This document shows, piece after piece, positions 1 through 64,000 of a stretch of DNA of 64,000 nucleotides (positions within the stretch are counted from its first letter, which is position 1; each line of letters begins with the position of its first letter). Made by a program: the position numbers and the translations under genes. Below the pieces are notes generated by a model, which saw nothing but the letters and a program-made list of their open reading frames with translations, made no database searches and was not told where the DNA came from. This DNA is from an uncultured Pirellulales bacterium. Lineage in GTDB: Bacteria > Planctomycetota > Phycisphaerae > Sedimentisphaerales > SM23-30. The stretch spans positions 38,904 to 102,903 of the forward strand of contig CAZOMV010000002.1 of assembly GCA_964580995.1 (NCBI GenBank), written 5' to 3'.

Positions 1-771
1 CTCCTGGCGCGTCAGGGACTCAAGGGTACGGAACTGCGTATCCGGCAGGAAAATAAGCCGGATCGTGTTGTCACCGGCAGTGAGCTGGAATCCCTGCTAA
101 GCTTGCTTGCCAACGTGGAGGAGCAGTTGCGGATTCTGCAGCATCGGGGTGTTAATATCCAAACGCTGGTTGCTTTGGATAAAGGCGGCCCCACCGGCCT
201 GCCTGCCTATCGCATCATCATCGACGCACAGGAGGAATATCTGCATGGGGAAGAGGAATACAGCCATCGGCGAGCGGAACTGGCCGCTTTGGTGAATGCC
301 GCGGAAGAACAGCAGGCGCCGGTCCCCGGAGTCCTTACCCAGGAACTCCATGAAGTTCATCGGCTCAATGAATTGCGCATGATCCTGGCGGAATATGATA
401 TTCATCCCGAAGATTACTTCCGCCGCATCGAGCAGACCGTGGCGGGAGAACTGCTGCCGACCCGGTTCGCTCTGGTGGATGCGGACGGCAATAGTACAGA
501 TGTGCCCAATCCGCAGTCGATTATCAAAGGAGTTCGGGATCTGGGCAGCCGTGGGATCGAAATCAAACGGTTTAAAGGCCTGGGCGAGATGAATGCCGAA
601 GAACTGTGGGAGACCACCATGAACCCGCAGAAACGGACCCTGCTCCGGGTCAAACTGGAAGATGCCGCCGAAGCAGATCGGCTGTTTTCGATCTTAATGG
701 GGGACAATGTTCCACAGCGGCGCAGCTTTATCGAAGAGCACGCCCTGGAAGTTAAAAACCTGGATGTATAA
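1..771 (+). CDS. gyrB: DNA gyrase subunit B, C-terminal part (5' end lies outside the window)
   Basis: Frame 1 is open from nt 1. The C-terminal sequence [24 protein letters not shown]...[17 protein letters not shown] is the conserved GyrB Toprim/C-terminal tail. Confidence 0.9.
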
Positions 772-806
772 AAAGTACCTGCGAAGATCCCTGTGAGTCG
801 TAGCTG

Positions 807-1607
807 ATGTCTGAAATCTCTGGTGAGTCCATTAAACAGCTTGCCCGCCGGGCTGGCTTCGATCTGGTGGGAATCACTTCTGCTGAACCTCTGGGGCAAG
901 AGTCCTTTTTTCGGAACTGGCTTGCGAAAGGCTTTCAGGGTGACATGCAATACCTCGAGCGAAATATCGAAACGCGCTGCGACCCCCGCCGGCTGGTTTC
1001 CGGAGCCCGCAGCGTCATTTGTACCGCCCTGAGCTATTATACCGAGCCGGAAAATCTCACAGGAAATCCCTCCTGTGGCCGTATCGCCCGCTTCGCCTGG
1101 GGAGAGGACTACCATGTGGTTCTGAAAAAGCAGCTTCGTCTGCTGATGGATGAAATACATGCCCTGACTGGCTACGCCTTCCGAATGCGTTCCTTTGTAG
1201 ATACAGCCCCTGTTTTTGAGAAACTTCTGGCGGCCCGAGCCGGCTTGGGCTGGATCGGGAAAAACAGCCTGCTCATCCACCCGCAATTCGGTTCGTGGCT
1301 GGTGCTGGGGGAAATTGTAACCGATGCCGTTCTGCCCTGTGATATGCCCCTGCCCGATGGTTGCGGCGAATGTACGCGGTGTCTGGAAAACTGCCCTACT
1401 GGGGCACTAGTACAACCCCGGTGTCTCGACGCTCGTCGTTGTATTTCCTATCTGACCCAGGTAACGAAAAAACCGATCCCAGCGGAATTTTCGGACAAAA
1501 TGAAGGGATTTATTTTTGGTTGCGACGTGTGTCAGGATTTTTGTCCCTATAATCAAAAACCAGAACGTCCGAAAGACCCCCGTTTCAACCATAATGGACT
1601 TGTCTGA
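807..1607 (+). CDS. queG: Epoxyqueuosine reductase (tRNA queuosine biosynthesis)
   Basis: It carries two 4Fe-4S ferredoxin motifs (CGECTRCLENCP and CDVCQDFCP). The overall QueG-like sequence includes CISYLT and GWIGKNSLLI. Confidence 0.85.
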   Translation: MSEISGESIKQLARRAGFDLVGITSAEPLGQESFFRNWLAKGFQGDMQYLERNIETRCDPRRLVSGARSVICTALSYYTEPENLTGNPSCGRIARFAWGEDYHVVLKKQLRLLMDEIHALTGYAFRMRSFVDTAPVFEKLLAARAGLGWIGKNSLLIHPQFGSWLVLGEIVTDAVLPCDMPLPDGCGECTRCLENCPTGALVQPRCLDARRCISYLTQVTKKPIPAEFSDKMKGFIFGCDVCQDFCPYNQKPERPKDPRFNHNGLV

Positions 1608-1619
1608 ATTCCGCGCAGC

Positions 1620-1660
1620 AAAAAACCGCCTTATCCTGTACCGAACAAGACGGCTTTTTT
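1620..1660. terminator. Candidate bidirectional intrinsic terminator between convergent queG and hsp20
   Basis: The stem is CCGCCTT / AAGACGG with one mismatch and a loop of about 13 nt. An A6 run precedes it and a T7 run follows it. Confidence 0.45.
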
Positions 1661-1743
1661 ACGTATCACGCAGAACAACTGCGTTGGCTAATGGCTACAT
1701 GATATAATTTTCACTTCGTTTCTTCGCAGAAGCCTCGGCGGTG

Positions 1744-2172
1744 CTATTCGGCAATTTGAATCTTATGTGCCTTGCTCTTTTGGTGTTTTTCCATGGTAAC
1801 TTTCAAAATACCATCCGAAAATGCCGCTTCGACTTTCCCTTCGTCCACCGCTACCGGCAGCCGCACGGCCCGGGCAATCTTCCCCTGGGTGCGTTCACGA
1901 ACGAAGTAGTTATTGTTTTTCTGCTCTTTGTCTTCGTTCCGCTGTGCTTCCAGCAGCAGCACATTGTCTTCCAGGGTAATATTGATTTCATCCCGTTTGA
2001 AGCCGGGAAATTCCGCGTCAATATGGAGCTTGTCATCGTCTTCGTACACATCGATATTCCCTATTTTGTGGCTGGGAAAGTCGCCGCTCCATAAATCGTC
2101 CAGCAATCTGCCAAGATGGTTCCATTGGGTACTGCGAGCTAAAGGATCAAAATTTCTGAGTATGGGTAACAT
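1744..2172 (-). CDS. Small heat-shock protein, Hsp20/alpha-crystallin family
   Basis: The alpha-crystallin domain reads DVYEDDDKLHIDAEFPGFKRDEINITLEDNVLLLEA...AFSDGILKVTMEK. The start is placed at ATG 2172 because AAAGGAG lies 8 nt upstream; the ORF track starts at 2199. Confidence 0.9.
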   Translation of the reverse strand: MLPILRNFDPLARSTQWNHLGRLLDDLWSGDFPSHKIGNIDVYEDDDKLHIDAEFPGFKRDEINITLEDNVLLLEAQRNEDKEQKNNNYFVRERTQGKIARAVRLPVAVDEGKVEAAFSDGILKVTMEKHQKSKAHKIQIAE

Positions 2173-2299
2173 AGTAATCACTCCTTTCAATCTTCTCAAA
2201 AATCTCTACTTTTTCCATTTCACTGCCTCAGTTGTGGCCACATCTGACGGCTTATATTCTTTCCGGCTCAGGCCCTTTGACCTTGCCAATTATCTAGTT

Positions 2300-2316
2300 A
2301 GCAAAAAGCGTGCCAA
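2300..2316 (-). promoter_or_regulatory. Sigma-54 (-24/-12) type promoter candidate for hsp20
   Basis: The minus strand reads TTGGCACGCTTTTTGCT, which matches TGGCAC-N5-TTGCW with exact spacing. It lies about 130 nt upstream of the hsp20 ATG. Confidence 0.45.
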
Positions 2317-2540
2317 AAATCTAAAAACACGGTAAATCCAGTGGAAATAACGATTTAAAACAAGACTGACTATAAAGCTGCTACCCAAATAATTCATAAA
2401 TACCCTGCCAATATGGCATGGTTTTGTCTGCTGGCGTATTTTTTAATCCAGTTCTAACCTGTTTTCCCTTGTTTGAATTCAAAAAATCTGTTACAAAATA
2501 GTATGAAGAGGCACCACTGCCTGTAAAGGATGATTTTGCC

Positions 2541-3170
2541 ATGCTTGCGGCTCAATCGGCATTGGATTGTCAGGTCTTAGTCCTGAACAAACATTACATG
2601 GCCATTCGGGTGGTCAATGTAAAGCGGGCCTTCTCTCTGCTTTTTCGCAACATGGCCGAAGTGGTTCTCTATGAGCATGGCAAGTACAGTAATCACAATA
2701 TCCAAAACTGGCTGGAACTGTCCCAGCTGAAAAGTCAGTTCGAGCCGGATGCCCACGACTGGATTCACACCATCCATATCAGCATCGCCGTTCCCCGGAT
2801 CGTCCGGCTGCTCTTTTACGACCATTTACCCCGCCGTGATGTTACCTTTAACCGCCGCAACATCTACGGGCGGGACCAAAACCGTTGCCAGTATTGCGGT
2901 AAACGCTTCCCAACCAATGAATTAAGCCTCGACCACGTCATCCCCCGCAGCATGGGCGGCCAGTCCAACTGGGAAAATATTGTTTGTGCCTGCCTGAAAT
3001 GTAATGTCAAAAAAGGCGGCCAGACTCCCACCCAGGCTCATATGAAACTAATCACCAAACCCCTCAAACCCAAACACAGCCCCGTCCTCAATATCAATCT
3101 GGGTGACAGCCGCTACCATTCCTGGAAGCAATTCCTCGATCATGCCTACTGGTCCGTCGAACTGAAATAA
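2541..3170 (+). CDS. HNH endonuclease (McrA-like conserved family)
   Basis: The HNH/zinc motif is CQYCGKRF...LSLDHVIPRSMGGQSNWENIVCACLKCNVKKGG. The N-terminal VLVLNKHYMAIRVVNVKRAFSLL region is typical of this family. Confidence 0.8.
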   Translation: MLAAQSALDCQVLVLNKHYMAIRVVNVKRAFSLLFRNMAEVVLYEHGKYSNHNIQNWLELSQLKSQFEPDAHDWIHTIHISIAVPRIVRLLFYDHLPRRDVTFNRRNIYGRDQNRCQYCGKRFPTNELSLDHVIPRSMGGQSNWENIVCACLKCNVKKGGQTPTQAHMKLITKPLKPKHSPVLNINLGDSRYHSWKQFLDHAYWSVELK

Positions 3171-3232
3171 TATTTCCCCTTCAGGATGATTTTCGGTAAA
3201 ATCCACTATTTCGCGTTTAGAAAGGAATTGCC

Positions 3233-4858
3233 ATGCGCAAAGCTGTGGAATTGGATCGCCGTTACCTGGCTCGCTTTGATACCCGTTCACTGGGTCACTT
3301 ATATACCGATTGTCTGATTGTTGGAGCCGGAGTAGCTGGTCTCCGTGCCGCTCTCAGCGCCAGCCAGGCAGGACAGGTTCTGGTTCTGGTCAAGGCCCAC
3401 GGCAGTGACAGCAATACCTATCATGCCCAGGGCGGGATCGCTGCCGCCTTCGATCCCGGCGACAGCGTGGCATCCCATGTCGCCGATACCCTCAAAACCG
3501 GCTGCGGATTGTGTGACCGGGAGGTGGTGGAACTGGTTATTGGGGATAGTGCCCATCAAATTCGCCAGTTGCAGCAGTGGTCCATGCCTTTCGATACCCG
3601 CGACGGCAAAATCGACGCCGGTCGGGAAGGCGGTCACAGCTATTCGCGGGTCTATCATGCCTTGGGTGACGCAACCGGCAAGGCAGTCTTTCTGACGCTG
3701 ATGGAACAGGCCAAAAAAAACAAAAATATAAAAATATTCGAAAACTGTTTTGTGGTCGATTTGCTCACAGAGAATAAAAATTGTCTGGGTGTGGTTTGTT
3801 TTCATCCGAAGTACGGCTGGCAGTGTATCTGGGCGCGTAAAACCATACTCGCCAGCGGCGGCGCGGGCCAACTCTATCGCGAAACCACGAACCCCGCCAG
3901 TGCCACCGCTGATGGTCTGGCCATGGCCTATCGCGCCGGGGTAATCCTGACCGATATGGAGTTCATGCAGTTTCATCCCACTACCCTCTATATCGCCGGG
4001 GCTACCCGAACCCTCGTTACCGAAGCCATGCGCGGCGAGGGTGCGTATCTGGTTGACCGCAAGGGCAACCGGTTCATGAAGGAATATCACGAAATGGCCG
4101 AACTGGCTCCCCGGGACATCGTCTCCCGCATGATTTACAACCACATGGCCAAAACCAACGCCACCAATGTCTTTCTTGATGTCCGTCATTTCGGCAGCGC
4201 CTGGCTGGCCGAGAGATTCCCCACCATCAGCGAACTTTGCAAAAGCTTCGATATCGACGTCGATAATGATCTGATCCCCGTCCGTCCCAGTGCCCATTAC
4301 ATGATCGGCGGCGTGAAAACCGATATTCAGGGACGCACCGCGATTGCCAACCTGTACTGCTGTGGGGAAGCCTCCGCCACCGGATTGCACGGCAGTAATC
4401 GGCTTGCCAGCAATTCCCTCCTGGAAGGCCTGGTGTTCGGGCAGATCTGCGGCGAAAATGCCGCTCAGGAAATCGCCTGCACGGGCGGCAAAATCGAACA
4501 CAGCCACCTGATTTCCGACGTCCCCGTTTCCCAACGGACGCGGCTGGATGTGGTGGATGTGACGAATTCGCTGCGGGCGGTGATGTGGCGGAATGTCGGC
4601 ATCGAGCGGCAGGGCGACCGCCTGGCGGAAACCATCGAAATCATCGATTTCTGGCGCCGCTATGTTATGGACAAAGTCTTCGATACCCCGGACGGCTGGC
4701 AGTGCCAGAATATGCTGACGGTTTGTAAATGGATGGCAGATAGCGCTTTACTTAGAAAGGAAAGCCGCGGCGTTCATTATCGGATCGATTATCCGGAGCT
4801 GGATGAGCGAAATTTTGGCAGGCATCTGGATATTCCTGCCACGCAGATTTACGGCTGA
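3233..4858 (+). CDS. nadB: L-aspartate oxidase (NAD biosynthesis)
   Basis: It has an FAD dinucleotide fold (DCLIVGAGVAGLRAAL). HAQGGIAAA and the RGEGA..PRD region are succinate-dehydrogenase/fumarate-reductase-flavoprotein-like NadB motifs. Confidence 0.9.
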   Translation: MRKAVELDRRYLARFDTRSLGHLYTDCLIVGAGVAGLRAALSASQAGQVLVLVKAHGSDSNTYHAQGGIAAAFDPGDSVASHVADTLKTGCGLCDREVVELVIGDSAHQIRQLQQWSMPFDTRDGKIDAGREGGHSYSRVYHALGDATGKAVFLTLMEQAKKNKNIKIFENCFVVDLLTENKNCLGVVCFHPKYGWQCIWARKTILASGGAGQLYRETTNPASATADGLAMAYRAGVILTDMEFMQFHPTTLYIAGATRTLVTEAMRGEGAYLVDRKGNRFMKEYHEMAELAPRDIVSRMIYNHMAKTNATNVFLDVRHFGSAWLAERFPTISELCKSFDIDVDNDLIPVRPSAHYMIGGVKTDIQGRTAIANLYCCGEASATGLHGSNRLASNSLLEGLVFGQICGENAAQEIACTGGKIEHSHLISDVPVSQRTRLDVVDVTNSLRAVMWRNVGIERQGDRLAETIEIIDFWRRYVMDKVFDTPDGWQCQNMLTVCKWMADSALLRKESRGVHYRIDYPELDERNFGRHLDIPATQIYG

Positions 4859-4931
4859 AAATTTGGTGTAATCGGCCTTTTGTGGCAGCCGGGGGCCATA
4901 GAAATGAAGCCCAATTCATTCGTTGCCAGGG

Positions 4932-6359
4932 TCACGGTTTCTCCCGCACTGTCTCCAGAATATTCACCTGCCCCCGCCGCGCCAGATCAATCGACTCCGC
5001 CAGAATCCGCGCTGACTCCTGCGCCGCATGAAATCCCGTGGAATTCTCCGCCGATATATAATCCAGCCGCCAGAAGGCCTTGCGGTGAAAATCCCGCGCC
5101 GCCGCTAACTGCTCCTCGCTGGCCCCCGCCTTTTGCGCCGCTTCAATAGCACCAATTAAATCCAGCACCGCCTCTTCCGCCTGGCTGAGCAGCGCCGCCG
5201 TCTTGTCCTGGATCGCCTCCGCCCGGGCCTTCAGCTCCGCCTCCTCAAAATGGTGGCAGGTTTGACAGGCCCGGTTCACATTCAGCAGCGGGCTGCGCAC
5301 ATGATGGTCGCTCACCTTCACCGCTCCCACCCGCATATAAGGCATATGGCAATCGGCGCAGGCCACCCCGCTGCGGGCATGGATCCCCTGGTTCCACAAC
5401 TCAAACTCCGGATGCTGCGCCTTCAGCAGCGGCGCCCCGCTGAGCTGGTGCGTCCAGTCCTGGAACTTTACCTCCTCGTAATACTTCTCACTCTGCTCCA
5501 CTTTCAGCCCGTTATGCCACGGATAGGTCAGCGTCTTCTTCTCCCCCTTGAAATAATACTCCACATGGCACTGCCCGCACACAAACGACCGCATCTCCTG
5601 CCGGCTGGCCATGGTATTGGCGTCATACTCCCCTTTCTTCTCCTTCCGCCACCGCTCGATACTGGCAAACTGCGGCAGGGGATACTCACTATTCGCCAGT
5701 GCCAGGATTCCGTTGATAAAGCCCGGCCGCGTTACCCGCAACTGCATGGTCGCCGGATCGTGGCAGTCCAGACACGTAATCGGATGGCTCACCAGCTTTC
5801 GCGCCTCCGCATAGGGCATCGCGCACACCGCCTCAAAGCCCGCCATAATCTGCTGCGACGGCTGATCGTCCGGAATCCCTGCTTCTTTCCCCGCCTGCCG
5901 ATAGGCCGGGATCACCGACGCATGACAATGCAGACAGGCTCCCGGCTGCTTAAACTCGCTGATCCGCCGGGTCTCATCCTGATCCGACAGCATATACGCA
6001 TGTCCCCGCTCCTCCCGGTAATCCACCCCGAACCCATACCCCATGAACAGGGTTACCCACCGCGGGTCCGCCTCCAGCTTGCCGAACGCCTCGCTGCCGC
6101 CGTGCTTGGTCCGCTCGATATCTACCGTCCGGCGGTAACTGTCATACTGAAAGGAAAAATTCTTCCCCCATACCTCCGGGTCCAGCGTATTCTCATCAAG
6201 CTGCACCACCGGGAAATAATACTGCCGGGCCTCCTCCTTTCGCTGCCGCACGTTCTCCAGCAGCAGAAACACCGAAAACGTGACAACCACCGCCAGAATA
6301 AATACCACCAGCAGCACAAAATATTTCATACCGGACTTACGGCTTGTTTCAGATGACAT
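4932..6359 (-). CDS. nrfA: Pentaheme cytochrome c nitrite reductase (ammonia-forming), NrfA family
   Basis: Five heme-binding motifs are present: CLHCH, CLDCH, CGQCHVEYYF, CADCHMPY and CQTCH. There is an N-terminal TM/signal segment. The start is placed at ATG 6359 with GGAG 7 nt upstream; the ORF track starts at 6491. Confidence 0.85.
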   Translation of the reverse strand: MSSETSRKSGMKYFVLLVVFILAVVVTFSVFLLLENVRQRKEEARQYYFPVVQLDENTLDPEVWGKNFSFQYDSYRRTVDIERTKHGGSEAFGKLEADPRWVTLFMGYGFGVDYREERGHAYMLSDQDETRRISEFKQPGACLHCHASVIPAYRQAGKEAGIPDDQPSQQIMAGFEAVCAMPYAEARKLVSHPITCLDCHDPATMQLRVTRPGFINGILALANSEYPLPQFASIERWRKEKKGEYDANTMASRQEMRSFVCGQCHVEYYFKGEKKTLTYPWHNGLKVEQSEKYYEEVKFQDWTHQLSGAPLLKAQHPEFELWNQGIHARSGVACADCHMPYMRVGAVKVSDHHVRSPLLNVNRACQTCHHFEEAELKARAEAIQDKTAALLSQAEEAVLDLIGAIEAAQKAGASEEQLAAARDFHRKAFWRLDYISAENSTGFHAAQESARILAESIDLARRGQVNILETVREKP

Positions 6360-6373
6360 TCGAAACTCCTTTT

Positions 6374-6862
6374 TTATCGCGACGGCCCGTGCCCGACTCC
6401 GTCGTGACAGCGGACACAGTTCAACTGGTCCAGATCCCCGCCCAGATGCGCGGTGATCCCGGAAACCATTTCCTGGTGGCAACGATAACAATTCTTGTTC
6501 AATACCCGATTATTTTTCTCATGTATCCGGATCGGCTCATGAAACTCCTGCAAGGTGAACGCCTTGGAATGATGATACCCGTTTTCGGCTTTACAAAGGT
6601 ACTTCCCGAAAAACTCCGCCGGCAAATGACAATCGTTACAGTTCGCCGCCGCATGATGGCTGGCGTGCTGCCACCCCGCGTACTGCTCCCGCATAATGTG
6701 GCAGTTCACGCAAACCTCCGGCTCATCCGACATATAGGAAAATCCCTGCGCATAAAAAAACGTATATCCGCCCAGCCCGGCCGCCATTCCCAGCACCACG
6801 ATCAGGCCAACCGACAGGGCCAACACCTTGTCTGCCCGCTTCTGATTTCGCTCTCGGCCCAT
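6374..6862 (-). CDS. nrfH: Tetraheme cytochrome c quinol dehydrogenase, NrfH/NapC/NirT family
   Basis: It has an N-terminal TM helix and four CXXCH motifs (CVNCH, CNDCH, CYRCH, CVRCH). Its stop codon ends 14 nt upstream of the nrfA start codon. Confidence 0.85.
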   Translation of the reverse strand: MGRERNQKRADKVLALSVGLIVVLGMAAGLGGYTFFYAQGFSYMSDEPEVCVNCHIMREQYAGWQHASHHAAANCNDCHLPAEFFGKYLCKAENGYHHSKAFTLQEFHEPIRIHEKNNRVLNKNCYRCHQEMVSGITAHLGGDLDQLNCVRCHDGVGHGPSR

Positions 6863-6985
6863 AAAAAAATGTCCACACGTGTTAAGATAACGTTCCTAAC
6901 TAATCGTCCACGATAGTACCACGAAAGCCCTCTTTGCTCAATTTATTTTATAGAAAACATAACAAACGGGATTTCCAACCCAAAA

Positions 6986-7087
6986 TCACCCTTTCCGGCG
7001 GGTCAGAAATACAAAAACGATCAGGGCCACCACCACCACCACCACCACTTCACCCGGCCCCAGCAAAACTCCTACTATACTTTCCAT
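6986..7087 (-). CDS. Candidate 33-aa single-pass membrane peptide (MESIVGVLLGPGEVVVVVVVALIVFVFLTRRKG)
   Basis: I translated this by hand because it is below the 60-aa cutoff of the ORF track. The ATG is preceded by GGAG at a 5-nt spacing. The hydrophobic core is encoded by (GTG)7, and the ORF is co-directional with nrfHA, 123 nt upstream. Confidence 0.3.
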   Translation of the reverse strand: MESIVGVLLGPGEVVVVVVVALIVFVFLTRRKG

Positions 7088-7280
7088 CAAAACTCCAAAA
7101 AATCCTGTTTTCGCACTACCTGCCGCTTTATACTCGATTCTCTCCCGGTTGTATAGTCCCCATACGAGAGAACCCCGTTTTTTTGGTATTTCTTTTGACG
7201 GCCCAGCCCCAAACCGGTAATATACTATGTTTGTTTTGCCGCCAAGGCAGTTTAGAATACTCTATACCAAAACCGGATAC

Positions 7281-8606
7281 ATGGACGGAATTATGATAAT
7301 CAAAGCATTCCAGGGTTTTCGCTATAATCCCGGCGTCGTCGGCGATCCCGGCCTGTGCATCGCGCCCCCGTATGACGTCATCGACGCCGACCACCAGCAG
7401 CGCCTCTACCAACAGGCCCCATACAATATCATCCGCATCAGCAAGGGAAAAACCTTTACCGCCGACAACCATTCCGACAATGTCTATACCCGCGCCAACG
7501 CCTTTCTCCGCGACTTCATCCGCCAGGGCGCCTTAAAACAGGACGAAAAAGATTCCATCTACGTCTATGCCCAGGATTTCACCATCGGCGATACCTCCTA
7601 TCGCCGCACCGGCTTCATCGCCCTGGGCGAACTCCAGGACTACGGCGGCGCCGTCAAGCCCCACGAGCAAACTCTCGCCGGCCCCAAGGCCGACCGGCTC
7701 CATCTCACCCGCGCCACCAAAACCCAGATCGGCCAGATCTTCATGATGTACAGCGATCCGGCCAAAACCATCGATGCCATCCTCGAGCAGGTCTGCCGGG
7801 GCCAGGAACTCCTTCGCCATATCGACGAGGACCAGGTCACCCACCGCCTCTACGCCCTGACCGATCCCACTCACATCGCCGCCCTCCAAAACGTCATGGC
7901 CGAAAAAGATGTCTTCATCGCCGACGGCCACCATCGCTACGAAACCGCCGTCAATTACTACCACGAAACCGGCAATCCCGCCGCTGCCTTCCAGATGATG
8001 GCCTTCGTCAATATGCACAACGAAGGCCTGATCGTCCTGCCCACCCACCGCCTCCTCCGCGATCTGCCCGATTTCGAGCCCGCCCGCCTCCTCGACAACC
8101 TGAAAAACTTCTTCGACGTCGCCCGCCTGTCCTACGGCGATATGGTCGAAAAATCGGAAAAATGCCAGATGATGCAGGACGCCCTCACCGTGGAATTCGA
8201 AACCGGCCAGCACGCCTTCGGCATGTATTTCAACGACGGCGCCTTCTATGTCGCCACCCTCCGCGACCTGGCCCCCATGGAAACCGTCGCGCCCAGCTAC
8301 GGTCCGGCCTGGCGGCAACTGGACGTCGCTATCCTGCACAAGCTCATCCTCGAAAATATGCTGGGCATCGGCGAAGAAGCCCTCACCAAAGAAAGCTACC
8401 TCGAATACATCAAGGATTTCGGCGACGCCACCGCCCGGGCCATCGACCAGGTGGACGCCGGCCAGGCCCAGGGCCTCTTCTTTCTCAATCCCACCCGCGT
8501 GGCCGAGGTGGAGGCCGTCGTGGCCGAAGGCGAAAAAATGCCCCAGAAATCCACCTTCTTTTTTCCCAAGATCTTCACCGGCCTGGTCCTAAATGTCTTA
8601 GGGTAA
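7281..8606 (+). CDS. DUF1015 domain-containing protein
   Basis: The N-terminus IKAFQGFRYNPGVV...APPYDVI and the ADGHHRYETA motif are typical of DUF1015. The start is ambiguous among 7227, 7281 and 7293. Confidence 0.8.
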   Translation: MDGIMIIKAFQGFRYNPGVVGDPGLCIAPPYDVIDADHQQRLYQQAPYNIIRISKGKTFTADNHSDNVYTRANAFLRDFIRQGALKQDEKDSIYVYAQDFTIGDTSYRRTGFIALGELQDYGGAVKPHEQTLAGPKADRLHLTRATKTQIGQIFMMYSDPAKTIDAILEQVCRGQELLRHIDEDQVTHRLYALTDPTHIAALQNVMAEKDVFIADGHHRYETAVNYYHETGNPAAAFQMMAFVNMHNEGLIVLPTHRLLRDLPDFEPARLLDNLKNFFDVARLSYGDMVEKSEKCQMMQDALTVEFETGQHAFGMYFNDGAFYVATLRDLAPMETVAPSYGPAWRQLDVAILHKLILENMLGIGEEALTKESYLEYIKDFGDATARAIDQVDAGQAQGLFFLNPTRVAEVEAVVAEGEKMPQKSTFFFPKIFTGLVLNVLG

Positions 8607-8677
8607 ACCCGGTCTTCCGGTTATCATAAGGAATAGCAAGTTTTCAAAATTTTTACATGAGGTAAAGGAGATTAAAC

Positions 8678-9766
8678 ATGGCACGAATGCACAATTACTA
8701 TGCAGGCCCCGCGGCCTTACCCTTGCAGGCGATCGAAGCCACGCGCGACGAATTGCTGGATTTTCAGAACAGCGGCGTAAGTGTACTGGAAACCTCGCAC
8801 CGCTCCAAAGAATACGAACAAATGCACAACGAAACCATCACGCTGCTCAAAGAGCTGATGGGCCTCGGTGACAACTTCAAGGTCCTCTTCCTCGGAGGCG
8901 GTGCCAGCCTGCAATTCGCCATGGTCCCCATGAACTTCCTCTCCGCCGGCAAGTCCGCTGATTATATCCTCACCGGTGCCTGGAGTAAAAAAGCTATCAA
9001 GGAAGCCAAAATCCTCGGCACGCCCCGCGTCGCCGCCACCACCGAAAAGGACGGCGTCTTCCGCACCATTCCCAAACAGAAGGACCTCAGCCTCGATCCC
9101 AACGCCGTCTATTGCCACCTCACTTCCAACAATACCATCTTCGGCACCCAGTGGCGGCAGTTCCCCAATACCGGCTCGGTCCCGCTGGTCGCCGACATGT
9201 CCAGCGACATCCTCTCCCACCGGTTTGACCCGGCCCCCTTCGGCCTGATCTACGCCGGCGCCCAGAAGAATCTCGGACCCGCCGGCCTCACCGTCGTCAT
9301 CATCCGCGACGATATGCTCGCCAAAACCAACAAGAACATCCCCACCATGCTGTCCTACAACACCCATGCCGACGAAAATTCCCTCTACAATACCCCGCCC
9401 TGCTTCGCCATCTATGTCATGAACAAGGTCCTCCACTGGCTCAAGGACCGCGGCGGCGTGGCGGCCATGGAAAAGGAAAACACCGAAAAGGCCAAACTCA
9501 TCTACGGCACCATCGACAACTCCAACGGCTTCTACACCAACCCCATCCCCGCTGAAGACCGCTCCCAGATGAATATTGTCTTCCGCCTGACCACCGAAGA
9601 CCTCGAAAAGAAATTCGTCTCCGAGGGCCTCAAAGCCGGTTTCGTCGGCCTCAAGGGCCATCGCAGCGTCGGCGGTATCCGTGTCTCCGCCTACAACGCC
9701 AACGGCCTGGATTCCATCAAGGACTGCGTCGCCTTCATGAAATCCTTCGCCTCCCAAAACAGCTAG
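8678..9766 (+). CDS. serC: 3-phosphoserine/phosphohydroxythreonine aminotransferase
   Basis: The sequence is SerC-like over its full length (YAGPAALP...SHRSKEY...GAQKNLGPAGLTVVIIR...GGIRVSAYNA). A strong SD (AAAGGAG) precedes the start. Confidence 0.92.
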   Translation: MARMHNYYAGPAALPLQAIEATRDELLDFQNSGVSVLETSHRSKEYEQMHNETITLLKELMGLGDNFKVLFLGGGASLQFAMVPMNFLSAGKSADYILTGAWSKKAIKEAKILGTPRVAATTEKDGVFRTIPKQKDLSLDPNAVYCHLTSNNTIFGTQWRQFPNTGSVPLVADMSSDILSHRFDPAPFGLIYAGAQKNLGPAGLTVVIIRDDMLAKTNKNIPTMLSYNTHADENSLYNTPPCFAIYVMNKVLHWLKDRGGVAAMEKENTEKAKLIYGTIDNSNGFYTNPIPAEDRSQMNIVFRLTTEDLEKKFVSEGLKAGFVGLKGHRSVGGIRVSAYNANGLDSIKDCVAFMKSFASQNS

Positions 9767-9808
9767 TTCCCCACCGGGAAGGCCCCCCGTTTTCCCTTGC
9801 GTGTCCCC

Positions 9809-9844
9809 ACGGCCCGGACCCAGTTTCCGGGCCGTTTTTCTTTC
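9809..9844 (+). terminator. Rho-independent terminator of serC
   Basis: The stem is ACGGCCCGGA / TCCGGGCCGT (10 bp) with a 7-nt loop, followed by TTTTTCTTT. Confidence 0.8.
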
Positions 9845-10871
9845 TGCGTTTTGTTCCCGCGGGAGTACCGGCTGGCCGTAATACGCAAAGATATATATGG
9901 GGACATTCAGCCACCATGCTGGAATCCACACCTTTTGGTCCATCATCGTATCCTCCTGTAAAAAAAATATTTACCACAGATTCGATCAGCCAAACCATCC
10001 GGTTTGGCTTCGCTATAGTTATTATAATATCATAATTTATTTTGCCGGCAGAATCCAATAGCTCCTCTATATAGGGGCCGATGTCCACGAATGCGCAAGG
10101 ATTTTTCCATTTTTTTGGGAGAAAATGACGTAAACCCTTGTCAAAGCTCAACAAAATTTTTTTACGTTGCGCAATTTTGGCCATTCACCGTGGCCGTTAT
10201 TGCGCAATTTTTCCTTATCCATTTGATTTCAACTGGTTATGGCATTATTGTATGTGGGTTGGGCAGGGAAAATGGTAAGCTGGATGGATTGGGTAAGATT
10301 GGTAAATGTTGAATAAAGTGTAGTAAAAGATGAATGAAGTGATATAGAAGTATAGAAAAACCGCATGAAGCCTGAGTAAAACATATATAAAAGCGAATGT
10401 TTTTTACGCGTGGCATCTTGGCTGCGGCAGAAAGGTTTGCGGGACAAAGTTGCCTATATTTCCTATTTTTTCTCTATTGAAATAACTGGAGAGGGAAGAA
10501 GAAATTTTATTTTCAACCCGACCAGATGGGGGAGGAAAAGGCGATTCGGCTGGGGTTCGGGGCAATCATTCTGATCGGGTAATCTGCTGGGGGCTGGGAG
10601 GTTGGGGAGGGGAGGCAGGAGGGGTGCTGACGGGGGGGCGGGGTCAGGTCCGAGGGCGGGAAGAATGGCTGGAAAATATCAAATTTATTATTGGTTTGGA
10701 GTTGAGGCAGGGGTAGAATGGGGGCAGATTGGGCAGCATGAAGTGACAGGCAAGGTTTTTAAATATGGGAATAAGCGAATAAAATTGAATCACGGATTAC
10801 ACTGGTTGCATGGATTAAAGAGAATGCATAATCAAGGAAATGAAAATGTTTAGCCGGATTGTAGGAATAAA

Positions 10872-13715
10872 ATGCGTAAAGAAAATGATGTTAATGTATT
10901 TGATAGTCTGATTGCTGAAGCACCTAAAATTGCAGTTCTAAGTGATAATCCCATATCACTGGGAGAGATGAATAAAGATACCTTTCATTTAAGTTATCAT
11001 CTGGGGCCGATCTACGATATTATACGTCATGAGGACACGCAAATGCCTCTGACAATCGGCGTCTATGGTAAATGGGGATGCGGGAAAACCACGGCCATGA
11101 GATGGCTTGATGACGCTTTAAGACTGTGGAACAAGTCCGCAGAATCAAAAAATAAAATAACAACCAGAAACAGCTGGTTTTACCCCTGGAAATACCATGA
11201 TAAAGAAGAAGTCTGGAAAGGACTGATTAGTGAAGTAATATTAAATGCCATTGACTTTAAAAATGCCGAGTCTAAAACAGTGCTTAAAGCGGTTAAATTG
11301 CTTTCGTCATTTATTGGGAAATCAGCATTTGATATAGTTTCCGCTTGTGAATTTGAGGTGCCTGGGTTTAAGATAAATGGTGATATTGCAAAACAGATTA
11401 AAGATAATTTCAATACGGTCAACCATCCGGAAAAATCCTACCTTAACGAATATGAACGAGAACTGGACCAATGGATAAAAGATATACTATCGAATAACAA
11501 AAGAATGGTTATTTTTATCGATGACCTTGATCGATGTATGCCCGATATTGCCCTGCAGGTACTAGAGGCGATAAAGCTTTATCTTAAAATCGAAAAAATA
11601 ATATTTGTTATAGGTATGGATAGAAATATCGTTGAAAAGGCGGTAAAAGCTTATTGCGAAGAAAAACATATTGATGTAGACGATGATTATGGAAGAAAGT
11701 ATCTGGAAAAAATGTTTCAGGTTGAATTGCAGATGTCGCCATCCCAACGTGAGATGGACCTGTATCTTGATGCGCAACTGGAGACGGTACACTTTAAAAA
11801 ATGTATTGACCGAAAGAGTAAAAAAGGAAAAAGCAGTTATGAATTGTTTAAACATTTGATAGCCAAATATGGCGGGCGAAATCCCAGGGAAGTAAAAAGG
11901 CTTATTAACAATTCATTAATAAGAGGGGCTGGTGCAGATAAAATAAGAATCAATTCAAAGAAATTAACTTTTGAACAGGGAGTTCAGTTATATTTTATTC
12001 AAAAGATACTTATCGAAAGGTACAATCGATTTGAAGTGGTTGGTGATGGAGACATTGGTGATGGATTTTTTACAAAGTGGTCAACAATCGTGCGTGAAAA
12101 TAATCAAAAAAACGGATTTTTTCGTATTCTTAGTAAAACAACCATAGAGCGATATATGCCTGATAAAAGAGAAAAGGAAACGGATACTGTTTCAAGAAAT
12201 AGTGAAAAGTTGGCAGATTATCTTGTAGATACTTATTCGCAGTATTACAGCACTATTCTTCAAAGTGAAGAATATTCTGATTTACTAATCCTGCTTTCCG
12301 ATGAGGATCTTGGGGATCTCATGCAGATTGAATATTCGGCGGAAATTGCGGTATTTGCCAAGGAGCAACAGCTTGAGGTACCAGTTGCTGATGATGACAA
12401 AATTATTAATGCTGTGATTGCAGAAAAACTTGGGAAAGATCCACAGGATTTGACGGAGAAGGACTATGAAGTTATTAGCGATCTTGATCTTGCCGGCAAA
12501 AAGATATCTGACATTAAGCGACTTAAAAAGTGTGTCAATTTAAAAATATTAGACATGGAGGGTGCCGGCATCAGCGATATTTCACCACTTAGTCAGCTCC
12601 TACAGTTGGAAAGATTAAATCTAAACAATAATCAAATTAAAGACATTTCATCGCTCAGGGATATGGTGAATTTAACGGTATTGTCATTGTACGATAATAA
12701 TATTGATGACATAAGTCCGTTGCGTAATTTGACACAATTGATGAGTTTATATCTAAGCAAAAATCAGGTCCAAGATATTTCTCCGCTTGAAAATTTAGTG
12801 AATCTTACGGAATTATCATTATATGGGAACAAGATAGATGATATTACATCACTCAAAGGGTTGACAAACCTGGTGGACTTATATTTATTTGACAATCAGA
12901 TCAAAAACATTTCCGCGCTCGAAGCAATAACACATCTGAAAAGTTTACTTTTAAATCAGAATCATATTAGCGATGTATTTTCACTGGAAAAATTAGTAAC
13001 CCTTAAAACTCTACATTTGGAAAATAATCAGATTAAAAATATTTCGCCCCTTGCAAAACTAGTAAATTTGACTGAATTAAATTTAAGTGATAATCAGATT
13101 AGTAATATCTCGTCTCTCAAAGATATGAAAAATCTTGGAGGATTACACTTAAGCAAAAATCCTGTCCAAAACATACATCTGTTATGTGAATTAACGAACC
13201 TAAACGCATTAGATCTTTCGGAAACTATGGTAGAAGACCTTGCACCTCTGGCGATGTTAAGTAATTTGAGCCGGCTTTGTATTCGCCGCACACAAATCAA
13301 TAATCTTGAACCGATAAAAATACTTGTAAATCTGAAAAGTGTATTTCTGGAGGGTTGCACGAATATTACTGATGAACAGATTCGCGATCTGCAAAAGACT
13401 TTGCCGAATTGTGAAATTCAAGCATTTATAAAAGAAGTCACTCTTCTAAATAGAAAATACAGATTATTTTTTAACCCAAAGATAAAAGGAAAATCCAAAA
13501 TTATGCAGTTTGGCGCAAATGGGGTGATACTTGAAGGCAAAAACAAGAATGAGTCGTCTTGGCAAATTCGTAATGGTTTTCTTGAATTGCTAAATTCTGA
13601 CGGACAGGTGCATAGCCGTTTTTACTTTATTCCCAAAGATAACCGATTCAATCATACCAACGATGCGGACACACATTCCATCCGAGGGCAATATATTGTG
13701 CTGGAGGAAAATTAA
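10872..13715 (+). CDS. KAP-family P-loop NTPase fused to about 14 leucine-rich repeats and an unassigned C-terminal module of about 100 aa
   Basis: Walker A is GVYGKWGCGKTT, followed by the KAP-typical FYPWKY. Walker B is MVIFIDDLDRC, followed by LEAIKLYL, FVIGMDRNIV and YLEKMFQ. From aa 537 (nt 12480) there are about 14 tandem 22-aa repeats of the form L.L..N.I.DIS.L..L.NL. No TM insert is visible. The gene is visibly AT-rich relative to its flanks. Confidence 0.85.
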   Translation: MRKENDVNVFDSLIAEAPKIAVLSDNPISLGEMNKDTFHLSYHLGPIYDIIRHEDTQMPLTIGVYGKWGCGKTTAMRWLDDALRLWNKSAESKNKITTRNSWFYPWKYHDKEEVWKGLISEVILNAIDFKNAESKTVLKAVKLLSSFIGKSAFDIVSACEFEVPGFKINGDIAKQIKDNFNTVNHPEKSYLNEYERELDQWIKDILSNNKRMVIFIDDLDRCMPDIALQVLEAIKLYLKIEKIIFVIGMDRNIVEKAVKAYCEEKHIDVDDDYGRKYLEKMFQVELQMSPSQREMDLYLDAQLETVHFKKCIDRKSKKGKSSYELFKHLIAKYGGRNPREVKRLINNSLIRGAGADKIRINSKKLTFEQGVQLYFIQKILIERYNRFEVVGDGDIGDGFFTKWSTIVRENNQKNGFFRILSKTTIERYMPDKREKETDTVSRNSEKLADYLVDTYSQYYSTILQSEEYSDLLILLSDEDLGDLMQIEYSAEIAVFAKEQQLEVPVADDDKIINAVIAEKLGKDPQDLTEKDYEVISDLDLAGKKISDIKRLKKCVNLKILDMEGAGISDISPLSQLLQLERLNLNNNQIKDISSLRDMVNLTVLSLYDNNIDDISPLRNLTQLMSLYLSKNQVQDISPLENLVNLTELSLYGNKIDDITSLKGLTNLVDLYLFDNQIKNISALEAITHLKSLLLNQNHISDVFSLEKLVTLKTLHLENNQIKNISPLAKLVNLTELNLSDNQISNISSLKDMKNLGGLHLSKNPVQNIHLLCELTNLNALDLSETMVEDLAPLAMLSNLSRLCIRRTQINNLEPIKILVNLKSVFLEGCTNITDEQIRDLQKTLPNCEIQAFIKEVTLLNRKYRLFFNPKIKGKSKIMQFGANGVILEGKNKNESSWQIRNGFLELLNSDGQVHSRFYFIPKDNRFNHTNDADTHSIRGQYIVLEEN

Positions 13716-13750
13716 GATCGATTTTGTTTTGATTATCACAGGGAATGAAT

Positions 13751-13794
13751 GGACATACACGGACATACACGGACTGGCACGGACGGTCACGGAC
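13751..13794 (+). repeat. 10-bp-phased direct repeat (GGACNNNCAC units; CACGGAC x4, GGAC x5)
   Basis: The sequence is ggacatacac ggacatacac ggactggcac ggacggtcac ggac, with an exact 10-nt period. It lies between the KAP-LRR stop and the four-helix-bundle gene. Confidence 0.85.
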
Positions 13795-13988
13795 AAAGAA
13801 GATGGGATGAAAGAAAAGAAGAGAAGAGGAAAGAAATTTCAGAAGAAAGAAAAGAAAATAGATTCCTGCCCCTGATCGGGTCAAGGGCAGGCTTTTGCAG
13901 GAATCCCGATATATTGGGAACGGACGAGAGGCGGGGCAGGTGAGTTTGGCAGTTCAGAAAGAGATACTGACTGAAAGGAGGATATACA

Positions 13989-14634
13989 ATGGCAGAACAT
14001 GAGAAAATCCTGGTCAAGCATGGAGGGTATCGGAAACTAAAGAGTTTCCAGGTGGCGCAGCTTGTTTATGATGTTACGGTGCGTTTTTGCCAGCGGTATA
14101 TCGATCCGTACAGCAGGACGAAAGACCAGATGGTCCAGGCAGCGCGGAGCGGGATGGCGAATATCGCGGAAGGATCGCAGGCGTCGGACATCCAAAAAGA
14201 CAGAATTGAAGCTGACCAATGTGGCCCGGGCGAGTCTGGAGGAGTTGCGGCTGGACTATGAGGATTATTTACGACAGCGGGGGCTGCCGGTTTTCGAGGC
14301 GGAGGATCCGATATTAAAACGTTTTAAGGCCCGAAGGTGCAAGACGATTGCAGAGGTGAGCGATTGGATTCAACAAGAACGAAAGCAAATTCCAGACGGA
14401 CAGGGATCCACACCGCCGAGCAAAGATCCCGATGGTTTTGCGGTGGACAATGGCAATCCGGGGAAGCCCTTTTCTTCGGCGGAACTGGCAGCCAATGCGG
14501 CTTTGTCGCTGCTGAATCTGGTGTGCTATCTGCTGGGCCGGCAGATAGCGACCCAGGCGGAGGCCTTTGAACAGGAAGGAGGATTTACGGAACGGCTGCA
14601 CCGGGTCCGGAAACAAAGACCGGGGAAAACATGA
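13989..14634 (+). pseudogene. Four-helix-bundle protein (23S rRNA intervening-sequence protein / Avd-like family) with suffix domain, interrupted by a frameshift near 14183-14198
   Basis: ORF 13989..14261 carries the family N-terminal part (FQVAQLVYDVTVRF...QMVQAARSGMANIAEGSQAS). The family continuation (KKTELKLTNVARASLEELRLDYEDYLRQRGL...) is in the +1 frame, ORF 14062..14634. The junction lies at gcgtcggacatccaaaaagaca, which contains an A5 run. A strong SD (AAAGGAGGA) precedes 13989. Confidence 0.7.
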
Positions 14635-14783
14635 AGTGAGCGGGGAAGGGATGGGCGGGTGCGAGGAGCGATAAAGGTCCGATAAGTTGTTGGGAGGGGG
14701 GATAAATTGGTGAGGAAGGGTTGGAATAAAGCCGAATTATATTGTATGCTTACGAGGAGTCTTTCTGAATTAGCGGAAAAAGT

Positions 14784-15335
14784 ATGGATAAATATCAGGA
14801 ACGAGAAATAGTACGTCGGCATGTTCGCGACAAGCATCTGACGGCGGCGGCCGCGGCGGCGGTGCTGGGGGGGCGTCGTTCGAGCGGGGATAGTCTGAAT
14901 ATTATCCGGCTGCTGGGCAATTCCGATCCGGAGGTCCGCAAGGGGGCGATCCGGAATCTGGCGGGGGTAGGGGGGACTTCCGCCCAGACGGCGATAGCCG
15001 GTCGCGTGGGTGATTCGGATCCGGGGGTGCGGGTGGAAGCCTGCCGGGCACTGGGGCGGCTGCGGGCGCACCAGGCGAAACGGCAATTGTACGATGTGCT
15101 GGGGGATCGGCATGGTGAGGTCTGTTGTGCGGCGGCGGAAGCGCTGGCGGCCATGGGAGACAAGCACGGGCTGCCGTATGTGGCCCGGCTGGTCTGTACC
15201 AGCGGGATCCACCAGATCCCGGCGCTGCGGTGTTTCTGTCAGATCACGGGGCAGAAATTTCCGCTGAATTCCCGCGGGCTGGCGGAGGCGATTGGCTGGA
15301 TACGATTCCATCAAAACGATATCATGAAATTTTGA
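14784..15335 (+). CDS. HEAT-repeat (PBS-lyase type) protein
   Basis: It contains repeated LL/VGxSDPxVRxxAxxALGxL units (NSDPEVRKGAIRNLAGVG, DSDPGVRVEACRALGRL, DRHGEVCCAAAEALAAMG). Confidence 0.75.
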   Translation: MDKYQEREIVRRHVRDKHLTAAAAAAVLGGRRSSGDSLNIIRLLGNSDPEVRKGAIRNLAGVGGTSAQTAIAGRVGDSDPGVRVEACRALGRLRAHQAKRQLYDVLGDRHGEVCCAAAEALAAMGDKHGLPYVARLVCTSGIHQIPALRCFCQITGQKFPLNSRGLAEAIGWIRFHQNDIMKF

Positions 15336-15351
15336 CGCTGGCGCCGCGGCC

Positions 15352-18108
15352 TCAGGGTGCACTGATATTGGTTACGATGCTGCTGGTTGTGAACGTGTTT
15401 GTCAGCGTGCCGGGTGTATAGGTCCCACCCTGATACAACCCGTCGGTTTTGGTCCCGGTCGAGCTCCCGCCGTTATACAGCTTGTAGCTCGTACCCGATA
15501 GGAAGTTCGGCGAAGAAAACACACACGATCTATAGGCTTTTGCCGGTGCAAAGGTCAGAACATCCGCGCCGGCGGCGGTTCTAATATGGATCAGAGTTCC
15601 GGCCGTCTTCCATTGGCTGTAGGTAATCTTCACGGAACGCTGCGTTGACGTGGAGCTGAGGGCCTGGGCCATCTGGGCACTGCCCACCCCCACCAGGAAT
15701 CCGCCGCTGATATTGCAGGTGCCGTCAAAGTCCACGGCATTGTTATCATTCGCGGTCGGACCGTTGATGATGACGGTCCCGCCCGTCATCACGATACTGC
15801 CATTGGCATCGATGCCGTCCCCGATGGCATTCACCACGATGTAGCCGCCGTTCACGTACAGGAAATAGTCGCTGTTGCCGCTGGGGGGAAAAGGCGGATG
15901 CCACGGATCGACGCCGCCGGAGCCATCGCCCCCGGCGATGTTGATCCCGTCATCGCTCGATGTAATGTGGAAAGTCCCGCCGTTGATGGTGATAATCGCA
16001 CCCTCGAGGCCTTCGTAGGAGCTGGTAATGGCCATCGTTCCGCCGTTTATCTCGACCGTGCTGTCGGAATGAACGGCGTCATCCCCGGTGGCAATCTCGA
16101 ATGTCCCGTTGTTGATCGTGATGGCCTCGTTGGTATGGATCGCATCGTCGGCACAGTCCATGTCGAACGTGCCGCCGTCAATTACCACGCTGACAAGACC
16201 TTTGATGCCCTTGGCCGAAAAGTCATCGGCAATGCTCGCCGTGTGGCCGCCACCGGAGAGGATGTTGAATTCGCCATCGTCGATGTCGATGGTGGTTTCG
16301 GCCGTGATGGCGTCCTCATCAGAAGTAACGTCAATATTACCGCCGGTGATCGTGATGGTTGAGCTTTCGATTCCCTCGTAGCTGTCCGTAATGGTGATCG
16401 TGCCGCCATCGATTCCAATGGCAATGTCCGCATGGATTCCATCGTCGCTGGAGGCGATGGTGGCCGCGCCGCCGCTGATTGTCACGGTATCGCCGGAGTG
16501 GAGTCCGTCATCGGCGCAATCGAGGTTGAGCGTGCCGCCGTTAATCACCACGCTGACAGGCCCTTTGATACCCTTGGCTGAAAAGTCATCGGCAATGCTG
16601 GCGGTGTGGCCGCCGCCGGAGACAATCGTGATGTCGCCCGCCAGCACGGTGACATTCGTCTCCGCCGCGATGCCGTCTCCACCGGAGGTGATGTCCAGCG
16701 ACCCATTCTCTATCGTGATGTATCCAAAATTGGGGTCTTCAGCGTTGGTGGATTTCAGCGCATCCCCTACGGCCGTCAGGGTGATGTCCCCATCCTGGAT
16801 CAGCAGATAGTCCTTGCCGCAAATGCCGTCGTCAACCGAGATGACGTCGAGGGTGCCGCCGTTGATAATCAGATCGTCCTTACTTACGATGGCGTCGCTG
16901 TAGTTCCCGTGAACGGTCAGTGTGCCGGTACCGGATATCGACATCGAGTCCTTACTGAACAAACAGCCGCTGGGTTCGTCCTGGTTCGGATCTTCGAACA
17001 CATATTCATCCGCGTCGAACAGGTAGTTCTGGGTCTGATCGGCCAGCACGAACGACGTGAACGAGGCGTCGATCACATGGATTGCGGCGCTCGTGGAGTT
17101 AGTGATAGAAACACCGGCCAGGATAATCTCCACCGTACCGGCTGAGGGAGAATTCACGGCGAGCTGCCCATCGTTGAGCGTGCCGCTGACGTTGTAGGTG
17201 CCGGCGGCCGTGATGGTGGCTGTCGTTCCATCCACCGTGACGCCGGTGCCGTTAACGGTGATCGAATCCCCGTTCAAGAGGATCTGCGTGGGGCCGGAAG
17301 CCTCCGAACGGCAGCCGCACAACGGTTCGGCGGGAATGCCATCGCCGCTGTAACAGCTCGCGAAAACGGCGTAATCGAGCATATCCACGTCGTAATCCTC
17401 ATCGGCATCCGCCAGGACAATACCGTTTTCATCGGGGGTCAAGCCGCACGACGGGTTGGCCGAATTGTCTGTGACGAGGTAACAGCTCACGAAATTGACG
17501 AAGTCGTTCAGATCCACATCGCCGTCCATGTCGTAATCGCTCAAGGCATAGCCCACGATCCGGCCGGGACTGGCGATATCGCCGCCCGCGGAGGTCCGCG
17601 AACCGAAGATGTCCCTGACCGCGGCCAGGCTCCAGTCCGTCTGGGCAATCGTCTGGCCGTAATCGGAGGCTGGAATATTGCAACTGGCATACTGGGTGCG
17701 CGGCGTGCCGGGGTAGTTCTCGTCGCCGTAGCTCAACTGGTCCACCAGGACATCGCTTGAATCGTAGAGATTGATCTGGCCATTCCGGTCTATGTTGGTA
17801 GTGGACTCGCCGATGATGGTGACGCCGGTTAGTTCCCAGGCGGCGGCGAAGTCCGCGGCCACCGCTTCGGTCAAAATGACTGATTCGCCAGGATCGACCA
17901 CGCCGAAAGCGCTCAAGTCCACTGTACCCGGGGTTTGGCTGCCATCGTCGAAACTCCACCCGGACATATCCACCGGGACTGTGCCGACGTTCGTAAATTC
18001 GATAAATTCTCCGTCCGTCCCGCTGTACATCCACTCCGTAATGGCCATCTGGCCGGAAGCGACCTGGGCGAGAATCACGATCAATCCGAATAGTAGCGTG
18101 CGCTGCAT
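15352..18108 (-). CDS. Secreted multidomain protein: lamin-tail-like domain, two dockerin/EF-hand-like segments, and a parallel beta-helix carbohydrate-binding-like region with an internal duplication
   Basis: The start is placed at ATG 18108 with AAGGAGG upstream and the signal peptide MQRTLLFGLIVILAQVASG. ITEWMYSGTDGEFIEFTN...MSGWSFDD is LTD-like. DYDMDGDVDLNDFVNFVSCY and DADEDYDVDMLDYAVFASCY are dockerin-like. Gly/Asp/Thr/Ile-rich coils (DDGIH.., GGT..I) resemble the Cthe_2159-type beta-helix family. Confidence 0.8.
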   Translation of the reverse strand: MQRTLLFGLIVILAQVASGQMAITEWMYSGTDGEFIEFTNVGTVPVDMSGWSFDDGSQTPGTVDLSAFGVVDPGESVILTEAVAADFAAAWELTGVTIIGESTTNIDRNGQINLYDSSDVLVDQLSYGDENYPGTPRTQYASCNIPASDYGQTIAQTDWSLAAVRDIFGSRTSAGGDIASPGRIVGYALSDYDMDGDVDLNDFVNFVSCYLVTDNSANPSCGLTPDENGIVLADADEDYDVDMLDYAVFASCYSGDGIPAEPLCGCRSEASGPTQILLNGDSITVNGTGVTVDGTTATITAAGTYNVSGTLNDGQLAVNSPSAGTVEIILAGVSITNSTSAAIHVIDASFTSFVLADQTQNYLFDADEYVFEDPNQDEPSGCLFSKDSMSISGTGTLTVHGNYSDAIVSKDDLIINGGTLDVISVDDGICGKDYLLIQDGDITLTAVGDALKSTNAEDPNFGYITIENGSLDITSGGDGIAAETNVTVLAGDITIVSGGGHTASIADDFSAKGIKGPVSVVINGGTLNLDCADDGLHSGDTVTISGGAATIASSDDGIHADIAIGIDGGTITITDSYEGIESSTITITGGNIDVTSDEDAITAETTIDIDDGEFNILSGGGHTASIADDFSAKGIKGLVSVVIDGGTFDMDCADDAIHTNEAITINNGTFEIATGDDAVHSDSTVEINGGTMAITSSYEGLEGAIITINGGTFHITSSDDGINIAGGDGSGGVDPWHPPFPPSGNSDYFLYVNGGYIVVNAIGDGIDANGSIVMTGGTVIINGPTANDNNAVDFDGTCNISGGFLVGVGSAQMAQALSSTSTQRSVKITYSQWKTAGTLIHIRTAAGADVLTFAPAKAYRSCVFSSPNFLSGTSYKLYNGGSSTGTKTDGLYQGGTYTPGTLTNTFTTSSIVTNISAP

Positions 18109-18480
18109 ACGAAACCTCCTTGGGCACAAAAACTCATCCACGAATAATTTATTGTCAAATATACCTGTCAGGCACATTCCTAACAAAATCCAAACGGCAT
18201 AAAACTCTTTCCTATATAGTAAGTGCTTGCTTTTGGCTAAAAGTAGCAACGGGATTGGAAAAAATTGCATCGAGGCCGCATAATTTTAAATAGGATAGAT
18301 TGGGCCACTCCAAATTCGTTGGTGGAAACGATGTTTAGTATTGATATAAGTGATTTAGATTTATTGCTTTATGCCGCCGGCAGGGGGCGGTATTTCACGA
18401 TACCGCCCGTATGTACTCCTGCCGCTGCTTATGCCGGAGGTTTTCATGCGATAAATCCATCTCCTGTAACCATCCAGAAA

Positions 18481-18571
18481 TGACGCCAGCGTCAAAAGCT
18501 CGTTGTCCCCTTGTTATCGGGGCGCCAGAGCAGTTTTTGGAAGTCGATATTGACTTTTGGCGTTTCCGTCA
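18481..18571 (+). repeat. 91-bp dispersed intergenic element, copy 1 (the strand given is the hairpin-plus-T-run orientation)
   Basis: The sequence is tgacgccagcgtcaaaagctcgttgtccccttgttatcggggcgccagagcagtttttggaagtcgatattgacttttggcgtttccgtca. It aligns base-for-base with four other copies in the window. Confidence 0.9.
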
Positions 18572-18698
18572 GAAATAAGCAATTTTTTGGAGTTGAACCT
18601 TTCTTGCAAATTGCATGACCGGCGGTTATTGTAGGGCCTGACCAGGAGAGTGGCAGGCGGAGTATGGCCTGCCGGACTGGTTCGGAAAGAGAAGATGG

Positions 18699-18718
18699 AT
18701 TCCCGCCTGCGCGGGAAT
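18699..18718. repeat. REP-like GC hairpin ATTCCCGC-ctgc-GCGGGAAT
   Basis: It has a perfect 8-bp stem and lies 31 nt upstream of the dapL ATG. Its translation artefacts (DSRLRGND / IPAQAGIH) are typical of a widespread palindromic repeat type. Confidence 0.5.
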
Positions 18719-18748
18719 GACAGAGAATATGGAGAAGATGCGGCAGGT

Positions 18749-19978
18749 ATGATTACGATTAATGAGAATTTTATGAAGTTGAAGGCGGGGTATTTGTTTC
18801 CGGAGATCTCGCGGCGGGTGGCGGCGTATCAGAAGGAAAATCCGCAGGCGCGGATCATCCGGCTGGGGATCGGCGATGTGACGCTGCCGCTGCCGGCGGC
18901 GGTGATCGAGGCGTTCCACAAGGCGGTGGCGGAAATGGGGGAGGCCCGTACGTTCAAAGGATACGGGCCGGAGCAGGGGTATGATTTTCTGATTCAGGCG
19001 GTGATCGAAAACGATTTCCGGCAGCGCGGGGTGGAGCTGAAGGCCAACGAAGTCTTTATCAGCGACGGCTCGAAATGCGATACCGGCAATATTCAGGAGA
19101 TCTTCGGGTTACAGAATACCATCGCGGTTACGGACCCGGTGTATCCGGTGTATGTGGATACCAACGTGATGGCTGGACGGACCGGCCCGCAGAACAGCCA
19201 GGGCTGCTACGAAGGAATCGTCTATCTGCCCTGTACGCCGGCGAACCAGTTCACGCCGGAGCCGCCGGGTAAGCCGGTGGATTTGATTTATTTGTGTTAT
19301 CCGAATAATCCGACCGGGGCGGTGGCCACGAAAGAGGCGCTGGGCCGGTGGGTGGAGTATGCCCGGGCGAATAAGGCGATTATTCTGTTTGACGCGGCGT
19401 ATGAGGCATTTATCACGGATGCGGCGATTCCGCATTCGATTTACGAGATACCCGGGGCGAAGGAAGTGGCGATTGAATTCCGCAGTTATTCCAAGACGGC
19501 CGGATTCACGGGGACCCGGTGTGCCTATGCGGTGGTGCCGCAGGAATTGCACGCCTATACCCGGGCGGGCGAGAAGGTGGCGGTGAATCCGATCTGGCAC
19601 CGGCGGCAGACGACCAAGTTTAATGGGGTGTCGTATCCGGTGCAACGGGCGACGGAGGCGGCGTATTCGGCGGCGGGCAAGAGGCAGGTGCGGGCACTGG
19701 TGGATTATTATATGGAGAATGCCCGCGTCATCCGCACGAGCATGGAGCGGTTCGGCTATTGCGTCTATGGCGGGGTGAATGCCCCGTATATCTGGGTGAA
19801 GACTCCCAATGGGATTACCAGTTGGGGGTTCTTTGATAAGCTGCTGAAGGAGGCCCATGTGGTGAGCACGCCGGGGGCAGGTTTTGGCCCCTCGGGTGAG
19901 GGATTTTTGCGGCTGTCGGCATTCGGCCAGAAGGAAAATGTGCTGGAGGCCATGGATCGGATCGGGAAACTGGCGTAA
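18749..19978 (+). CDS. dapL: LL-diaminopimelate aminotransferase
   Basis: The start is placed at ATG 18749 because [24 protein letters not shown] is the canonical DapL N-terminus. The class I aminotransferase body includes the [16 protein letters not shown]-lysine region. Confidence 0.9.
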
Positions 19979-20016
19979 GGAATCGAGCATAACCATTTGT
20001 ATTTCAAGGGATTACT

Positions 20017-20046
20017 GCAAGCCGCCGGGTGCGGCTTGCTTTTTTG
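20017..20046 (+). terminator. Rho-independent terminator of dapL
   Basis: The stem is GCAAGCCGC / GCGGCTTGC (9 bp) with a 5-nt loop, followed by TTTTTT. Confidence 0.85.
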
Positions 20047-20070
20047 GCAAATTGTGTTATCTAGTACGGC

Positions 20071-20967
20071 ATGACCATGAATACTCAGTCGAAAACGGAA
20101 TGGACCAACAAGCGTCTGCTGGAGTGGACGGCGGACTATTTGGGTAAGGCGGAGGTGGAGCAGTCGCGGCTGTGCGCGGAGCTGCTGCTGGCGCATGTTT
20201 TGAACTGGCAGCGGATCAGGCTCTATACGGATTTCGACTATCAGCCCAGTGCCGAGCAGTTGGCGGAGTTTCGCGGGCTGGTCAAACGCTGCGGGCAGCA
20301 CGAGCCGGTGGCGTATTTGACGGGGCATGCCCATTTTTACAGCCTGGATCTGGAGGTAAATGCGAGTGTTTTGATTCCGCGGCCGGAGACGGAGGTGCTG
20401 GTGACGCATGCGCTGGATTTTCTGCGGCAGGAAACCAGCCGGCCGACGGCGTATGTGCTGGATTTATGCACCGGCAGCGGCTGCATCGCGATTGCGCTGG
20501 CGGCGAATGTGATGGAGGCGGACATACTGGCCATCGACAGCAGTGGGGAGGCGCTGGAGGTGGCGCAGCGGAATGTGGAAAAGTACGATTTGCAGGGGCG
20601 GATTCATCTGCTGGAGGGGGATTTGTTTGCGACGTTGGAACAGGCTCCCTGTTCGGTCTTCGATCTGATTGTTTCCAATCCGCCCTATATTGCCGCGGCC
20701 GAATTTGACAAGCTGGAGTCGAATGTCCGGAAATACGAGCCGCGGGGCGCCCTGCTGGCGGGTGCGGATGGTCTGGACTATTACCGCCGGATCGCAGGGG
20801 AGGCGGGGGAGTATCTGGCGGATGGCGGGGTGTTGATGGTGGAAATTGCGTATAATCAAGCGAAAGAGGTTGCCGGTCTGCTGGAGCAGATGGGAACATT
20901 CAAGGATATTACGATCTATAAGGATCATCTGGGCCATGGCCGCGTGGTGAAAGCGGCGAAGGCTTGA
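20071..20967 (+). CDS. prmC: Release factor glutamine N5-methyltransferase
   Basis: It has a SAM-binding motif (LDLCTGSGCIAIALA) and the catalytic VSNPPY motif, with an overall HemK/PrmC layout. Confidence 0.9.
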   Translation: MTMNTQSKTEWTNKRLLEWTADYLGKAEVEQSRLCAELLLAHVLNWQRIRLYTDFDYQPSAEQLAEFRGLVKRCGQHEPVAYLTGHAHFYSLDLEVNASVLIPRPETEVLVTHALDFLRQETSRPTAYVLDLCTGSGCIAIALAANVMEADILAIDSSGEALEVAQRNVEKYDLQGRIHLLEGDLFATLEQAPCSVFDLIVSNPPYIAAAEFDKLESNVRKYEPRGALLAGADGLDYYRRIAGEAGEYLADGGVLMVEIAYNQAKEVAGLLEQMGTFKDITIYKDHLGHGRVVKAAKA

Positions 20968-21000
20968 AACGGTTGCCGAACCAGGAAGGAAAACGGTAGT

Positions 21001-22272
21001 ATGGATTCGTTTGTGATACACGGAGGTACACGGCTGCGGGGCGATATTCAGGTGAGCGGTTCGAAAAACGCGGCGCTGCCGATTATGGCGGCGTGCCTGC
21101 TCACGAATGAAGAGACCATTCTTCGCTCGGTCCCGGATTTAGCGGATATTCGCCATTTGTGCACGCTGCTGGAAAAGCTGGGGGCGAAGGTCTGGCGGGA
21201 TGAGCAGAATCACATGCATATTAAGGTGCAGGACGAAAGCTGCTGCCTGGCGGATTATGAAAGCGTGCGGCGGATGCGGGCCAGTATTTGTGTGCTGGGG
21301 CCGCTGGTGGCGCGGCGGCATCATGCCGAGGTGAGTATGCCCGGCGGCTGTGCGATCGGGGACCGGCCGATCAATCTGCATGTGCAGGGGATCAAGGCCC
21401 TGGGGGCGGATATCCAACTGGAGAGCGGCAATGTGATTGCGGATGCCCCGGAGCTGCACGGAACGGATATTTTTCTCGGCGGGCCGTTCGGCAGTTCGGT
21501 GCTGGGCACGGCCAATATTATGAGCGCGGCGTGTCTGGCCAAAGGCAAGACCGTGATCGAATCGGCGGCGTGCGAGCCGGAGATTGTCGATCTGGGCAAT
21601 TTTTTGATTTCGATGGGGGCGCGAATTAGCGGCCACGGCAGCCCGCGGATTACGATCGAGGGGGTGGCGGTTTTGCATGGAACGGATTATCAGATTATCC
21701 CTGACCGCATTGAAGCGGGGACATTTATGGTGGCGGCGGCGATTACCAACGGCGAGCTGATTTTGCGCAACTGCCAGGCGGAACATTTGATGGCGGTGAT
21801 TGACCGGCTGAAACTGATTGGTGTTGATATCGAAAAAGAAAATGGCGGATTGCGGGTCAGTTCCGCGCGGCGGCTGAATCCGGTGGATATCACGACCCAG
21901 CCGTATCCGGGTTTCCCGACCGATTTGCAGGCCCAGTTGATGGCCCTTTTGTGTCTGGCGGATGGCAACAGTATTATTACGGAGAAAATTTTTCCCGACC
22001 GGTTCATGCACATCGCGGAGCTGAACCGGATGGGCGCGAATATTCGCAAGGAAGGCCCCACGGTGGTGGTGCAGGGGGTGCGGGAACTGGTCGGCGCGCC
22101 GGTAATGGCATCGGATTTGCGGGCGTCGGCGGCGCTGGTGCTGGCGGGGATGATCGCCAAAAGCAAAACGCAGATCCTGCGGGTCTATCATATCGATCGC
22201 GGGTATGAAAAAATTGAGGAGAAGCTCAACCGGGTGGGCGCGCAAATCGAACGAATCAAGGAATCAGACTAA
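21001..22272 (+). CDS. murA: UDP-N-acetylglucosamine 1-carboxyvinyltransferase
   Basis: The sequence is MurA-like over its full length (GGTRLRGDIQVSGSKNAALPIMAA...PGGCAIGDRPINLH...YHIDRGYEKIEEKL). Confidence 0.95.
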   Translation: MDSFVIHGGTRLRGDIQVSGSKNAALPIMAACLLTNEETILRSVPDLADIRHLCTLLEKLGAKVWRDEQNHMHIKVQDESCCLADYESVRRMRASICVLGPLVARRHHAEVSMPGGCAIGDRPINLHVQGIKALGADIQLESGNVIADAPELHGTDIFLGGPFGSSVLGTANIMSAACLAKGKTVIESAACEPEIVDLGNFLISMGARISGHGSPRITIEGVAVLHGTDYQIIPDRIEAGTFMVAAAITNGELILRNCQAEHLMAVIDRLKLIGVDIEKENGGLRVSSARRLNPVDITTQPYPGFPTDLQAQLMALLCLADGNSIITEKIFPDRFMHIAELNRMGANIRKEGPTVVVQGVRELVGAPVMASDLRASAALVLAGMIAKSKTQILRVYHIDRGYEKIEEKLNRVGAQIERIKESD

Positions 22273-23271
22273 TTCCGGCTCGGGCACGGCGTGCAAGCGT
22301 TCCTGGGCGAACAAGGTTAAGGCAGCGCCCAGGACGAGAATCACACCGCTGAGCCATTGGCCGGCCGTTAGCTGCTCGGAAAAAATCAGCCAGGAAAAAA
22401 TCGCGGTGAAAAAGGCGGTACCAAGTAAAGCGGTTTGAGTCACCATTACGCCCATACGCTGAATGACCCAGTAAAGTCCCATATGCGGCAGATAGAGATT
22501 AAACAGGGTAGAAACAAGAATCAGAAGATGAATACGGCCGGTTTGATGAATCAGGCTGAGCGGTTTTCCCAGGCAGAAGGAAAGCACCAGTAAACCGATA
22601 ATGCTATAGGTCGTTACCACCGTATAACTGACCAGGGGGGCTGCCGAACGAGTGATGATGCGGATTCCCAGGGCGTAACCCGCCCAGGAAATAGCGCCGA
22701 TGGTGACAAAGAGAATCCCCAGCATCTGCGTATGAAAACCGCCCTTCTGCTGGAACAGAATCACACCCAGTGAGCCGCTGACGGCACAGAACAATCCGAT
22801 CCAGAAAAATTTATTTTGGAAGAGCCGCCGTTCTTCCCGGTGGAAGAGAACGCCCAGCAAGACCGCCCAGATGATATACTGCTTTTGCAGCAAACTCATC
22901 ATGCCCGGTTCGGCAAAATAAACCGACCAGGGATAAAAAATCTGACCGCCGAGATTGGCCAGGGCGGGGATCAGACCCAGCAGCCATACCCGGCGGTTAA
23001 AATGATGGAGAAAACCGGTTTTTCGAAAGCGCAGCCAGACGGTGATCCACAGCCAGAGCAGCAGCCAGGCGAAACGCCAGAAATTCTGATCCCAGATGGT
23101 GATCCCCTCGCGGAAAAACTGACGGATAAACAGCGGGGCGGTACTCCAACTGAGAAGGATACCCAGCAGCACGGCGGAACCTTTTACATCCGGTCGGTTA
23201 GGCAAAACAGCTCCTGTTGTTTTATGTCCAGTTAAAAGCCGAATCATCCCCGGTGGGATTTTTTTCGTCAA
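22264..23271 (-). CDS. EamA/DMT-family transporter
   Basis: It has about 10 predicted hydrophobic helices and the duplicated EamA-like organisation. The start codon is uncertain. The 3' end overlaps the convergent murA by 9 nt. Confidence 0.7.
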   Translation of the reverse strand: MTKKIPPGMIRLLTGHKTTGAVLPNRPDVKGSAVLLGILLSWSTAPLFIRQFFREGITIWDQNFWRFAWLLLWLWITVWLRFRKTGFLHHFNRRVWLLGLIPALANLGGQIFYPWSVYFAEPGMMSLLQKQYIIWAVLLGVLFHREERRLFQNKFFWIGLFCAVSGSLGVILFQQKGGFHTQMLGILFVTIGAISWAGYALGIRIITRSAAPLVSYTVVTTYSIIGLLVLSFCLGKPLSLIHQTGRIHLLILVSTLFNLYLPHMGLYWVIQRMGVMVTQTALLGTAFFTAIFSWLIFSEQLTAGQWLSGVILVLGAALTLFAQERLHAVPEPELV

Positions 23272-23383
23272 GATAAAAATCCGGATCGCCAGAAAACCGG
23301 CGGAACGATTTTGATTGCGGTTTGACGGGAAATGGGGTATGTTTCCTTTTTGTATGCGGTACTAGTTTATAAGGAGAACTATT

Positions 23384-24184
23384 GTGAAATATCTTAGATT
23401 TGCGGCTGGGGATGATCGTATTTATTCGGGGATTTTGGCGGCGGATGGCACGATTCAAGTCATTTCGGGAAATATACTGGAGGAGCATGAACCGACAGGC
23501 AAAAAATTCCACCTGAAGGAAATCCAGCGGTATCTGCCGCCGGTGGACCCGCCGAATATCATCGCCCTGGGGCGGAATTACGCCGAACACGCCAAAGAAC
23601 TCAAGCACGAGCTGCCGACCGTACCGCTGCTGTTTATGAAAGCCACGACCAGTCTGACCGGCCATCAATGCCCGGTAGTCCTGCCGGCGATTGCTCCCAA
23701 GAAGGTGGATTATGAAGCGGAACTGGTGGTCGTGATCGGGAAAAAGGCAAAACAGGTCCAACCGGCGGACGTGGGCGAATATATATTCGGTTATACGATG
23801 GCCAATGATATCTCGGCCCGGGATTGCCAGTTTGAAATCGACAGCCAGTGGATTCGCGGCAAATCATTCGATACCTTTGCGCCGCTGGGGCCGGTCATTG
23901 AAACCGACCTGGATCCTTCTGCCCTGCGTGTCCGGATGATCCTGAACGGGCAGTGCATGCAGGATGGAAATACCCGGGATATGATATTTTCCGTAGCGGA
24001 AATCGTGAGTTTTATCTCGAAAAACATGACCCTGCTGCCGGGAACGGTCATCTTAACCGGAACCCCCTCCGGCGTCGGGTATGGCCGGGAAGTACCTGTT
24101 TTTCTGAAGCCCGGCGATCATCTGGCGGTCGAGGTGGAAGGAATCGGCCGGCTGGAAAACACGGTCGCAGCCGAATCCGCTTGA
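23384..24184 (+). CDS. Fumarylacetoacetate hydrolase (FAH) family protein
   Basis: The motif run is GRNYAEHAKE...FMKATTSL...VDYEAELVVVIGK...NDISARD...KSFDTF...GTPSGVG. It uses a GTG start with AAGGAG 8 nt upstream. Confidence 0.85.
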   Translation: MKYLRFAAGDDRIYSGILAADGTIQVISGNILEEHEPTGKKFHLKEIQRYLPPVDPPNIIALGRNYAEHAKELKHELPTVPLLFMKATTSLTGHQCPVVLPAIAPKKVDYEAELVVVIGKKAKQVQPADVGEYIFGYTMANDISARDCQFEIDSQWIRGKSFDTFAPLGPVIETDLDPSALRVRMILNGQCMQDGNTRDMIFSVAEIVSFISKNMTLLPGTVILTGTPSGVGYGREVPVFLKPGDHLAVEVEGIGRLENTVAAESA

Positions 24185-24287
24185 TCGGATTTTTACCCAG
24201 TCCGGGTGTAAGGGTGCCTCCCCTTCAAGGCACCCTGGAACCCATAGCCATTTATCTTCCTGGTGATAAACGGCTGTTCTGTTTCGT

Positions 24288-26885
24288 TTAATCAGGGACT
24301 TTGACTTTCTGGGGATCGGAAGCGGTCTCTTCGTCCCAGCGGATCAGGCCGGTATCGTATTTGTCCACCAGATCCGGATGGTGGGGAATGATGCGAACGG
24401 CAAAGCCGCATTGGCCGCTATAGTGGCAGGGGATGTAGCCGCGGAAGATGTGGTATTCGCCGTTGGCCGAGCCGATGCTCTCCATCGGGACCGCTTCGCC
24501 GCGCTGGATATTGCCATCGGAATCCACCAGCCCGTAATATAACTCCACCAGCACTTCGCTGGGATCGATACTGCCGAGTTTGACCTGGCTTCGCACCTGC
24601 AATTTTCCGCCGACGCTGAGTTCGCCCTGGCTGACAAATTCGACTTTGCCGGTCGTCACTTCGGACCAGCGGTCGCGTATGCTTTCCTTCCAGTCGGCCA
24701 GGGATTTGATCCGGTCGAGAGATTCGACGACAAAGTCATGCCAGCGCTGGCTGCTGGGCAGATAGAAACCCTGGGCATATTCGGCCACCATGCGGGCGGT
24801 AGAAAATTGGGCAATGAGATTGCGCATGGAATTTTTCATCAAGTCGGTCCAGTGCCGGGGCAGCCGGTCCGAGGTGCGGTCATAGAATCGGGGAATGACT
24901 TCTTTTTCGAGCAAATTATAAAGGGCGTGCGATTCGACTTCATCTTCATACACTTTATCCTGGTAGCTTTCGCCCTGCCCGATGGCCCAGCCGGTGCCGG
25001 GCGCATATCCTTCGCACCACCAGCCGTCGAGAATGCTCAGATTGAGTCCGCCGTTGGCCAGTACTTTCATGCCGCTGGTGCCGGAGGCTTCCATCCCGCG
25101 GCGGGGCGTATTCAGCCACACATCGACACCCTGTACGAGGTAGCGGGCCACATTGATATCATAGTTTTCCAGGAACACCACGCGCCGGCGGAAAGGTTCT
25201 TCGCCGACATAATGCACGATTTTCCGGATAAATTCTTTTCCTTCGGTGTCTTTGGGATGGGCCTTGCCCGCGAAAATGAGCTGGACGGGACGATCTTTGT
25301 TGGAAATGATTTTTTTGAATCGTTCCATATCATGGAACAGCAGGGTTCCTCTTTTGTAGGTGGCAAAGCGCCGGGCGAATCCGATGGTCAAGGCCTCGGG
25401 ATCGAGGACTTCTTCGGAAATCGCGATTTCGGCGGGACTGGCGCCGCGCCGAACCAACTGGGCTTTCAAGCTTTTCCGGGCAAAGGCGACCAGCCGTTCG
25501 CGTCTTCGTTCGTGTGTGCGCCACAATTCCTCATCCGGGATCTGATCGATCTGGCTAAAGATGGCGTTGTTACTGGGCTGATCGGCCCAGCCGGTTCCCA
25601 GATACCGATCGAACAGTTCGTTCATTTCCCGGGAGATCCAACTGCGCACATGAATGCCGTTGGTAATAGAGGTAATCGGCACTTCATCGACCGGAACGCC
25701 GGGCCAGGTATGCTGGCACATCTGACGGGAGACTTCGCCATGCAACTGGCTGACCCCGTTGCGATGGCTGGATATCCGCAGGGCCAGTTCGGTCATGCTA
25801 AAGGATTCATTCGGATCTTGGGGATTGGTGCGGCCCAGCCCCAGGAAATCCTGCCAGCCGATTCCGAAGGATTTGCTATAATCGCTAAAATATCTCTCCA
25901 TCATCACCGGTGAGAAAGAATCGTGTCCGGCGGGCACGGGGGTATGGGTGGTGAATACATTTCCATTGATGGCCGCTTCTTTGGCCTGGGCAAAATTCAG
26001 TTGTTTTTCTTCCATTAACAAGCGAATCCGTTCCAGGGCCAGAAAGGCGGCATGCCCTTCATTCATATGGCAAACATACGGATCGATTCCCAGCGTTTTC
26101 AGGGCACGAAAACCGCCAATTCCGAGCAGGATTTCCTGCCGGAGGCGCATTTCGTTATCCCCGCCGTACAACTGGGCGGTAATCTGCCGGTCTTCAATGC
26201 GATTGCAGCGCATGTTGGTATCCAGCAGATACAGTTCGATCATGCCGACCAGGATCCGCCAGATTTGCACGACGACATCACGACCGCCGACATTGACATG
26301 AAAACGGATCGGTCGTCCATCTTCGCGCAGCATCAGCCGGATGGGCATATTGTAAAAGTCATTTTCCGGATAGGATTCCTGCTGCCAGCCGTCGGCGTTT
26401 AAATACTGTTGAAAATAACCTTGCCGGTAAAGCAGGCCGACGCCGACCAGGGGCAAGCCCAGATCGCTGGCGCTTTTGAGGTGATCGCCGGCGAGGATTC
26501 CCAAGCCGCCGGAATAAATCGGCAGGCATTCGTTCAAGCCGAATTCAGCGCTGAAGTAGGCAATGGTGCCCGGCTGCTGTTTGTAATCGATGGAATCATA
26601 CCAGCGGGGCCGGCGCATATAGGCGTCCAGCTTTTTACTGATACGGTCCAGATGCGATAAGAAACCGGCATCTTGTGCGACCTTGTTGAGCCGTTCCTGG
26701 GAAAGCTGGCCTAGCATTTTGACCGGATTGTGGCCGCATTTTTCCCACAGATCCCGGTCCAGCCGGCGGAACATATCGGTGGCGTCATGGTCCCAGCACC
26801 ACCACATGTTATAGGCGATATCTTTAAGACTCTGCAAACTCTCTGGTAACGAGGGAACGACAACATAGGTTCTCACTGTCCGCAT
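24288..26885 (-). CDS. glgP: Alpha-glucan phosphorylase (GT35, DUF3417-type N-terminus)
   Basis: Motifs are YFSAEFG..PIYSGGLGILAGDH, the NEGHAAF region, and the TSGMK pyridoxal-phosphate lysine region (EASGTSGMKVLANGGLN). Confidence 0.9.
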   Translation of the reverse strand: MRTVRTYVVVPSLPESLQSLKDIAYNMWWCWDHDATDMFRRLDRDLWEKCGHNPVKMLGQLSQERLNKVAQDAGFLSHLDRISKKLDAYMRRPRWYDSIDYKQQPGTIAYFSAEFGLNECLPIYSGGLGILAGDHLKSASDLGLPLVGVGLLYRQGYFQQYLNADGWQQESYPENDFYNMPIRLMLREDGRPIRFHVNVGGRDVVVQIWRILVGMIELYLLDTNMRCNRIEDRQITAQLYGGDNEMRLRQEILLGIGGFRALKTLGIDPYVCHMNEGHAAFLALERIRLLMEEKQLNFAQAKEAAINGNVFTTHTPVPAGHDSFSPVMMERYFSDYSKSFGIGWQDFLGLGRTNPQDPNESFSMTELALRISSHRNGVSQLHGEVSRQMCQHTWPGVPVDEVPITSITNGIHVRSWISREMNELFDRYLGTGWADQPSNNAIFSQIDQIPDEELWRTHERRRERLVAFARKSLKAQLVRRGASPAEIAISEEVLDPEALTIGFARRFATYKRGTLLFHDMERFKKIISNKDRPVQLIFAGKAHPKDTEGKEFIRKIVHYVGEEPFRRRVVFLENYDINVARYLVQGVDVWLNTPRRGMEASGTSGMKVLANGGLNLSILDGWWCEGYAPGTGWAIGQGESYQDKVYEDEVESHALYNLLEKEVIPRFYDRTSDRLPRHWTDLMKNSMRNLIAQFSTARMVAEYAQGFYLPSSQRWHDFVVESLDRIKSLADWKESIRDRWSEVTTGKVEFVSQGELSVGGKLQVRSQVKLGSIDPSEVLVELYYGLVDSDGNIQRGEAVPMESIGSANGEYHIFRGYIPCHYSGQCGFAVRIIPHHPDLVDKYDTGLIRWDEETASDPQKVKVPD

Positions 26886-27286
26886 AACATTAGCCTCTAC
26901 AAATAATTACGGTTATTATTGCCTTGGTTTTTAACCAAAATAACAACTCCAGACGTACATAACACTCTGTTTCTTCGGCATTTTAAGAGTGTCAATCCAG
27001 AACAAATACCTGGTGTTCACCTGATAATTGCTATTTTGCCAATTTCAAATAGTAAAAACGCATCTTATTTTATCGGTCTAAAGGCGGTAAAACAAAAAAG
27101 TCTATTTTATTTTTGGCGGAAATGGTACCGTCAAAAGGAAAATGATTGTAACTATTTAAACGGCAGATATTTACGGTAAGTCCGATAAAAGGGCAACTCA
27201 GGAATGCCAGGGTATAAGGCATTTTTCGGTCAAAAGGCTGCAATAATTTTAGCTCTGGGCCGTTAAAATAGATAGAATAAGACATC

Positions 27287-27865
27287 ATGGGACGAAATTT
27301 GCTGGAACAAAAAATAAAGCACTGCCAAATGGGCAGGCCGGATGCTTTTGCCTGGCTGCTGGAAGAATATGGAGCGCGGCTCTATGGATATTTTTTCCGG
27401 ACCACCGGATCGGCTGGTGTTGCCGATGATTTAGTGCAGGAGTTGTTTGTTCGGCTCCTGGAAAAAATCGGTGAATATCGTCATGACGGCCTTTTTGAAC
27501 ACTGGCTTTTTCGGATTGCCGCCAATTTGATGCGGGATCATTTCCGCCGGCAGAAAAAAGGACCGATGCTCTTTTCGGTTTTGGAAAAGAACAACAAAGA
27601 TTCGTCCTGGCCGGAAGGATTGGCTGGAAAGGAACAGGAAACCGAAAGCCCCCTGGAACGCCAGGAACAGATGGATCAGTTGCAGGATGCCTTGAAACAA
27701 TTATCGGACCTGGATCGTGAGATTATCCTGGCTCGCCATTATGGTCAGCTTAGTTTTGACCAACTGGCCCGGCAATTCCAGATGCCGATCGGGACCGTTT
27801 TGTCCAAGGTCCACCGCGGCTTGAAAATGCTCAGAAGGATATTGACTGAAAATGAAAAAGAATAA
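27287..27865 (+). CDS. ECF-type RNA polymerase sigma-70 factor
   Basis: Region 2 (DLVQELFVRLLEKI) and a region 4 HTH (LSFDQLARQFQMPIGTVLSKVHRGLKMLR) are present. Confidence 0.85.
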   Translation: MGRNLLEQKIKHCQMGRPDAFAWLLEEYGARLYGYFFRTTGSAGVADDLVQELFVRLLEKIGEYRHDGLFEHWLFRIAANLMRDHFRRQKKGPMLFSVLEKNNKDSSWPEGLAGKEQETESPLERQEQMDQLQDALKQLSDLDREIILARHYGQLSFDQLARQFQMPIGTVLSKVHRGLKMLRRILTENEKE

Positions 27866-28388
27866 TCAGGAAGAAATAAAGGATCTATTGCATCAGCTTT
27901 CTATCGGCGAAGAAGAGGCGGCCGAAATGGTGCGTGAGATCGCGGCTGGCGATGAACTGCTGGACCGGTACCGGGATCCTTCTTTGCCGGGTGAGGTGAA
28001 GGACCGAATTTTACAAACCATACGGCAATCCTGTTCTCTCCGGCGGCCAAGAAACCGGGCTATGCGAATGACTGCTCTGGCGGCCAGTGTGCTGCTGGTG
28101 ATGGGTATCGGGCTGGCTCTTTGGCAGGACGGGGCGGCCAATCCATCGGGGAAAGCTGTGGCCGCCAAAGGGGAATGGGAATGGCTGGATCATGAAGATG
28201 TGATTTTCGAGACGGTGTTGGCCGAAGATGAATATGAAGCTGGTTATGACCTGGATGATATCAGTTTGACGGAATGGATGTGGACCCAGGTGTATGATAA
28301 TGAGGGGGAAGGCAGTGTCAGAAAGGAATATCGTTATGAAAATAACGTTCGGAATAGCGGTCGCTCTTTTATCTCTCGTTTGGTATAG
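27852..28388 (+). CDS. Putative anti-sigma factor (single TM)
   Basis: It overlaps the sigma gene stop by 14 nt. It has one TM helix (ALAASVLLVMGIGLALW) and no recognisable catalytic motif. Confidence 0.5.
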   Translation: MKKNNQEEIKDLLHQLSIGEEEAAEMVREIAAGDELLDRYRDPSLPGEVKDRILQTIRQSCSLRRPRNRAMRMTALAASVLLVMGIGLALWQDGAANPSGKAVAAKGEWEWLDHEDVIFETVLAEDEYEAGYDLDDISLTEWMWTQVYDNEGEGSVRKEYRYENNVRNSGRSFISRLV

Positions 28389-29226
28389 CGGTCCGGTCAT
28401 TCTGGCTGTGGAAGAAACGGGCGAGAGCGGGGAGGAATGGGAATCTCTGCTGGATCAGACCGGAGAGGATCCTTTGCCGCCCGGGGAAGGGGAAGCCGCT
28501 CCGCTCAATCCGCGTTCGGAAACCAGGATGGAGAATCCGGAAAAACGTCCGGTTCAGGAAAAGGAACATCCGGCGCCGGCAGAAGGGCGGGGACCGGGTT
28601 TTGGACCGGGCAGGGGAATGGGGCGTCCTTTTTTTGCACAAACGGACCCGGAGGTTTTGCTGGAATTTCTCCGCCAGCATGAGCCGGAACTGGCAGCCAG
28701 GCTGGAAGCGATGAAAGAGGAAAATCCCCGCCAATATCGACACCGCGTCCATATGCTGGGACGGATGTACGGACCGGTCATCGAACAGATGAAACTGGAT
28801 CCGGAAATGGCGGGACTGACCCTCCAGCGAATCAAGCAGCGATTGAAAGTGGAGAATACCCTTAAAATAATTCATACGGAAACAAAATCCGAAAGTTCAA
28901 AACAAATGACGGGCCAACTGAGGAGTCAGGTTGCCGGTTTGTTTGATATCATTCTTCAGCAGGAGCAGTTACGGCTGAGCCAGTGGCAGAGCCAGATTAC
29001 CGAATGGTCGGTTCCCGATGAGTCCGGCGGCAAGGCCGATCCGAATGAGGGGAAAGACAAGGGGCCTGCCCGGGGGATGGCGCAGGAGCGGATGCGAAAA
29101 CTGCAAGAACGCCTGAAGGAACACCAGGTAAGTCTGGAAAACTGGAAGAGCCGCCGCGAACTGATTATTGATGCCCATATGGAAGAGTTGCTGAATAATT
29201 ACCAGCCTTTCCCCTGGGGCAGATGA
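28336..29226 (+). CDS. Secreted helical/coiled-coil hypothetical protein
   Basis: The start is placed at M15 of the ORF, where the signal peptide MKITFGIAVALLSLVWYSG begins. The body is charged and Glu/Arg/Gln-rich. It is the third gene of the ECF module. Confidence 0.55.
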   Translation: MKITFGIAVALLSLVWYSGPVILAVEETGESGEEWESLLDQTGEDPLPPGEGEAAPLNPRSETRMENPEKRPVQEKEHPAPAEGRGPGFGPGRGMGRPFFAQTDPEVLLEFLRQHEPELAARLEAMKEENPRQYRHRVHMLGRMYGPVIEQMKLDPEMAGLTLQRIKQRLKVENTLKIIHTETKSESSKQMTGQLRSQVAGLFDIILQQEQLRLSQWQSQITEWSVPDESGGKADPNEGKDKGPARGMAQERMRKLQERLKEHQVSLENWKSRRELIIDAHMEELLNNYQPFPWGR

Positions 29227-29233
29227 TAGCGGG

Positions 29234-30697
29234 TCAATCTCTTTTGGCCTTCGCGTCGAGCAATTGGCCCACCACCTGCGGATTGGCCTGTCCTTTGGTT
29301 TTCTGCATGACCTGGCCGAGCAGGAAGCCGCGGGCTTTGCCGGCTTTTTTGCCGCCGGATTGAAAGTCCTCAAAGGCTTTGGCATGGGCGGCGATTACTT
29401 CGTTCACCAGAGCTGCCAAAGCGCCGGCGTCGGACTGCTGAATCAGATTATGGTTTTGGGCGATTTCTTGCGGATCCCGGGAATCGGCCAGCATCTTTTC
29501 AAAAATGGCCGCGCCGGCGGAGGCATTGATGATCCCGTTCTCCAGCAAACTCGCCAGCTTCGCGACCTGATCGGGGGTGACTCCCAGATCATTGATGGCG
29601 ATATTCTTTTCATTGGCGATTTTCAGACCGAATTGGGTGATGATATTGGCGATCCGTTTGGGAAAGCCCCCTAAGCGGATGGCGGTGTCAAAATAATCGG
29701 CTGTGGCCCGGTTGCCGGTTAAGACGCTGGCGTCATATTCGTTCAGGCCATATTCTTCGATGAAGCGTTTCTTCATGGCCAGCGGCAGCTCGGGCATTTC
29801 CGACTGGATTCGCGTTAGCCAGGCATCGTCAATCTCCACGGGGACCAGGTCGGGTTCGGGGAAATACCGGTATTCGTGCGCTTCCTCCTTTTCCCGCTGA
29901 AAGACGGTTTCGTTTTTATTGTCGTCCCAGCCGCGGTTCTGCTTGCCGTGGTTTTCCAGCGTGTAGCCGGGGTCATGCTTCCATTCTTCCAACTGCCGCC
30001 ACTGCTCGTACGCCACCGACCGCTCCAGGGCGCGGAAGCTGTTGAGATTTTTCACTTCGCAGATCGGCGTGCGATATTCCTGGCCGTGCTCGCGGATAAT
30101 CAGATTGATATTCGGCTCGAACCGCATATGCCCCATCTGCATGTTCGCCTCCGAGATCCCCAGGAACTGCACGAGTTTCTGCAGTTCGACGGCCAGGATG
30201 CGGCATTCTTCCGGGCTGTTCAGGTCCGGCTGGGTGACGATTTCCAGCAGCGGCGTGCCGGCCCGGTTCAGATCCACCTGCGAATGGTCCAGCCCCTCGT
30301 GCAGATTCTTGCCGGCGTCCTCTTCCAGATGGGCGCGGATAATCCGGATGGTCTTCGTCTGGTCCTCCTCCAGCGGAATGTCCATATACCCGTCAAAACT
30401 CATGGGCAGATCGTACTGGCTGATCTGGTAGTTTTTGGGCAGATCGGGATAGTAATAGCTCTTGCGGTCCCATTTGGTAAAACGGGCAATCTGGCAATTC
30501 AGCGCCAAACCGGCCTTGACGGCGTATTCGTAGGCTGTCTTGTTCATGACCGGCAGCACCCCCGGCATCCCGATGCACACCGGGCAGACATTGCTGTTGG
30601 GCGGATCATTAAACCCCAGCCTGCACCCGCAGAACATCTTCGTCTTCGTCGCCAACTGCACGTGTATCTCTAATCCTACCAGTAATTTGACTTCCAT
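29234..30697 (-). CDS. gatB: Asp-tRNA(Asn)/Glu-tRNA(Gln) amidotransferase subunit B
   Basis: The N-terminus GLEIHVQLATKTKMFCGC, the central region PDLPKNYQISQYD, and the C-terminal YqeY-like tail are all GatB-like. Confidence 0.95.
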   Translation of the reverse strand: MEVKLLVGLEIHVQLATKTKMFCGCRLGFNDPPNSNVCPVCIGMPGVLPVMNKTAYEYAVKAGLALNCQIARFTKWDRKSYYYPDLPKNYQISQYDLPMSFDGYMDIPLEEDQTKTIRIIRAHLEEDAGKNLHEGLDHSQVDLNRAGTPLLEIVTQPDLNSPEECRILAVELQKLVQFLGISEANMQMGHMRFEPNINLIIREHGQEYRTPICEVKNLNSFRALERSVAYEQWRQLEEWKHDPGYTLENHGKQNRGWDDNKNETVFQREKEEAHEYRYFPEPDLVPVEIDDAWLTRIQSEMPELPLAMKKRFIEEYGLNEYDASVLTGNRATADYFDTAIRLGGFPKRIANIITQFGLKIANEKNIAINDLGVTPDQVAKLASLLENGIINASAGAAIFEKMLADSRDPQEIAQNHNLIQQSDAGALAALVNEVIAAHAKAFEDFQSGGKKAGKARGFLLGQVMQKTKGQANPQVVGQLLDAKAKRD

Positions 30698-30988
30698 AAT
30701 ATTACTTCTTTACTTCATGATTTCTATCAGACAATATATACATAATATCATATAAAATAATAACTTACAGCATATCGGGGGCTTTCATGTATCCTTCCAG
30801 TTACATCGTGTTACATAAGATTTTAGGCCCAGAAGGGTGGACTTTGGGCAGTTTTCTTCGTCCTCCCCATCCGGAACTTGTCATCGCAAATTGCGATTTC
30901 AAATTATTATATTCTGGCCGGCTATAATCTTTGGTTTGATTCTGTACCATATTTTTTATTTGAGGTCACAAATTGTGACCCCATATCT

Positions 30989-32461
30989 CTACAATGCAGG
31001 TTGTTTCATGTGATAATCCGTCTTACTCTCAAACATCCGGGCGATCCGCAGCAGTTTATCTTCGGTAAAGGTCGGGCTGAGGATTTGCAGGCCAATCGGC
31101 AAACCATCCCGGTTGAAGCCGCAGGGGATGCTGAGGGCGGGGATGCCGGCGAGGTTCACGGCAATGGTGTAGATATCCGAAAGGTACATCGTCAGCGGAT
31201 CGTTGATCTTCTGCCCGATCTTGAAAGCGACTTCCGGGGCGGTCGGGCACATCAGGCAATCGACCTTTTCAAAGGCGTTGGTAAAATCCTGGCGAATCAG
31301 GTTGCGGACCTTCAGGGCCTTGAGGTAATAGGCGTCATAATAGCCGGCGCTGAGGGCGTAGGTGCCGAGCATGATGCGGCGTTTGACTTCGTCGCCGAAA
31401 CCTTCGGCGCGGGAGGAATTATAGACATCGATATAATCCTTCGGCTGGGCGGTGCGGTGGCCGTAATGCACGCCATCGTAGCGGGCCAGGTTGCTGGATG
31501 CCTCCGCCGTCGCCACCAGATAATAGGCGGCGATGGCGTATTTCATATGGGGCAGGTTCACCTCGATACATTCAGCGCCCAGATCCTGGTACACCTGGAT
31601 CGCGTCGCGGATCGATTTTTCGACCTGGCTGTCCAGGCCTTCCACTTCGAAAAATTCTTTGGCGATACCGATTTTGAGATTTTCCATCGGTTTGTCGATA
31701 TTACTAAGATAGTCGGGGATGGGAGCCATATCCTCGGTAACGCTGGTGCTGTCGCGTTCATCGTGACCGGCGAGGACCTGCAATAGCAGCGCGGCATCGG
31801 TCACATTGGTGGCAAAGGGGCCGATCTGATCGAGACTGCTGCCGTAGGCGACCAGGCCATAGCGGCTGACGCGGCCATAGGTGGGCTTGAGTCCTACGAC
31901 GCCGCAGAAGCTGGCCGGCAGGTGGATCGAGCCGCCGGTATCGCTGCCGAGGGAGGCGTAGCACATGCGTGCGGCTACCGCCGCGGCGGAACCGCCGGAA
32001 CTGCCGCCGGGTACCCGGGTATGGTCCCACGGATTGACGGTTTTTTTCAGGCCGGAGTTTTCGCAGCTCGAACCCATCGCAAACTCATCCATATTGCATT
32101 TGCCGATAATCCCCGCATCCGCCGCCTCCAGCCGGTCAATCACGTGGGCATTGTAGGGAGCACGAAAATTCTCCAGCATCTTCGAGGCACAGGTTGTCGT
32201 GCCAAAGCGAGTGCACATGTTGTCTTTGACCGCGATGGGGACGCCGGCCAGCAGGCCGACGGATCGGCCGGCGGCGATTTTTTCATCGACCTGGCTGGCT
32301 GTGGCCAGGGCGGCTTCCTGGGTAATACTGATAAACGCCCCAATGGAACCGTCCAGCCGCTCCATCCGCCCCAGCGCCGCCCGCGTCGCCACCACGCTGG
32401 TGATTTCCCGCCTTACTATCTTTTCCCGCAGTTCCTTTACCGTTATGTTTTCAGGTATCAT
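30989..32461 (-). CDS. gatA: Asp-tRNA(Asn)/Glu-tRNA(Gln) amidotransferase subunit A
   Basis: It carries the amidase signature GGSSGGSAAAVAA...SLGSDTGGSIHLPASFCG. Confidence 0.95.
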   Translation of the reverse strand: MIPENITVKELREKIVRREITSVVATRAALGRMERLDGSIGAFISITQEAALATASQVDEKIAAGRSVGLLAGVPIAVKDNMCTRFGTTTCASKMLENFRAPYNAHVIDRLEAADAGIIGKCNMDEFAMGSSCENSGLKKTVNPWDHTRVPGGSSGGSAAAVAARMCYASLGSDTGGSIHLPASFCGVVGLKPTYGRVSRYGLVAYGSSLDQIGPFATNVTDAALLLQVLAGHDERDSTSVTEDMAPIPDYLSNIDKPMENLKIGIAKEFFEVEGLDSQVEKSIRDAIQVYQDLGAECIEVNLPHMKYAIAAYYLVATAEASSNLARYDGVHYGHRTAQPKDYIDVYNSSRAEGFGDEVKRRIMLGTYALSAGYYDAYYLKALKVRNLIRQDFTNAFEKVDCLMCPTAPEVAFKIGQKINDPLTMYLSDIYTIAVNLAGIPALSIPCGFNRDGLPIGLQILSPTFTEDKLLRIARMFESKTDYHMKQPAL

Positions 32462-32477
32462 TTTTTATTCCATTTTT

Positions 32478-32547
32478 CTCTGTGTCCCTCTGTGTGCTCT
32501 GTGGTTAAATATATTTTAAACCACAGAGATTACAGAGATTCACAGAG
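32478..32547. repeat. Composite inverted repeat: CTCTGTG x3 facing CACAGAG x3 around an AT-rich centre
   Basis: The sequence is ctctgtgtccctctgtgtgctctgtggtt aaatatatttt aaaccacagagattacagagattcacagag, with 9-10 bp sub-repeats. It lies between the esterase stop codon and the gatA start codon. Confidence 0.6.
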
Positions 32548-32585
32548 TTTATAACACAAATCTTTGTACACCATCTTTTTCCCGC

Positions 32586-33332
32586 CTACTTTTTCTGTTG
32601 CTCCATCAGCCACTCATACAGTTCCGGATTGTTATACGTTTCCGTCCAGGCATCATGCCCCGCCTCCGGATACACCGTGAATTGGACGTTCCCGCCGCAC
32701 GCCTTCAGGGCATTCACCATCTCTTCCGATTTCGCCAGCGGCACCGCCGTATCCTTGGCCCCGTGAAAGGCCCAGACGGGAACATTTTTCAAGTCACACG
32801 CCCGCCAGCTCTGGCCCCCGCCGCAAATGGGAACCACCGCCGCAAACCGGTCCGGATAGGTACTCCCCAGCTCCCACGACCCAAACCCGCCCATACTTAA
32901 GCCCGTCAGATACACCCGCGCGGGGTCCACATCGTAGCTGGCGATTATCTCATCCAGCAGGCCGATCAGCGATTCCGCCTTATTGGTCCACGTCTTCCCC
33001 TCCGGACATTGCGGCGAAACCACAATAAAGGGAAAGGTTTTATCCCGTTCGGCAATCATAGGCGGCCCATGCACTTTCACCTTCTCCAGATTCTCGCCCC
33101 GCTCTCCCGCACCATGCAAGAACAGAATCAGCGGCCACTTCTTCTCTGCCCGGCTATAATCCTCTGGCAGGAACAGCAAATATGGCATCTCCACCGAAAC
33201 CTGCTTCGCAAAAGTCATGGCCTGCTGCCCCGTCTGGATGGCAGGCTTCTGAACCGGTTTCGATACCGTAGTCTCGCAGCCGGCCAAAACCACCGCCAAA
33301 ACCAAACAAATAACAGAAAGTCCTTTTTTCAT
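32586..33332 (-). CDS. Secreted lipoprotein, alpha/beta-hydrolase esterase/peptidase family
   Basis: It has a lipobox (VLAVVLAGC), a nucleophile elbow (GLSMGGFGSW) and a dienelactone-hydrolase/PHB-depolymerase-like layout (FLHGAGERG...FHGAKD). Confidence 0.8.
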   Translation of the reverse strand: MKKGLSVICLVLAVVLAGCETTVSKPVQKPAIQTGQQAMTFAKQVSVEMPYLLFLPEDYSRAEKKWPLILFLHGAGERGENLEKVKVHGPPMIAERDKTFPFIVVSPQCPEGKTWTNKAESLIGLLDEIIASYDVDPARVYLTGLSMGGFGSWELGSTYPDRFAAVVPICGGGQSWRACDLKNVPVWAFHGAKDTAVPLAKSEEMVNALKACGGNVQFTVYPEAGHDAWTETYNNPELYEWLMEQQKK

Positions 33333-33368
33333 ATCTTCGTTTCCTTTGTTATCTTTTGTAAAAAATCT

Positions 33369-33674
33369 TCACGCCCCCGCCTCGCCCAGCACCTTGGGCA
33401 CCGAGAAAAACGCCCCATCCCGCTGCGGGGCATTCTTCAGCGCCTCCTCATTGCTCAGCGATGGCCGGATCACATCCTCCCGCAGCACATTATGCACCGG
33501 CAGGCAATGGGCCAGCGGCTCCACATCCTGCGTGTCCAGCTCATCCAACTGCGCCACATAATCCAGAATGGCGCTAAGCTGGCCGGTGAACAGGGTAATT
33601 TCCTGGTCCGTGCAGTTCAGCCGCGCCAGCTTGGCCACCTGCCGCACCTGTTGTTCTGTCAATCGCTCACTCAT
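33369..33674 (-). CDS. gatC: Asp-tRNA(Asn)/Glu-tRNA(Gln) amidotransferase subunit C
   Basis: The sequence is LTEQQVRQVAKLARLNCTDQEITLFTGQLSAILDYVAQLDELDTQDVEP. The start could be 33674 or 33686. Confidence 0.85.
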   Translation of the reverse strand: MSERLTEQQVRQVAKLARLNCTDQEITLFTGQLSAILDYVAQLDELDTQDVEPLAHCLPVHNVLREDVIRPSLSNEEALKNAPQRDGAFFSVPKVLGEAGA

Positions 33675-33900
33675 CGGCTTCCTCATATTCAGATTTCTAA
33701 CTCGGTCCCTGACCCCAGCAGGACAGGGAATTCAACAGACTATTCAATTAATCCAACATACTATCACAGCCAGAGAGGTTTTTCCAGAAAAGAATAAACT
33801 CCCGACCTTACGGCTCGACCGATTATAAATGCCGATCTGACATGGAATTATATTTGCCCCCTGCCTTTCCCGCCGGTTCCCGATTTCCACTTTATACAAC

Positions 33901-33935
33901 ACGGCCCGACTGGATAGCCAGCCGGGCCGTTTTTA
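33901..33935. terminator. Strong GC hairpin with T5 tract just 3' of the 33952 gene (T-run on the plus strand)
   Basis: The stem is ACGGCCCGaCTGG-atag-CCAGcCGGGCCGT, followed by TTTTT. A homologous hairpin (AACCGGCCGG...CCGGCCGGTT, then TT) lies at about 34906-34936 behind the paralog. Its orientation is not the canonical one for the minus-strand genes. Confidence 0.4.
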
Positions 33936-33951
33936 CCTGATAAAAGCTGGT

Positions 33952-34749
33952 TTATTCACAAATTGTATTACTCTGGTCATTGCAGTCCAGCCAACTCTGG
34001 GCGAAGATAGCAAAATCTTCCAGATTCACATAGCAGTCCCAATTAAAATCCATCGGAAGCTGGGTCGTACAACTGTCACTGATGGCAAAAGAAACGGCAT
34101 TCCAATCCGTATTAGCCAAATCTGCCGGGCCATGCGCACAGACCATCACATCGATTGTATCGCCGGCTGTCACCTCGCAGGTATCGGAAAACGCCATGGG
34201 GCTTTCGGGTGTTACACCTATTTGTTCCAGCAGGACCGTGCGCTGATTGGGATCCGCGGCAACACTTTTCACGATGTAAGCATCTACCAGGCCTCCCTGG
34301 CTCAGATACATGGAGGCATCTATGGAGACGACACTGGGAGCAGCAAACGAGGCAGGAGCGGTCCAGCGGATCAGGGCAGGGACTTCCACGGCAGGCCCCG
34401 TAGTAGTATAACCGGGTTTCATGCCATGCACTCCGGCTGGCACGCCGACTTCGGGTCCAACCCAAAGATGCGGTGCAGCCCCCTGCCATTCCTTCAACCA
34501 CAATATGTTAGCCCCTACCCTTACCCCACTATCCTCCAACAATCCCTCATAGATAGGAATTCTATTGGGATCGGTGGGATCGCCTACAGCGTATCCATAG
34601 GACCAGATGCCATTGTCATTGATAGAGGCATTCATATCGGTATTTACATTCCAGACATCCGCCGAGGCAAGACTGCATACAGACACATTTACCACGGTGA
34701 TCAGCGTCCCTATAGCCAGGAAACATTTTAAACTTATTTTCGTTTTCAT
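33952..34749 (-). CDS. Secreted protein: one uncharacterised module of about 200 aa plus a dockerin-like Cys-containing tail
   Basis: It has a signal peptide. The module carries the motifs WNVNTDMNASINDNGIWSYGY, IRWTAPA and AGDTIDVMV. The tail is LPMDFNWDCYVNLEDFAIFAQSWLDCND. Confidence 0.7.
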   Translation of the reverse strand: MKTKISLKCFLAIGTLITVVNVSVCSLASADVWNVNTDMNASINDNGIWSYGYAVGDPTDPNRIPIYEGLLEDSGVRVGANILWLKEWQGAAPHLWVGPEVGVPAGVHGMKPGYTTTGPAVEVPALIRWTAPASFAAPSVVSIDASMYLSQGGLVDAYIVKSVAADPNQRTVLLEQIGVTPESPMAFSDTCEVTAGDTIDVMVCAHGPADLANTDWNAVSFAISDSCTTQLPMDFNWDCYVNLEDFAIFAQSWLDCNDQSNTICE

Positions 34750-34956
34750 TTTTATTATTCTCCAAAACTATTTTTGTACCACATTCTAAATTCAAAAGCG
34801 GACGACTATCCGTGAGCCGGATACTTTCCCAGATCAAATCAGGATCTGCTCTTTCCACCAACTTCTTCTCTTTGTTCTTTTCACAACATTTCCATTGTGG
34901 ATCATTCGAACCGGCCGGATACCTAACCCGGCCGGTTTTACCGGATGAAAGTTGGT

Positions 34957-36282
34957 TTATTGACAACCTGGATCACTGATGTCATTGCAGTCCAGCCAGC
35001 TTTGGGCGAAAATGGCAAGATCTTCCAGGTTCACATAGCAATCCTCATTAAAGTCCATGGGAAGGTAAGTCACACAGGTTAGAAAACCTTCGGATATGGT
35101 AATCGAAGTAGCCGTCCAATCGCTCACCGCCGCACCTGCCGGACCAAGCATACAATCAATGGTGTCGCCTGCTACAATCGTGCATTCCGTTTTAGACGCA
35201 AAGGGGGCTGCGATGGATACACCATTTTTTGCATCCAGGATCGTTTGCTGATTGGCATCCCCGGCAATGCTTTTCACTACTTTAACATCTACCAAGCCAC
35301 CGGGTCTGGTTGGTTGAAATGATGCTTCAATTATGATATTAATAGGAGTAACAATGGCGGCAGGGGCGGTCCAGCGGAATATGGCTGGTTCACCGCCTGC
35401 ACCAGGGTGCATACCATGCATGCCACGGGGCACATCAACACCTGCGCTGCCTTTCCAAATGTGTGGTCCCCCGTGAGTGCCTTCTACCCAAATAAATCGT
35501 TCTCCTGCTACCGCACGAACATCATCGATCAAGCCTTCAAAGACAGTAAAATTGGGATCGCCGTATCCATAGGACCAGATGCCATTATCATTGACAGAGG
35601 TATCCATGTCTGTATTCAGATCCCACGGGGTAACACCAGGATCTTTTGGCGCATCGGTGATGGTAATAGCTGTCGTAGTCCAATCATTAGCTGGGCTGCC
35701 TGCCGGGCCGACCATAAAATCAATCGTGTCGCCTGCTGCAACCGTGCAGGGAGTTGAAAACGTAACGCCGTCTGCGGAGGTTATACCTGTTTCACGCAGT
35801 AAAAACGTTTGCTGATTGGGATCCCCTGCCACGCTTTTCACGATAATAACATCTACCACGCCAGAGTTGACGGGCTGAAACCATCCATGAATTGACATAT
35901 TAGTAGGAGTAACGATAGTGGCAGGAGCGGTCCAGCGGATTACGGCTGGGACATCACCTCCAAGGGTTTTCACACCGCCATTCATGCCATGGAATCCAAG
36001 GGGCACTCCAACAAGGGATCCAACGAAAATGTGTGGAACCGCACCATTCACGTCCTTGATCCAGATATTATTTGTTCCTCCGGATGAACCCCCATTATCC
36101 AGTAACCCTTTATAGGCAACTATGTTAGGATCGTTTGGATCAAATTCCGCATATCCATAGGACCAGATGCCATTATCGCCTATGGATGCGTTCATATCCG
36201 TATTCACATCCCAGGTAGTCGCCGAGGCAATACTGCCTAGAGACACACCCAGCATTGCAATCAACACCAGTACCTTTTTCAT
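34957..36282 (-). CDS. Secreted paralog with two tandem copies of the same module plus a dockerin-like tail
   Basis: The start is placed at MKKVLVLIAMLGVSLGSIASA (ATG 36282). The motifs are repeated (WDVNTDMNASIGDNGIWSYGY / WDLNTDMDTSVNDNGIWSYGY; IRWTAPA / FRWTAPA; AGDTIDFMV / AGDTIDCML). The tail is LPMDFNEDCYVNLEDLAIFAQSWLDCND. Confidence 0.7.
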   Translation of the reverse strand: MKKVLVLIAMLGVSLGSIASATTWDVNTDMNASIGDNGIWSYGYAEFDPNDPNIVAYKGLLDNGGSSGGTNNIWIKDVNGAVPHIFVGSLVGVPLGFHGMNGGVKTLGGDVPAVIRWTAPATIVTPTNMSIHGWFQPVNSGVVDVIIVKSVAGDPNQQTFLLRETGITSADGVTFSTPCTVAAGDTIDFMVGPAGSPANDWTTTAITITDAPKDPGVTPWDLNTDMDTSVNDNGIWSYGYGDPNFTVFEGLIDDVRAVAGERFIWVEGTHGGPHIWKGSAGVDVPRGMHGMHPGAGGEPAIFRWTAPAAIVTPINIIIEASFQPTRPGGLVDVKVVKSIAGDANQQTILDAKNGVSIAAPFASKTECTIVAGDTIDCMLGPAGAAVSDWTATSITISEGFLTCVTYLPMDFNEDCYVNLEDLAIFAQSWLDCNDISDPGCQ

Positions 36283-36630
36283 CTTACTTTCCTCCGATTG
36301 GCAAAACGGTTTTTCTCGCTTTGTCAATTTGTAAAAAAGACCATACAATAAAACACACGCACTTTCGTGCACATATACAGAAAACTACGTACGGATGAGA
36401 TTATGATTTGCACACGTAACAAGAAGAGAACACAGACAAAATCCAAGTGAAGCGTTTTCTCATCCTTTGAATTTATACGTTAATCATAACGACATGATAA
36501 CAAGTTGTCAAGCGAAAAGTAACAATAGCATAAGGGATAAATATTTTATAAATAAGAAGTTGCGCTAATTTAACTTCTTATTTCATAACAATTTAACCCA
36601 TGTCGTCGGTGGTTTTCCAAGACTTGATTG

Positions 36631-36660
36631 AAAAAAAACGAGGCTTGGGGCCTCGTTTTA
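36631..36660 (-). terminator. Rho-independent terminator of rpmB (bidirectional shape)
   Basis: The stem is CGAGGC / GCCTCG. A plus-strand A8 run (T8 in minus-strand reading) is on one side and TTTT on the other. Confidence 0.8.
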
Positions 36661-36690
36661 TAAAATCGATTCATATTTTGGTATAATTCG

Positions 36691-36960
36691 TTATGCGGTT
36701 GCTTTTTCTGGTTCGCCGCTCCAGTTCCGTTTGGGGGATTTAGTGACCATACCGTTGCGAATGGCTTTGGCGGAGACCCGCAGGCGGACAATCTTACCAT
36801 CCACCAGGGCCCGGACCTTCTGGATATTGGGTTTGAACTTGCGTTTGCTGATCCCGGTTATCTTGCGACCGACTCCGCCTAAGTATTTGGCTTTACCGCG
36901 CCGGGAGATGCTCCGACCAGCCCGGGTTCGTTTACCTGTTATTTGACATACTCGCGACAT
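36691..36960 (-). CDS. rpmB: 50S ribosomal protein L28
   Basis: The sequence is MSRVCQITGKRTRAGRSISRRGKAKYLGGVGRKITGISKRKFKPNIQKVR, a canonical L28 N-terminus. Confidence 0.92.
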   Translation of the reverse strand: MSRVCQITGKRTRAGRSISRRGKAKYLGGVGRKITGISKRKFKPNIQKVRALVDGKIVRLRVSAKAIRNGMVTKSPKRNWSGEPEKATA

Positions 36961-37265
36961 ATATAACTCCTTACTTTCTTTAAGACCGGGTAATCTAGCC
37001 TCTCATCAGGAAATATGCAAGTATTTTTTTTAATAATCAGGGTAAAAAAACCATAATTTACCTTCGCCAGGGAATCATGGTATGGAAACATATTTTCAAT
37101 TGTATAAATTGTTATTTAGTTATATATACATACAACATACAATACGATTTAATATTATGATTAAACGGATCGGCTGCCGCTACCCCCGGCTGATCTGCCC
37201 ATCTCCGAATCCCTGATGCGGAACCACTATGGACGGAAACGCCAAAAGTATGAAACAGGATCGGG

Positions 37266-38270
37266 TTAGTGCATCATGGCCGCTATCTGGCTCACCAGGA
37301 GATAGGTCAGGGCCGAGAGGGCCGCCGCCGCTGGAATGGTCAAAATCCAGGCCCAGACGATGTTCCCGGCGACGCCCCAGCGGACGGCGCTGAACCGCCG
37401 GATGGATCCGACTCCCATGATCGCTCCGGTAATGGTATGCGTCGTGCTGACCGGAATCCCCCAGGCGCACGAACCCAGCAGGGCCAGGGCCGCGGCTGAT
37501 TCCGCGCAAAAGCCGTCCACTGGTTTGAGTTTCGCCACTTTTTGGCCCATGGTCTTTACGATTCGCCAGCCGCCCGACATGGTTCCCAGGGCGATGGCAG
37601 CCTGGCAGGTGATAACCACCCAGAAGGGAATATAAAACTCCGGTCCCAGCCAGCCGGCACTGAACAGCAGGCTGGCAATGATCCCCATGGTTTTTTGGGC
37701 ATCGTTGCCCCCGTGCCCCAAACTATATAATGCCGCCGATACCAATTGCCCCTTGCGAAAAATATGATCCACCCGGGCCGGCGAACTGCGCCGGCAGATC
37801 CAGTACACCACAAATCCGAATACCCGCCCCATCAGCAGCCCGAAGAGCGGCGAAATCACGATGAACGCCACCGTTTTTAGAATCCCCTGCCAGACCAGGC
37901 CATCCAGTCCGCCTTTGACCAGGGCCGCACCCACCAGGCCGCCGATCAAGGCATGAGAGGAACTGGTCGGCAGCCCGAAATACCAGGTGAAGATATTCCA
38001 CCCGCAGGCCCCCACCAGCGTGCCGAATATCACCGCCCGGTCCACCAGCTCAATGTCAATGATTCCCTTGCCGATGGTATTGGCCACATGCAGGCCGAAA
38101 AACAAAAAGGCGATAAAATTGAAAAAAGCCGCCCAGATCACTGCATGCCGTGGAGTCAGCACCCGCGTCGAAACTATCGTGGCTATGGAATTGGCCGAAT
38201 CGTGAAAACCGTTCAAAAAATCAAATACCAGCGCCAAAACGATCAGGAATATAATACTGCATGTCATCAT
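37266..38270 (-). CDS. Inorganic phosphate transporter, PiT family
   Basis: It has the duplicated PiT signature (FLNGFHDSANSIAT and GHGGNDAQKTMG) and a multi-TM body. Confidence 0.9.
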   Translation of the reverse strand: MMTCSIIFLIVLALVFDFLNGFHDSANSIATIVSTRVLTPRHAVIWAAFFNFIAFLFFGLHVANTIGKGIIDIELVDRAVIFGTLVGACGWNIFTWYFGLPTSSSHALIGGLVGAALVKGGLDGLVWQGILKTVAFIVISPLFGLLMGRVFGFVVYWICRRSSPARVDHIFRKGQLVSAALYSLGHGGNDAQKTMGIIASLLFSAGWLGPEFYIPFWVVITCQAAIALGTMSGGWRIVKTMGQKVAKLKPVDGFCAESAAALALLGSCAWGIPVSTTHTITGAIMGVGSIRRFSAVRWGVAGNIVWAWILTIPAAAALSALTYLLVSQIAAMMH

Positions 38271-38896
38271 TAGGCTTGCTTGACCAGAATCGAGTTGACT
38301 ACCAGGGCCACATCCTCACAGACATCCAGGACCGTTTCCGCGTCCTGATAGATATCTTTCCATTTGATTACGGTAATGGGATCGGTATGATTGTTGAACA
38401 GTTCCGCCAGGATCCGGTCCCGCATGGCATCGCCGACATTTTCCAGGCGATGGACTTCCACGCACGCCTCCTCTACCACCGGAACATTTTTGAGATTCCG
38501 CATCCCTTTGATCGCGCAGGCCACCGCCTGAACCGACGCTTCGATCACCACGGCGAATTCCACCAGATTTTTGTCCACTTCACAAATATTATAAATCCGC
38601 AGCCGGCTCACGATCGAATTGATCATGTCGATAATATTGTCCAGCTCCATCGCCAGGGAATAAATATCCTCCCGGTCAAAGGGCGTGATAAAGGTTTTAT
38701 TCAACTGATTGATAATGGTGTGCGCCACTTCATCCCCCTCATGCTCAATCGACTTGATCTTGCTTAACGTCATATCCGTAATCCGGCCCTGCGAAACAAT
38801 TCCCCGAAAGAATTGCGCTGCCTCAACCGCGTGACCCACCTGTTTTTCAAAAAGTTCAAAAAAATTACAGTTCCGGGGGAAAAACTTGAAAAACAT
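38270..38896 (-). CDS. DUF47/PhoU-like regulator partner of PiT
   Basis: The start is placed at MFFKFFPRN. The helical body is PhoU-like. Its stop codon overlaps the pit start codon (TAATG). Confidence 0.85.
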   Translation of the reverse strand: MFFKFFPRNCNFFELFEKQVGHAVEAAQFFRGIVSQGRITDMTLSKIKSIEHEGDEVAHTIINQLNKTFITPFDREDIYSLAMELDNIIDMINSIVSRLRIYNICEVDKNLVEFAVVIEASVQAVACAIKGMRNLKNVPVVEEACVEVHRLENVGDAMRDRILAELFNNHTDPITVIKWKDIYQDAETVLDVCEDVALVVNSILVKQA

Positions 38897-39058
38897 CGCT
38901 TCTCCTGCATCTGTTTGGGCGTGTTTCCGCATAGATCATAACGGGAAACAAACAGGCCGGCTCGTGACCGGGCTATGACTTTCTAAAAAAACTCGTATAA
39001 TTCTGGAAATCTATAATCGATATCCCCCACCCTGTCAAGTGAAAAAAAACCGGCTTTT

Positions 39059-42000
39059 TTATGCCGATGATGCCTGTTGGCTGGAATGCTTCGCCTGGTG
39101 CTCTTTCCACCCGCAGTACAGGACCGGCACGATCAGCATGGTAATCAACTCGATGGTCATCCCGCCCAGGCTGGGAATCGCCATCGGCACCATGATATCG
39201 GCGCCCCGGCCCGTCAGGGTCAGCACCGGCACCAGCGCCAGGATCGTGGTCGTGCCGGTCATCAGGGCTGCCCGAATCCGCCGCTTGCCCGACCGGATGG
39301 TGGCCTCCCGGATCTGCTGGACTGTTGCCGGATTGGTGTCCCTGAATTCATGCATCAGGAACGTCCCCATGACCACCCCGTCGTCGTCGCTGATGCCGAA
39401 CAGGGCCAGAAAGCCCACCCACACCGCCACGCTCAAATGGATGGGATGCACCTGGAACACTTCCCGCAACTGGCTGCCGAATACCGAAACATCCAGAAAC
39501 CAGCTCTGCCCGTACAGCCAGATCAGCAAAAACGCCCCCGACCAGGACACCAGCACTCCCACGAAAACCATCAGCGTCATCCATACCGAGCGAAACTGAA
39601 AATACAGCACCAGGAAGATCGTGAACAGCGAAACCGGCACCATGATCAGCAGCGTCCGGGCGGCATGGATCTGATTTTCATAGGTCCCCGCAAAGGTGAT
39701 ATCCACGCCCGCCGGCCGCACCCATTCGCCGCCGGCCTCTTTCTGCCGGATCAGCCCGCGCACCGCCTCCACCACATCCACCTCCGCATACCCGTCCTTT
39801 TTATCAAACAGAACATACCCCACCAGCGAGGTATCTTCGCTTTTAATCACCTCCGGGCCCCGGACATACCGGATCTGCGCCAACTGGACCATCGGGATCT
39901 GCGCCCCCTCGCTGCCGGCCACCAGCACCTGGCTCAGCGACTCGATACTGTCCCGCAGCCCCCGCGGGTAGCGCACCCGCACCGGAAACCGGTAGCGGCC
40001 CTCCACCGTTGTGGTAATATTCACGCCCCCGAGGGCAATTTCCACCACGTTCTGGAAGGCTTCAATCGTGATCCCGTACCGCGCCAGCGCCGGCCGGTCC
40101 GGCACGATTTCCAGATACGGCTTGCCGATAATCCGGTCGGCGATCACCGTCGCCGGCTCCACCCCCGGGCATTCCTTCAGGAGCTTTTCCATCGCAAAGC
40201 CCACGGCTTCGATGGCCGCCAGATCCGGCCCCTTGATCTTCACTCCCATCGCCGCCCGCATCCCGCTTTGCAGCATGACCAGCCGGGCCGCAATCGGCTG
40301 CAATTTCGGGGCACTGGTCGTCCCCGGTATTTCCGCCGCCGCCAGGATCTCCTTCCAGATATCCTCCGGCGACTGGATATGGTCCCGCCACTGCCGGCAG
40401 GGCCGGCCCGCCGCATCCTCGATCAGTTCCCCATTCGCATCCCGGACAAAACGTTCCTGCTGCCGGTCATACCGGAAATTCACCCGCCGCCCGGCCTTAT
40501 CCGTGATATATTCCGGCTTGTAGTTAATGACCGTCTCCACCATCCCGATGGGCGCCGGGTCCAGGGCCGAATCCGCCCGGCCGATCTTGCCTACCACCAT
40601 CTCCACCTCCGGAATCGACCGGATCGCCGCATCCTGCTTCTGCACAATATCCAAAGCCTCGCCGATGGAGGCGTGCGCCATGGTCGTCGGCATATACAAA
40701 AACGAACCCTCATCCAGCGGCGGCATGAATTCCTTGCCCAGACCCGGGAACGTATGCACCGCCGCCGACCAGATGCGATTGGTCCGCAGGCTGCCGGGCA
40801 CAAAAGCAAAAAGCCGTTCCGCCCCAAACCAGATCATCACCCCCAATATTAATAAAACCGCCGGCAGGGATAAAAACAAAACCTTGTGTTTCAGGCACCA
40901 CCGCAAAATAGAAGCATAAAAATATTGAAACAGCAGAACCAGCCCGATTAATATCCCGATCAGACCGCCCGCGAAAATCAGGTTCCGCCCCAATCCTTTC
41001 TGGGCGCCCAGCGGTTCCCAGTCCGAAACCAGCAAAAACCCCACCAGCGCCAAAATCACCAGATTGGCCCCATACGGCGCCAGCTTCTGAATTTTCGGCG
41101 GCAGCCAATCCCGGAACAAATAATAACCGCTGAAAACCACCACCGCCAGGCCCACCGGCACGCTGAACCAGAGGGCCGCCGCCGCGCCGCCCGCCGCCAG
41201 CATGAGGTAGAAAAGAATCCGCAAATAACTTCCCCGCCGCCGCCCCGGGAAAAACAACAGATGCGCCAGGGGCGGGATCAGCGTCAAACTGATGACAATC
41301 GAGGCAAACAGGGCAAAGGTCTTGGTGAACGCCAACGGTTTGAATAGCTTGCCTTCCGCCCCCGTCATGAAAAAGATCGGCAGAAAACTGATGATCGTCG
41401 AGGCCATCGCCGACACGATCGCGCTGCCGACCTCGGAGGCCGCCCGATGGATCACTTCCGCCCGCGGCATATCCGGCGGCTCCTCCTTCATGTGCCGCAG
41501 AATACTCTCGCAGATGACAATCCCCATATCCGTCACCGCCCCGATGGCGATGGCGATCCCCGACAGGGAAACAATATTGGCATCCACCCCGAAAATCTTC
41601 ATCATAATAAAGCAGCCCAGCACCGCCAGCGGCATTACCGAACTGATCAGCAGGCTGCTCCGCACATGCATGACCATGATAATAATCACAATGACCGTCA
41701 CCAGAATTTCCTGATAGATGGCATCGTTCAGCGTGCCCAGCGTCTCATAAATCAGGCCCGTCCGGTCATAAAAAGGCACGATCCGGACCTGGGAAACCGT
41801 GCCGTCCGCCAGCGTCTTCTGCGGCAGCCCCGGCGCAATCTCTTCGAGCTTCTTTTTGACGCCCTGAATCACCGCCAGCGGGTTGGACCCGTACCGCGCC
41901 ACCACCACGCCGCCCACCGCCGCCGCTCCCTCTTTGTCCAAGGCCCCCACCCGCACCTGCGGCCCGGTCGTCACCTTGGCTACGTGCTTGATTAAAATGG

Positions 42001-42889
42001 GCACATTATTCGTGACCCGCACCACACTGTTTTCCAGGTCCTCCACATTCTTGATAAACCCGATACTGCGGATCAAATACTCCACCCGGTTGATCTCCAG
42101 CGTCTGCGCCCCCACATCCAGATTCGACTGCCGCACCGCCTGAAACAGCTCCTCCAGCGTTATCCCATAAATCCGCATCGCCTCCGGGTCCGCGTCAATC
42201 TGGTATTCCCGCACAAAACCCCCGATGGAGGCCACCTCGCTTACTCCCTCCGCCGAACGCAGCTTCCAGCGCACCTGCCAGTCCTGAATCGTCCGCAGCT
42301 CCTCCTGGTCCCACCCGCCCGTCGGCTGATTATTCTTGTCGCGGCCCTCCAGCGTGTACCAGAAGATCTGCCCCAGCGCTGTGGCGTCCGGCCCCAACAC
42401 CGGCTGAACCCCCTGCGGCAGCGTCCCGCTGGGCAGACTGCTCAGCTTCTCCAACACCCGGCTCCGCGTCCAGTAAAAATCCTTCCCTCCCGCCGCCTTT
42501 TCATAAAACGAAAAATCCTTGAATATAATGTAAATCGTGGAAAACCCGAACATCGAACTGCTGCGAATAGTCTTGACATCCGGTATCCCCAGCAGCGCCG
42601 TCGTCAGCGGATACGTTACCTGGTTCTCCACATCCTGCGGCGAACGGCCCGGCCAGTCCGTAAAGACAATCTGCTGATTCTCCCCGATGTCCGGAATCGC
42701 ATCCACCGCCACCGGATTACGAGGAAAATCCCCCAGCTCCCACTCAAACGGCGCTGTGTAAATTCCCCACAAAATCAAAAATCCCGCCAGGATCCCCACC
42801 ACCAGTTTATTGTATATGCAAAATCCCAGTACCCGGCCCACCAGCGATTTCTGCTCCGGGGTCTGCTCGTATGGCTTTTCCTGCATCAC
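39059..42889 (-). CDS. Heavy-metal efflux RND permease, CusA/CzcA family (unusually long, 1276 aa)
   Basis: The N-terminus is CusA/CzcA-like (LVGRVLGFCIYNKLVV...DAIPDIGENQQIVFTDWPGRSPQDVENQVTYPL). It has the 12-TM RND body plus an extra hydrophobic insertion mid-protein. Confidence 0.9.
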   Translation of the reverse strand: MMQEKPYEQTPEQKSLVGRVLGFCIYNKLVVGILAGFLILWGIYTAPFEWELGDFPRNPVAVDAIPDIGENQQIVFTDWPGRSPQDVENQVTYPLTTALLGIPDVKTIRSSSMFGFSTIYIIFKDFSFYEKAAGGKDFYWTRSRVLEKLSSLPSGTLPQGVQPVLGPDATALGQIFWYTLEGRDKNNQPTGGWDQEELRTIQDWQVRWKLRSAEGVSEVASIGGFVREYQIDADPEAMRIYGITLEELFQAVRQSNLDVGAQTLEINRVEYLIRSIGFIKNVEDLENSVVRVTNNVPILIKHVAKVTTGPQVRVGALDKEGAAAVGGVVVARYGSNPLAVIQGVKKKLEEIAPGLPQKTLADGTVSQVRIVPFYDRTGLIYETLGTLNDAIYQEILVTVIVIIIMVMHVRSSLLISSVMPLAVLGCFIMMKIFGVDANIVSLSGIAIAIGAVTDMGIVICESILRHMKEEPPDMPRAEVIHRAASEVGSAIVSAMASTIISFLPIFFMTGAEGKLFKPLAFTKTFALFASIVISLTLIPPLAHLLFFPGRRRGSYLRILFYLMLAAGGAAAALWFSVPVGLAVVVFSGYYLFRDWLPPKIQKLAPYGANLVILALVGFLLVSDWEPLGAQKGLGRNLIFAGGLIGILIGLVLLFQYFYASILRWCLKHKVLFLSLPAVLLILGVMIWFGAERLFAFVPGSLRTNRIWSAAVHTFPGLGKEFMPPLDEGSFLYMPTTMAHASIGEALDIVQKQDAAIRSIPEVEMVVGKIGRADSALDPAPIGMVETVINYKPEYITDKAGRRVNFRYDRQQERFVRDANGELIEDAAGRPCRQWRDHIQSPEDIWKEILAAAEIPGTTSAPKLQPIAARLVMLQSGMRAAMGVKIKGPDLAAIEAVGFAMEKLLKECPGVEPATVIADRIIGKPYLEIVPDRPALARYGITIEAFQNVVEIALGGVNITTTVEGRYRFPVRVRYPRGLRDSIESLSQVLVAGSEGAQIPMVQLAQIRYVRGPEVIKSEDTSLVGYVLFDKKDGYAEVDVVEAVRGLIRQKEAGGEWVRPAGVDITFAGTYENQIHAARTLLIMVPVSLFTIFLVLYFQFRSVWMTLMVFVGVLVSWSGAFLLIWLYGQSWFLDVSVFGSQLREVFQVHPIHLSVAVWVGFLALFGISDDDGVVMGTFLMHEFRDTNPATVQQIREATIRSGKRRIRAALMTGTTTILALVPVLTLTGRGADIMVPMAIPSLGGMTIELITMLIVPVLYCGWKEHQAKHSSQQASSA

Positions 42890-42906
42890 GTTTGCTTGCC
42901 TTTTCG

Positions 42907-44349
42907 TTAGGGGTGCGGATTCATCATGCTCGGTTTGGCCTGAATCTGCAGCGCCGCGTCAATCTTGAAATTGCCCCGGGTCACCACCTTTTCCCCCTCC
43001 CGCAGGCCGTCCTTGACAAGGTAATAGTCACCCGCCCGCGGCCCCAGCCGGATTTCCCGCCCCTCATATACTCCCTCCTCGTCCGCCGCCACATACACAA
43101 TCGCCTGCTTGCCTGTCAGCAGCGGCGCGGTCGCCGGGATCACCAGCGGCGCCTGCTGGCCCACCTCGTCCGGACCCACATAGCCCAGCGACTCCGCCGT
43201 CACCAGCGCCATCCCGCAGGTATCGCAGGCCCCCGGCGCATCCTTCACAATCTCCGGGTGCATCGGACAAATCCACTTTCCCGCCAGCTCCGGCCCCACC
43301 ACATAACCGTCCTCCGTTAACGGTACCCGCACCCTCCCCCGTACCAGCATCTCCGGCTTCAGCTTGCCGGCGCTGTTATCCACATTCACCCGTACCCGCG
43401 TCGTCCGCGTTTGGGGATCGATCACCGGATCGAGGAACGCGATCTTCCCGTGAAACAGCTCCCCCGGATAACTCTCCGTGGCAAATTCCACTTCCTGCCC
43501 GTATCGAATCATCGCCAGGTCGGATTCATACGCCTCCAGTTTCACCCATACCCGGCTCAGATCGGCCACCGTATAGATTCGTGTCCCCGTCTCGATATAA
43601 TCCCCTTCCCGAATCAGCTTTTCAATCACAATCCCGCCGATCGGCGCATAAATCGTGATATGATCCGTCGGTTCCGCGCGGTTTTCGATCGCGCTTACCT
43701 GCTCCTCCGTCAAGCCCCACCGCCGCAGCTTCTGCCGCGCTGCCGTCACCGTCTGCCGCGCGGTTTCCCGGATGCCTGCCAATTGGCTCTCCTGCGTCTT
43801 TTCCACCGTCTTCAGCGCCTGGATCAGTTCCTGCTGTGCCGTCAGCAGCTCCGGGCTGTATAGCTCCGCCATGTGGTCCCCTTTTTGCACCGGGATCCCC
43901 GTATAGTCCGCATACAGCCGGTCGATTCGCCCGCTCACCCAGGCCGTTATATACGCCAGCCGCGTCTCGTCAAAAGACACCTTGCCCACCATCCGGATTT
44001 CCGCCGTCACATACTTTCGCTCCACGACTGTCACTTCGATTTCCGCCAATTTTTGGGCCGCCGCCGACAACCGGAGCTCCGTAATTCCGATTGCCCCTTG
44101 AGAACTCTCGCTATAGACTGGCGTCAAATTCATCCCGCACACCGAACATCGCCCCGGCCCATCCTGCTTAATCTGCGGATCCATCGAACAGGACCAGAAT
44201 AAAATCTTCCTCTGCGAATCCGCCTTCCCTTGCTCTACCGGCGGACGGATCGCCGCTTTTCTCCCCCCCAGATAATATCCCAGGCCAAAAACCAGAATCC
44301 CAGCCGCCGCCAGGATAAAATATTTCCCTGTATTTCTCATGGTCTTCAT
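42907..44349 (-). CDS. RND periplasmic adaptor (CusB-like) with two Cys-rich metal-binding modules
   Basis: The MFP barrel/lipoyl motifs include the GMFVRV-like region (KLKPEMLVRGRV). The two modules are CSMDPQIKQDGPGRCSVCGMNL and CPMHPEIVKDAPGACDTCGMAL. Confidence 0.9.
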   Translation of the reverse strand: MKTMRNTGKYFILAAAGILVFGLGYYLGGRKAAIRPPVEQGKADSQRKILFWSCSMDPQIKQDGPGRCSVCGMNLTPVYSESSQGAIGITELRLSAAAQKLAEIEVTVVERKYVTAEIRMVGKVSFDETRLAYITAWVSGRIDRLYADYTGIPVQKGDHMAELYSPELLTAQQELIQALKTVEKTQESQLAGIRETARQTVTAARQKLRRWGLTEEQVSAIENRAEPTDHITIYAPIGGIVIEKLIREGDYIETGTRIYTVADLSRVWVKLEAYESDLAMIRYGQEVEFATESYPGELFHGKIAFLDPVIDPQTRTTRVRVNVDNSAGKLKPEMLVRGRVRVPLTEDGYVVGPELAGKWICPMHPEIVKDAPGACDTCGMALVTAESLGYVGPDEVGQQAPLVIPATAPLLTGKQAIVYVAADEEGVYEGREIRLGPRAGDYYLVKDGLREGEKVVTRGNFKIDAALQIQAKPSMMNPHP

Positions 44350-44388
44350 CCCAAACGAGAACCGGTTACGATTCGAATCCGCTGACTA

Positions 44389-44703
44389 TTATTGTGCCGG
44401 GGTCTTCTCCAGCTCAATCCCTTGATCTTCCATCTGTTTCACAAATTTGGCCGGTTCTTTCAAAAAAGGTTCCTTACAGGCCGGACAGCAGAAATACACC
44501 CGCTTGCCTTCATAATCGGCAAAATATTGTTTGTCAATCTTGCCGCCCATCACCGGGCACTCGGTCTGCGCCTTTGTCTCCGGTGCTGTTTGGGCAACCT
44601 GCGGATTTGCTGGAGTCACCGGCGGAGATTCCTTTTTTTTACAGCCGGATAACAAAAGGGTAGCCGCCAGTGCCACAACTGCTAATTTCTGTATGGTATT
44701 CAT
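44389..44703 (-). CDS. YHS/TRASH-domain lipoprotein (putative metal chaperone)
   Basis: It has a lipobox (LLLSGC) and the motif CPVMGGKIDKQYFADYEGKRVYFCCPACKEPF. Confidence 0.75.
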   Translation of the reverse strand: MNTIQKLAVVALAATLLLSGCKKKESPPVTPANPQVAQTAPETKAQTECPVMGGKIDKQYFADYEGKRVYFCCPACKEPFLKEPAKFVKQMEDQGIELEKTPAQ

Positions 44704-44762
44704 AATAGGTCTCCTAAAATAAGTTCACTATATTCTATACTCACCAGCACACCTGGTTCCAC

Positions 44763-46127
44763 TCATGATTCAGTTTTCACTCCACTCACCAGCTGACCGG
44801 TGAGCATCTCGATCTCCGCTATCTTGATCTGCCGGTCCACCCGCGCCCGCTCATATTCCAACTGAAATTCCAGCAGCATCCGCACTGCGTCTATCAAATC
44901 TAGAAATTGCCCCTCTCCCGTCGCAAATTCCTGCTGGACCACCTGCAGCGCCTGCTCCGCCTTCGGTAGCAGCCCGTTCCGGTATAAATCCATCTTCCGC
45001 TCCGCATCCCGGTACTCATAGATCGCCACCCGCAAATCCGCCCCCAGACTCTTTTCCTCCTCGGCCCGCGCTTTCACCGCTGCCTGATACGCAAAATACG
45101 CCTCCCGCTCCGCCGCCCGGTATTTCCCCACCTGAATCGGCAATGTAATCCCCGCCATCCCCTCCAGCAGGTCATTCTCACTCATGGTGCCGGGCATGGA
45201 AGACTCGCGGGTATCCCTATAGGTCACCCCCAGCATGAAATCCGGATAATAATTCTTCTTCGCCAGCTCCCGTTCCTTCCGGGTCTTTTCAATCTCCGCC
45301 TCCAGCGCCGCCAGCTCCGGATTGCTGCTTCCCAGCGCCCCCAGCAGTTGCTCCTCCGCAAACGCCGCCTCTGTCTCCGGTAACGCCTCCGGCCAGGCCA
45401 GCGGCGCCTCCACCGCCCGGTTCATCGCCGCGTTCAGCTTCCCCGCCAGCGGCCCCTGCAAATCCCGCAGCGACCGCAGCCGGTCCTCCACCCGCCCGAT
45501 ATCCACCTGAAACCGCAGCATTGCCGCCTGTGAGCCGGTCCCGCTTTCGTACTTCATCCGCGCCGCCTCCTCCAGGCCCCGCAGCAGCACCAGGTTCTCC
45601 TCCGTTACCGCCAGCGACCGCCGCAGATAATAATACTCATAGTACGCGCTCTTCACCCGATAGGCAAGGGACAGCCTTTCGCTGGCATACTCCTGCTGCG
45701 CCCGCTGTGCCTCCGCTCCCGCCGCCTCCGCCCCCAGCTCCCGCTTGCCGAACCACGGCACACCCTGCGTCAGGCTATAACTCTGCTCCGCTCCCCCCAT
45801 CCGGCTTTCAATCTCCTTATTATAGGTATAAGCAAAACCGGGATCCGGCAGCGCCAGGGCCTGCGGTGCCTTCTCCAGCGCCGCCTTCCACCGCCAGTAC
45901 GCCGCCTCCAGTCCCGGATTATGCAGCGCCGCATATTCCAGACAGGCCGATAACTCAACCGGCCCGGAAAAATCCCCCGATTCCTCTTTTTCAACAGGAC
46001 CGGCTTTGATTCCAGCCGGTGGGGAGGGATATTCATTTGGAACAGGCGATACCCCGGAAGGGGAAGTGCAGCCACCCGCTAAAACGATCAGGAAAAGAGA
46101 GAAGCAAATTGGCTCAATTCGTTTCAT
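44763..46127 (-). CDS. TolC/CusC/CzcC-family outer-membrane efflux protein
   Basis: It has a lipoprotein-like N-terminus (LAGGC) and the two-fold repeated helical OEP pattern. It is the first gene of the efflux operon. Confidence 0.85.
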   Translation of the reverse strand: MKRIEPICFSLFLIVLAGGCTSPSGVSPVPNEYPSPPAGIKAGPVEKEESGDFSGPVELSACLEYAALHNPGLEAAYWRWKAALEKAPQALALPDPGFAYTYNKEIESRMGGAEQSYSLTQGVPWFGKRELGAEAAGAEAQRAQQEYASERLSLAYRVKSAYYEYYYLRRSLAVTEENLVLLRGLEEAARMKYESGTGSQAAMLRFQVDIGRVEDRLRSLRDLQGPLAGKLNAAMNRAVEAPLAWPEALPETEAAFAEEQLLGALGSSNPELAALEAEIEKTRKERELAKKNYYPDFMLGVTYRDTRESSMPGTMSENDLLEGMAGITLPIQVGKYRAAEREAYFAYQAAVKARAEEEKSLGADLRVAIYEYRDAERKMDLYRNGLLPKAEQALQVVQQEFATGEGQFLDLIDAVRMLLEFQLEYERARVDRQIKIAEIEMLTGQLVSGVKTES

Positions 46128-46317
46128 AATTCGCAGGATTTCCAGATAGTTCCGTAATACCTATCCAAACTAGTTTCCACTTCCGGTCCATCCGAAAAAG
46201 GGATAAGACAATTTTATAAAATGCTTTACAGAATAATGGTATGCCCCATCAGGAGCGAAGTCAAGCCAATTGTTGGCCGGATTTGGGATGGCCATCGGGG
46301 TGTAAAGAATCACCTAT

Positions 46318-46408
46318 TGATGGAAACGCCACAAGTCAATATGGACTTCCAAAAACAGCTCTGGCGCCCCGATAACAAGGGGACGACGAGTTTTTGACGC
46401 TGGCGTCC
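46318..46408 (-). repeat. 91-bp dispersed intergenic element, copy 2
   Basis: It aligns with copy 1 in reverse complement. It starts 18 nt after the stop codon of the 46426 gene and lies 190 nt upstream of the efflux operon start codon. Confidence 0.9.
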
Positions 46409-46425
46409 CTATTGGAGACGGCTTG

Positions 46426-47370
46426 TTATTTTTTCGATTGGGGTTTGTTTTTTAAATGCGTATCAAACCAGTCCGTGAAAACCTTTATGTCTTCTTCGGA
46501 TGTCCAGAAAAATCCCCAGCCATGCCCCTTGCCCTTACGCACCACCAATTCGGGAAGTTGGGCACCTGCCGCCCGCGCCTTCTCGATGAAAAGTTCCGAT
46601 TGCTGAAGGGGGACCACATCATCATGATCGCCGTGAATAATCACCACCGGCGGCAGATCGGCTGTGACAAAATAGGCGGGCGATATCTCCTTGCCGTATA
46701 TTTGCCGCTGGGCGGCGGTATCGGAACGAGGTCCGAAGGCCGCTTTCAAGCTCGACAAAACATTCATACCCACAGCATCCACACCGGGAGCACCCCAGTT
46801 CAAAAAATCGGTGGGGGGAAAGAACACCGCCGCCGCCGCCACCGCACTGCTCTGGCGATCCACCGGGTCGGGAGCCTCAGCAGGCCCCCTGGCCCCCTGC
46901 GTGGCGATCATCAAGGCCAGATGTCCGCCGGAACTGGAACCGGTGATTCCCAATCGTTCCGGATCGACGCTATACGCACCGGCATTGTACCGGATGAACC
47001 GGACCGCTCGATGGAGATCTTCTACTATTTCCGGGATCGTGAACTTGGGCTGCGAACTATGCACCACGGCAAATACGGTGTACCCCTTGTCCAGGAACCG
47101 CTTAATGGAGTCATAGTGGATCGTCACCATGTTGGGGGTATCACAGCTGGAGAGCCAGCCGCCGCTCACCAGGAAGATCACCCCGCACCCGTTGGCGGCC
47201 GTGGGCTGAAATACATCCAGGGTCAAACACATGCCGAATTTCCGCCCATAAATGACATCGCGGGTACGGGTATAGCCGGAAGTACTTTGCCCATTTTCAT
47301 CCGCCGCAAAAGCGACGGAACACCCCATCAACCAGATTACCGCGAAACGAACAAAATTTTGCATTTTCAT
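46426..47370 (-). CDS. Secreted alpha/beta-hydrolase (esterase/lipase-like)
   Basis: It has a signal peptide, an oxyanion region VIFLVSGGW, a nucleophile elbow GSSSGGHLA and a catalytic His region GKGHGW. Confidence 0.8.
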   Translation of the reverse strand: MKMQNFVRFAVIWLMGCSVAFAADENGQSTSGYTRTRDVIYGRKFGMCLTLDVFQPTAANGCGVIFLVSGGWLSSCDTPNMVTIHYDSIKRFLDKGYTVFAVVHSSQPKFTIPEIVEDLHRAVRFIRYNAGAYSVDPERLGITGSSSGGHLALMIATQGARGPAEAPDPVDRQSSAVAAAAVFFPPTDFLNWGAPGVDAVGMNVLSSLKAAFGPRSDTAAQRQIYGKEISPAYFVTADLPPVVIIHGDHDDVVPLQQSELFIEKARAAGAQLPELVVRKGKGHGWGFFWTSEEDIKVFTDWFDTHLKNKPQSKK

Positions 47371-47620
47371 TTTAATACCTTTCTGTAAAAAATATCTTAC
47401 CTTATGCTGGAAACGACAACATGTTATTTCCCCTTTTTTGCTCTGTCAAACAATATCGGATACCGCCAGACCGTCAGCTCCAGCAAAAGAATGGCCGTAC
47501 CCAAAATATAAATCGGCGCCACCACCTGCGAAAACGAAATCCGCCACCCTCCGTTTTTCCCCCCACCAGTTTTTCCTGCCGCCGCTTATGCCGGAGGCCT
47601 CCATGCGATAAATCCATTTT

Positions 47621-47711
47621 TGACGGAACCGCCAAAAATCGATATTGACAGCCAAAAACAGCTCTGGCTCCCCAATAACAAGGGGTCGAAGAGCTTTTGA
47701 CGCTGGCGTCA
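47621..47711 (-). repeat. 91-bp dispersed intergenic element, copy 3
   Basis: It aligns with the other copies and lies about 250 nt upstream of the 47370 start codon. A 44-bp box shared with copy 1 lies next to it. Confidence 0.9.
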
Positions 47712-47792
47712 TTTTTAACCATTTTTTAACCGTTTCCTCACCCCTTCTTTACAATTCCCGTCTATATTCCTTATAGAGAATGGAATGACAAA

Positions 47793-48044
47793 ATGATTCA
47801 CACGGAGAAAAATATGGTGACAGATACCCACTGGCTGAATAACGAAACGGCGGCTCAACTGTGTACCCTGCACTCCATCATCCACCAGACCGCCGACCAT
47901 ATCGAAGACGGCTGCTTCCACGAGGCCGCCCGCTGCCTGGAAGACTCCCTCGAGCAACTCATCCCCCTGATCCGCAACCTCCGCGACTGCTGTGCCGTAA
48001 CGGAGTATCCCATTCAGCCACCCCACCTGTACTACCTGGTGTAA
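47793..48044 (+). CDS. Hypothetical small protein (83 aa)
   Basis: The call rests on the ORF only. Its helical-looking composition is more protein-like than the overlapping antisense ORF at 47715..48026. No motif was recognised. Confidence 0.3.
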   Translation: MIHTEKNMVTDTHWLNNETAAQLCTLHSIIHQTADHIEDGCFHEAARCLEDSLEQLIPLIRNLRDCCAVTEYPIQPPHLYYLV

Positions 48045-48309
48045 GAAAGGGCTTCATTACCTCCATGTAGGAGCACACACATACACAGAAAGGGCCTCGC
48101 TATCTGGCCACTCATTATAACCGTCTTGAGTGGCCAGGGCCATTTCTGGCCCCCAACATCCTCTTTTTGGCCAAAAATAATACAAACATATAACACATAA
48201 GCATTTACAGCTATATTTCTGCAAAACTAGAGACAAAAACCAGGCCCCGTCCGATAAAATTAAACAAAAACATGTTGAATTTCGATGATGCCATCATTAA
48301 AATTACACC

Positions 48310-49545
48310 ATGTACCTCGAAAGATCGATTACCGCCAAACTGAAAAAGCTTGCCGAATACTTCCCCGCCGTAGTTGTCACCGGTGCCCGTCAGGTTGGCA
48401 AAAGTACCCTCGTAAAGCATGTTTTTGGCCAGCAGGCCGAATATATCCTGTTTGACTCTGTTTTCGCCGCGGAAAACGTCCGCCAGGAACCCGACCTTTT
48501 CCTGCAAAACCACCGCACCCCGCTCATCCTCGATGAAATTCAATATGCCCCCGAACTGGTTTCTTCCCTCAAACGGAAAATCGACCAGAACCGCTCCCCC
48601 GGCCAGTATATCCTGACCGGCTCCCAGCAATGGGCCGTCATGAAGTCCATCTCGGAAAGCCTGGCCGGCCGGGCTGTCTTTCTCGACCTGGAAGGCTTCA
48701 GCCTCCAGGAAATAGCGAAAAATTCCTCCGACTCCTGGCTGATGAAATGGCTGGCCGATCCGCAGGATTTCATCGCCGCCCCCAAAAACCGCCTCACGCT
48801 GGACAAACCGTTTTATGAACTCCTCTGGCGCGGCTCCCTCCCCGAAGCCGCCTTCCTGCCGCTTGATATAGTCCCTGATTTCCAGGCCGGCTATTTCCGC
48901 ACCTATATCGAACGGGATGCCCGGCAATTCGCCGACCTCTCCGACTGGAACCTCTTCGGCCGGTTTGTCAAACTCGCCGCCGCGCTCACCGCCCAGGAAA
49001 TCCACTTCAGCCAACTGGGACGAGAACTGGGCCTGACCCCCCAAACGGCCCGGCGCTGGCTGAATATCCTCAAAGCCACTTTCCAGTGGTTTGAAATCCC
49101 TGCCTTTTCCTCTAATCTCATAAAAAGAGTAAGCAGCAAACCCAAAGGCTATATCGCCGACACGGCTCTGATTTGCAACGCCCAGGCGATTACCACTCCC
49201 AATGTGATCGCTGGCCACCCCCTATACGGCGCCATCTTCGAAACCGCCGTAATCGCCGAAATCCGAAAACAATGCGCCCTGCTTCCCTCGCCCATTGCCA
49301 TGTATCATTGGCGGACCTACAGAGGAGCGGAAGTGGACCTCATCCTGGAAAAAGACGGCAAATATTTTCCCATCGAAATCAAAGCCAACAGCCGGCCCGC
49401 CCGCCGTGATACCAACGGCCTTTGCGCCTTCCGCAATGCCTATCCGAAACTCGACATAGCGCCGGGCTTGATCCTTGCACCCTGCCCGGCGTTCCTGAAA
49501 GTCTCAGACTCCGACTACGCCCTCCCCTGGGACACCTGCCTCTAA
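48310..49545 (+). CDS. AAA-family ATPase with DUF4143-type C-terminal domain
   Basis: Walker A is VVTGARQVGKST and Walker B is LILDEIQ. The layout is typical of AAA_14 plus DUF4143. Confidence 0.85.
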   Translation: MYLERSITAKLKKLAEYFPAVVVTGARQVGKSTLVKHVFGQQAEYILFDSVFAAENVRQEPDLFLQNHRTPLILDEIQYAPELVSSLKRKIDQNRSPGQYILTGSQQWAVMKSISESLAGRAVFLDLEGFSLQEIAKNSSDSWLMKWLADPQDFIAAPKNRLTLDKPFYELLWRGSLPEAAFLPLDIVPDFQAGYFRTYIERDARQFADLSDWNLFGRFVKLAAALTAQEIHFSQLGRELGLTPQTARRWLNILKATFQWFEIPAFSSNLIKRVSSKPKGYIADTALICNAQAITTPNVIAGHPLYGAIFETAVIAEIRKQCALLPSPIAMYHWRTYRGAEVDLILEKDGKYFPIEIKANSRPARRDTNGLCAFRNAYPKLDIAPGLILAPCPAFLKVSDSDYALPWDTCL

Positions 49546-49560
49546 ACGGCTCACCGCCGC

Positions 49561-51363
49561 TTATTTCTGTTCCGGCCCTTTCCGCCGAATCTCCAGATAG
49601 ACATCCTCCAACTGTTTGAGATCCACGCCCGCCGGCGCTTCACTTAGCAGACACTGCCCCTTCTGCGTCTTCGGAAACGCGATCACATCCCGGATATTAT
49701 CCGTACCCGTCAGCAGCATGATCAGCCGGTCCAGACCCCAGGCGATCCCGCCATGCGGCGGAGCGCCGTACTGCAGCGCCTTCAGGAAAAATCCGAACCG
49801 CTCTTCCGCCTGCTCCCGGCTGATCCCCAGCAGATCGAATATCTTCGCCTGTAGCTCCGGCTGATGAATACGAACACTCCCGCCGGCTACCTCGTTCCCA
49901 TTTAAAATAATATCATATGCCTGCGAACGAACCTGGTGCGGATCCTGATCCAGCAGCGGGATATCCTCCGGCAGCGGCGCCGTAAACGGATGATGCAGGC
50001 TGTCCCACCGGTTCTCGTCCTTGTTGAACTCCATCAGCGGAAAATCAATCACCCACAGAAAATTATACTGATCGTCCCGCGCCAGCCCCAGCTCCGCCCC
50101 CAGCCGGCAACGCAGCGGCGCCAAGGCCTTATTCACCGTCGCCTCATCCGCCGCCACCAGCAGTATCAAATCGTTCAGCTTCGCCCCGAACCGGCCGATG
50201 ATCTCCTGCCGCTGCTCCGGCGTGAAAAACTTCGCAATGCTGCTCATCAGCTCCAGCCCCGTCCCCTTTTCATCCGCCACCACCTTCATCCACGCTAAAC
50301 CCCGTGCCCCATACTGCCCCACAAAATCCGTGAATCCCTTCTCAATATCGCTCCGCGAATATTTCTCCCCGCCGCCCGGCGCGCACAGCCCTTTCACAAT
50401 CCCCTTACTCTTGATCGCGTTCAAAAACACACCAAACTGGCACTGGGCGGCGATATCGGTAATATTCTTCAGCCGCATCTCAAATCGCGTGTCCGGCCGG
50501 TCAATTCCATAATCATCCACCGCCTGCTGATAACCCATCCGCTGCAGCGGCAGCGGGATTTCCACCCCCAGAATCTCCTTGAATACCAGTGCAAAACATT
50601 TCTCCGTCAGGTCCATAATATCATACATATCGATGAAGCTCATCTCCACGTCGATCTGCGTAAACTCCACCTGCCGGTCCGCCCGCGCATCCTCGTCCCG
50701 GAAACACCGGGCAATCTGGAAATACCGGTCCATTCCGCTCACCATCAGGATCTGCTTGAACAACTGCGGCGACTGCGGCAGCGCATAAAACGAACCGGCC
50801 GATAACCGCGAGGGTACCAGAAAATCCCGCGCCCCTTCCGGTGTGCTCTTGGCCAGAATCGGCGTCTCAATCTCATAAAAACCGTTCTCCTGGTGATACT
50901 TCCGCACCAGCGAAGTCACCCGGTTCCGCACCCGCATGATATGCTGCATCTGCGGCCGCCGCAAATCGATATACCGGTACTTCAGCCGCAGCTCCTCCCC
51001 GATCTTTTCCGTCGAATCAATCTCAAACGGCGGCGTCAGCGCCTTATTGAAAATCTCCAGCTCGCAGACCAGTATCTCAATATCCCCCGTCGGCATCTTC
51101 GGATTCTCCATCCCCGCCGCCCGGTGCCGCACCTTGCCGCGCACCCCGATCACCCACTCCGTCCGCAGCGACCGGGCCTGCTCGTGCATTTTCGGATTAT
51201 TTTCCGGATTGAACACCAACTGGGTCAGACCATTGCGGTCCCGCAGATCAATGAACACCACCCCGCCATGATCCCGGTACGACTGCACCCACCCCGCCAG
51301 CACCACTTCTCTGCCTTCGTCCTTCGCCCGCAACTCACCGCAATTGTTTGTCCGTTTCAACAT
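49561..51363 (-). CDS. aspS: Aspartate--tRNA ligase (probably non-discriminating, given GatCAB)
   Basis: It has an OB-fold N-terminus (VVLAGWVQSYRDHGGVVFIDLRDRNG) and class II motifs (FRDED, GGSVRIH, GLDRL). Confidence 0.95.
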   Translation of the reverse strand: MLKRTNNCGELRAKDEGREVVLAGWVQSYRDHGGVVFIDLRDRNGLTQLVFNPENNPKMHEQARSLRTEWVIGVRGKVRHRAAGMENPKMPTGDIEILVCELEIFNKALTPPFEIDSTEKIGEELRLKYRYIDLRRPQMQHIMRVRNRVTSLVRKYHQENGFYEIETPILAKSTPEGARDFLVPSRLSAGSFYALPQSPQLFKQILMVSGMDRYFQIARCFRDEDARADRQVEFTQIDVEMSFIDMYDIMDLTEKCFALVFKEILGVEIPLPLQRMGYQQAVDDYGIDRPDTRFEMRLKNITDIAAQCQFGVFLNAIKSKGIVKGLCAPGGGEKYSRSDIEKGFTDFVGQYGARGLAWMKVVADEKGTGLELMSSIAKFFTPEQRQEIIGRFGAKLNDLILLVAADEATVNKALAPLRCRLGAELGLARDDQYNFLWVIDFPLMEFNKDENRWDSLHHPFTAPLPEDIPLLDQDPHQVRSQAYDIILNGNEVAGGSVRIHQPELQAKIFDLLGISREQAEERFGFFLKALQYGAPPHGGIAWGLDRLIMLLTGTDNIRDVIAFPKTQKGQCLLSEAPAGVDLKQLEDVYLEIRRKGPEQK

Positions 51364-51382
51364 AAACCGTTCTGCTTTCTCA

Positions 51383-52978
51383 CTAATTTTTCTTTTCCAT
51401 CATCTCTTGTAACAAACTTCGTCCGTCAAACCGGTACTCGCCCAGCTTGCGGCCATCCAGCATCTCTATCACCGTCGGCGCCACATCCACCGTCCGCCCC
51501 GCCGGTATCACACGGCCCGGCTCGATCCCCGGCCCCGAAAACACCATCGGTACCAGCATATCCGCCGCCGCCGCACTGCCGTGCCCCCCCACATTGCTCC
51601 GGTCAAAGTCCCACCCCTCCCGGGCAAACACCAGCAAATCGCCGGCCCGGTACGAATCGAACACCTCCGCTATCTGCACCGGCAAATCCGGATATTCACT
51701 CTGCACCGTCCCCGCCAGCCACTCCGCCCCGCTCCGAAAACCACCATCCGGCTGGCCCATTCCGCGCAGCGTAACATCATAGCCCAAAGGGTCCGCCCCG
51801 TCAATAACCTCATACCGGTATTGTTTCTCACTCAAACTCTCCCCCGCCGCCCCCCGCCGCTCAATCCACCCCTTCCCCAGCCGGTTTTCCACCCAAACAC
51901 CACCCTCCCCGTCCGGATACGCCGTCAGACACACCGCCTCCTGACCCGCCAAAAACCGCGCAATCGGCCCGGCCTTTTCCTGCCCCGCCGCCGCCGACCA
52001 GTCCTCCCCGTTCCGCAGATACACCATCGCCCGCCGGAACCCCCCGTTCACCAGCACCGCGTCATACCCCCGGAAATACGCCGCCCGCTCCCCAAAACTC
52101 TCCATCCGGCCCGGCCCTTCGCTGGCCACCCGCAGCCCAAATTCCCCGCCGATCAATTCCGCAATATCAATATAGTTCTCTTTCTTACACCCAGCCATCC
52201 CATGATCCGACACCAGCACCAGATACGTCCGCTCCAGCAGCCCGCTGGCCTCCAGCGCCGCCCCAATCCGCCCGATCTGCTCATCCACATTCCGCAGCGA
52301 CCGCCGATATTCCGCCGAATCCGGACCATACCGGTGCCCCATCTCATCCATTGCCGGAAAATACGCAAATATCAGATCCGGCCACCGCCGCGCCTCCCGC
52401 GCCATCTCCCCAATCAAATAAAACCGCTCCGCCGTCAGACAGTCGATCTCCCGGATTTGCCCAAAATACCACCGTATCCCCGACGACGCCCAGTTGTCAA
52501 TCTTACGATACACTCCCCGCCGCACCGGTATCTGGATCGTCACGCTGAACTTGTCATCCAGTATCTCGTACATCGTCGGGCACCGATAATCATCATCCAC
52601 ATCCCGATACGTCTTAATCGTATTGTAATCCGCATAAAACAACCGCTTCCGGTCAAAAAACTTATTCCCCAATACCCCATGATGGCCCGGCACCTGCCCC
52701 GTCGCCAAACTCGTGCTTACTGCATAGGTAATCGACGGAACCGTCGTCACCCCATACTCCACGCTGCACCCCCGCTCCACCAGATACTTCGCAATCCCCG
52801 GCAGCTCTCCCCGCCCCAGCATCTCCCGATACACCTGCCGGTTCATCCCATCCACAAAAAACACCACCGCCGCCCGCTCCGGCACCGCCACTGTATCATT
52901 GATTAACGAGACGGGCTTTAGCCGACCACAACCGGATGCGTACAACAGAATCAAAAACCCAATATATAGTTTACGCAT
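51383..52978 (-). CDS. Alkaline-phosphatase-superfamily protein (type I phosphodiesterase/nucleotide pyrophosphatase-like)
   Basis: Metal and nucleophile motifs are VVFFVDGM, PSITYAVSTSLATG, MDEMGHRYGP, LVSDHGM and GGHG. Confidence 0.8.
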   Translation of the reverse strand: MRKLYIGFLILLYASGCGRLKPVSLINDTVAVPERAAVVFFVDGMNRQVYREMLGRGELPGIAKYLVERGCSVEYGVTTVPSITYAVSTSLATGQVPGHHGVLGNKFFDRKRLFYADYNTIKTYRDVDDDYRCPTMYEILDDKFSVTIQIPVRRGVYRKIDNWASSGIRWYFGQIREIDCLTAERFYLIGEMAREARRWPDLIFAYFPAMDEMGHRYGPDSAEYRRSLRNVDEQIGRIGAALEASGLLERTYLVLVSDHGMAGCKKENYIDIAELIGGEFGLRVASEGPGRMESFGERAAYFRGYDAVLVNGGFRRAMVYLRNGEDWSAAAGQEKAGPIARFLAGQEAVCLTAYPDGEGGVWVENRLGKGWIERRGAAGESLSEKQYRYEVIDGADPLGYDVTLRGMGQPDGGFRSGAEWLAGTVQSEYPDLPVQIAEVFDSYRAGDLLVFAREGWDFDRSNVGGHGSAAAADMLVPMVFSGPGIEPGRVIPAGRTVDVAPTVIEMLDGRKLGEYRFDGRSLLQEMMEKKN

Positions 52979-52984
52979 CGCTTT

Positions 52985-53788
52985 TTACCGGTTGAAATAT
53001 TTCAAAATCCCCTCAGCCAACACCTCCGCCACCTTCGCCCGGTAATACGCCGAATTCAACCGCTGCGCATCCGTATAATTCGTCATATACCCGCACTCCA
53101 CCAGCACCGCCGGACGACTATGCTCCACCAGCACCTTAAAATCCCCATGCTGAATCCCTCTGACCTCAAACCCATTCCGTTCAAAGACTTCGCGAATACA
53201 ATGCGCCGCCTTCCGGCTGGCATCCGACGCCTCCCGGCAGATATAAATGGTCACACCCGATATACTGCTGTTCTTCGAGGCATCCGCGTGAATCGCCACA
53301 AACAAATCCGCCCGCGACCGTTCGGCCACTGCCGCCCGCTCTTCCAGCTCAATAAACCGGTTATTCCGCCGCGTGGCCATGACATTGACCCCCTCCTGCT
53401 CCAGCTCGTTCATCGTCTTCAGCGCAATGTCCAGCACAATCTCTTTTTCCGCCATTCGCGAAACCCCATTCGCCGGTGCACCCGGATCCCTGCCCCCATG
53501 ACCCGCGTCGATCACCACCGTACCGTTCATTACCGGTTCTTCCCGCGGATTCGATGGGACGACCGGCGTAGTGGTTCCACCCCCCGTTCTGCTTTTGGTC
53601 CTGGGGATCGGGTGCTCATACCCGTTATCCACCCGCGTCACCGTCGTTTTCCCCCCGCCGCCCGGCCCCACGCATCCGGCCATACCCAATATCAGGAACG
53701 CCCAGATTGGCAGCAGGTAAAAAAAGTACGATTTTGCCCCCCTCAACCCAGTAAACACTTTTATAGTCTGTACTTTTGACATAAACAT
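52985..53788 (-). CDS. N-acetylmuramoyl-L-alanine amidase (Amidase_3)
   Basis: Motifs are VVIDAGHGGRDPGA, EKEIVLDIA, FVAIHADA and VLVECGYMTN. Confidence 0.85.
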   Translation of the reverse strand: MFMSKVQTIKVFTGLRGAKSYFFYLLPIWAFLILGMAGCVGPGGGGKTTVTRVDNGYEHPIPRTKSRTGGGTTTPVVPSNPREEPVMNGTVVIDAGHGGRDPGAPANGVSRMAEKEIVLDIALKTMNELEQEGVNVMATRRNNRFIELEERAAVAERSRADLFVAIHADASKNSSISGVTIYICREASDASRKAAHCIREVFERNGFEVRGIQHGDFKVLVEHSRPAVLVECGYMTNYTDAQRLNSAYYRAKVAEVLAEGILKYFNR

Positions 53789-53928
53789 CGCTACTTCTTA
53801 TCGGATTATCCCCCGCTTATAAAGGGAAAAATACCTATTTTACCCCATAAATACTGCCGCCCCGATCTGGACCTTCCAAACCGACCCTATATCTCCCTCA
53901 TCAATTCGCTCAGACTCCCCTCTCCAGT

Positions 53929-54228
53929 TTAATACAGCGGAAAACCAAAATCATCGCCCACCCCCGACAGCACGGATTGGCTATATCCTTCCACCGTGAC
54001 CGATTTGGTATCCTCGTCAATAAACAGGCACAAACCATGAATCGAACAATGATCGTACTTCATGCCTTTCCCTTCCACCTTCCCCTGCGACCGGTACCCC
54101 TTGTCCCGCGCAAATTTCTTGGCATTGTGCAGGTGGATACTGTCAATCCGATGCTCGCCCTCCCCCAGCTTCTGATTTAACGTCGCCACCCGCCACACCA
54201 TACTATACTTCTTTCCCGATCTGTCCAT
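53929..54228 (-). CDS. Hypothetical protein (99 aa)
   Basis: The call rests on the ORF only, and no motif was recognised. Confidence 0.4.
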   Translation of the reverse strand: MDRSGKKYSMVWRVATLNQKLGEGEHRIDSIHLHNAKKFARDKGYRSQGKVEGKGMKYDHCSIHGLCLFIDEDTKSVTVEGYSQSVLSGVGDDFGFPLY

Positions 54229-54466
54229 AAGACCATCCTTTCCCAGTGCTGCTGGTTTATTCCGTATCGAACGTAACTACCGGACCGATGGGCCGGTTTG
54301 GATCCTGGCTGATGGGCAATTGCTTGAGCGATTCAAGAAAAATACGTGAACTTAGATGCTTTCCCTCTATCATAAGACGTTCAAACGGAAATTGCAACAA
54401 AATATTTCAGCACGGGCACAGGGAATGCCCCCTCGTTTGCGGACAAGAACAGAATGAAAGGACCGG

Positions 54467-54868
54467 TCAGAAGGTATGGCACGGAACCTGAAGCTGGCGG
54501 ATCGCCTCTGGCACACGAGCGCAAATCTCAAAAAACGAATCCAGCCGCGCCACCTTGAATATCTCATGAACATAGCGGTCGTCAGGGGTATTGATCACCT
54601 TCTGGTTCACCCCGCAGAGGATGAGCCGGCCATGCCCCTTCTCCACCATCTTCTTCAACTCCAGCAGACAACCTAATACCATAGACGAGATCGACTGCAC
54701 ACGCGAAAAGTCCACAATCAGGTTTACCCCCTCATCCTCCGCCAGCGGATAGATCGTCTCCTGAAGCCGTAAAATCAGGGATACATCCAGCAGCTCCCCG
54801 GGCTGGGGCGTAACTACCGTGGCACTCCCGAAATATTCAATCGCAACAATCGGTTCATTCAAATTCAT
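54467..54868 (-). CDS. STAS-domain protein (anti-sigma-factor antagonist-like)
   Basis: It has the SpoIIAA-like pattern (LIVDFSRVQSISSMVLGCLLELKKMVEKGHGRLILCGV...EIFKVARLDSFFEI). Confidence 0.75.
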   Translation of the reverse strand: MNLNEPIVAIEYFGSATVVTPQPGELLDVSLILRLQETIYPLAEDEGVNLIVDFSRVQSISSMVLGCLLELKKMVEKGHGRLILCGVNQKVINTPDDRYVHEIFKVARLDSFFEICARVPEAIRQLQVPCHTF

Positions 54869-55182
54869 TCTTCTTTTTTCTTTCCAAACCGCTAACGGAA
54901 TAATAGAGCCATACGTATAAGATTATTTCTCGAAAATGGTTGAGATGATTTTCGGAAATAATAGATGCCTAGCCACCATCTTGCAAAACTTCCCTTATTC
55001 ACATAGTGTAAAATATAATTCCGGAAAAAGCCATTTACACCCACAATTTTTTCTGGCAATCTGGGCAATCTGTACCTGTTATACCGCCAATTTCCCCAAA
55101 TTTTTTTTATCGGCCCACATCCCCATATCAGGCTGTTTGCTATTGGATTCCTTTTTTCCGCCCTATACTCATTTTTAGCCTT

Positions 55183-56067
55183 TTAGTTCTTTTGTATCTC
55201 ATCAGGATGACCCAGGATATAACCACCGGGAATCGATGGCGTAAAAGTATCACCGGGCAGTTCGTCATTATAGCGGAACTCATTTTGGATCGTGGTAAAC
55301 GTTATTTCGGGGTGGTCAGTAACGGGTCTTCCCTGCTGTTCAATGACTACCGGAAGTTTGCTCTCCACGTCAAACCAGATTTCGTCAATCCATGGTTCCG
55401 GATTGTCTCCATAGGTACTGGCGGGAATCGCAAAGCCCATGCAATCGGCCCCGTCGATCGGTTTCGTTCCCAGGAGCTTGGCTGTGCGATCCAGATACTG
55501 TAAATAGAAACGTACTTGATCCATAGGATTTTGCGTGCCGAAACTTCCGGAATGTCTTTCGACAAAATAAGAACCTAAATCGTAACGAATGCTATATTGC
55601 AGCATTCCGTCTCCGTCCGGAACATACCATTGGATCTCGCGCAAGGTCTCTCCATCATAAATATCTCTGCGGTAACTATCCGGAGAATAGTAAAGAACAT
55701 CCCAGGTGCTTGACGGATGCTGGGAACCATCCGCATTTACAAATATAGTCCGCTCACAGCAGGAAACTCCCTGTATGGTTGCAAGTGCGGACCGGATCTC
55801 CTCCGCCCATACCATGCTGGTTCTGCCCATGGAACCGTTAAAAAGGTTTATCCCCAACAGAATGACCATCACCATCACCACCGCGGCGGCATATTTAGGT
55901 ATTCGACTTTTCATAAGAGTTCTCCATCTGAAAATACCGGGTATGCTTTGCGGCTCTTGGTTTCTTTGCATCTCGAATGCATCCTCAAGTACCTTGCTTT
56001 GCATCTCCGGCCTTGGTTGGACATGAAATTCGGCAACAACTTTTTGCATATCTTTAAGGGATTTCAT
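55183..56067 (-). CDS. Putative membrane-anchored anti-sigma factor / sigma-associated protein
   Basis: Its start codon overlaps the stop codon of the upstream ECF sigma gene by 4 nt. It has a single TM helix (AAAVVMVMVILLGINLF) and a periplasmic domain of unknown fold. Confidence 0.55.
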   Translation of the reverse strand: MKSLKDMQKVVAEFHVQPRPEMQSKVLEDAFEMQRNQEPQSIPGIFRWRTLMKSRIPKYAAAVVMVMVILLGINLFNGSMGRTSMVWAEEIRSALATIQGVSCCERTIFVNADGSQHPSSTWDVLYYSPDSYRRDIYDGETLREIQWYVPDGDGMLQYSIRYDLGSYFVERHSGSFGTQNPMDQVRFYLQYLDRTAKLLGTKPIDGADCMGFAIPASTYGDNPEPWIDEIWFDVESKLPVVIEQQGRPVTDHPEITFTTIQNEFRYNDELPGDTFTPSIPGGYILGHPDEIQKN

Positions 56068-56606
56068 TGGTTCACCTCACTGTGTAACAGGGACCTTAAC
56101 TTTTCCAGACCATACCGATACCGGCTTCGAATGGTATTGACGGAAGTACTTCGTAATTTCGCAATTTGGGTAAATTTCATACCGCCCTGCACGTGCAGAA
56201 CGACAATTTCCCGCTGCTCATATGGCAACTGCGCTATGGCCCAATTCACTTTGACCGTTTCTTCGTTCTGGGTCGCCAGCACCTCCGGTTCCCAATTCGC
56301 CGATGCCCTAGGTTCCTCTCCCTCGAAACCCGGCGGCTCCAGCCGCCTTCGCTTGATTCGATTGCGGGCCAGGTTGGCGACACAGGTTGCCAGATACGAC
56401 TTAAAATTACCCTGGAGGTGGATCCGGTCCGCCAACTTCACAAAGGAAAGGAAAAAGTCATGAAGCACGTCTTCCGCATCATGCGTGTTATTTAAAAGGG
56501 CCGTTGCCACCGTGATCAGGTAGGTTTCATATTTTTCATAAATTCTTTCCAACGCCTCGCGGGATCCATGCTTGAACTTCCATAAAAGTATCTTGTCTTC
56601 GAACAT
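56064..56606 (-). CDS. ECF-type RNA polymerase sigma-70 factor
   Basis: Region 2 (DAEDVLHDFFLSFVK) and a region 4 HTH (MKFTQIAKLRSTSVNTIRSRYRYGLEKLR) are present. Confidence 0.85.
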   Translation of the reverse strand: MFEDKILLWKFKHGSREALERIYEKYETYLITVATALLNNTHDAEDVLHDFFLSFVKLADRIHLQGNFKSYLATCVANLARNRIKRRRLEPPGFEGEEPRASANWEPEVLATQNEETVKVNWAIAQLPYEQREIVVLHVQGGMKFTQIAKLRSTSVNTIRSRYRYGLEKLRSLLHSEVNQ

Positions 56607-56816
56607 CCAAACCTCACCGGCTATACCTGAGAATGATCATCCTTCACTACATACACAATTGAAGAGCCTGTTTCAGTCTATTTTTTTGAAATATTTGGAA
56701 TGGTACCCATTTTTATGCCGTAAAACAGAAAAAAGACAAGTGCCCGCCTCATCTCCACAGGACAGGCAATCCGCTTCGTTTGCGAGCCTGCTCGCTCGGA
56801 GTTCCGCCTTCAAACT

Positions 56817-56907
56817 AGACGGAACCGCCAAAAGTCGTTATTGACTTCCAAAAGCAGCTCTGGCTCCCCAATACCAAGGGATCGACGAGCTTTTGACGCT
56901 AGCGTCA
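56817..56907 (-). repeat. 91-bp dispersed intergenic element, copy 4
   Basis: It aligns with the other copies. It lies 210 nt upstream of the sigma gene start codon and about 200 nt after the stop codon of the 57109 gene. Confidence 0.9.
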
Positions 56908-57108
56908 AACTATACTTTTCATGTGTCCGGGCGGGAGGGGGTACTGAATAGGATTTGCCGGAGCGGAAATATTTTGACAGCCAGGCTGGTCGAGGATTAT
57001 AAAAAACTAAACTTTTGCAAAGTAGAGAAGGTTTTCAAACTCCACTGGGCAGATGAAATAAGGGGCGGTTCCTAGCCGCCGGCCTGCAAGGGTTCCTCGT
57101 GCGGCCGC

Positions 57109-59082
57109 TTACGGAACGGCACCCAGCGTTTCCTGGGCTTTCTGCTGAATACCGTCATTTTTTGATTTCTCAATCACCCTTTGCAGCACTTGCCGGCGCT
57201 GCTCCTTGGAAATCCCGCTGATATCTTGGCTGGCAATCTGGACCATGGCCGCGTACGCTTCCTCGGCGACTGCCGGGGTATCCGCGAATGTCGTTAATAG
57301 CTCCAGGGTCTTGGCGCTCGGCGCTTCCCCGAGGACGGCAATGGCCTGCTGCCTCTCTTCGGCCCGCTTGATGTAGGATTGCACCTCTTCCACCCGGGCC
57401 GCTTTTTGTTCGTTACTGAGTTTCTTATTGCCGCGCAGGTACTGAAGGTAACCGCGCAGTCCCAGCACCTTATGGGCCAGCTTATCCGCCGATGTGACGA
57501 CTACCAGTAGGGCTTGCCCTGCCTCCTCGTCTTCCGGCCAGTTGTTCGGCCACGTCGATAAGATGCGCACCGCCTCATCTTGAAGGGCAGCTTTCGTGCT
57601 CGCCATGGCGGATTTGACAGCCGCCAGTGCCTCCGGTCCGCCGACAATAGCCAGCGCGTGCAACCCGATGATACGGAGCCCGGAGTCAGGACTCTGGGCC
57701 AGGGGTTCCAAATGGGAGATACACTTTATGCCGCAACGGCCGCAAATCGCTTGCAGAGCCTTTTCGATATCCGCCCGTTCTTCGGCATTCTGTGTTTTTA
57801 GCAGCAACTGGACCAGATCGTCCGTTTGCGGATCCTGCCCGAGGATGCCCACGGTTTGCAGGGCCGCGCGGCGAATCCCGGCATCGCCGTCTTGCAGGCT
57901 TGGCACAACAGCCGCCAGGGCCTCACCAATCGGTCTCTGGCCCGCCAGCTGAATGAGCACCCGCTTCACGTTGCCTTCCGCTGACGGTAAACGGCCGATC
58001 AGATCGGCATCCACCTCGTTACCAGGCAGTCTGAGCAGCGTTTCCATGGCCGCCTGTTCCAGCTCCGCATCGTTCTCCCCCGCCGCCTCCAGCAGGATCG
58101 GAATACACGAAACATCACCCAGGCGATTCAGGATCTGGATGGCTGCGATGCGCAGGTCTTTCGGGCCATTTTGCGCTTCCCGCAGAACAATCGGCAATAC
58201 CGCCGCATCACTGCGGTCCGCCAGGGCCAATAACAGCAGGGGACCCCGGTCCGGACTTAAACGGGCCAATTCTTCGGCCAGGGCCTCGGTCACATCACGG
58301 CCGCCAAGCTCACGGGCCGCACGCAAACCAATATCGAATCGGTTTTCATCTTCCGAACGCAACTGTTCCAGCAGCAGCGGAATGCCGGCCGATTGGCGCG
58401 CCAGAATAGCCCCGCGGATGGCTTCCAAACGTCTCTGGTCGGGCACATCCGCCTGGCGGACCATATCGTACATCGTGGCCGCTTCGGCGGCCTTGTCGCG
58501 CGCCAGAAATCCCTCGGCACAGAGTATGCAGCCTTCCGCCGCCGCCGAACGAACACCGGCTGACGCCCCCGCCAAAAATTGAGTCAGTACTTTGCCCGCC
58601 TGTTCACCGCCGATGTGCCCCAATGCCACCGCGGCCGCCGAGGCAACGTCCGGATTGGTATCGCCGAGTTTCTGCGCCAGCGCCTCGACCGCCTGGCCAT
58701 CGCGGCGCACGCCAATCGAATTGATCACTCCCACCAGCAGCCGGCCCTCCAGCCGGCCCAGCGCGTTACGCAAGGCCGCATCCGCCGCCGGCCCGGGAAT
58801 CGCTTCCAGTGCAATCCGTGCCCACGAGGTCAACTCTTTGTCTTCCAAGAGCGGCGCAAGGGCGGCAACAGCCTCTTCGCCGCCATAAATGGCCAGCCGC
58901 TTACAGGTGATGGCTTTCTCCGCCTGGGGGGCATCTGACAGCAGCACGGCAATCAAGTCGCTTTGCTTCACGTCCCCAGCCGGCTGTCCCTGGACCGCGG
59001 CCCCGGCCCACGCAGTAACGATGATGAATATAACACACCAGATGATATGTACTTGGTTCAGTTTCATGATGGTCCTCGTCAT
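57109..59082 (-). CDS. Membrane-anchored or secreted HEAT-repeat protein
   Basis: It has many ARM/HEAT-like units (LLxDxDxxVRxAAxxALGxIGG pattern) and an N-terminal hydrophobic segment. The start is 59082 or 59067; the ORF track start at 59124 would overlap the upstream gene. Confidence 0.75.
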   Translation of the reverse strand: MTRTIMKLNQVHIIWCVIFIIVTAWAGAAVQGQPAGDVKQSDLIAVLLSDAPQAEKAITCKRLAIYGGEEAVAALAPLLEDKELTSWARIALEAIPGPAADAALRNALGRLEGRLLVGVINSIGVRRDGQAVEALAQKLGDTNPDVASAAAVALGHIGGEQAGKVLTQFLAGASAGVRSAAAEGCILCAEGFLARDKAAEAATMYDMVRQADVPDQRRLEAIRGAILARQSAGIPLLLEQLRSEDENRFDIGLRAARELGGRDVTEALAEELARLSPDRGPLLLLALADRSDAAVLPIVLREAQNGPKDLRIAAIQILNRLGDVSCIPILLEAAGENDAELEQAAMETLLRLPGNEVDADLIGRLPSAEGNVKRVLIQLAGQRPIGEALAAVVPSLQDGDAGIRRAALQTVGILGQDPQTDDLVQLLLKTQNAEERADIEKALQAICGRCGIKCISHLEPLAQSPDSGLRIIGLHALAIVGGPEALAAVKSAMASTKAALQDEAVRILSTWPNNWPEDEEAGQALLVVVTSADKLAHKVLGLRGYLQYLRGNKKLSNEQKAARVEEVQSYIKRAEERQQAIAVLGEAPSAKTLELLTTFADTPAVAEEAYAAMVQIASQDISGISKEQRRQVLQRVIEKSKNDGIQQKAQETLGAVP

Positions 59083-59111
59083 TTGAGGGGGTTCTTTGGA
59101 ATAATCGAACA

Positions 59112-60392
59112 TTAAATCCGCCACGGTTCCCGCAAGGCCTCCGACCGCAGCCGATTGGCCTGCTCGTCGCCAATGAATTCGTTCTTCTTCGGGTCATACT
59201 GGAGTTTGCGATTGAGGTACAGGGCGATGTTGGCCGCATGGCAGGCAATATGCCCCCAGCAGGCCACCTCCGCATTGGCCCGGGTCAGGCCCCGAGTCTT
59301 GATACAATCGAGAAAATTACGCACGTGAAAATCGGCCGGGTACCCCGGTATCTTCTTGCCTCTGAGCATCAACAGGGACGGTGAACTCGCCGCGGACTCC
59401 GCATCGTCACCGGTCTCTATCCAGCCCGTTTCCCCTTCGAACCGCACCGGGCACGAACCCAGCGGCAGCCATCCGTCGTTCCGCATAACCAGTTTAACCC
59501 CATTGGCATAGCGGGCATGCAGTTGGCCGTTCACCGGTTCATACTCCACCGGCGCTGTGTCATCGGCGTGGTTGGCCCACTGGCACAGGTCCACGCAATG
59601 CGAGCCCCATTCCAGGCACCCGCCGCCCACCAGCCCGCCGCCTTTTTCAAAATGAAAGGCGTTCATGAGCGCCCCATTATAAGGCCGCCAGGCGGCCGGC
59701 CCCAGGTACATATCCCAGTTTACCTGCTCCTGGGGCGGTTCCGGTTCCGCCGGGAACCAGCCGCTCATATCGCACCCCAAACCGCCGGGATGGGCGTGAA
59801 GAGTTTGCAGCGGACCGAGTTTACCGGTCCGGGCCAGCTCGATCGCATGGGCGAAATTGGGCAGGCTGCGGCGCTGCGTGCCCGCCTGGAACACCCGGCC
59901 CGTCCGGCGAAAAACCTCCGCCAGCGCCAGGCTCTGGGCAATATTCTTCGTGCAGGGCTTTTCGCAATAGACATCTTTGCCCGCCTTGGCCGCCATCGTG
60001 GCCGCCGTCGCGTGCCAGTTCGGCCCCGTCGCAATCAGCACCGCGTCAATATCCTCGCGGGCCAGCAGCTCCCGCATATCCGCATAGGTCACACAGTCTG
60101 TATTGCCGTAATACGCATCGACCATCTCCTTGGCACGCTGGCGATTGTCCGCCCGCACATCGCAGACGGCCACACACTGCAAATCCGTCTGCTGCAGGAA
60201 GCACCCCAGCACATACCGGCCGCGATTGCCGATCCCGATGGCCCCCAGCGTGATCCGTTCGCCGGCTGCCGCTCCGCCATTCTTGCCCAACGCCGTGCCC
60301 GGGATGATTTGCGGCACCGCCAGACAGACACCCGCCTGCACCGCCGTTTTAAGAAACCCCCGCCGGCTTAAGCCAACTTGTTCTTTGCTCAT
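59112..60392 (-). CDS. Gfo/Idh/MocA-family oxidoreductase with twin-arginine signal
   Basis: It has a TAT motif (SRRGFLKTAV), a Rossmann motif (LGAIGIGNRGRY) and a family-typical C-terminal domain. Confidence 0.9.
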   Translation of the reverse strand: MSKEQVGLSRRGFLKTAVQAGVCLAVPQIIPGTALGKNGGAAAGERITLGAIGIGNRGRYVLGCFLQQTDLQCVAVCDVRADNRQRAKEMVDAYYGNTDCVTYADMRELLAREDIDAVLIATGPNWHATAATMAAKAGKDVYCEKPCTKNIAQSLALAEVFRRTGRVFQAGTQRRSLPNFAHAIELARTGKLGPLQTLHAHPGGLGCDMSGWFPAEPEPPQEQVNWDMYLGPAAWRPYNGALMNAFHFEKGGGLVGGGCLEWGSHCVDLCQWANHADDTAPVEYEPVNGQLHARYANGVKLVMRNDGWLPLGSCPVRFEGETGWIETGDDAESAASSPSLLMLRGKKIPGYPADFHVRNFLDCIKTRGLTRANAEVACWGHIACHAANIALYLNRKLQYDPKKNEFIGDEQANRLRSEALREPWRI

Positions 60393-60585
60393 ACCTGATC
60401 TCCTGCTGAATCAATTCGAGGCATACCTTGCATCCGTAATCCCCCATAAAAATTGCAAAACCATCTGTTTGCCAAATATGAATCTGCGTTTCTGTTCCAT
60501 ACCGCCCACTGTACAAAGGTCCGGATTCAAAAACAACCCTCCTTTTCCCCTTCCCGCAAAATTTTGCTGGAAAATTCCCTATTCT

Positions 60586-60676
60586 TGACGGAACCGCCAA
60601 AAGTCGATATGGACATCCAAAAATGGCTCTGGCTCCCCAATAACAAGGGAACGACGAGCTTTTGACGCCGGCGTCA
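60586..60676 (-). repeat. 91-bp dispersed intergenic element, copy 5
   Basis: It aligns with the other copies. It lies 193 nt upstream of the 60392 start codon and 80 nt after the stop codon of the 60757 gene. Confidence 0.9.
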
Positions 60677-60756
60677 TCCTTCCTGACCCGAACAACTTAC
60701 AAATGGTTCCGTTGGGTACGCCGGCGTTGAAATACCTCCTCTACGACGGTCACGGT

Positions 60757-61917
60757 TCATCCCGGCAGCAGCTTCGCCAGCGCCCCAAGAAGCCGATCCA
60801 TATCATCGGAGGAATTATATCCCTGGATGGACACCCGGATCAGCTTGTACCCATTCCACTCGATCAGCGGCACCTCAATCTGATAATCGTCGTACAATCT
60901 TTCCTTGAGCCAGTCCAGGTTCGTATCGCTGGGCAGCGGGGCCGCGAACATCTGTGCAAACCAGCCGTCGGCCTGGGAGTGCAGCGGCGGCATACCCGTC
61001 AGCCTGCAAATCGCCCCCTGTGCCTCCGCCGCCAGCCGATGGCATTCCGCCCGAACCGTATCCCACCCATGCTCCGCCTGGAACTGGATGGCCGCCGGCA
61101 CCGACAGGAACGCGGCCACATCCCGGGTCCCCAGCCATTCGTTATCATCAATAAAGGGACATCCGCTGGAGTATGCCAGCTCCTTCCCCCACGACACCAC
61201 CAGCGGTTTCAGCAGCGCCTGGGCGGTGGGCCGGGCATACAGAAACCCCGATCCCTTGGGGGCCATCAGCCATTTATGCAAATTCCCGCCATAAAAGTCG
61301 GCATCCAGACGATCCAGGTTCAGCGGAATCTGCCCGGGACCATGGGCGCCATCGATCACGGTTAGGATCCCCTTGGTGCGGGCCTTGGCAACGATCTCCT
61401 CCACCGGAAGAATCATCGCCGTCGGCGAGGTTATGTGGCTGATGCAGATCACCCGGGTTCGGTCGGTAACGCCCTTCCAAAACTCCTCTGCCGCCAACGC
61501 CTTTGTTTCCAGGGGGATCTGGATTTCCTGCTTGATATAGGAAAAGCCATATTCGCCAGCCAGAAACCGCCACATCCGATCAATCGCCCCGTATTCATGG
61601 TGCGTGGACAACACTTCATCTCCCGGCCCCAGCTTCAGAGACCTCGCCACCATGTTCAGGGAAATGGTCACGTTCTGCGTATAGACAATATTCTCCGCCG
61701 ACGTTCCCAGGTACGCCGCCAGCGCAGCTCGCGACTCCCGCATCAGTTGATTGTGACGCCGGCCGAGAAACTCCACCGGCTGCCTCTCCATCTCCCTTTG
61801 CCAGTCCTGATACACCTGAAACACCGCTCCGGGCGTTGCCCCAAAAGACCCATGATTCAGAAACGTGATTCCGGGCTTCAGCAGAAACAGACTCTTCAGG
61901 TTTTTTGCGTTCGACAT
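60757..61917 (-). CDS. Class V-fold PLP-dependent aminotransferase (isopenicillin-N-epimerase/cysteine-desulfurase-like)
   Basis: Motifs are FLNHGSFG, ISHITSPT, and DGAHGPGQIPL with NLHKW (the PLP lysine region). Confidence 0.85.
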   Translation of the reverse strand: MSNAKNLKSLFLLKPGITFLNHGSFGATPGAVFQVYQDWQREMERQPVEFLGRRHNQLMRESRAALAAYLGTSAENIVYTQNVTISLNMVARSLKLGPGDEVLSTHHEYGAIDRMWRFLAGEYGFSYIKQEIQIPLETKALAAEEFWKGVTDRTRVICISHITSPTAMILPVEEIVAKARTKGILTVIDGAHGPGQIPLNLDRLDADFYGGNLHKWLMAPKGSGFLYARPTAQALLKPLVVSWGKELAYSSGCPFIDDNEWLGTRDVAAFLSVPAAIQFQAEHGWDTVRAECHRLAAEAQGAICRLTGMPPLHSQADGWFAQMFAAPLPSDTNLDWLKERLYDDYQIEVPLIEWNGYKLIRVSIQGYNSSDDMDRLLGALAKLLPG

Positions 61918-62249
61918 TCCTTCTCCAGGGCAAATTAAACATAGCAGCTACCGTGCCGGCTGGCGCCACCGATTGCAGGTACTTCACGTCAACAATGGTA
62001 CAAAAATCCCATTCCACAAGCAAGGATTTCCTCTCCCCCTCCTTATCTGTTCGAGCTGAATGCCTCAAAGGGGCAACCGGCAACCAGCAAAATGCCCCTC
62101 CTCCTCTTCTACGGGGGGAAACTGGTGTTCCATGCTCTTCAAACCGAAACCTCCTATAAATCGTCCCGCCCTCCAGCCACGAGGCGGTGAGCCAGTCTTC
62201 CCCATCTTTCCATTCGTAACTCGTACTTCATAACTCGTAATTTCCTCCC

Positions 62250-62345
62250 CCTCCCCTAGGCCCCGCCGGGGCCGTTAGTTTCTTAGCCGGGAGCGTAAGC
62301 TCCCGGACGCCGACCAACCACTCCCCAGCCCCGAAGGGGCGAAAG
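62250..62345. repeat. Cluster of three short GC hairpins (REP-like)
   Basis: The hairpins are GCCCCG-c-CGGGGC, CCGGGAGC-gtaa-GCTCCCGG and GCCCC-gaa-GGGGC, in a stretch without a credible ORF. A TAACTCGTA x2 direct repeat precedes them. Confidence 0.5.
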
Positions 62346-62570
62346 AATAAAACACCCCCCCCAGCTACGCCGAACCCTCTTTCTCGCCCATGAGGAAGTG
62401 ACCGGCGGGAACGTCATATTCCCTTTCCGCCCGCGTCGCGAAAATGGGCCTCTCGGCCCTGCAGGCTCTTGCCTGCCGAGGCGGTGGGCCAGGCTCCATT
62501 ATTTTCCTTATGTTTTTCCGTCCGCTTTGTCAGATATACACAATCCCCATAATAAGTCAATCGCATTTGA

Positions 62571-63158
62571 TTATTGCCGTAATTTTGCTGGTAGTTTCTC
62601 AACCGGAACCATAATCTCCGTCTCCATTTCCGCATAGCTGCCGGATGCCGAAGGAGTCACGAATAATTCCATAAAATTATCCAGCACGGCATAATCGTTT
62701 TTATGCAGCCATTCTTTCATCTGCTTATAGAGTTCCGCCGGATCTTCCACGCCTTTCGGCTTACTCACCACCGCCGCCTCCATAGCCGGCAGCTTTTTGA
62801 CATCCACCATTTCACCCAGTGTCCCCGCCGCTTTCAATGCCTCCTCCGCCACCGGAATGCGTATCTCCGTCAGCCAGTGCTCGCTGGCAACCAGATCCGG
62901 ATTATTCAGATAGACCCCGCTGACCGGCCCCCGCGGCGGCATCAATCCCTTCTGCCCCGCCAGCTCAAACAGCTTGCCGATCGCCGGCCCCATTTGATCG
63001 TAGCGGCCCCGATAAATGGTATATAACACCACCTGGCTATCCAGCTTCCGAATCGAAATGCTATCCACCTTTTCCGTCGACTCAGCCAAAATCTCAATTC
63101 CCGCCGCCAAAAGGCCCATCCCGACGATAACAAGACCTATCACCTTCCCGTTCTTCAT
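62571..63158 (-). CDS. GyrI-like (AraC effector-binding / SOUL-like) small-molecule-binding domain protein with N-terminal anchor
   Basis: It has the two-fold beta-alpha-beta-beta repeat pattern (VLYTIYRGRYDQMGPAIGKLFE...GVYLNNP...EIRIPV; AAVVSKPKG...LYKQMKEWL...ELFVT...TEIMVPV). An N-terminal TM segment is present. Confidence 0.6.
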   Translation of the reverse strand: MKNGKVIGLVIVGMGLLAAGIEILAESTEKVDSISIRKLDSQVVLYTIYRGRYDQMGPAIGKLFELAGQKGLMPPRGPVSGVYLNNPDLVASEHWLTEIRIPVAEEALKAAGTLGEMVDVKKLPAMEAAVVSKPKGVEDPAELYKQMKEWLHKNDYAVLDNFMELFVTPSASGSYAEMETEIMVPVEKLPAKLRQ

Positions 63159-63185
63159 TTTGCTTCCTTTCATTTGAATAGATTC

Positions 63186-64000
63186 TTACTTTTCCTTTAC
63201 ATATTCTTTCGCGGGGATCAGACTATCCACCAGCGTGTGAAGTTCCTCCTCCGTCAGTTGTCCGTTAATAGCCAGGCTGGGAAATGTACCTGCCGGTGAT
63301 TCCAGACCATAGCCGCTGCGATCCTCAGCCGGTACCAGTTGCGCACTGGTGAGTACGATTTGAGTCCACCACTTTTCCGGCCCGCCGGCCCAGACCTTAA
63401 AACCATTGGGAGAAGTATAAACCAGCCGCCCCTGCTGGAAAAATTTCCCCATTACTTTATTATACGTTTCCGCCTGCACCAGCACCACATCTCGGCTGTC
63501 TTCCGCATGATAGACCGCAAAAAACATCCGGCTGGGCGGGCTGGGCAGATCCAGACAATCCACAATCACTCGATCCTGGGTCCAGGACGGATTGATGGAA
63601 AATAGATAGGTCTCAAACCCTGCACGCTCGATCATATGTTCCACCGGCACATTCGGAATCACCATGTCGGGATTTACCGTTACCTGGTTATTCTGTCCCT
63701 GTCTGCCTGTTTCGTTGATTTCCGCCAGATTCCACGATAACGCCGGCGCCTCCACCGATTTGGTCAAAACCCGGCGGATAACCAGTTGCCTCGCCCCCGA
63801 CATCACAAACTCCATCTCCGCCGTCGTACCATCGGCCCGCACCTTAAAAAGCCAGTACGTATTCAAATCGCCGAGCAAATCCTTATACCCGACCTTATAA
63901 ATCGTAACGTCCGAGCCGTCTTCGAGCCGGCCTTCGGTAATTTCCTGGACGTTCTGCGTTTCCCCCTCCCCGAACGAATTCTGCAACCCGGCGGACAATC
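63186..64000 (-). CDS. Hypothetical protein (5' end probably beyond the window edge)
   Basis: A long ORF is open to the window end and has ordinary amino-acid composition. No motif was recognised. Confidence 0.5.
   Translation of the reverse strand, partial: LSAGLQNSFGEGETQNVQEITEGRLEDGSDVTIYKVGYKDLLGDLNTYWLFKVRADGTTAEMEFVMSGARQLVIRRVLTKSVEAPALSWNLAEINETGRQGQNNQVTVNPDMVIPNVPVEHMIERAGFETYLFSINPSWTQDRVIVDCLDLPSPPSRMFFAVYHAEDSRDVVLVQAETYNKVMGKFFQQGRLVYTSPNGFKVWAGGPEKWWTQIVLTSAQLVPAEDRSGYGLESPAGTFPSLAINGQLTEEELHTLVDSLIPAKEYVKEK

Follow-up and report, generated by a model that had tools for sequence, protein, structure and literature searches.

The window analysed here, a stretch of 64,000 nt, contains ordinary genes, among them dapL, prmC, murA, gatA/gatB, aspS, those of an RND efflux system and those of ECF sigma factors. 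The DapL protein, encoded just to the right of the 18.4-kb copy of the short repeat element described below, shares 96% identity with the one from 'Planctomycetes bacterium ADurb.Bin412', and its next matches are from Sedimentisphaerales MAGs. These matches assign the window to an uncultured Phycisphaerae/Sedimentisphaerales planctomycete of a digester or sludge type.

Some further features of the window were recorded alongside the repeats. Between a HEAT-repeat gene and dapL, positions 15352-18270 (minus strand) encode a secreted protein of 972 aa with a Cthe_2159 carbohydrate-binding domain, a lamin-tail domain and 22-aa beta-strand repeats. Because this gene is absent from the corresponding place in the close relative ADurb.Bin412 (L022), it represents a strain-variable insertion. 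The dapL leader contains a GC-rich hairpin, GGATTCCCGCCTGCGCGGGAATGAC, at 18697-18721, downstream of a promoter-like TTGCAAAT-N14-TTATTGTA, which relatives conserve. This hairpin is single in the window, occurs at 199-223 of the related contig L021, and is duplicated together with a unit of approximately 120 nt in ADurb.Bin412 (L022, 730-754 and 854-878). It matched no Rfam family, and it may be a regulatory leader. A low-GC island at approximately 10000-14000 (36-39% GC, compared with about 55% elsewhere) encodes a protein of 947 aa that combines a KAP-family P-loop NTPase domain with leucine-rich repeats, and was probably acquired horizontally. At 33880-36400, units of about 1 kb are repeated two to three times with 61-86% identity (repeat families D2, D4 and D6-D8); the minus-strand ORFs in this region (33952-34749 and 34957-36372) matched no Pfam family and resemble tandem paralogues. 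Finally, an 83-aa ORF with no family match (47793-48044, plus strand) is followed by the gene of an ATPase with the domains AAA_14 and DUF4143 (48310-49545, plus strand), and the record of a contig from JGI sample 3300075153 shows the same gene order with identical intergenic lengths.

The analysis started from two repeated sequences that lie side by side at two places. The first is a 44-bp box, TCCTGCCGCYGCTTATGCCGGAGGNNNNCATGCGATAAATCCAT, of which the window has two copies, at 18417-18460 and 47574-47617, both on the plus strand. The two copies are identical at 40 of 44 bases, and zero occurrences were expected in shuffled window sequence (100 shuffles). The preliminary description had correctly placed the box at two sites on the same strand, and we revise its first coordinate from 18418 to 18417 and its mismatch count from about 6 to 4. 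The second is a short element, delimited at that stage as 91 bp, with five copies in the window: 18481-18571 on the plus strand, and 46318-46408, 47621-47711, 56817-56907 and 60586-60676 on the minus strand. At 18.4 kb, the end of the element that faces the box is TGACGCCAGCGTCA (the GACGCC end), 20 nt away by the 91-bp bounds; at 47.6 kb, it is the opposite end, TGACGGAACCGCC (the CCGTC end), 3 nt away. Different ends therefore face the box, and the observation that the element adjoins it in opposite relative orientations at the two loci is real.

The element is a MITE. It is non-coding and small, within the range of approximately 70-300 bp expected of such elements, and its true size is 89 bp (GACGCC...TTCCGTC) with a 6-bp duplication on each side, rather than 91 bp. 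The terminal inverted repeats, GACGCCAGCGTCAAAAG and GACGGAACCGCCAAAAG, are imperfect (13 of 17 positions match), and the two ends pair in the predicted fold, which is a weak hairpin (z about -1.7). The only internal ORF has about 30 codons, with a start codon in three of the five window copies. A direct duplication of 6 bp flanks every copy in the window; it is perfect in four of them and matches at five of six positions in the fifth. The copies and their duplications are as follows.

18476-18481, plus strand: left target-site duplication AGAAAT of MITE copy 1 (present as a single AGAAAT at the empty site in L028)
18482-18570, plus strand: MITE copy 1, nested in the right arm of unit2 (see below), 21 nt past the box
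18571-18576, plus strand: right target-site duplication AGAAAT of MITE copy 1
46319-46407, minus strand: MITE copy 2, with duplication AATAGG (CCTATT on the plus strand, 46313-46318 and 46408-46413); no box near
47616-47621, plus strand: target-site duplication ATTTTT of MITE copy 3 (AAAAAT in the orientation of the element), overlapping the last 2 nt of the box
47622-47710, minus strand: MITE copy 3, 89 bp, in the orientation opposite to copy 1
47711-47716, plus strand: second target-site duplication ATTTTT of MITE copy 3
56818-56906, minus strand: MITE copy 4, with duplication TAGTTT; no box near
60587-60675, minus strand: MITE copy 5, with duplication AAGGAT/AAGAAT (5/6); no box near

We then collected this family beyond the window. 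A scan with the conserved core of the MITE retrieved 20 contigs of the Planctomycetota MAG UR.bin216 and 28 metagenome contigs, the latter from digester or activated-sludge samples. Together with the window, these sequences gave 58 strong nhmmer matches, and at least 50 dispersed copies have unrelated flanks. Among 57 copies from the same three sources that could be scored for flanking duplications, 35 had one (26 perfect, 9 with five of six positions). The target hexamers are A/T-rich and often start with AAT. Identity among copies is approximately 90%, which, together with the clean 6-bp duplication, indicates that the MITE has been active recently. The copies in the window hinted at a strand bias relative to genes, which disappeared with more copies: where the neighbouring genes are co-directional, 8 copies point the same way and 5 the opposite way, and orientation is thus unbiased. 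No autonomous insertion sequence with MITE-like ends was found in approximately 300 kb of retrieved sequence. Such a parent would end in GACGCCAGCGTC...GGTTCCGTC and would be flanked by 6-bp duplications.

One contig considered as a candidate parent, L052, instead contains a MITE split by unrelated DNA. Its left part lies at 876-947 (model positions 2-72) and its right part at 2389-2412 (model positions 68-91), and the approximately 1.44 kb between them carries a gene for an RRM-type RNA-binding protein and a complete MITE (1594-1682). This arrangement arose either because DNA inserted into a MITE or because MITE copies rearranged with each other. In UR.bin216, MITEs also form clusters of two to three within 0.3-1.7 kb of intergenic DNA (L004, 5457-7170; L018, 187-493; L020, 1335-1853). 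Many metagenome contigs end inside a MITE copy (for example, L036, L039 and L053), and many of the carriers are short; the MITE therefore probably breaks up short-read assemblies of this lineage.

The box was pursued separately. An exact scan for its core in genome_contigs, metagenome_contigs and viral_contigs gave no match, as these collections evidently include neither the source genome nor the box-bearing JGI samples; the candidate of a free-standing repeat was dropped after these empty scans. Homologues were reached by another route. The box shows coding-like signs, namely a bias of differences to third codon positions and in-frame indels in its flanks, and a peptide search from its coding-like plus-strand frame 2 led to an ORF in a JGI metagenome (P0241). 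Four more ORFs spanning the same sequence came from a subsequent profile search of protein representatives. The five corresponding loci are on contigs L028/29, L058, L059/60, L061 and L062/63.

By alignment of these sequences, the box belongs to an intergenic palindromic repeat of 200-300 nt, dispersed in related Sedimentisphaerales genomes, which we term unit2. The preliminary description treated the 44-bp box as a conserved neighbour of the element; the box is part of this longer repeat (18302-18599 in the window) and is not free-standing. The unit2 repeat has ends, GGWTCAACTCC...GGAGTTGAWCC, that are sharp in all aligned copies. It is 289-297 nt long in L059, L062, L061 and L028, and is partially aligned in L058. 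The box, located in an arm, is its best-conserved stretch. The positions of unit2 and its parts are as follows.

18302-18599, plus strand: unit2 copy 1, GGGCCACTCC...GGAGTTGAACC, delimited by alignment with L028, L059, L061 and L062 and by its fold
18356-18384, plus strand: left-arm segment TAGATTTATTGCTTTATGCCGCCGGCAGG, which forms an imperfect inverted repeat with the box and pairs with it
18385-18408, plus strand: central hairpin of unit2, GGGCGGTAT-ttcacg-ATACCGCCC
18417-18460, plus strand: box copy 1, which supplies the 3' strand (right arm) of the unit2 inner stems
47574-47617, plus strand: box copy 2, in a decayed or fragmentary unit2 in which similarity resumes at TAACCAT once the MITE is excised
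Other contigs: unit2 at L028 1169-1457, L059 153-441, L061 250-539 and L062 1346-1642

Each copy of unit2 is predicted to fold as a single long hairpin in which the outer ends pair together. The left-arm strand that pairs with the box reads GGATTTATCGC..TGCC..CGGCA (18356-18384), and the pairing between box and left arm involves consensus columns 56-67 with 242-253 and 73-84 with 224-235. The first window copy is interrupted by the MITE and lacks approximately 85 nt of the centre that is present in other copies; it measures 203 nt after excision of the MITE. At 47.6 kb, the box is 95% identical to that of L028 over 41 nt (91-95% overall), and the remainder of unit2 is decayed. The conservation of the box within this decayed copy could reflect selection on the box. 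The seven copies of unit2 have differing neighbour genes, and the five outside the window lie in unrelated gene contexts, which identifies unit2 as a dispersed repeat. The copy in L059 is flanked by a perfect 8-bp duplication, AAAAATTA (8/8), and the other four complete copies had none. Because only one of the five complete copies shows such a duplication, we infer the mobility of unit2 from its dispersal and palindromic form.

These two families meet at both loci in the window, and the evidence indicates that the two MITEs beside a box are very probably independent insertions, in opposite orientations, into two copies of unit2. This reading, which had been offered in the preliminary description as one of two options, is borne out by the separate duplications of each MITE, by the differing insertion points and by an empty site. 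The related metagenome contigs L028/L029 carry ...CCATCCAGAAATTAGCAACTTTTTGGGAGTTGATCC without interruption (their uninterrupted unit2 sequence reads ...CATCTCCTGTACCATCCAGAAATTAGCAACTTTTTGGGAGTTGATCC). BLAST homology between the window and these contigs stops precisely at the last base of the first AGAAAT (18481). When the MITE and one copy of its duplication were removed, homology crossed the junction with 88% identity over 128 nt. Similarly, excision of the MITE at 47.6 kb restored ...AAATCCATTTTTAACCAT..., which matches the unit2 consensus ...AAATCCATTTCCTGTAACCAT.... Relatives compared upstream of dapL (L021 and L022) and upstream of the esterase gene (L026 and L027) showed neither the box nor the MITE nor local synteny, so that these places allow no presence/absence comparison at the same locus. 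JGI sample 3300075153 contains an identical esterase locus.

The very probable course of events is as follows. The MITE, presumably moved by a transposase encoded elsewhere, inserts into A/T-rich hexamers, duplicates 6 bp and lands either way round. It entered the right arm of a unit2 copy once at each locus: at 18.4 kb in the hexamer AGAAAT, 15 nt past the box, and at 47.6 kb in ATTTTT, which overlaps the last 2 nt of the box. The recipient, unit2, would itself be or have been mobile, rather than a functional RNA or a regulatory module. Both unit2 copies in the window carry a MITE, which is above chance expectation; the A/T-rich target preference of the MITE loosely explains this double hit. 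The earlier suggestion of a preferred target thus survives in a weak form, as a preference for A/T-rich hexamers and nothing beyond that. The association of MITE and box is limited to these two copies: no box was found near approximately 45 other distinct MITE loci, and no MITE in the five unit2 loci of other genomes.

The other option had been an invertible switch, in which a site-specific recombinase would turn the segment around by way of its terminal inverted repeats and the two loci would display its two states. In favour of this idea, a segment with terminal inverted repeats stands in opposite orientations beside the same 44-bp sequence, and both loci where box and element meet are divergent promoter regions. 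However, the insertion points differ (15 nt past the box in one case, overlapping its last 2 nt in the other) and use different hexamers, so that the two loci do not share a fixed position, and each box-adjacent copy sits inside its own 6-bp target duplication. The related sequence L028 has an empty site, and the element is dispersed, with flanks that are unrelated among its copies, which number at least 50. In addition, the 17-bp repeats (13 of 17 positions matching) are separated by approximately 55 bp, a very short distance for inversion by a recombinase. None of the approximately 48 ORFs in the window matched a Pfam family of recombinases, invertases or transposases.

We also examined orientation directly, by comparing all against all the 200-nt flanks of each MITE, oriented by the MITE itself, in assemblies, which represent the consensus, that is, the majority state. 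Eighteen pairs of loci from different assemblies shared flanks, and 6 of these pairs were 80-99% identical. In all 18 pairs, the left flank corresponded to the left flank, and the right to the right wherever the right flank aligned; the sole match between a left and a right flank was the 44-bp box. Both orientations at one locus were thus not found in the 18 orthologous pairs, at the level of the assembly consensus, for which a rare inversion would be below resolution. Given this constant orientation among orthologous loci, together with the separate duplications, the differing distances, the empty site and the unlinked families, the invertible switch is not supported, and we consider it very improbable that the arrangement arose in this way.

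A composite origin, in which box and MITE move as one, or an inversion of 29 kb by recombination between inverted MITEs, would account for the fact that the two MITE copies are mutually inverted, lie 29 kb apart and both adjoin a box. For the inversion, recombination between the copies would leave hybrid flanks; because the duplications match perfectly at both copies (AGAAAT/AGAAAT and ATTTTT/ATTTTT), it is excluded. Moreover, the dapL-prmC-murA-EamA genes between the copies have the same order in the relative L021. The composite arrangement raised as a possibility in the preliminary description is not sustained either, as spacing and orientation to the box differ at the two loci and the two families are separate everywhere else. 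Overall, the probability of an origin of this kind is practically negligible. The possibility that the boxes are the attL and attR sites of a 29-kb island was rejected separately, as the interval contains core genes, dapL, prmC and murA among them, with conserved synteny in a relative.

Independent insertion of the MITEs leaves the nature of the recipient to be considered. It could be that unit2 encodes a structured small RNA or a small protein, or acts as a regulatory leader or operator, with paralogous copies in promoter regions, into which the MITE happened to land twice. An SD-like GGTGGAAACG, conserved in the repeat, precedes an ATG, gene calls in several metagenomes place ORFs of 50-135 aa over the repeat, and 3 of the 4 box differences are at third codon positions in plus-strand frame 2. 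Nevertheless, the reading frame is not kept: in L062, the ORF is split by 8 inserted nucleotides compared with L059, and the L028 copy contains an N-terminal stop codon and, close to its end, a deletion of 1 nt. Only about 4 of 20 substitutions that distinguish L028 from the window affect third codon positions. A version of this idea in which the box is the C-terminal remnant of a small protein was rejected for the broken frame (8-nt and 1-nt indels and a stop), the lack of third-position enrichment, and the absence of a Pfam or NCBIfam match. In public metagenomes, the ORFs of 50-135 aa in unit2 are annotated as 'hypothetical proteins' (P0241-P0244 and P0246). Since the frames differ among copies, these calls are probably spurious.

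A role at the RNA or DNA level would agree with the stable, conserved hairpin of unit2, with the retention of the box at 91-95% in the otherwise decayed 47.6-kb copy, and with the strand of the left-hand gene, which is the opposite one at all four loci where such a gene is present. Against such a role, unit2 has no match in Pfam, NCBIfam or Rfam, its stems show few compensatory changes, and the perfect 8-bp flanking duplication in L059 resembles that of a transposed element. Known RNA families were tried as candidates, and there were no Rfam matches at the gathering score, with chance-level ones only at E values up to 5. With the MITE excised, the nearest promoter-like hexamers lie 48 nt from the box at one locus and 13 nt at the other, and a promoter or operator at a fixed distance was rejected because these distances differ. 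Taking the evidence together, we regard it as unlikely that unit2 is a functional module of any of these types. The more specific proposal that unit2 is a functional promoter-region element (a small RNA or a protein-binding module), with the box as its constrained core and preferentially targeted by the MITE, is quite improbable. If it were true, MITE insertion would be a rewiring of the unit2 module, and not neutral nesting.

The reading of two separate nested insertions removes a false lead, as there is no phase-variable switch at these loci. In addition, two small repeat families that appear to be undescribed are now recorded for the poorly known, uncultured Sedimentisphaerales (Planctomycetota) of anaerobic digesters, and recognition of unit2 would clean up annotations of 'hypothetical proteins' of 50-135 aa.

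Both families can be compared with known systems. The invertons (fimS/FimBE, hin/gix and those of Bacteroides) resemble the present case in having a segment bounded by inverted repeats in promoter regions, with two orientations relative to a conserved neighbour. Here, however, the two orientations are found at two loci and not at one, the copies have target-site duplications, no recombinase is nearby in the window, there is no orientation polymorphism at orthologous loci, and dozens of copies occur in unrelated contexts. Enzymes of the IS200/IS605 type, which move REPs, are not known to leave a target-site duplication. The REP/BIME sequences are CGTC-tagged palindromic repeats mobilised by RAYT transposases (PMC3733652). 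The 89-bp MITE is similar to them in that it starts with GACG, ends with CGTC and has a small palindrome, GACGCCAGCGTC, at its left end; it differs from REPs, which are 20-40 bp long, in its length and in its 6-bp duplication.

The closest likeness is to bacterial MITEs such as Correia/NEMIS of Neisseria, RUP of Streptococcus pneumoniae, ERIC/IRU and the cyanobacterial Nezha, the general features of which are defined in PMC3184786 and PMC3733652. The 89-bp element shares with these families the short non-coding size, terminal inverted repeats, a duplication of fixed length, many similar copies, an intergenic site, insertion in either orientation and a hairpin fold. It has no sequence relationship to any of the named families, and its terminal repeats are imperfect (13/17) as well as short and its 6-bp duplication A/T-rich. 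Nested or clustered MITE insertions have been described in general terms among bacterial small repeats (PMC3184786). The MITE inside an arm of unit2, with an uninterrupted homologue as the empty site, is of the same type, and differs in that the recipient is a putatively mobile repeat (flanking duplication at one of five copies). Both repeat families appear to be undescribed, yet of a familiar kind.

Follow-up and report, generated by a model that had tools for sequence, protein, structure and literature searches.

The five 91-bp intergenic units in the DNA analysed here (64,000 nucleotides, referred to as the window) almost certainly represent a MITE, a non-autonomous DNA transposon dispersed across the genomes of Planctomycetota. 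The first-pass annotation had left open whether the unit was a MITE, a mobile terminator, a transcription-factor target or a structured RNA, and the first of these four options proved right. Direct evidence comes from duplications of a 4-bp target site, from two sites in the window that are precisely empty, and from the many copies that other genomes carry.

All five copies reported by the first-pass annotation are present in the window, each 91 bp long. They are given below with their neighbouring genes, together with a solo remnant of the right end.

18481–18571, + strand: probable MITE copy 1, 91 bp; 4-bp duplication GAAA at 18477–18480 and 18572–18575; between divergent genes, a Cthe_2159/LTD protein on the − strand and an aminotransferase (dapL) on the + strand, whose start codon is about 78–178 nt away, depending on the dapL start chosen.
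46318–46408, − strand: probable MITE copy 2, 91 bp; duplication CTAT at 46314–46317 and 46409–46412; esterase stop codon 17 nt before, start of an OEP efflux gene 190 nt downstream.
47621–47711, − strand: probable MITE copy 3, 91 bp; duplication TTTT at 47617–47620 and 47712–47715; between divergent genes, an esterase on the − strand (start codon at 250 nt) and a DUF4143 ATPase on the + strand.
56817–56907, − strand: probable MITE copy 4, 91 bp; duplication AACT at 56813–56816 and 56908–56911; stop codon of a HEAT-repeat gene 201 nt before, start of an ECF sigma gene 210 nt downstream.
60586–60676, − strand: probable MITE copy 5, 91 bp; imperfect duplication TTCT/TCCT (3/4); aminotransferase stop codon 80 nt before, start of a Gfo/Idh/MocA oxidoreductase gene 193 nt downstream.
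37231–37249, − strand: solo right-end remnant ACTTTTGGCGTTTCCGTC, identical at 18/18 positions to the right end of copies 1 and 2.

Compared pairwise, the five window copies are identical at 75–84 of 91 bases (82–92%). When up to 3 mismatches were allowed, the left-end 21-mer matched the window five times and 100 shuffles not once, and an nhmmer search of the window found no full copy beyond the five. The four parts into which the element had been divided are each present in the sequence. One end is the palindrome TGACGC-NN-GCGTCA, and the termini can pair, with 14/18 matches between positions 1–18 and the reverse complement of positions 74–91. An inner hairpin GCTC/CCCC...GGGG/GAGC is followed by GTTTTTGG, and the quasi-palindrome is GTCnATATnGAC. 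The left terminal inverted repeat is TGACGCCAGCGTCAAAAG and the right one, read inward, is TGACGGAACCGCCAAAAG; they are 18 bp long and imperfect (TGACG...CAAAAG), and both ends of the element are individually palindromic or nearly so. The G+C content of the element is 52%, that of the host genome 54%.

Of the 34 copies from the window and one Planctomycetota MAG, 16 are bordered immediately on both sides by a perfect 4-bp direct duplication (P ~ 3e-20). None of these duplications reached 5 bp, and the mismatched-flank control gave 1.6%. The set was then widened to 83 de-duplicated, independent insertions from the window, the MAG, and sludge and digester metagenomes; 41 had a perfect 4-bp duplication and 16 more matched at 3/4, against 2.1% in the control. 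The duplicated sequence varies, with 26 different tetramers, and only 3/83 extend to 5 bp. About half of the copies have no perfect duplication, as is expected in older copies. An A stands at position −5 in 77% of the 83 insertions, and the target is A/T-rich with the consensus A|AWWW, duplicated by a 4-bp staggered cut. Comparison with relatives confirmed presence/absence differences at two precise empty sites in the window.

3166–3169, no strand: empty insertion site with a single AATA, overlapping the TAA stop codon of the gene at 2541–3170.
53932–53935, no strand: empty insertion site with a single ATAC; the orthologous sites in the contigs L096 and L114 are filled.

At the site orthologous to the first, a metagenome contig (L121) carries a 91-bp copy with AATA on either side, and L096 and L114 carry a copy with ATAC on either side at the second. 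Contig L096 also lacks the block 55163–57032, which holds copy 4. In six further relatives (L142–L147, the last by pairwise alignment) no copy was seen at the homologues of the genes flanking copies 2, 4 and 5, where either synteny is broken or the divergence of the spacers prevents alignment.

The duplications also bear on a different mode of movement, in which a REP/BIME-like or IS200/IS605-derived palindrome is moved as single-stranded DNA by a tyrosine HUH transposase (RAYT/TnpA). Such an element would naturally be oriented relative to the replication fork, which agrees with the strand polarity of the copies described below, and palindromic ends containing GACG/CGTC are in keeping with it. 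However, HUH elements are understood to insert beside a fixed short target without duplicating it, and to our knowledge no target duplication is known for REP elements, whereas here the 4-bp duplications vary in sequence and abut the edges of the element precisely, and each of the two empty sites has just one tetramer. REP families tagged with CGTC are on record (Di Nocera et al. 2013, PMC3733652), and among IS families the replication-orientation bias is strongest in IS200 and IS200/IS605 (PMC3971601). Like the CGTC-tagged REPs, the element is an intergenic palindromic repeat with CGTC/GACG and no transposase found adjoining. REPs are 20–40-bp single stem-loops with 8–9-bp stems and an unpaired tag (PMC3733652), whereas the element is 91 bp long, with true terminal inverted repeats and a 4-bp duplication. 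The fetched DNA contained no RAYT-like gene and no RAYT-like multi-copy ORF. None of the three marks of a REP/RAYT system (one 20–40-bp stem-loop, no target duplication, association with a RAYT gene) was thus seen, and we consider this origin very improbable.

The MITE reading is extended by the spread of the family. The MAG 'Planctomycetota bacterium UR.bin216' contains 32 copies on 24 contigs, and about 65 full copies were found on metagenome contigs from sludge and digesters. Exactly 91 bp was the length of 64/83 copies, the mean identity to the consensus was 91%, and the terminal pairs were retained in about 90% of cells across the 83 copies. Subfamilies align without gaps at 91 bp and have only positions 2–21, the T-run at 53–58 and positions 72–82 in common. 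The sister subfamilies have unrelated interiors and are likewise flanked by 4-bp duplications. Two sets of candidates were set aside. The 7 metagenome and 11 viral loci that carry the left-end 24-mer are unrelated; what they share is a stretch of Firmicute-type phage DNA that is conserved upstream of the gene for a terminase small subunit. Contig L052, with 14 palindromes TTTTGACG-N4-CGTCAAAA, resembles a eukaryotic repeat-rich contig.

At 91 bp the unit is well below 500 bp, has no coding capacity and is too short for a transposase. Like a MITE, it ends in inverted repeats and duplicates its target over a constant length but with varying sequence, and its scattered copies are present in some related genomes and absent from others. 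A DDE-type transposase that binds the common ends would mobilise it in trans, and the conserved blocks (the ends and the central T-run) and the fixed length may serve transposition rather than gene regulation. Tentatively, the TG...CA ends and the 4-bp duplication would suit an IS3-, IS21- or IS481-like enzyme. Ends that are each palindromic are unusual for a DDE transposon. An autonomous IS with matching ends was found neither in about 0.5 Mb of element-bearing DNA nor in a plasmid collection or viral contigs. Pairs of end motifs 0.2–4 kb apart in the fetched DNA never enclosed a transposase-sized ORF and came only from neighbouring MITEs and an unrelated contig. All-against-all BLASTP of the ORFs from 90 element-bearing loci revealed no multi-copy ORF family, and a Pfam scan of 30 window proteins detected no transposase domain. 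BLASTN against plasmid records gave no match; in the viral contigs, the left-end 19-mer matched only within a single unrelated phage-like locus, where no match to the right end was found.

The position of the copies relative to genes had suggested a regulatory role. Each of the five window copies is intergenic and has the orientation of the gene on its 3′ side; three follow a co-directional stop codon. The placing of copy 3 in a co-directional gene block was mistaken, since to its right lies the AAA_14/DUF4143 ATPase gene on the + strand (48310–49545) and no − strand ORF, so that copy 3, like copy 1, is located between divergent genes. The first-pass annotation had further stated that the hairpin and T-run always point toward the next start codon. 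This fails beyond the window: with genes called by a home-made ORF and codon-score caller, the 3′-side gene was co-oriented in 43/71 cases (43:28, not significant). Of the copies located between co-directional genes, 17 read in the sense direction and 11 in the antisense direction; 13 copies lie between convergent genes, and the distance to the start codon ranges from <10 to >600 nt across the insertions.

These counts bear on a reading of the element as a structured non-coding RNA or a cis-regulatory leader, selected for its fold and located upstream of the genes it controls. The five window copies, co-oriented with the next gene and 78–250 nt upstream of it, would suit such a role, and a three-way fold of −24.7 kcal/mol was predicted from them. 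With 83 copies, however, RNAalifold gave −0.16 kcal/mol and 6 pairs, and the covariation measures for both candidate structures, the three-way fold and the hairpin model of the first-pass annotation, stayed within the range of the shuffled controls; no conserved RNA structure emerged. Searches of Rfam yielded no family at the gathering score for the full window and none at E<=1 for 46250–47780. The antisense and convergent placements outside the window also speak against a leader, and the genes that adjoin the copies are functionally unrelated. The RNA or leader reading is therefore largely refuted already, and we give it hardly any probability.

Equally slight is the chance that the units are dispersed binding sites of a host DNA-binding protein that recognises TGACGC-N2-GCGTCA, kept for regulation and not spread by transposition. 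The perfect 14-nt palindrome at one end and the quasi-palindrome at the other could be such sites, and positions 2–21 on the left and 72–82 on the right are conserved in all subfamilies. Conservation of both ends is, however, a requirement of a transposase. The palindrome always occurs inside a full 91-bp unit with its duplication, and on its own it has only one chance-level match in the window; the filled and empty sites show insertion of the whole unit, and a common function of the adjoining genes is again lacking.

The copies could act on transcripts as a MITE co-opted into a mobile intrinsic terminator or a 3′-UTR stabiliser, similar to the pneumococcal SPRITE, a described terminator-like repeat element (PMC10969869). 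The inner hairpin lies between an A-run and a T-run and could stop or stabilise transcripts from either direction: the sequence reads CAAAAG-GCTC..CCCC-loop-GGGG..GAGC-CG-TTTTTGG, and the reverse strand also has the hairpin and then TTTTG. The folding energies on the two strands are −15.9 and −17.8 kcal/mol. Among the 64 gene 3′ ends facing a copy, 29 are no more than 10 nt away and the median distance is 17 nt; 22 gene ends were observed near copies where uniform placement predicts 10. Against this, the stem consists of two 4-bp helices split by a 5x5 internal loop and does not form the G+C-rich stem of at least 5 pairs, followed directly by a T-run, of an intrinsic terminator. A consensus terminator scan over 46000–61000 called the inner hairpin in 0/4 copies there and reported only the terminal palindrome beside T-rich flanks, in two copies. 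The fold z-scores are weak (−1.7 to −2.3), the hairpin is absent from sister subfamilies with the same ends, and the copies split 17:12 in their orientation to the gene end they abut. The element shares with the SPRITE-type repeat its small size, its dispersal and a hairpin with a T-run, often at gene ends; the hairpin here is weak, interrupted, not kept across subfamilies and uncalled by the scan, the host phylum is unrelated, and the two are likened by description and not by sequence. Closeness to stop codons follows from the A|AWWW target and is partly an artefact, because the terminal TGA of the element closes ORFs. We regard a terminator or stabiliser function as unlikely.

The MITE reading accounts for the placement through its target. 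Since the target is A/T-rich and the genome has 54% G+C, nearly all copies (82/83) are intergenic, often at or just past stop codons. The first-pass annotation had expected a mere decaying MITE to show no covariation and random placement. Covariation is indeed absent, but the copies are non-random, being intergenic, often at stop codons and strand-polar. This non-randomness concerns the choice of target and the DNA strand, not the downstream gene.

The orientation pattern seen in the window is real, but it is not tied to the downstream gene and instead follows the locally G-rich DNA strand. The forward strand of the element was the G-rich strand of the masked flanks in 54/72 insertions (P=2.6e-5), with agreement in 5/5 cases in the window, 20/27 in the MAG and 29/40 in the metagenomes. 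Where the absolute skew exceeded 0.15, the forward strand was G-rich in 17/20, and adjacent copies were co-oriented in 18/19 pairs. The net coding strand showed no link to the orientation of the element (36/75). A detection bias was ruled out, as two seed patterns of opposite G/C content gave the same direction. The co-orientation of all five window copies with their downstream genes is probably a by-product of a block in which gene direction and GC skew coincide.

The polarity may mirror the direction of replication, for which the local GC skew of short contigs served as proxy. Tentatively, insertion of a duplication-making MITE may be coupled to the replication fork, or the element may carry a strand-polar signal so that wrongly oriented copies are purged; we hold this to be possible rather than probable. 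If insertion were coupled to the fork, the transposase would tell the two slightly different ends apart, so that the element would enter in a single orientation with respect to the moving fork; this would yield a strand polarity of about 75–95%, in a phylum with no reported orientation bias of IS elements. The orientation of IS elements, scored by their transposase genes, correlates with the sign of the local GC skew (Gomez et al. 2014, PMC3971601). That bias was found in several DDE families (IS3, IS30, IS256, ISL3) and was significant mainly in Firmicutes, and no biased IS family was found outside Proteobacteria, Actinobacteria and Firmicutes. The proxy used here, the sign of the local GC skew, is the same, but the biased element is a Planctomycetota repeat of 91 bp that carries no gene. 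Its orientation bias can therefore not result from selection on the expression of a transposase.

Taken together, the element is of an ordinary kind, and the family is a well-supported MITE family in Planctomycetota that is new to the literature searched, where its ends are printed in no paper and its sequence matches no described family. Like the prokaryotic MITEs Correia, ERIC, RUP, Nezha and MITEAba12 (PMC10969869), it is shorter than 500 bp, has no ORF, and has terminal inverted repeats and target-derived flanking direct repeats. It also shares with them many dispersed copies, A/T-rich intergenic targets, stem-loop folding and the clustering of copies in one intergenic region. Unlike them, it is not A/T-rich, each end is palindromic, the 91-bp length is fixed across subfamilies with unrelated interiors, and its copies follow the GC skew in their orientation. 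No Planctomycetota MITE is listed in the review of these elements, which does not mention orientation (PMC10969869).

The family breaks the short-read assemblies of these Planctomycetota, as same-genome contigs end inside copies; Logan contigs of the window's own genome break off inside copies 2 and 5 (contig L159 in the latter). Masking or annotation is advisable, since the copies might otherwise be taken for an RNA gene or a regulatory motif. With its clear-cut pairs of filled and empty sites and its defined target (A|AWWW), the family adds a MITE to a phylum that had none in the searched literature. The strand polarity is the part most worth following. If fork coupling or purging holds true, this gene-less element would be a clean reporter of how DDE transposition or chromosome polarity reads the direction of replication.

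The five repeats of the window lie where the first-pass annotation had placed them, and each is indeed 91 bp long. Any two copies share 75-84 of the 91 bases. The 21-mer of the left end matched five times in the window and not once in 100 shuffles, and a profile search of the window found no further full copy. The anatomy described earlier was complete: a terminal palindrome, pairing termini, an inner hairpin (GCTC/CCCC...GGGG/GAGC) followed by GTTTTTGG, and the quasi-palindrome GTCnATATnGAC.

Copies of the element in the window (duplications of copies 2 to 5 read in element orientation)
18481-18571, plus strand: MITE copy 1, 91 bp, flanking duplication GAAA
46318-46408, minus strand: MITE copy 2, 91 bp, duplication ATAG
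47621-47711, minus strand: MITE copy 3, 91 bp, duplication AAAA
56817-56907, minus strand: MITE copy 4, 91 bp, duplication AGTT
60586-60676, minus strand: MITE copy 5, 91 bp, imperfect duplication AGGA/AGAA

When the flanks were read in element orientation, a 4-bp direct repeat exactly abutted the edges of the copies. A single scan of the genome collection with an internal pattern of the element led to one MAG, 'Planctomycetota bacterium UR.bin216', with 32 further copies on 24 contigs; the other matches in this collection were due to chance and lacked the element. In the window and the MAG, 16 of 34 copies had a perfect 4-bp duplication and none extended to 5 bp, whereas the mismatched-flank control gave 1.6% perfect duplications (P ~3e-20). 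A single scan of the metagenome collection with the left end yielded 91 contigs bearing about 65 full copies; most of these contigs came from activated sludge or anaerobic digesters. After identical insertions had been removed, all data sets together comprised 83 independent insertions. Perfect 4-bp duplications were found at 41 of these and a match at three of four bases at another 16, against 2.1% perfect in the control. The duplicated tetramers were of 26 different kinds. The target was A/T-rich (A|AWWW; 77% of the 83 insertions have A at -5), and the G+C content of the flanks was 34% compared to 54% for the window.

Empty sites were present in the window. The metagenome contig L121 is orthologous to window positions 1617-4053 (83-86% identity) and carries a 91-bp copy with AATA on either side. 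There the window has no element and one AATA (3166-3169), which overlaps the stop codon of the gene at 2541-3170. Similarly, the metagenome contigs L096 and L114 carry a copy with ATAC on either side, and the orthologous window site has one ATAC (53932-53935). Both pairs are standard insertion footprints. We conclude that the 91-bp element is a real mobile family of MITEs, small non-autonomous transposons without genes; this option of the first-pass annotation was borne out by the target-site duplications and the empty sites.

Of three short-read contigs recovered for the window's genome, two extend as far as a copy, and these break off within copies 2 and 5, in line with a high copy number. 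For two proteins of the window, the closest named homologues belong to MAGs labelled Sedimentisphaerales, Phycisphaerales or Planctomycetes; the window is thus part of a Planctomycetota genome, and Phycisphaerae is the probable class. No copies were found in the 4-21 kb available for each of the relatives L142-L146 (73-91% nucleotide identity), and the distribution of the element is therefore patchy.

The genes named as neighbours of the copies were recovered with Pfam as a dapL-like aminotransferase, an OEP efflux protein, a BD-FAE esterase, an ECF sigma factor and a Gfo/Idh/MocA oxidoreductase. Copy 1 lies between divergent genes as described, but so does copy 3, which had been assigned to a co-directional block, because the true gene on its other side is a plus-strand AAA_14/DUF4143 ATPase (48310-49545). 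At 37231-37249 the right end shared by copies 1 and 2 recurs with 18 of 18 bases identical, and the remainder of the element is absent; this looks like a truncated MITE remnant, immediately behind the gene for a PHO4 transporter. The block 55163-57032 holds the ECF sigma gene, copy 4 and a 294-aa ORF without Pfam match, possibly, from its position, an anti-sigma factor. The relative L096 is collinear apart from this block, which it lacks, and the block is therefore an indel of 1.9 kb. In L142 (GCA_029573975.1; 91% nucleotide identity), the gene upstream of the oxidoreductase differs from that in the window and has 73% identity to a 471-aa window ORF (34957-36372) without Pfam match; the synteny break falls within the spacer containing copy 5 (window 60393-60756). 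Positions 10001-14000 form a low-G+C island (0.38 vs 0.54 for the window) in which the plus-strand ORF 10872-13715 codes for a 947-aa fusion of a KAP-family P-loop NTPase with leucine-rich repeats; the gene may be defence- or STAND-like and of horizontal origin.

The first-pass annotation had also considered a mobile terminator or insulator, a transcription-factor target and a structured RNA, and had noted that every copy points towards the next start codon. By approximate gene calls from a purpose-made ORF and codon-score caller, intergenic positions were found for 82 of 83 insertions. The 3'-side gene was co-oriented with the element in 43/71 cases and the 5'-side gene in 36/71, neither significant, and the orientation towards the next gene was thus lost in the wider set. 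Copies between co-directional genes were sense in 17 and antisense in 11 cases, and the host spacers were divergent (19), tandem (28) or convergent (13). The distance to the facing start codon ranged from <10 to >600 nt (median 126). The structured-RNA option fared no better: the RNAalifold consensus of 83 copies collapsed to -0.16 kcal/mol, pair counts for two candidate structures equalled those of shuffled controls, and the element matched nothing in Rfam. Fold z-scores were -1.1 to -2.3, and a terminator scan did not call the inner hairpin. Taken together, the regulatory and RNA interpretations of the element were not supported.

Gene 3' ends facing a copy lay within 10 nt of it in 29 of 64 cases, where uniform placement expects about 10 of 41 spacers, and the stop codon often falls inside the 4-bp duplication. 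This proximity fits the A|AWWW target and is partly an artefact, because the terminal TGA of the element closes ORFs. In some insertions the upstream gene owes the last base of its stop codon to the first base of the element. The element could conceivably act in addition as a weak terminator in both directions, in which case SPRITE would be its closest functional analogue, but none of the data require this.

On some other contigs, elements with identical-type ends had unrelated interiors. Nine subfamily representatives aligned without gaps at 91 bp (one has 90 bp) and were likewise flanked by 4-bp duplications. Just three stretches were common to them, namely positions 2-21, 53-58 (a T-run) and 72-82; positions 2-21 had been selected by the search pattern, so that their conservation is not independent evidence. 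These common blocks and the constant length probably serve the transposition machinery, and the interior, including the claimed terminator hairpin, would be dispensable for the element. Read by eye, the alignment has T, A or G at position 1 (roughly 40/40/15%) and A as the last base in about 85%. A variant of ~150 bp occurs in the loci L063, L080 and L112.

Neighbouring copies on one contig were co-oriented in 18 of 19 pairs (8/8 at <400 bp apart, 10/11 farther apart), even on contigs with genes running both ways such as L028 and L007. The sole discordant pair, copies 1 and 2, straddles the GC-skew sign change near 31 kb of the window. At L044, L046, L054, L007, L014, L101, L115 and L064 a spacer often holds 2-3 copies 50-210 bp apart, in head-to-tail order throughout and with no inverted pair. 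We then compared orientation with the skew of the ±2.5-kb flanks, with all copies masked and four orthologous duplicates dropped. The element's forward strand was the G-rich strand in 54/72 insertions (P=2.6e-5; window 5/5, MAG 20/27, metagenome 29/40), rising to 17/20 where |skew| was >0.15. The direction agreed among all three data sets, whose seed patterns were opposite in G/C content. Orientation had no link to the net coding strand (36/75) or to AT skew. The coding strand contributed 0.024 to the skew within contigs, which is therefore mainly regional. Element-bearing loci have a strong regional GC skew of 0.1-0.25, with the same sign for genes of either strand within a contig. The 5/5 pattern of the window is thus real but follows the DNA strand and not the downstream gene, and appeared gene-linked because genes and skew run the same way there. 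About 65% of coding bases are on the locally G-rich strand, which agrees with, but is no proof of, the common assumption that the G-rich strand is the leading one. The polarity could arise from oriented fork-coupled insertion or from purging of one orientation.

One 24-mer, TTTTGACGCCAGCGTCAAAAGCTC, is identical to the MITE left end and includes a 20-bp palindrome with 9-bp arms around CA. It is also conserved upstream of the terminase small-subunit gene in phage-like contigs (L094, L057, L081, L108, L109, L116, L141, L148-L158) that have ParB-methyltransferase genes as well, one of them at 1172x coverage in a bioreactor. These loci, whose context is unrelated, were set aside. The contig L052 (1-11103) is probably eukaryotic: it is poor in ORFs and rich in repeats, including (CA)n and a 14-bp minisatellite. 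The palindrome TTTTGACG-N4-CGTCAAAA occurs on it 14 times, within a dispersed ~120-bp repeat.

The element has all testable MITE features listed in a review of prokaryotic MITEs (PMC10969869), save an identified autonomous partner; the review has no mention of Planctomycetota or of orientation. No such partner was found in the element-bearing loci, plasmid records or viral contigs. REP/RAYT and IS200/IS605-type elements were excluded because the duplication varies and the ends are true inverted repeats. TG...CA ends with a 4-bp duplication would be compatible with several DDE families (IS3/IS407 group, IS21, IS481). The end sequences were not found in print in the literature searched, and the family is previously undescribed, although of a known type. 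Local GC skew has likewise been used to show an orientation bias of IS families, chiefly in Firmicutes and for transposase genes (PMC3971601), whereas the polar element here is gene-less and makes duplications. This strand polarity and the fixed 91-bp length across subfamilies merit follow-up.

Follow-up and report, generated by a model that had tools for sequence, protein, structure and literature searches.

The type I dockerins of cellulosomal enzymes (PF00404; 2y3n chain B) are two-repeat units usually found at the C-terminus of secreted glycoside hydrolases and CBM-bearing proteins. Within the Planctomycetes, cohesin/dockerin assemblies have been proposed under the name of 'planctosome' (PMC6461901), and Limihaloglobus sulfuriphilus has been found to contain a scaffoldin (PMC11557425). 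Jelly-roll CBMs are accessory all-beta sandwiches of 130-165 aa that occur in tandem copies and beside glycoside hydrolases, and the choice-of-anchor domains of NCBIfam are surface-protein domains that occur with alternative C-terminal sorting signals. PEP-CTERM proteins (TIGR02595/exosortase), for their part, are generally associated with exopolysaccharide and biofilm systems.

Here we describe a locus situated in a window of 64,000 nucleotides from a genome of Planctomycetota type, the whole stretch of DNA that was analysed. Two adjacent genes, which we call A and B, carry the following features, given in the direction of reading:

36483..36511, minus strand: promoter-like candidate upstream of gene B, TTGACA-17-TATGAT, 11/12 consensus matches
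34957..36282, minus strand: gene B, 441 aa, signal peptide + two modules + tail; identical to database protein P0004
36220..36282, minus strand: gene B signal peptide, aa 1-21, MKKVLVLIAMLGVSLGSIASA with TT after the cleavage site; a hydrophobic core follows the basic n-region, with A-S-A at -3..-1
35635..36219, minus strand: module B1, aa 22-216 (module alignment; family-profile hmmsearch i-E 7.9e-96)
35080..35631, minus strand: module B2, aa 218-401 (module alignment; BLASTP against B1, E 2e-59)
34960..35079, minus strand: tail B, four-Cys single dockerin-like repeat, TCVTYLPMDFNEDCYVNLEDLAIFAQSWLDCNDISDPGCQ (tail alignment and PDB profile match)
34937..34959, minus strand: box before the gene B hairpin, TAAACCAACTTTCATCCGGTAAAA; its TAA is the stop codon of gene B
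34910..34936, minus strand: GC hairpin behind gene B, -25.7 kcal/mol, z -3.95 (RNA fold)
33952..34749, minus strand: gene A, 265 aa, signal peptide + one module + tail; identical to database protein P0001
34660..34749, minus strand: gene A signal peptide, aa 1-30, ending in VSVCSLASA before DV; n-region with three Lys, then a hydrophobic core and an A-S-A cleavage motif
34075..34659, minus strand: module A, aa 31-225 (module alignment; AlphaFold2 model)
33955..34074, minus strand: tail A, four-Cys single dockerin-like repeat, SCTTQLPMDFNWDCYVNLEDFAIFAQSWLDCNDQSNTICE (tail alignment and PDB profile match)
33931..33954, minus strand: box before the gene A hairpin, TAAACCAGCTTTTATCAGGTAAAAA; its TAA is the stop codon of gene A
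33901..33930, minus strand: GC hairpin behind gene A, -28.2 kcal/mol, z -5.06 (RNA fold)

The longest open reading frame of gene B in the ORF listing begins with a GTG at 36372; the ATG at 36282, preceded by a GGAGG 8 nt upstream (36291..36295), gives the 441-aa product, with a signal-peptide layout common to all the close homologues that have a complete N-terminus. Judged from the sequence itself, both products are predicted to be secreted by means of canonical Sec/SPase-I signal peptides, which have ASA as their last residues. A lipoprotein reading of gene A, suggested by its VSVC, was rejected, as a Val at -1 does not suit a lipobox and the A-S-A site comes after it. The promoter-like site upstream of gene B is merely a candidate, since the consensus scan did not return more sites than expected from shuffled sequence.

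An earlier note on this DNA had described three copies of one module spread over the two genes, each gene ending in a Cys-rich tail, and a six-frame hmmsearch across the whole window confirmed that it contains three copies of the module and two tails, and no more. All the motifs which the note quoted recur in genes A and B, apart from two minor differences: module B1 reads VVD for LVD, and module B2 VVKS for IVKS. We read A and B, with moderate confidence, as an old and conserved pair of paralogues encoding secreted, surface-displayed binding proteins, which probably recognize glycans.

The module, of about 190 residues, is a widespread extracellular domain family for which neither Pfam nor NCBIfam holds a model. 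Scans of proteins A and B against Pfam-A (2025) and NCBIfam release 20 gave no match at E<=10, and those of 44 diverse module sequences gave nothing above noise, whereas a search of PDB sequences with the module profile produced a single chance-level match (E 0.17, to the coat protein of a sobemovirus); the module was thus rightly called uncharacterised. Among the CBM family HMMs, tried on the window modules and the 44 diverse ones, the best score was that of CBM_4_9_1 for one sequence (E 0.099), and among the choice-of-anchor HMMs that of choice_anch_U for 1 of the 44 (E 0.093), with no match for A and B. Literature searches on the motifs RWTAP, WSYG and GDTIDF returned nothing relevant, and one on choice-of-anchor with PEP-CTERM nothing pertinent. 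Exhaustive profile searching, on the other hand, collected 392 clusters (50% identity) at E<=1e-3, 36 of them at E<=1e-10, and a broadened profile added 244 further matches at E<=1e-5 in records named as Planctomycetota-related, Poribacteria, Verrucomicrobia and Cyanobacteria. The supposition that the module recurs in many PEP-CTERM proteins holds across phyla, with one such protein being a paralogue inside the orthologous locus of sister genomes. In this regard, the survey of C-terminal ends that the earlier note had suggested covered 160 module proteins; on the same module it counted 27 or more tails of Cys-dockerin type, 26 or more of PEP-CTERM type and a single T9SS Por_Secre_tail (P0048), and the distant homologues P0050 and P0066 carry a PEP-CTERM above the Pfam cutoff.

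The structure prediction and Foldseek comparison proposed at the same time led to no characterised family. The AlphaFold2 model of module A is all-beta and of high confidence (pLDDT 89.9, pTM 0.88), and searches against the PDB with the module and full-length models placed CBM4 (CBM4-2), CBM6, CBM15, CBM35, CBM61, the gingipain adhesin and MAM domains on top, all of them generic jelly-roll matches with TM scores of 0.3-0.47; TNF, C1q and viral-capsid jelly rolls were also among the matches. Assignment of the module to any CBM family was rejected on these scores below 0.5, so that the predicted model points to the jelly-roll fold class and not to a relationship with a particular CBM family.

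The presence of TNF, C1q and capsid folds among these matches would be in keeping with the module being a structural or adhesive unit of a surface coat, devoted to protein-protein contacts or to biofilm-matrix assembly, possibly oligomeric like TNF/C1q, and not a carbohydrate binder. The ties of PEP-CTERM proteins to exopolysaccharide and biofilm would agree with such a role, as would the frequent occurrence of the module as the sole domain between signal peptide and anchor. Its company in larger proteins argues otherwise, being entirely extracellular and mostly glycan-related: the fusion partners comprise GH2, Laminin_G_3, legume lectin, galactose/glyoxal-oxidase-like (AA5-like) domains, CotH+LTD and BACON. 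Moreover, the same Cys tail is borne by CAZymes, and we consider the surface-coat role doubtful in comparison with glycan binding.

This tail comprises 40 residues with one dockerin-type Ca-loop/helix repeat and four Cys that are invariant in the tail alignment. Its profile found as best match in the PDB the dockerin 2y3n_B (E 2.4e-5), both of whose repeats align in register to the single repeat of the tail, with other dockerins and dockerin-bearing scaffoldin chains remaining below significance (E 0.1-1). The F-hand loops DFNWDCYVNLEDFAIFAQSWL and DFNEDCYVNLEDLAIFAQSWL fit the pattern D-x-[ND]-x-D-x-x-[VI]-x-x-x-D and are followed by a predicted helix, and in the full-length model tail A forms a separate loop and helix (mature residues 213-226) of lower pLDDT, 54-66. 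The description of the tail as dockerin-like is therefore borne out by the profile match, although each of the two window proteins has one repeat instead of the two tandem repeats of ~22 residues that make up a dockerin module, and Pfam Dockerin_1 (PF00404) gave no score for A or B at E<=10. A likeness had also been proposed to the protein encoded at 15352..18270 of the window, and it stands in a loose sense: inside this protein, a pair of dockerin-like Cys repeats separates an LTD from a Cthe_2159 domain, but the tail profile matches the protein with an i-E of just 0.043.

The position of the tail bears on its function. It lies at the C-terminus in 45 of the 61 loci retrieved by the metagenome locus scan and likewise in each of the 13 close homologues of A and B, and within a single locus it stands in for PEP-CTERM on paralogous proteins. 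These facts, together with the single repeat and the four invariant Cys, unlike canonical dockerins and with no Dockerin_1 score, would suit a C-terminal sorting signal with a dedicated, undescribed export or anchoring machinery to recognise it, in the manner of PEP-CTERM and exosortase. However, the same unit is found elsewhere in metagenome proteins at the N-terminus, directly behind the signal peptide, as well as at internal sites, in two copies in one protein and in tandem pairs with two repeats. A C-terminal signal that is processed could not act from such positions. Neither A nor B has the PEP motif, hydrophobic helix and Arg-rich end of PF07589/TIGR02595, the tail being devoid of transmembrane segment and basic cluster and keeping the sequence register of real dockerins. 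As far as sequence can tell, this positional pattern fits a docking module and not a cleaved sorting signal, which makes the latter rather unlikely. As to the proteins that bear the tail, the ~190-aa module is present in just 6 of the 61 tail-bearing loci, and the 33 tail-bearing metagenome proteins that were scanned for domains contain GH10, GH43, GH2, GH30, CBM4/9, CBM6, CBM35, LamG, FN3 and PKD.

Could the module itself be an enzyme? Across the wide family the H in LHPG, the R in RWTAP, the two D in GDTIDF and the Y/W in NGxWSYG are invariant or nearly so, and the H, R and two D of this polar set might just as well belong to a catalytic or metal site, for instance that of a jelly-roll polysaccharide lyase or hydrolase; many members with one module, moreover, have no other domain. 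Such a role, which would turn A and B into secreted enzymes, is nonetheless improbable. The module occurs once in 88 proteins, twice in 39, three times in 25 and four or five times in 6, and tandem arrays of two to five copies are usual for modules that bind or act as spacers, not for catalytic domains; it is also appended to bona fide enzymes (GH2 and galactose-oxidase-like), and its nearest folds (CBM, MAM, TNF-like) are non-catalytic. We thus keep the binding module as the preferred reading.

Regarding the history of the pair, the three modules are 54% (A/B1), 49% (A/B2) and 52% (B1/B2; 50% by BLASTP) identical, and the two tails agree at 77% of their amino acids and 79% of their nucleotides. 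The tandem pair lies between rpmB and gatC (rpmB / 2-module / 1-module / gatC), a layout that is found in full in another genome and partially in several more MAGs, and the sister loci L001 and L005 have an additional third paralogue with a PEP-CTERM tail, VPEPMTIGLFSLGGLALLRRRR. In the module tree, the first and second modules of gene B fall into separate clades with bootstrap values of 90 and 100, each with five different two-module proteins. Separate multi-genome clades for each module position and a conserved genomic slot indicate that the duplications are older than the divergence of these genomes. The stop codons of both genes are followed by ~50 nt that are ~80% identical between A and B, formed by TAAACCAnCTTTnATCnGGTAAAA and the GC hairpin; this similarity of the 3' flanks, pointed out in the earlier note, is real, but it is no sign of recent copying, as the box and hairpin of gene A are kept in L001, L003, L004 and L007 and those of gene B in its orthologous loci. 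Being equally conserved in orthologues, box and hairpin are selected features and not fresh copies. The idea of a module actively duplicating at this locus, with its 3' flank copied along, could appeal to the tandem arrangement and to the likeness of tails and flanks, but it is hardly tenable with modules that have diverged to about half identity, a slot shared with other MAGs, position-specific clades and flanks preserved in orthologues. The A/B pair is, on this comparative evidence, old and conserved and not newly duplicating. Gene conversion alone was likewise discarded as the origin of the similarity in tails and 3' flanks, since the orthologues of other genomes retain the same sequences. 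A scan of the locus against Rfam assigned the 3' element to no family.

From these data we propose that A and B would leave the cytoplasm by the Sec route, with cleavage behind the ASA, to release mature proteins with one (A) or two (B) ~190-aa beta-jelly-roll modules. The module would be a ligand-binding accessory, most likely glycan-binding in a CBM- or lectin-like way, where two copies could confer higher avidity or a second specificity. The last 40 residues, of dockerin type in their sequence, would make an autonomous unit with a single Ca2+-loop and helix, probably stapled by disulfides and presumably able to bind Ca2+, through which the protein may attach, by non-covalent docking, to a partner on the cell surface or on a scaffold. 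In relatives, including the paralogue of the sister loci, the PEP-CTERM found at the same position may fill the same anchoring role. The 3' box and GC hairpin, finally, most likely serve to terminate transcription or to stabilise the mRNA.

A wider proposal is possible, though we offer it as speculation: the four-Cys 'half-dockerin' could be the address tag of an undescribed system of surface display or enzyme assembly, cellulosome-like with a non-canonical partner, in anaerobic Planctomycetota and their neighbours, and the module could be the founder of a new CBM family for which attachment by this tag or by PEP-CTERM/exosortase would be interchangeable. In metagenomes of digesters, sludge and sediments many glycoside hydrolases and CBM proteins bear the tag, which may indicate that polysaccharide-degrading enzymes are organised in a way so far unrecognised, outside the cellulosome paradigm of the Firmicutes. 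A definition of the module would lift the label of 'hypothetical' from hundreds of surface proteins, and the exchange of PEP-CTERM and dockerin-like tails on it offers a natural experiment on surface attachment in Gram-negatives. A new family and a new variant are thereby added, and no principle is overturned.

In comparison with the known systems, the module resembles the jelly-roll CBMs (CBM4/9, CBM6, CBM15, CBM35, CBM61), MAM and the gingipain adhesin in its predicted all-beta sandwich and similar size. With the CBMs, which include its best Foldseek matches, it also shares the accessory character, the tandem copies and the vicinity of glycoside hydrolases; it differs from them in the low TM scores, an identity of 10-18%, the lack of a Pfam CBM match and a greater length, glycan binding being putative. 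Like the choice-of-anchor domains, the module is joined to different C-terminal ends, but it matches none of their HMMs. Proteins A and B have the layout of PEP-CTERM/exosortase proteins, with signal peptide, module and short C-terminal anchor, whereas their tail is a soluble Cys/Ca-loop unit in place of the PEP motif, transmembrane helix and Arg cluster. The tail shares with type I dockerins the register D1-x-N3-x-D5-x-x-V8-x-x-x-D12 followed by a hydrophobic helix (F-hand), as well as the usual C-terminal location on secreted carbohydrate-active proteins, but it has one repeat and not two, falls below any Pfam Dockerin_1 threshold and holds four invariant Cys, one of them at loop position 6 (DC) where dockerins have Gly (DG). 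The accounts of the planctosome and of Limihaloglobus sulfuriphilus, in their accessible text, rest on canonical Pfam cohesin and dockerin and mention neither the four-Cys single repeat nor the module (PMC6461901, PMC11557425). Both are precedents from the same phylum for dockerin-type surface assemblies, including LTD-anchored proteins, and in the window protein at 15352..18270 an LTD is likewise found together with dockerin-like repeats.

The two genes of the pair, which we call A and B, are arranged head-to-tail and encode proteins with one and two copies (B1 and B2), respectively, of a module of ~190-200 aa, each ending in a tail of 40 residues with four cysteines:

33952 to 34749, minus strand: gene A, an ORF of 265 aa, the same length on record as database protein P0001
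from ATG 36282 (preferred; ORF listed from GTG 36372), minus strand: gene B, 441 aa from the ATG, the same length as database protein P0004

The true start of gene B is almost certainly the ATG, which is preceded by GGAGG at 8 nt upstream, and not the GTG. Read from the sequence, both N-termini combine a Lys-rich n-region, a hydrophobic core of 12-15 residues and A-S-A ahead of the mature end, and both products would start with a classical Sec signal. Pairwise identity among the three module copies is 49-54% (B1 against B2, E 2e-59 in BLASTP), and a six-frame profile search of the whole 64 kb found three copies and two tails, all of them in A and B. The earlier note had described three module copies, two tails and a duplicated 3' flank, an observation borne out by ORFs, alignments, BLASTP, profile search and folding, and the module motifs that it listed are all found in A and B, save for two single-residue deviations. 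As to overall architecture and mechanism, we lean towards a pair of secreted, surface-docked, glycan-binding proteins, the ligand class (glycan) being held less firmly.

The module had been described as uncharacterised and perhaps widespread, and both statements stood. A and B lacked any match in Pfam-A and NCBIfam, even at E<=10, and no sequence relative of the module was found in the PDB. An exhaustive HMMER search of 1.84 billion cluster representatives with a profile of 18 modules matched 392 proteins at E<=1e-3 (36 at E<=1e-10), most matches spanning the entire ~190 positions. Among 160 sequences inspected, the module occurs once in 88, twice in 39, three times in 25 and four to five times in 6. 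From a second alignment (A4, 44 diverse modules) came the consensus xWDxxxDFSxxxNPNGxWSYG...W...VPxGxxxLHPG...VxRWTAP...GDxGxxDV...AGDTIDFxVG...DxTxL, with W19, G22, R98 and P102 invariant, and these modules had no significant match in Pfam or NCBIfam. The A4 profile found 244 further proteins at E<=1e-5 among 8000 scored candidates, mostly of 210-310 aa and several with a precomputed PEP-CTERM domain; where a source is named, as it is for few of them, it is Candidatus Poribacteria ('PEP-CTERM sorting domain-containing protein'), Verrucomicrobia or a cyanobacterium (Microcoleus, Microseira). Two module proteins of 309 aa from Microcoleus (P0228 and P0230) carry the source names 'HicA family toxin' or 'HicA-like mRNA interferase', probably through misannotation or fusion.

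Structure prediction and Foldseek, the check that had been proposed for the module, gave a confident all-beta AlphaFold2 model from the 18-sequence alignment (pLDDT 89.9, pTM 0.88), but no confident known family. Matches in the PDB were weak throughout (TM 0.3-0.47) and comprised mainly jelly-roll binding modules (CBM4-2, CBM15, CBM6, CBM35, CBM61, gingipain cleaved-adhesin and MAM), as well as TNF/C1q. The predicted model goes as far as the fold class, which would be a jelly-roll; TM-scores of 0.3-0.47 do not establish membership of any known CBM family. In larger proteins, the module is joined to GH2 (P0015), Laminin_G_3 (P0020, P0046, P0051), legume lectin (P0049), galactose/glyoxal-oxidase-like Kelch propellers (P0023, P0047), BACON (P0018), CotH plus LTD (P0077, P0083) and FGE-sulfatase (P0098), with Ig and CarboxypepD_reg spacers also among its partners and a T9SS Por_Secre_tail on P0048. 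Since these partners, extracellular throughout, are for the most part glycan-related and the module occurs in tandem copies, a CBM- or lectin-like accessory role would be the preferred one.

The earlier note also suggested that the module may be actively duplicating in this genome. A word-indexed protein search retrieved 13 close relatives of A and B, whose contigs share the same neighbourhood. The order in the homologous contig L001 is rpmB (L28), two-module gene, one-module gene, a third gene and gatC, and the window keeps this order minus the third gene; in the contigs L003, L004 and L005 the one-module gene lies upstream of gatC, an esterase and gatA.

36691 to 36960: rpmB, flanking the gene B side
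33369 to 33686: gatC, flanking the gene A side
33901 to 33954, minus strand: TAAACCAGnTTnTATCAGGTAAA box directly past the stop codon of gene A, then a GC hairpin
34910 to 34959, minus strand: TAAACCAGnTTnTATCAGGTAAA box directly past the stop codon of gene B, then a GC hairpin
L001 ~6247 to 6300, L003 ~875 to 930, L007 ~1640 to 1700: orthologous sites with the conserved TAAACCAGnTTnTATCAGGTAAA box

In a neighbour-joining tree of all modules of the set, one clade (bootstrap 90) unites first modules from five different two-module proteins; its sister (bootstrap 82) is a clade of second modules (bootstrap 100), and the one-module proteins fall outside both. The modules cluster by position across genomes, and therefore duplication of the gene and duplication inside it are both older than the divergence of the genomes. 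One protein of 257 aa (P0009, from an ENA contig of 1164 bases) has a single module whose head clusters with first modules and whose end (DWTATSITISEGELTCVTY) is of second-module type; it looks like a two-module gene collapsed by recombination between internal repeats.

The first ~50 nt past the stop codons of A and B are ~80% identical, and the hairpins have GC stems of 11-13 bp (-28.2 and -25.7 kcal/mol; z -5.1 and -4.0, for A and B). Box and hairpin are equally found behind the orthologues in L001, L003, L004 and L007, where the stems vary in sequence while pairing is maintained. For this reason, the element is regarded as being under selection, with terminator or mRNA stabiliser as the likeliest function, and not as a trace of fresh copying. 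A U-run follows the hairpin in L003 and neither of the window copies, and Rfam holds no family for the element. The TAAACCAGnTTnTATCAGGTAAA box is common to paralogues and orthologues. Altogether, the shared rpmB-gatC neighbourhood, the position-wise clades and the 3' element conserved in orthologues contradict an ongoing duplication.

The third gene of the sister genomes, between the one-module gene and gatC, encodes a divergent module paralogue (28% identity to module A, E 4e-7):

L001 6439 to 7122; L005 1377 to 2060; L006 1422 to 2111; L004 2620 to 3303 (apparently split over two ORFs)

It is absent from L003 and from the window, where 33687 to 33951 is intergenic. In L001, L005 and L006 it terminates in VPEPMTIGLFSLGGLALLRRRR, a textbook PEP-CTERM signal, and regular expressions, which undercount variants such as VPIPGAVWL...RRK, detected at least 27 Cys tails and at least 26 PEP-CTERM ends among the 160 module proteins, which confirms the association with PEP-CTERM that the earlier note had suggested. 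Cys tail and PEP-CTERM thus take the same place on paralogues of one locus, in support of the reading that each serves as a cell-surface tether. Many large module-bearing proteins (P0018, P0030, P0039, P0042, P0080, P0111, P0121, P0137, P0140 and P0154) share a C-terminal ...(R/K)FYR(L/A)xxx motif, possibly the final strand of a different sorting or anchoring domain.

The tails of A and B (x-C-x3-LPMDFNxDCYVNLEDxAIFAQSWLDCNDxxxxxC-x) share 77% of their amino acids and 79% of their nucleotides, and the four cysteines are invariant in the 13 close relatives and four others. Their likeness to dockerins, already suspected, was upheld: the best PDB match of the tail profile is a bona fide dockerin (2y3n_B, E 2.4e-5), each of whose two repeats aligns to the single tail repeat, followed below significance by other dockerins, scaffoldin chains and an EF-hand protein. 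Given this match, the register D1-x-N3-x-D5-C6-Y-V8-x-L-x-D12-F-A-x-F-A-x-x-W-L and the separate loop plus helix that the full-length model shows at low confidence (pLDDT 54-66), the tail amounts to a single dockerin-type F-hand carrying additional cysteines.

A metagenome scan (activated-sludge assemblies and JGI metagenome records) returned 61 loci with the tail, at the extreme C-terminus in 45, on signal-peptide-bearing proteins of 250-1500 aa. The cargo of 33 tail-bearing proteins scanned includes GH10 (2), GH43, GH2, GH30, GH59, CBM4/9 (2), CBM6, CBM35, Laminin_G_3 (4), FN3, PKD and PQQ propellers; the module is found in only 6 of the 61 loci, and the tail is a building block independent of it. 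Units that are internal, present twice per protein, in tandem pairs or straight behind the signal peptide of putatively FGE-sulfatase-like proteins argue for an autonomous binding module and against a sorting signal that is processed at the C-terminus. In four loci (L055, L057, L061 and L067) the four-Cys unit occupies residues ~25-58, right behind the signal peptide and opposite to the usual site, and the C-terminal ends (e.g., ...YGFRLVLDH) are what we take to be FGE-sulfatase/SUMF1-like. In six others (L060, L062, L063, L068, L070 and L071; about 670-1500 aa where complete) the C-terminal ~70 residues are two tandem Cys-containing repeats of tail type (...DGDVDLEDFSDFAVDWMQCNDP...C), a form intermediate between the single-repeat tail and canonical dockerins.

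The window holds two further proteins of interest:

15352 to 18270, minus strand: secreted LTD/dockerin-like protein of 972 aa with signal peptide, LTD (Lamin Tail Domain), two internal repeats and Cthe_2159, a carbohydrate-binding beta-helix domain
10872 to 13715, plus strand: KAP-family P-loop NTPase fused to leucine-rich repeats, 947 aa

The resemblance of the tail to the first of these, which the earlier note had pointed out, extends to dockerin-type repeats with cysteines (DYDMDGDVDLNDFVNFVSCYL...NPSC and DADEDYDVDMLDYAVFASCYSG...EPLCGC), but it is not the same tail, the tail profile matching this protein weakly (i-E 0.043). This protein could be a partner or co-member of the A/B surface system. 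The second, the sole ORF of a low-GC island (10001 to 14000; GC 0.36-0.39, with ~0.55 in the surroundings), has the look of a horizontal acquisition and a possible link to defence or signalling.

Planctomycete cohesin/dockerin assemblies with LTD anchors had already been proposed (PMC6461901), and scaffoldin had been noted in an isolate of the Sedimentisphaerales (PMC11557425). Dockerins have two repeats whereas the tail has one, and because of this, together with the lack of any Pfam Dockerin_1 score for the tails of A and B, we refrain from classing it with the dockerins. Without being a categorical surprise, the module represents a new family among domains of a familiar kind, one that merits a Pfam entry, and the tail a new variant on the dockerin theme.
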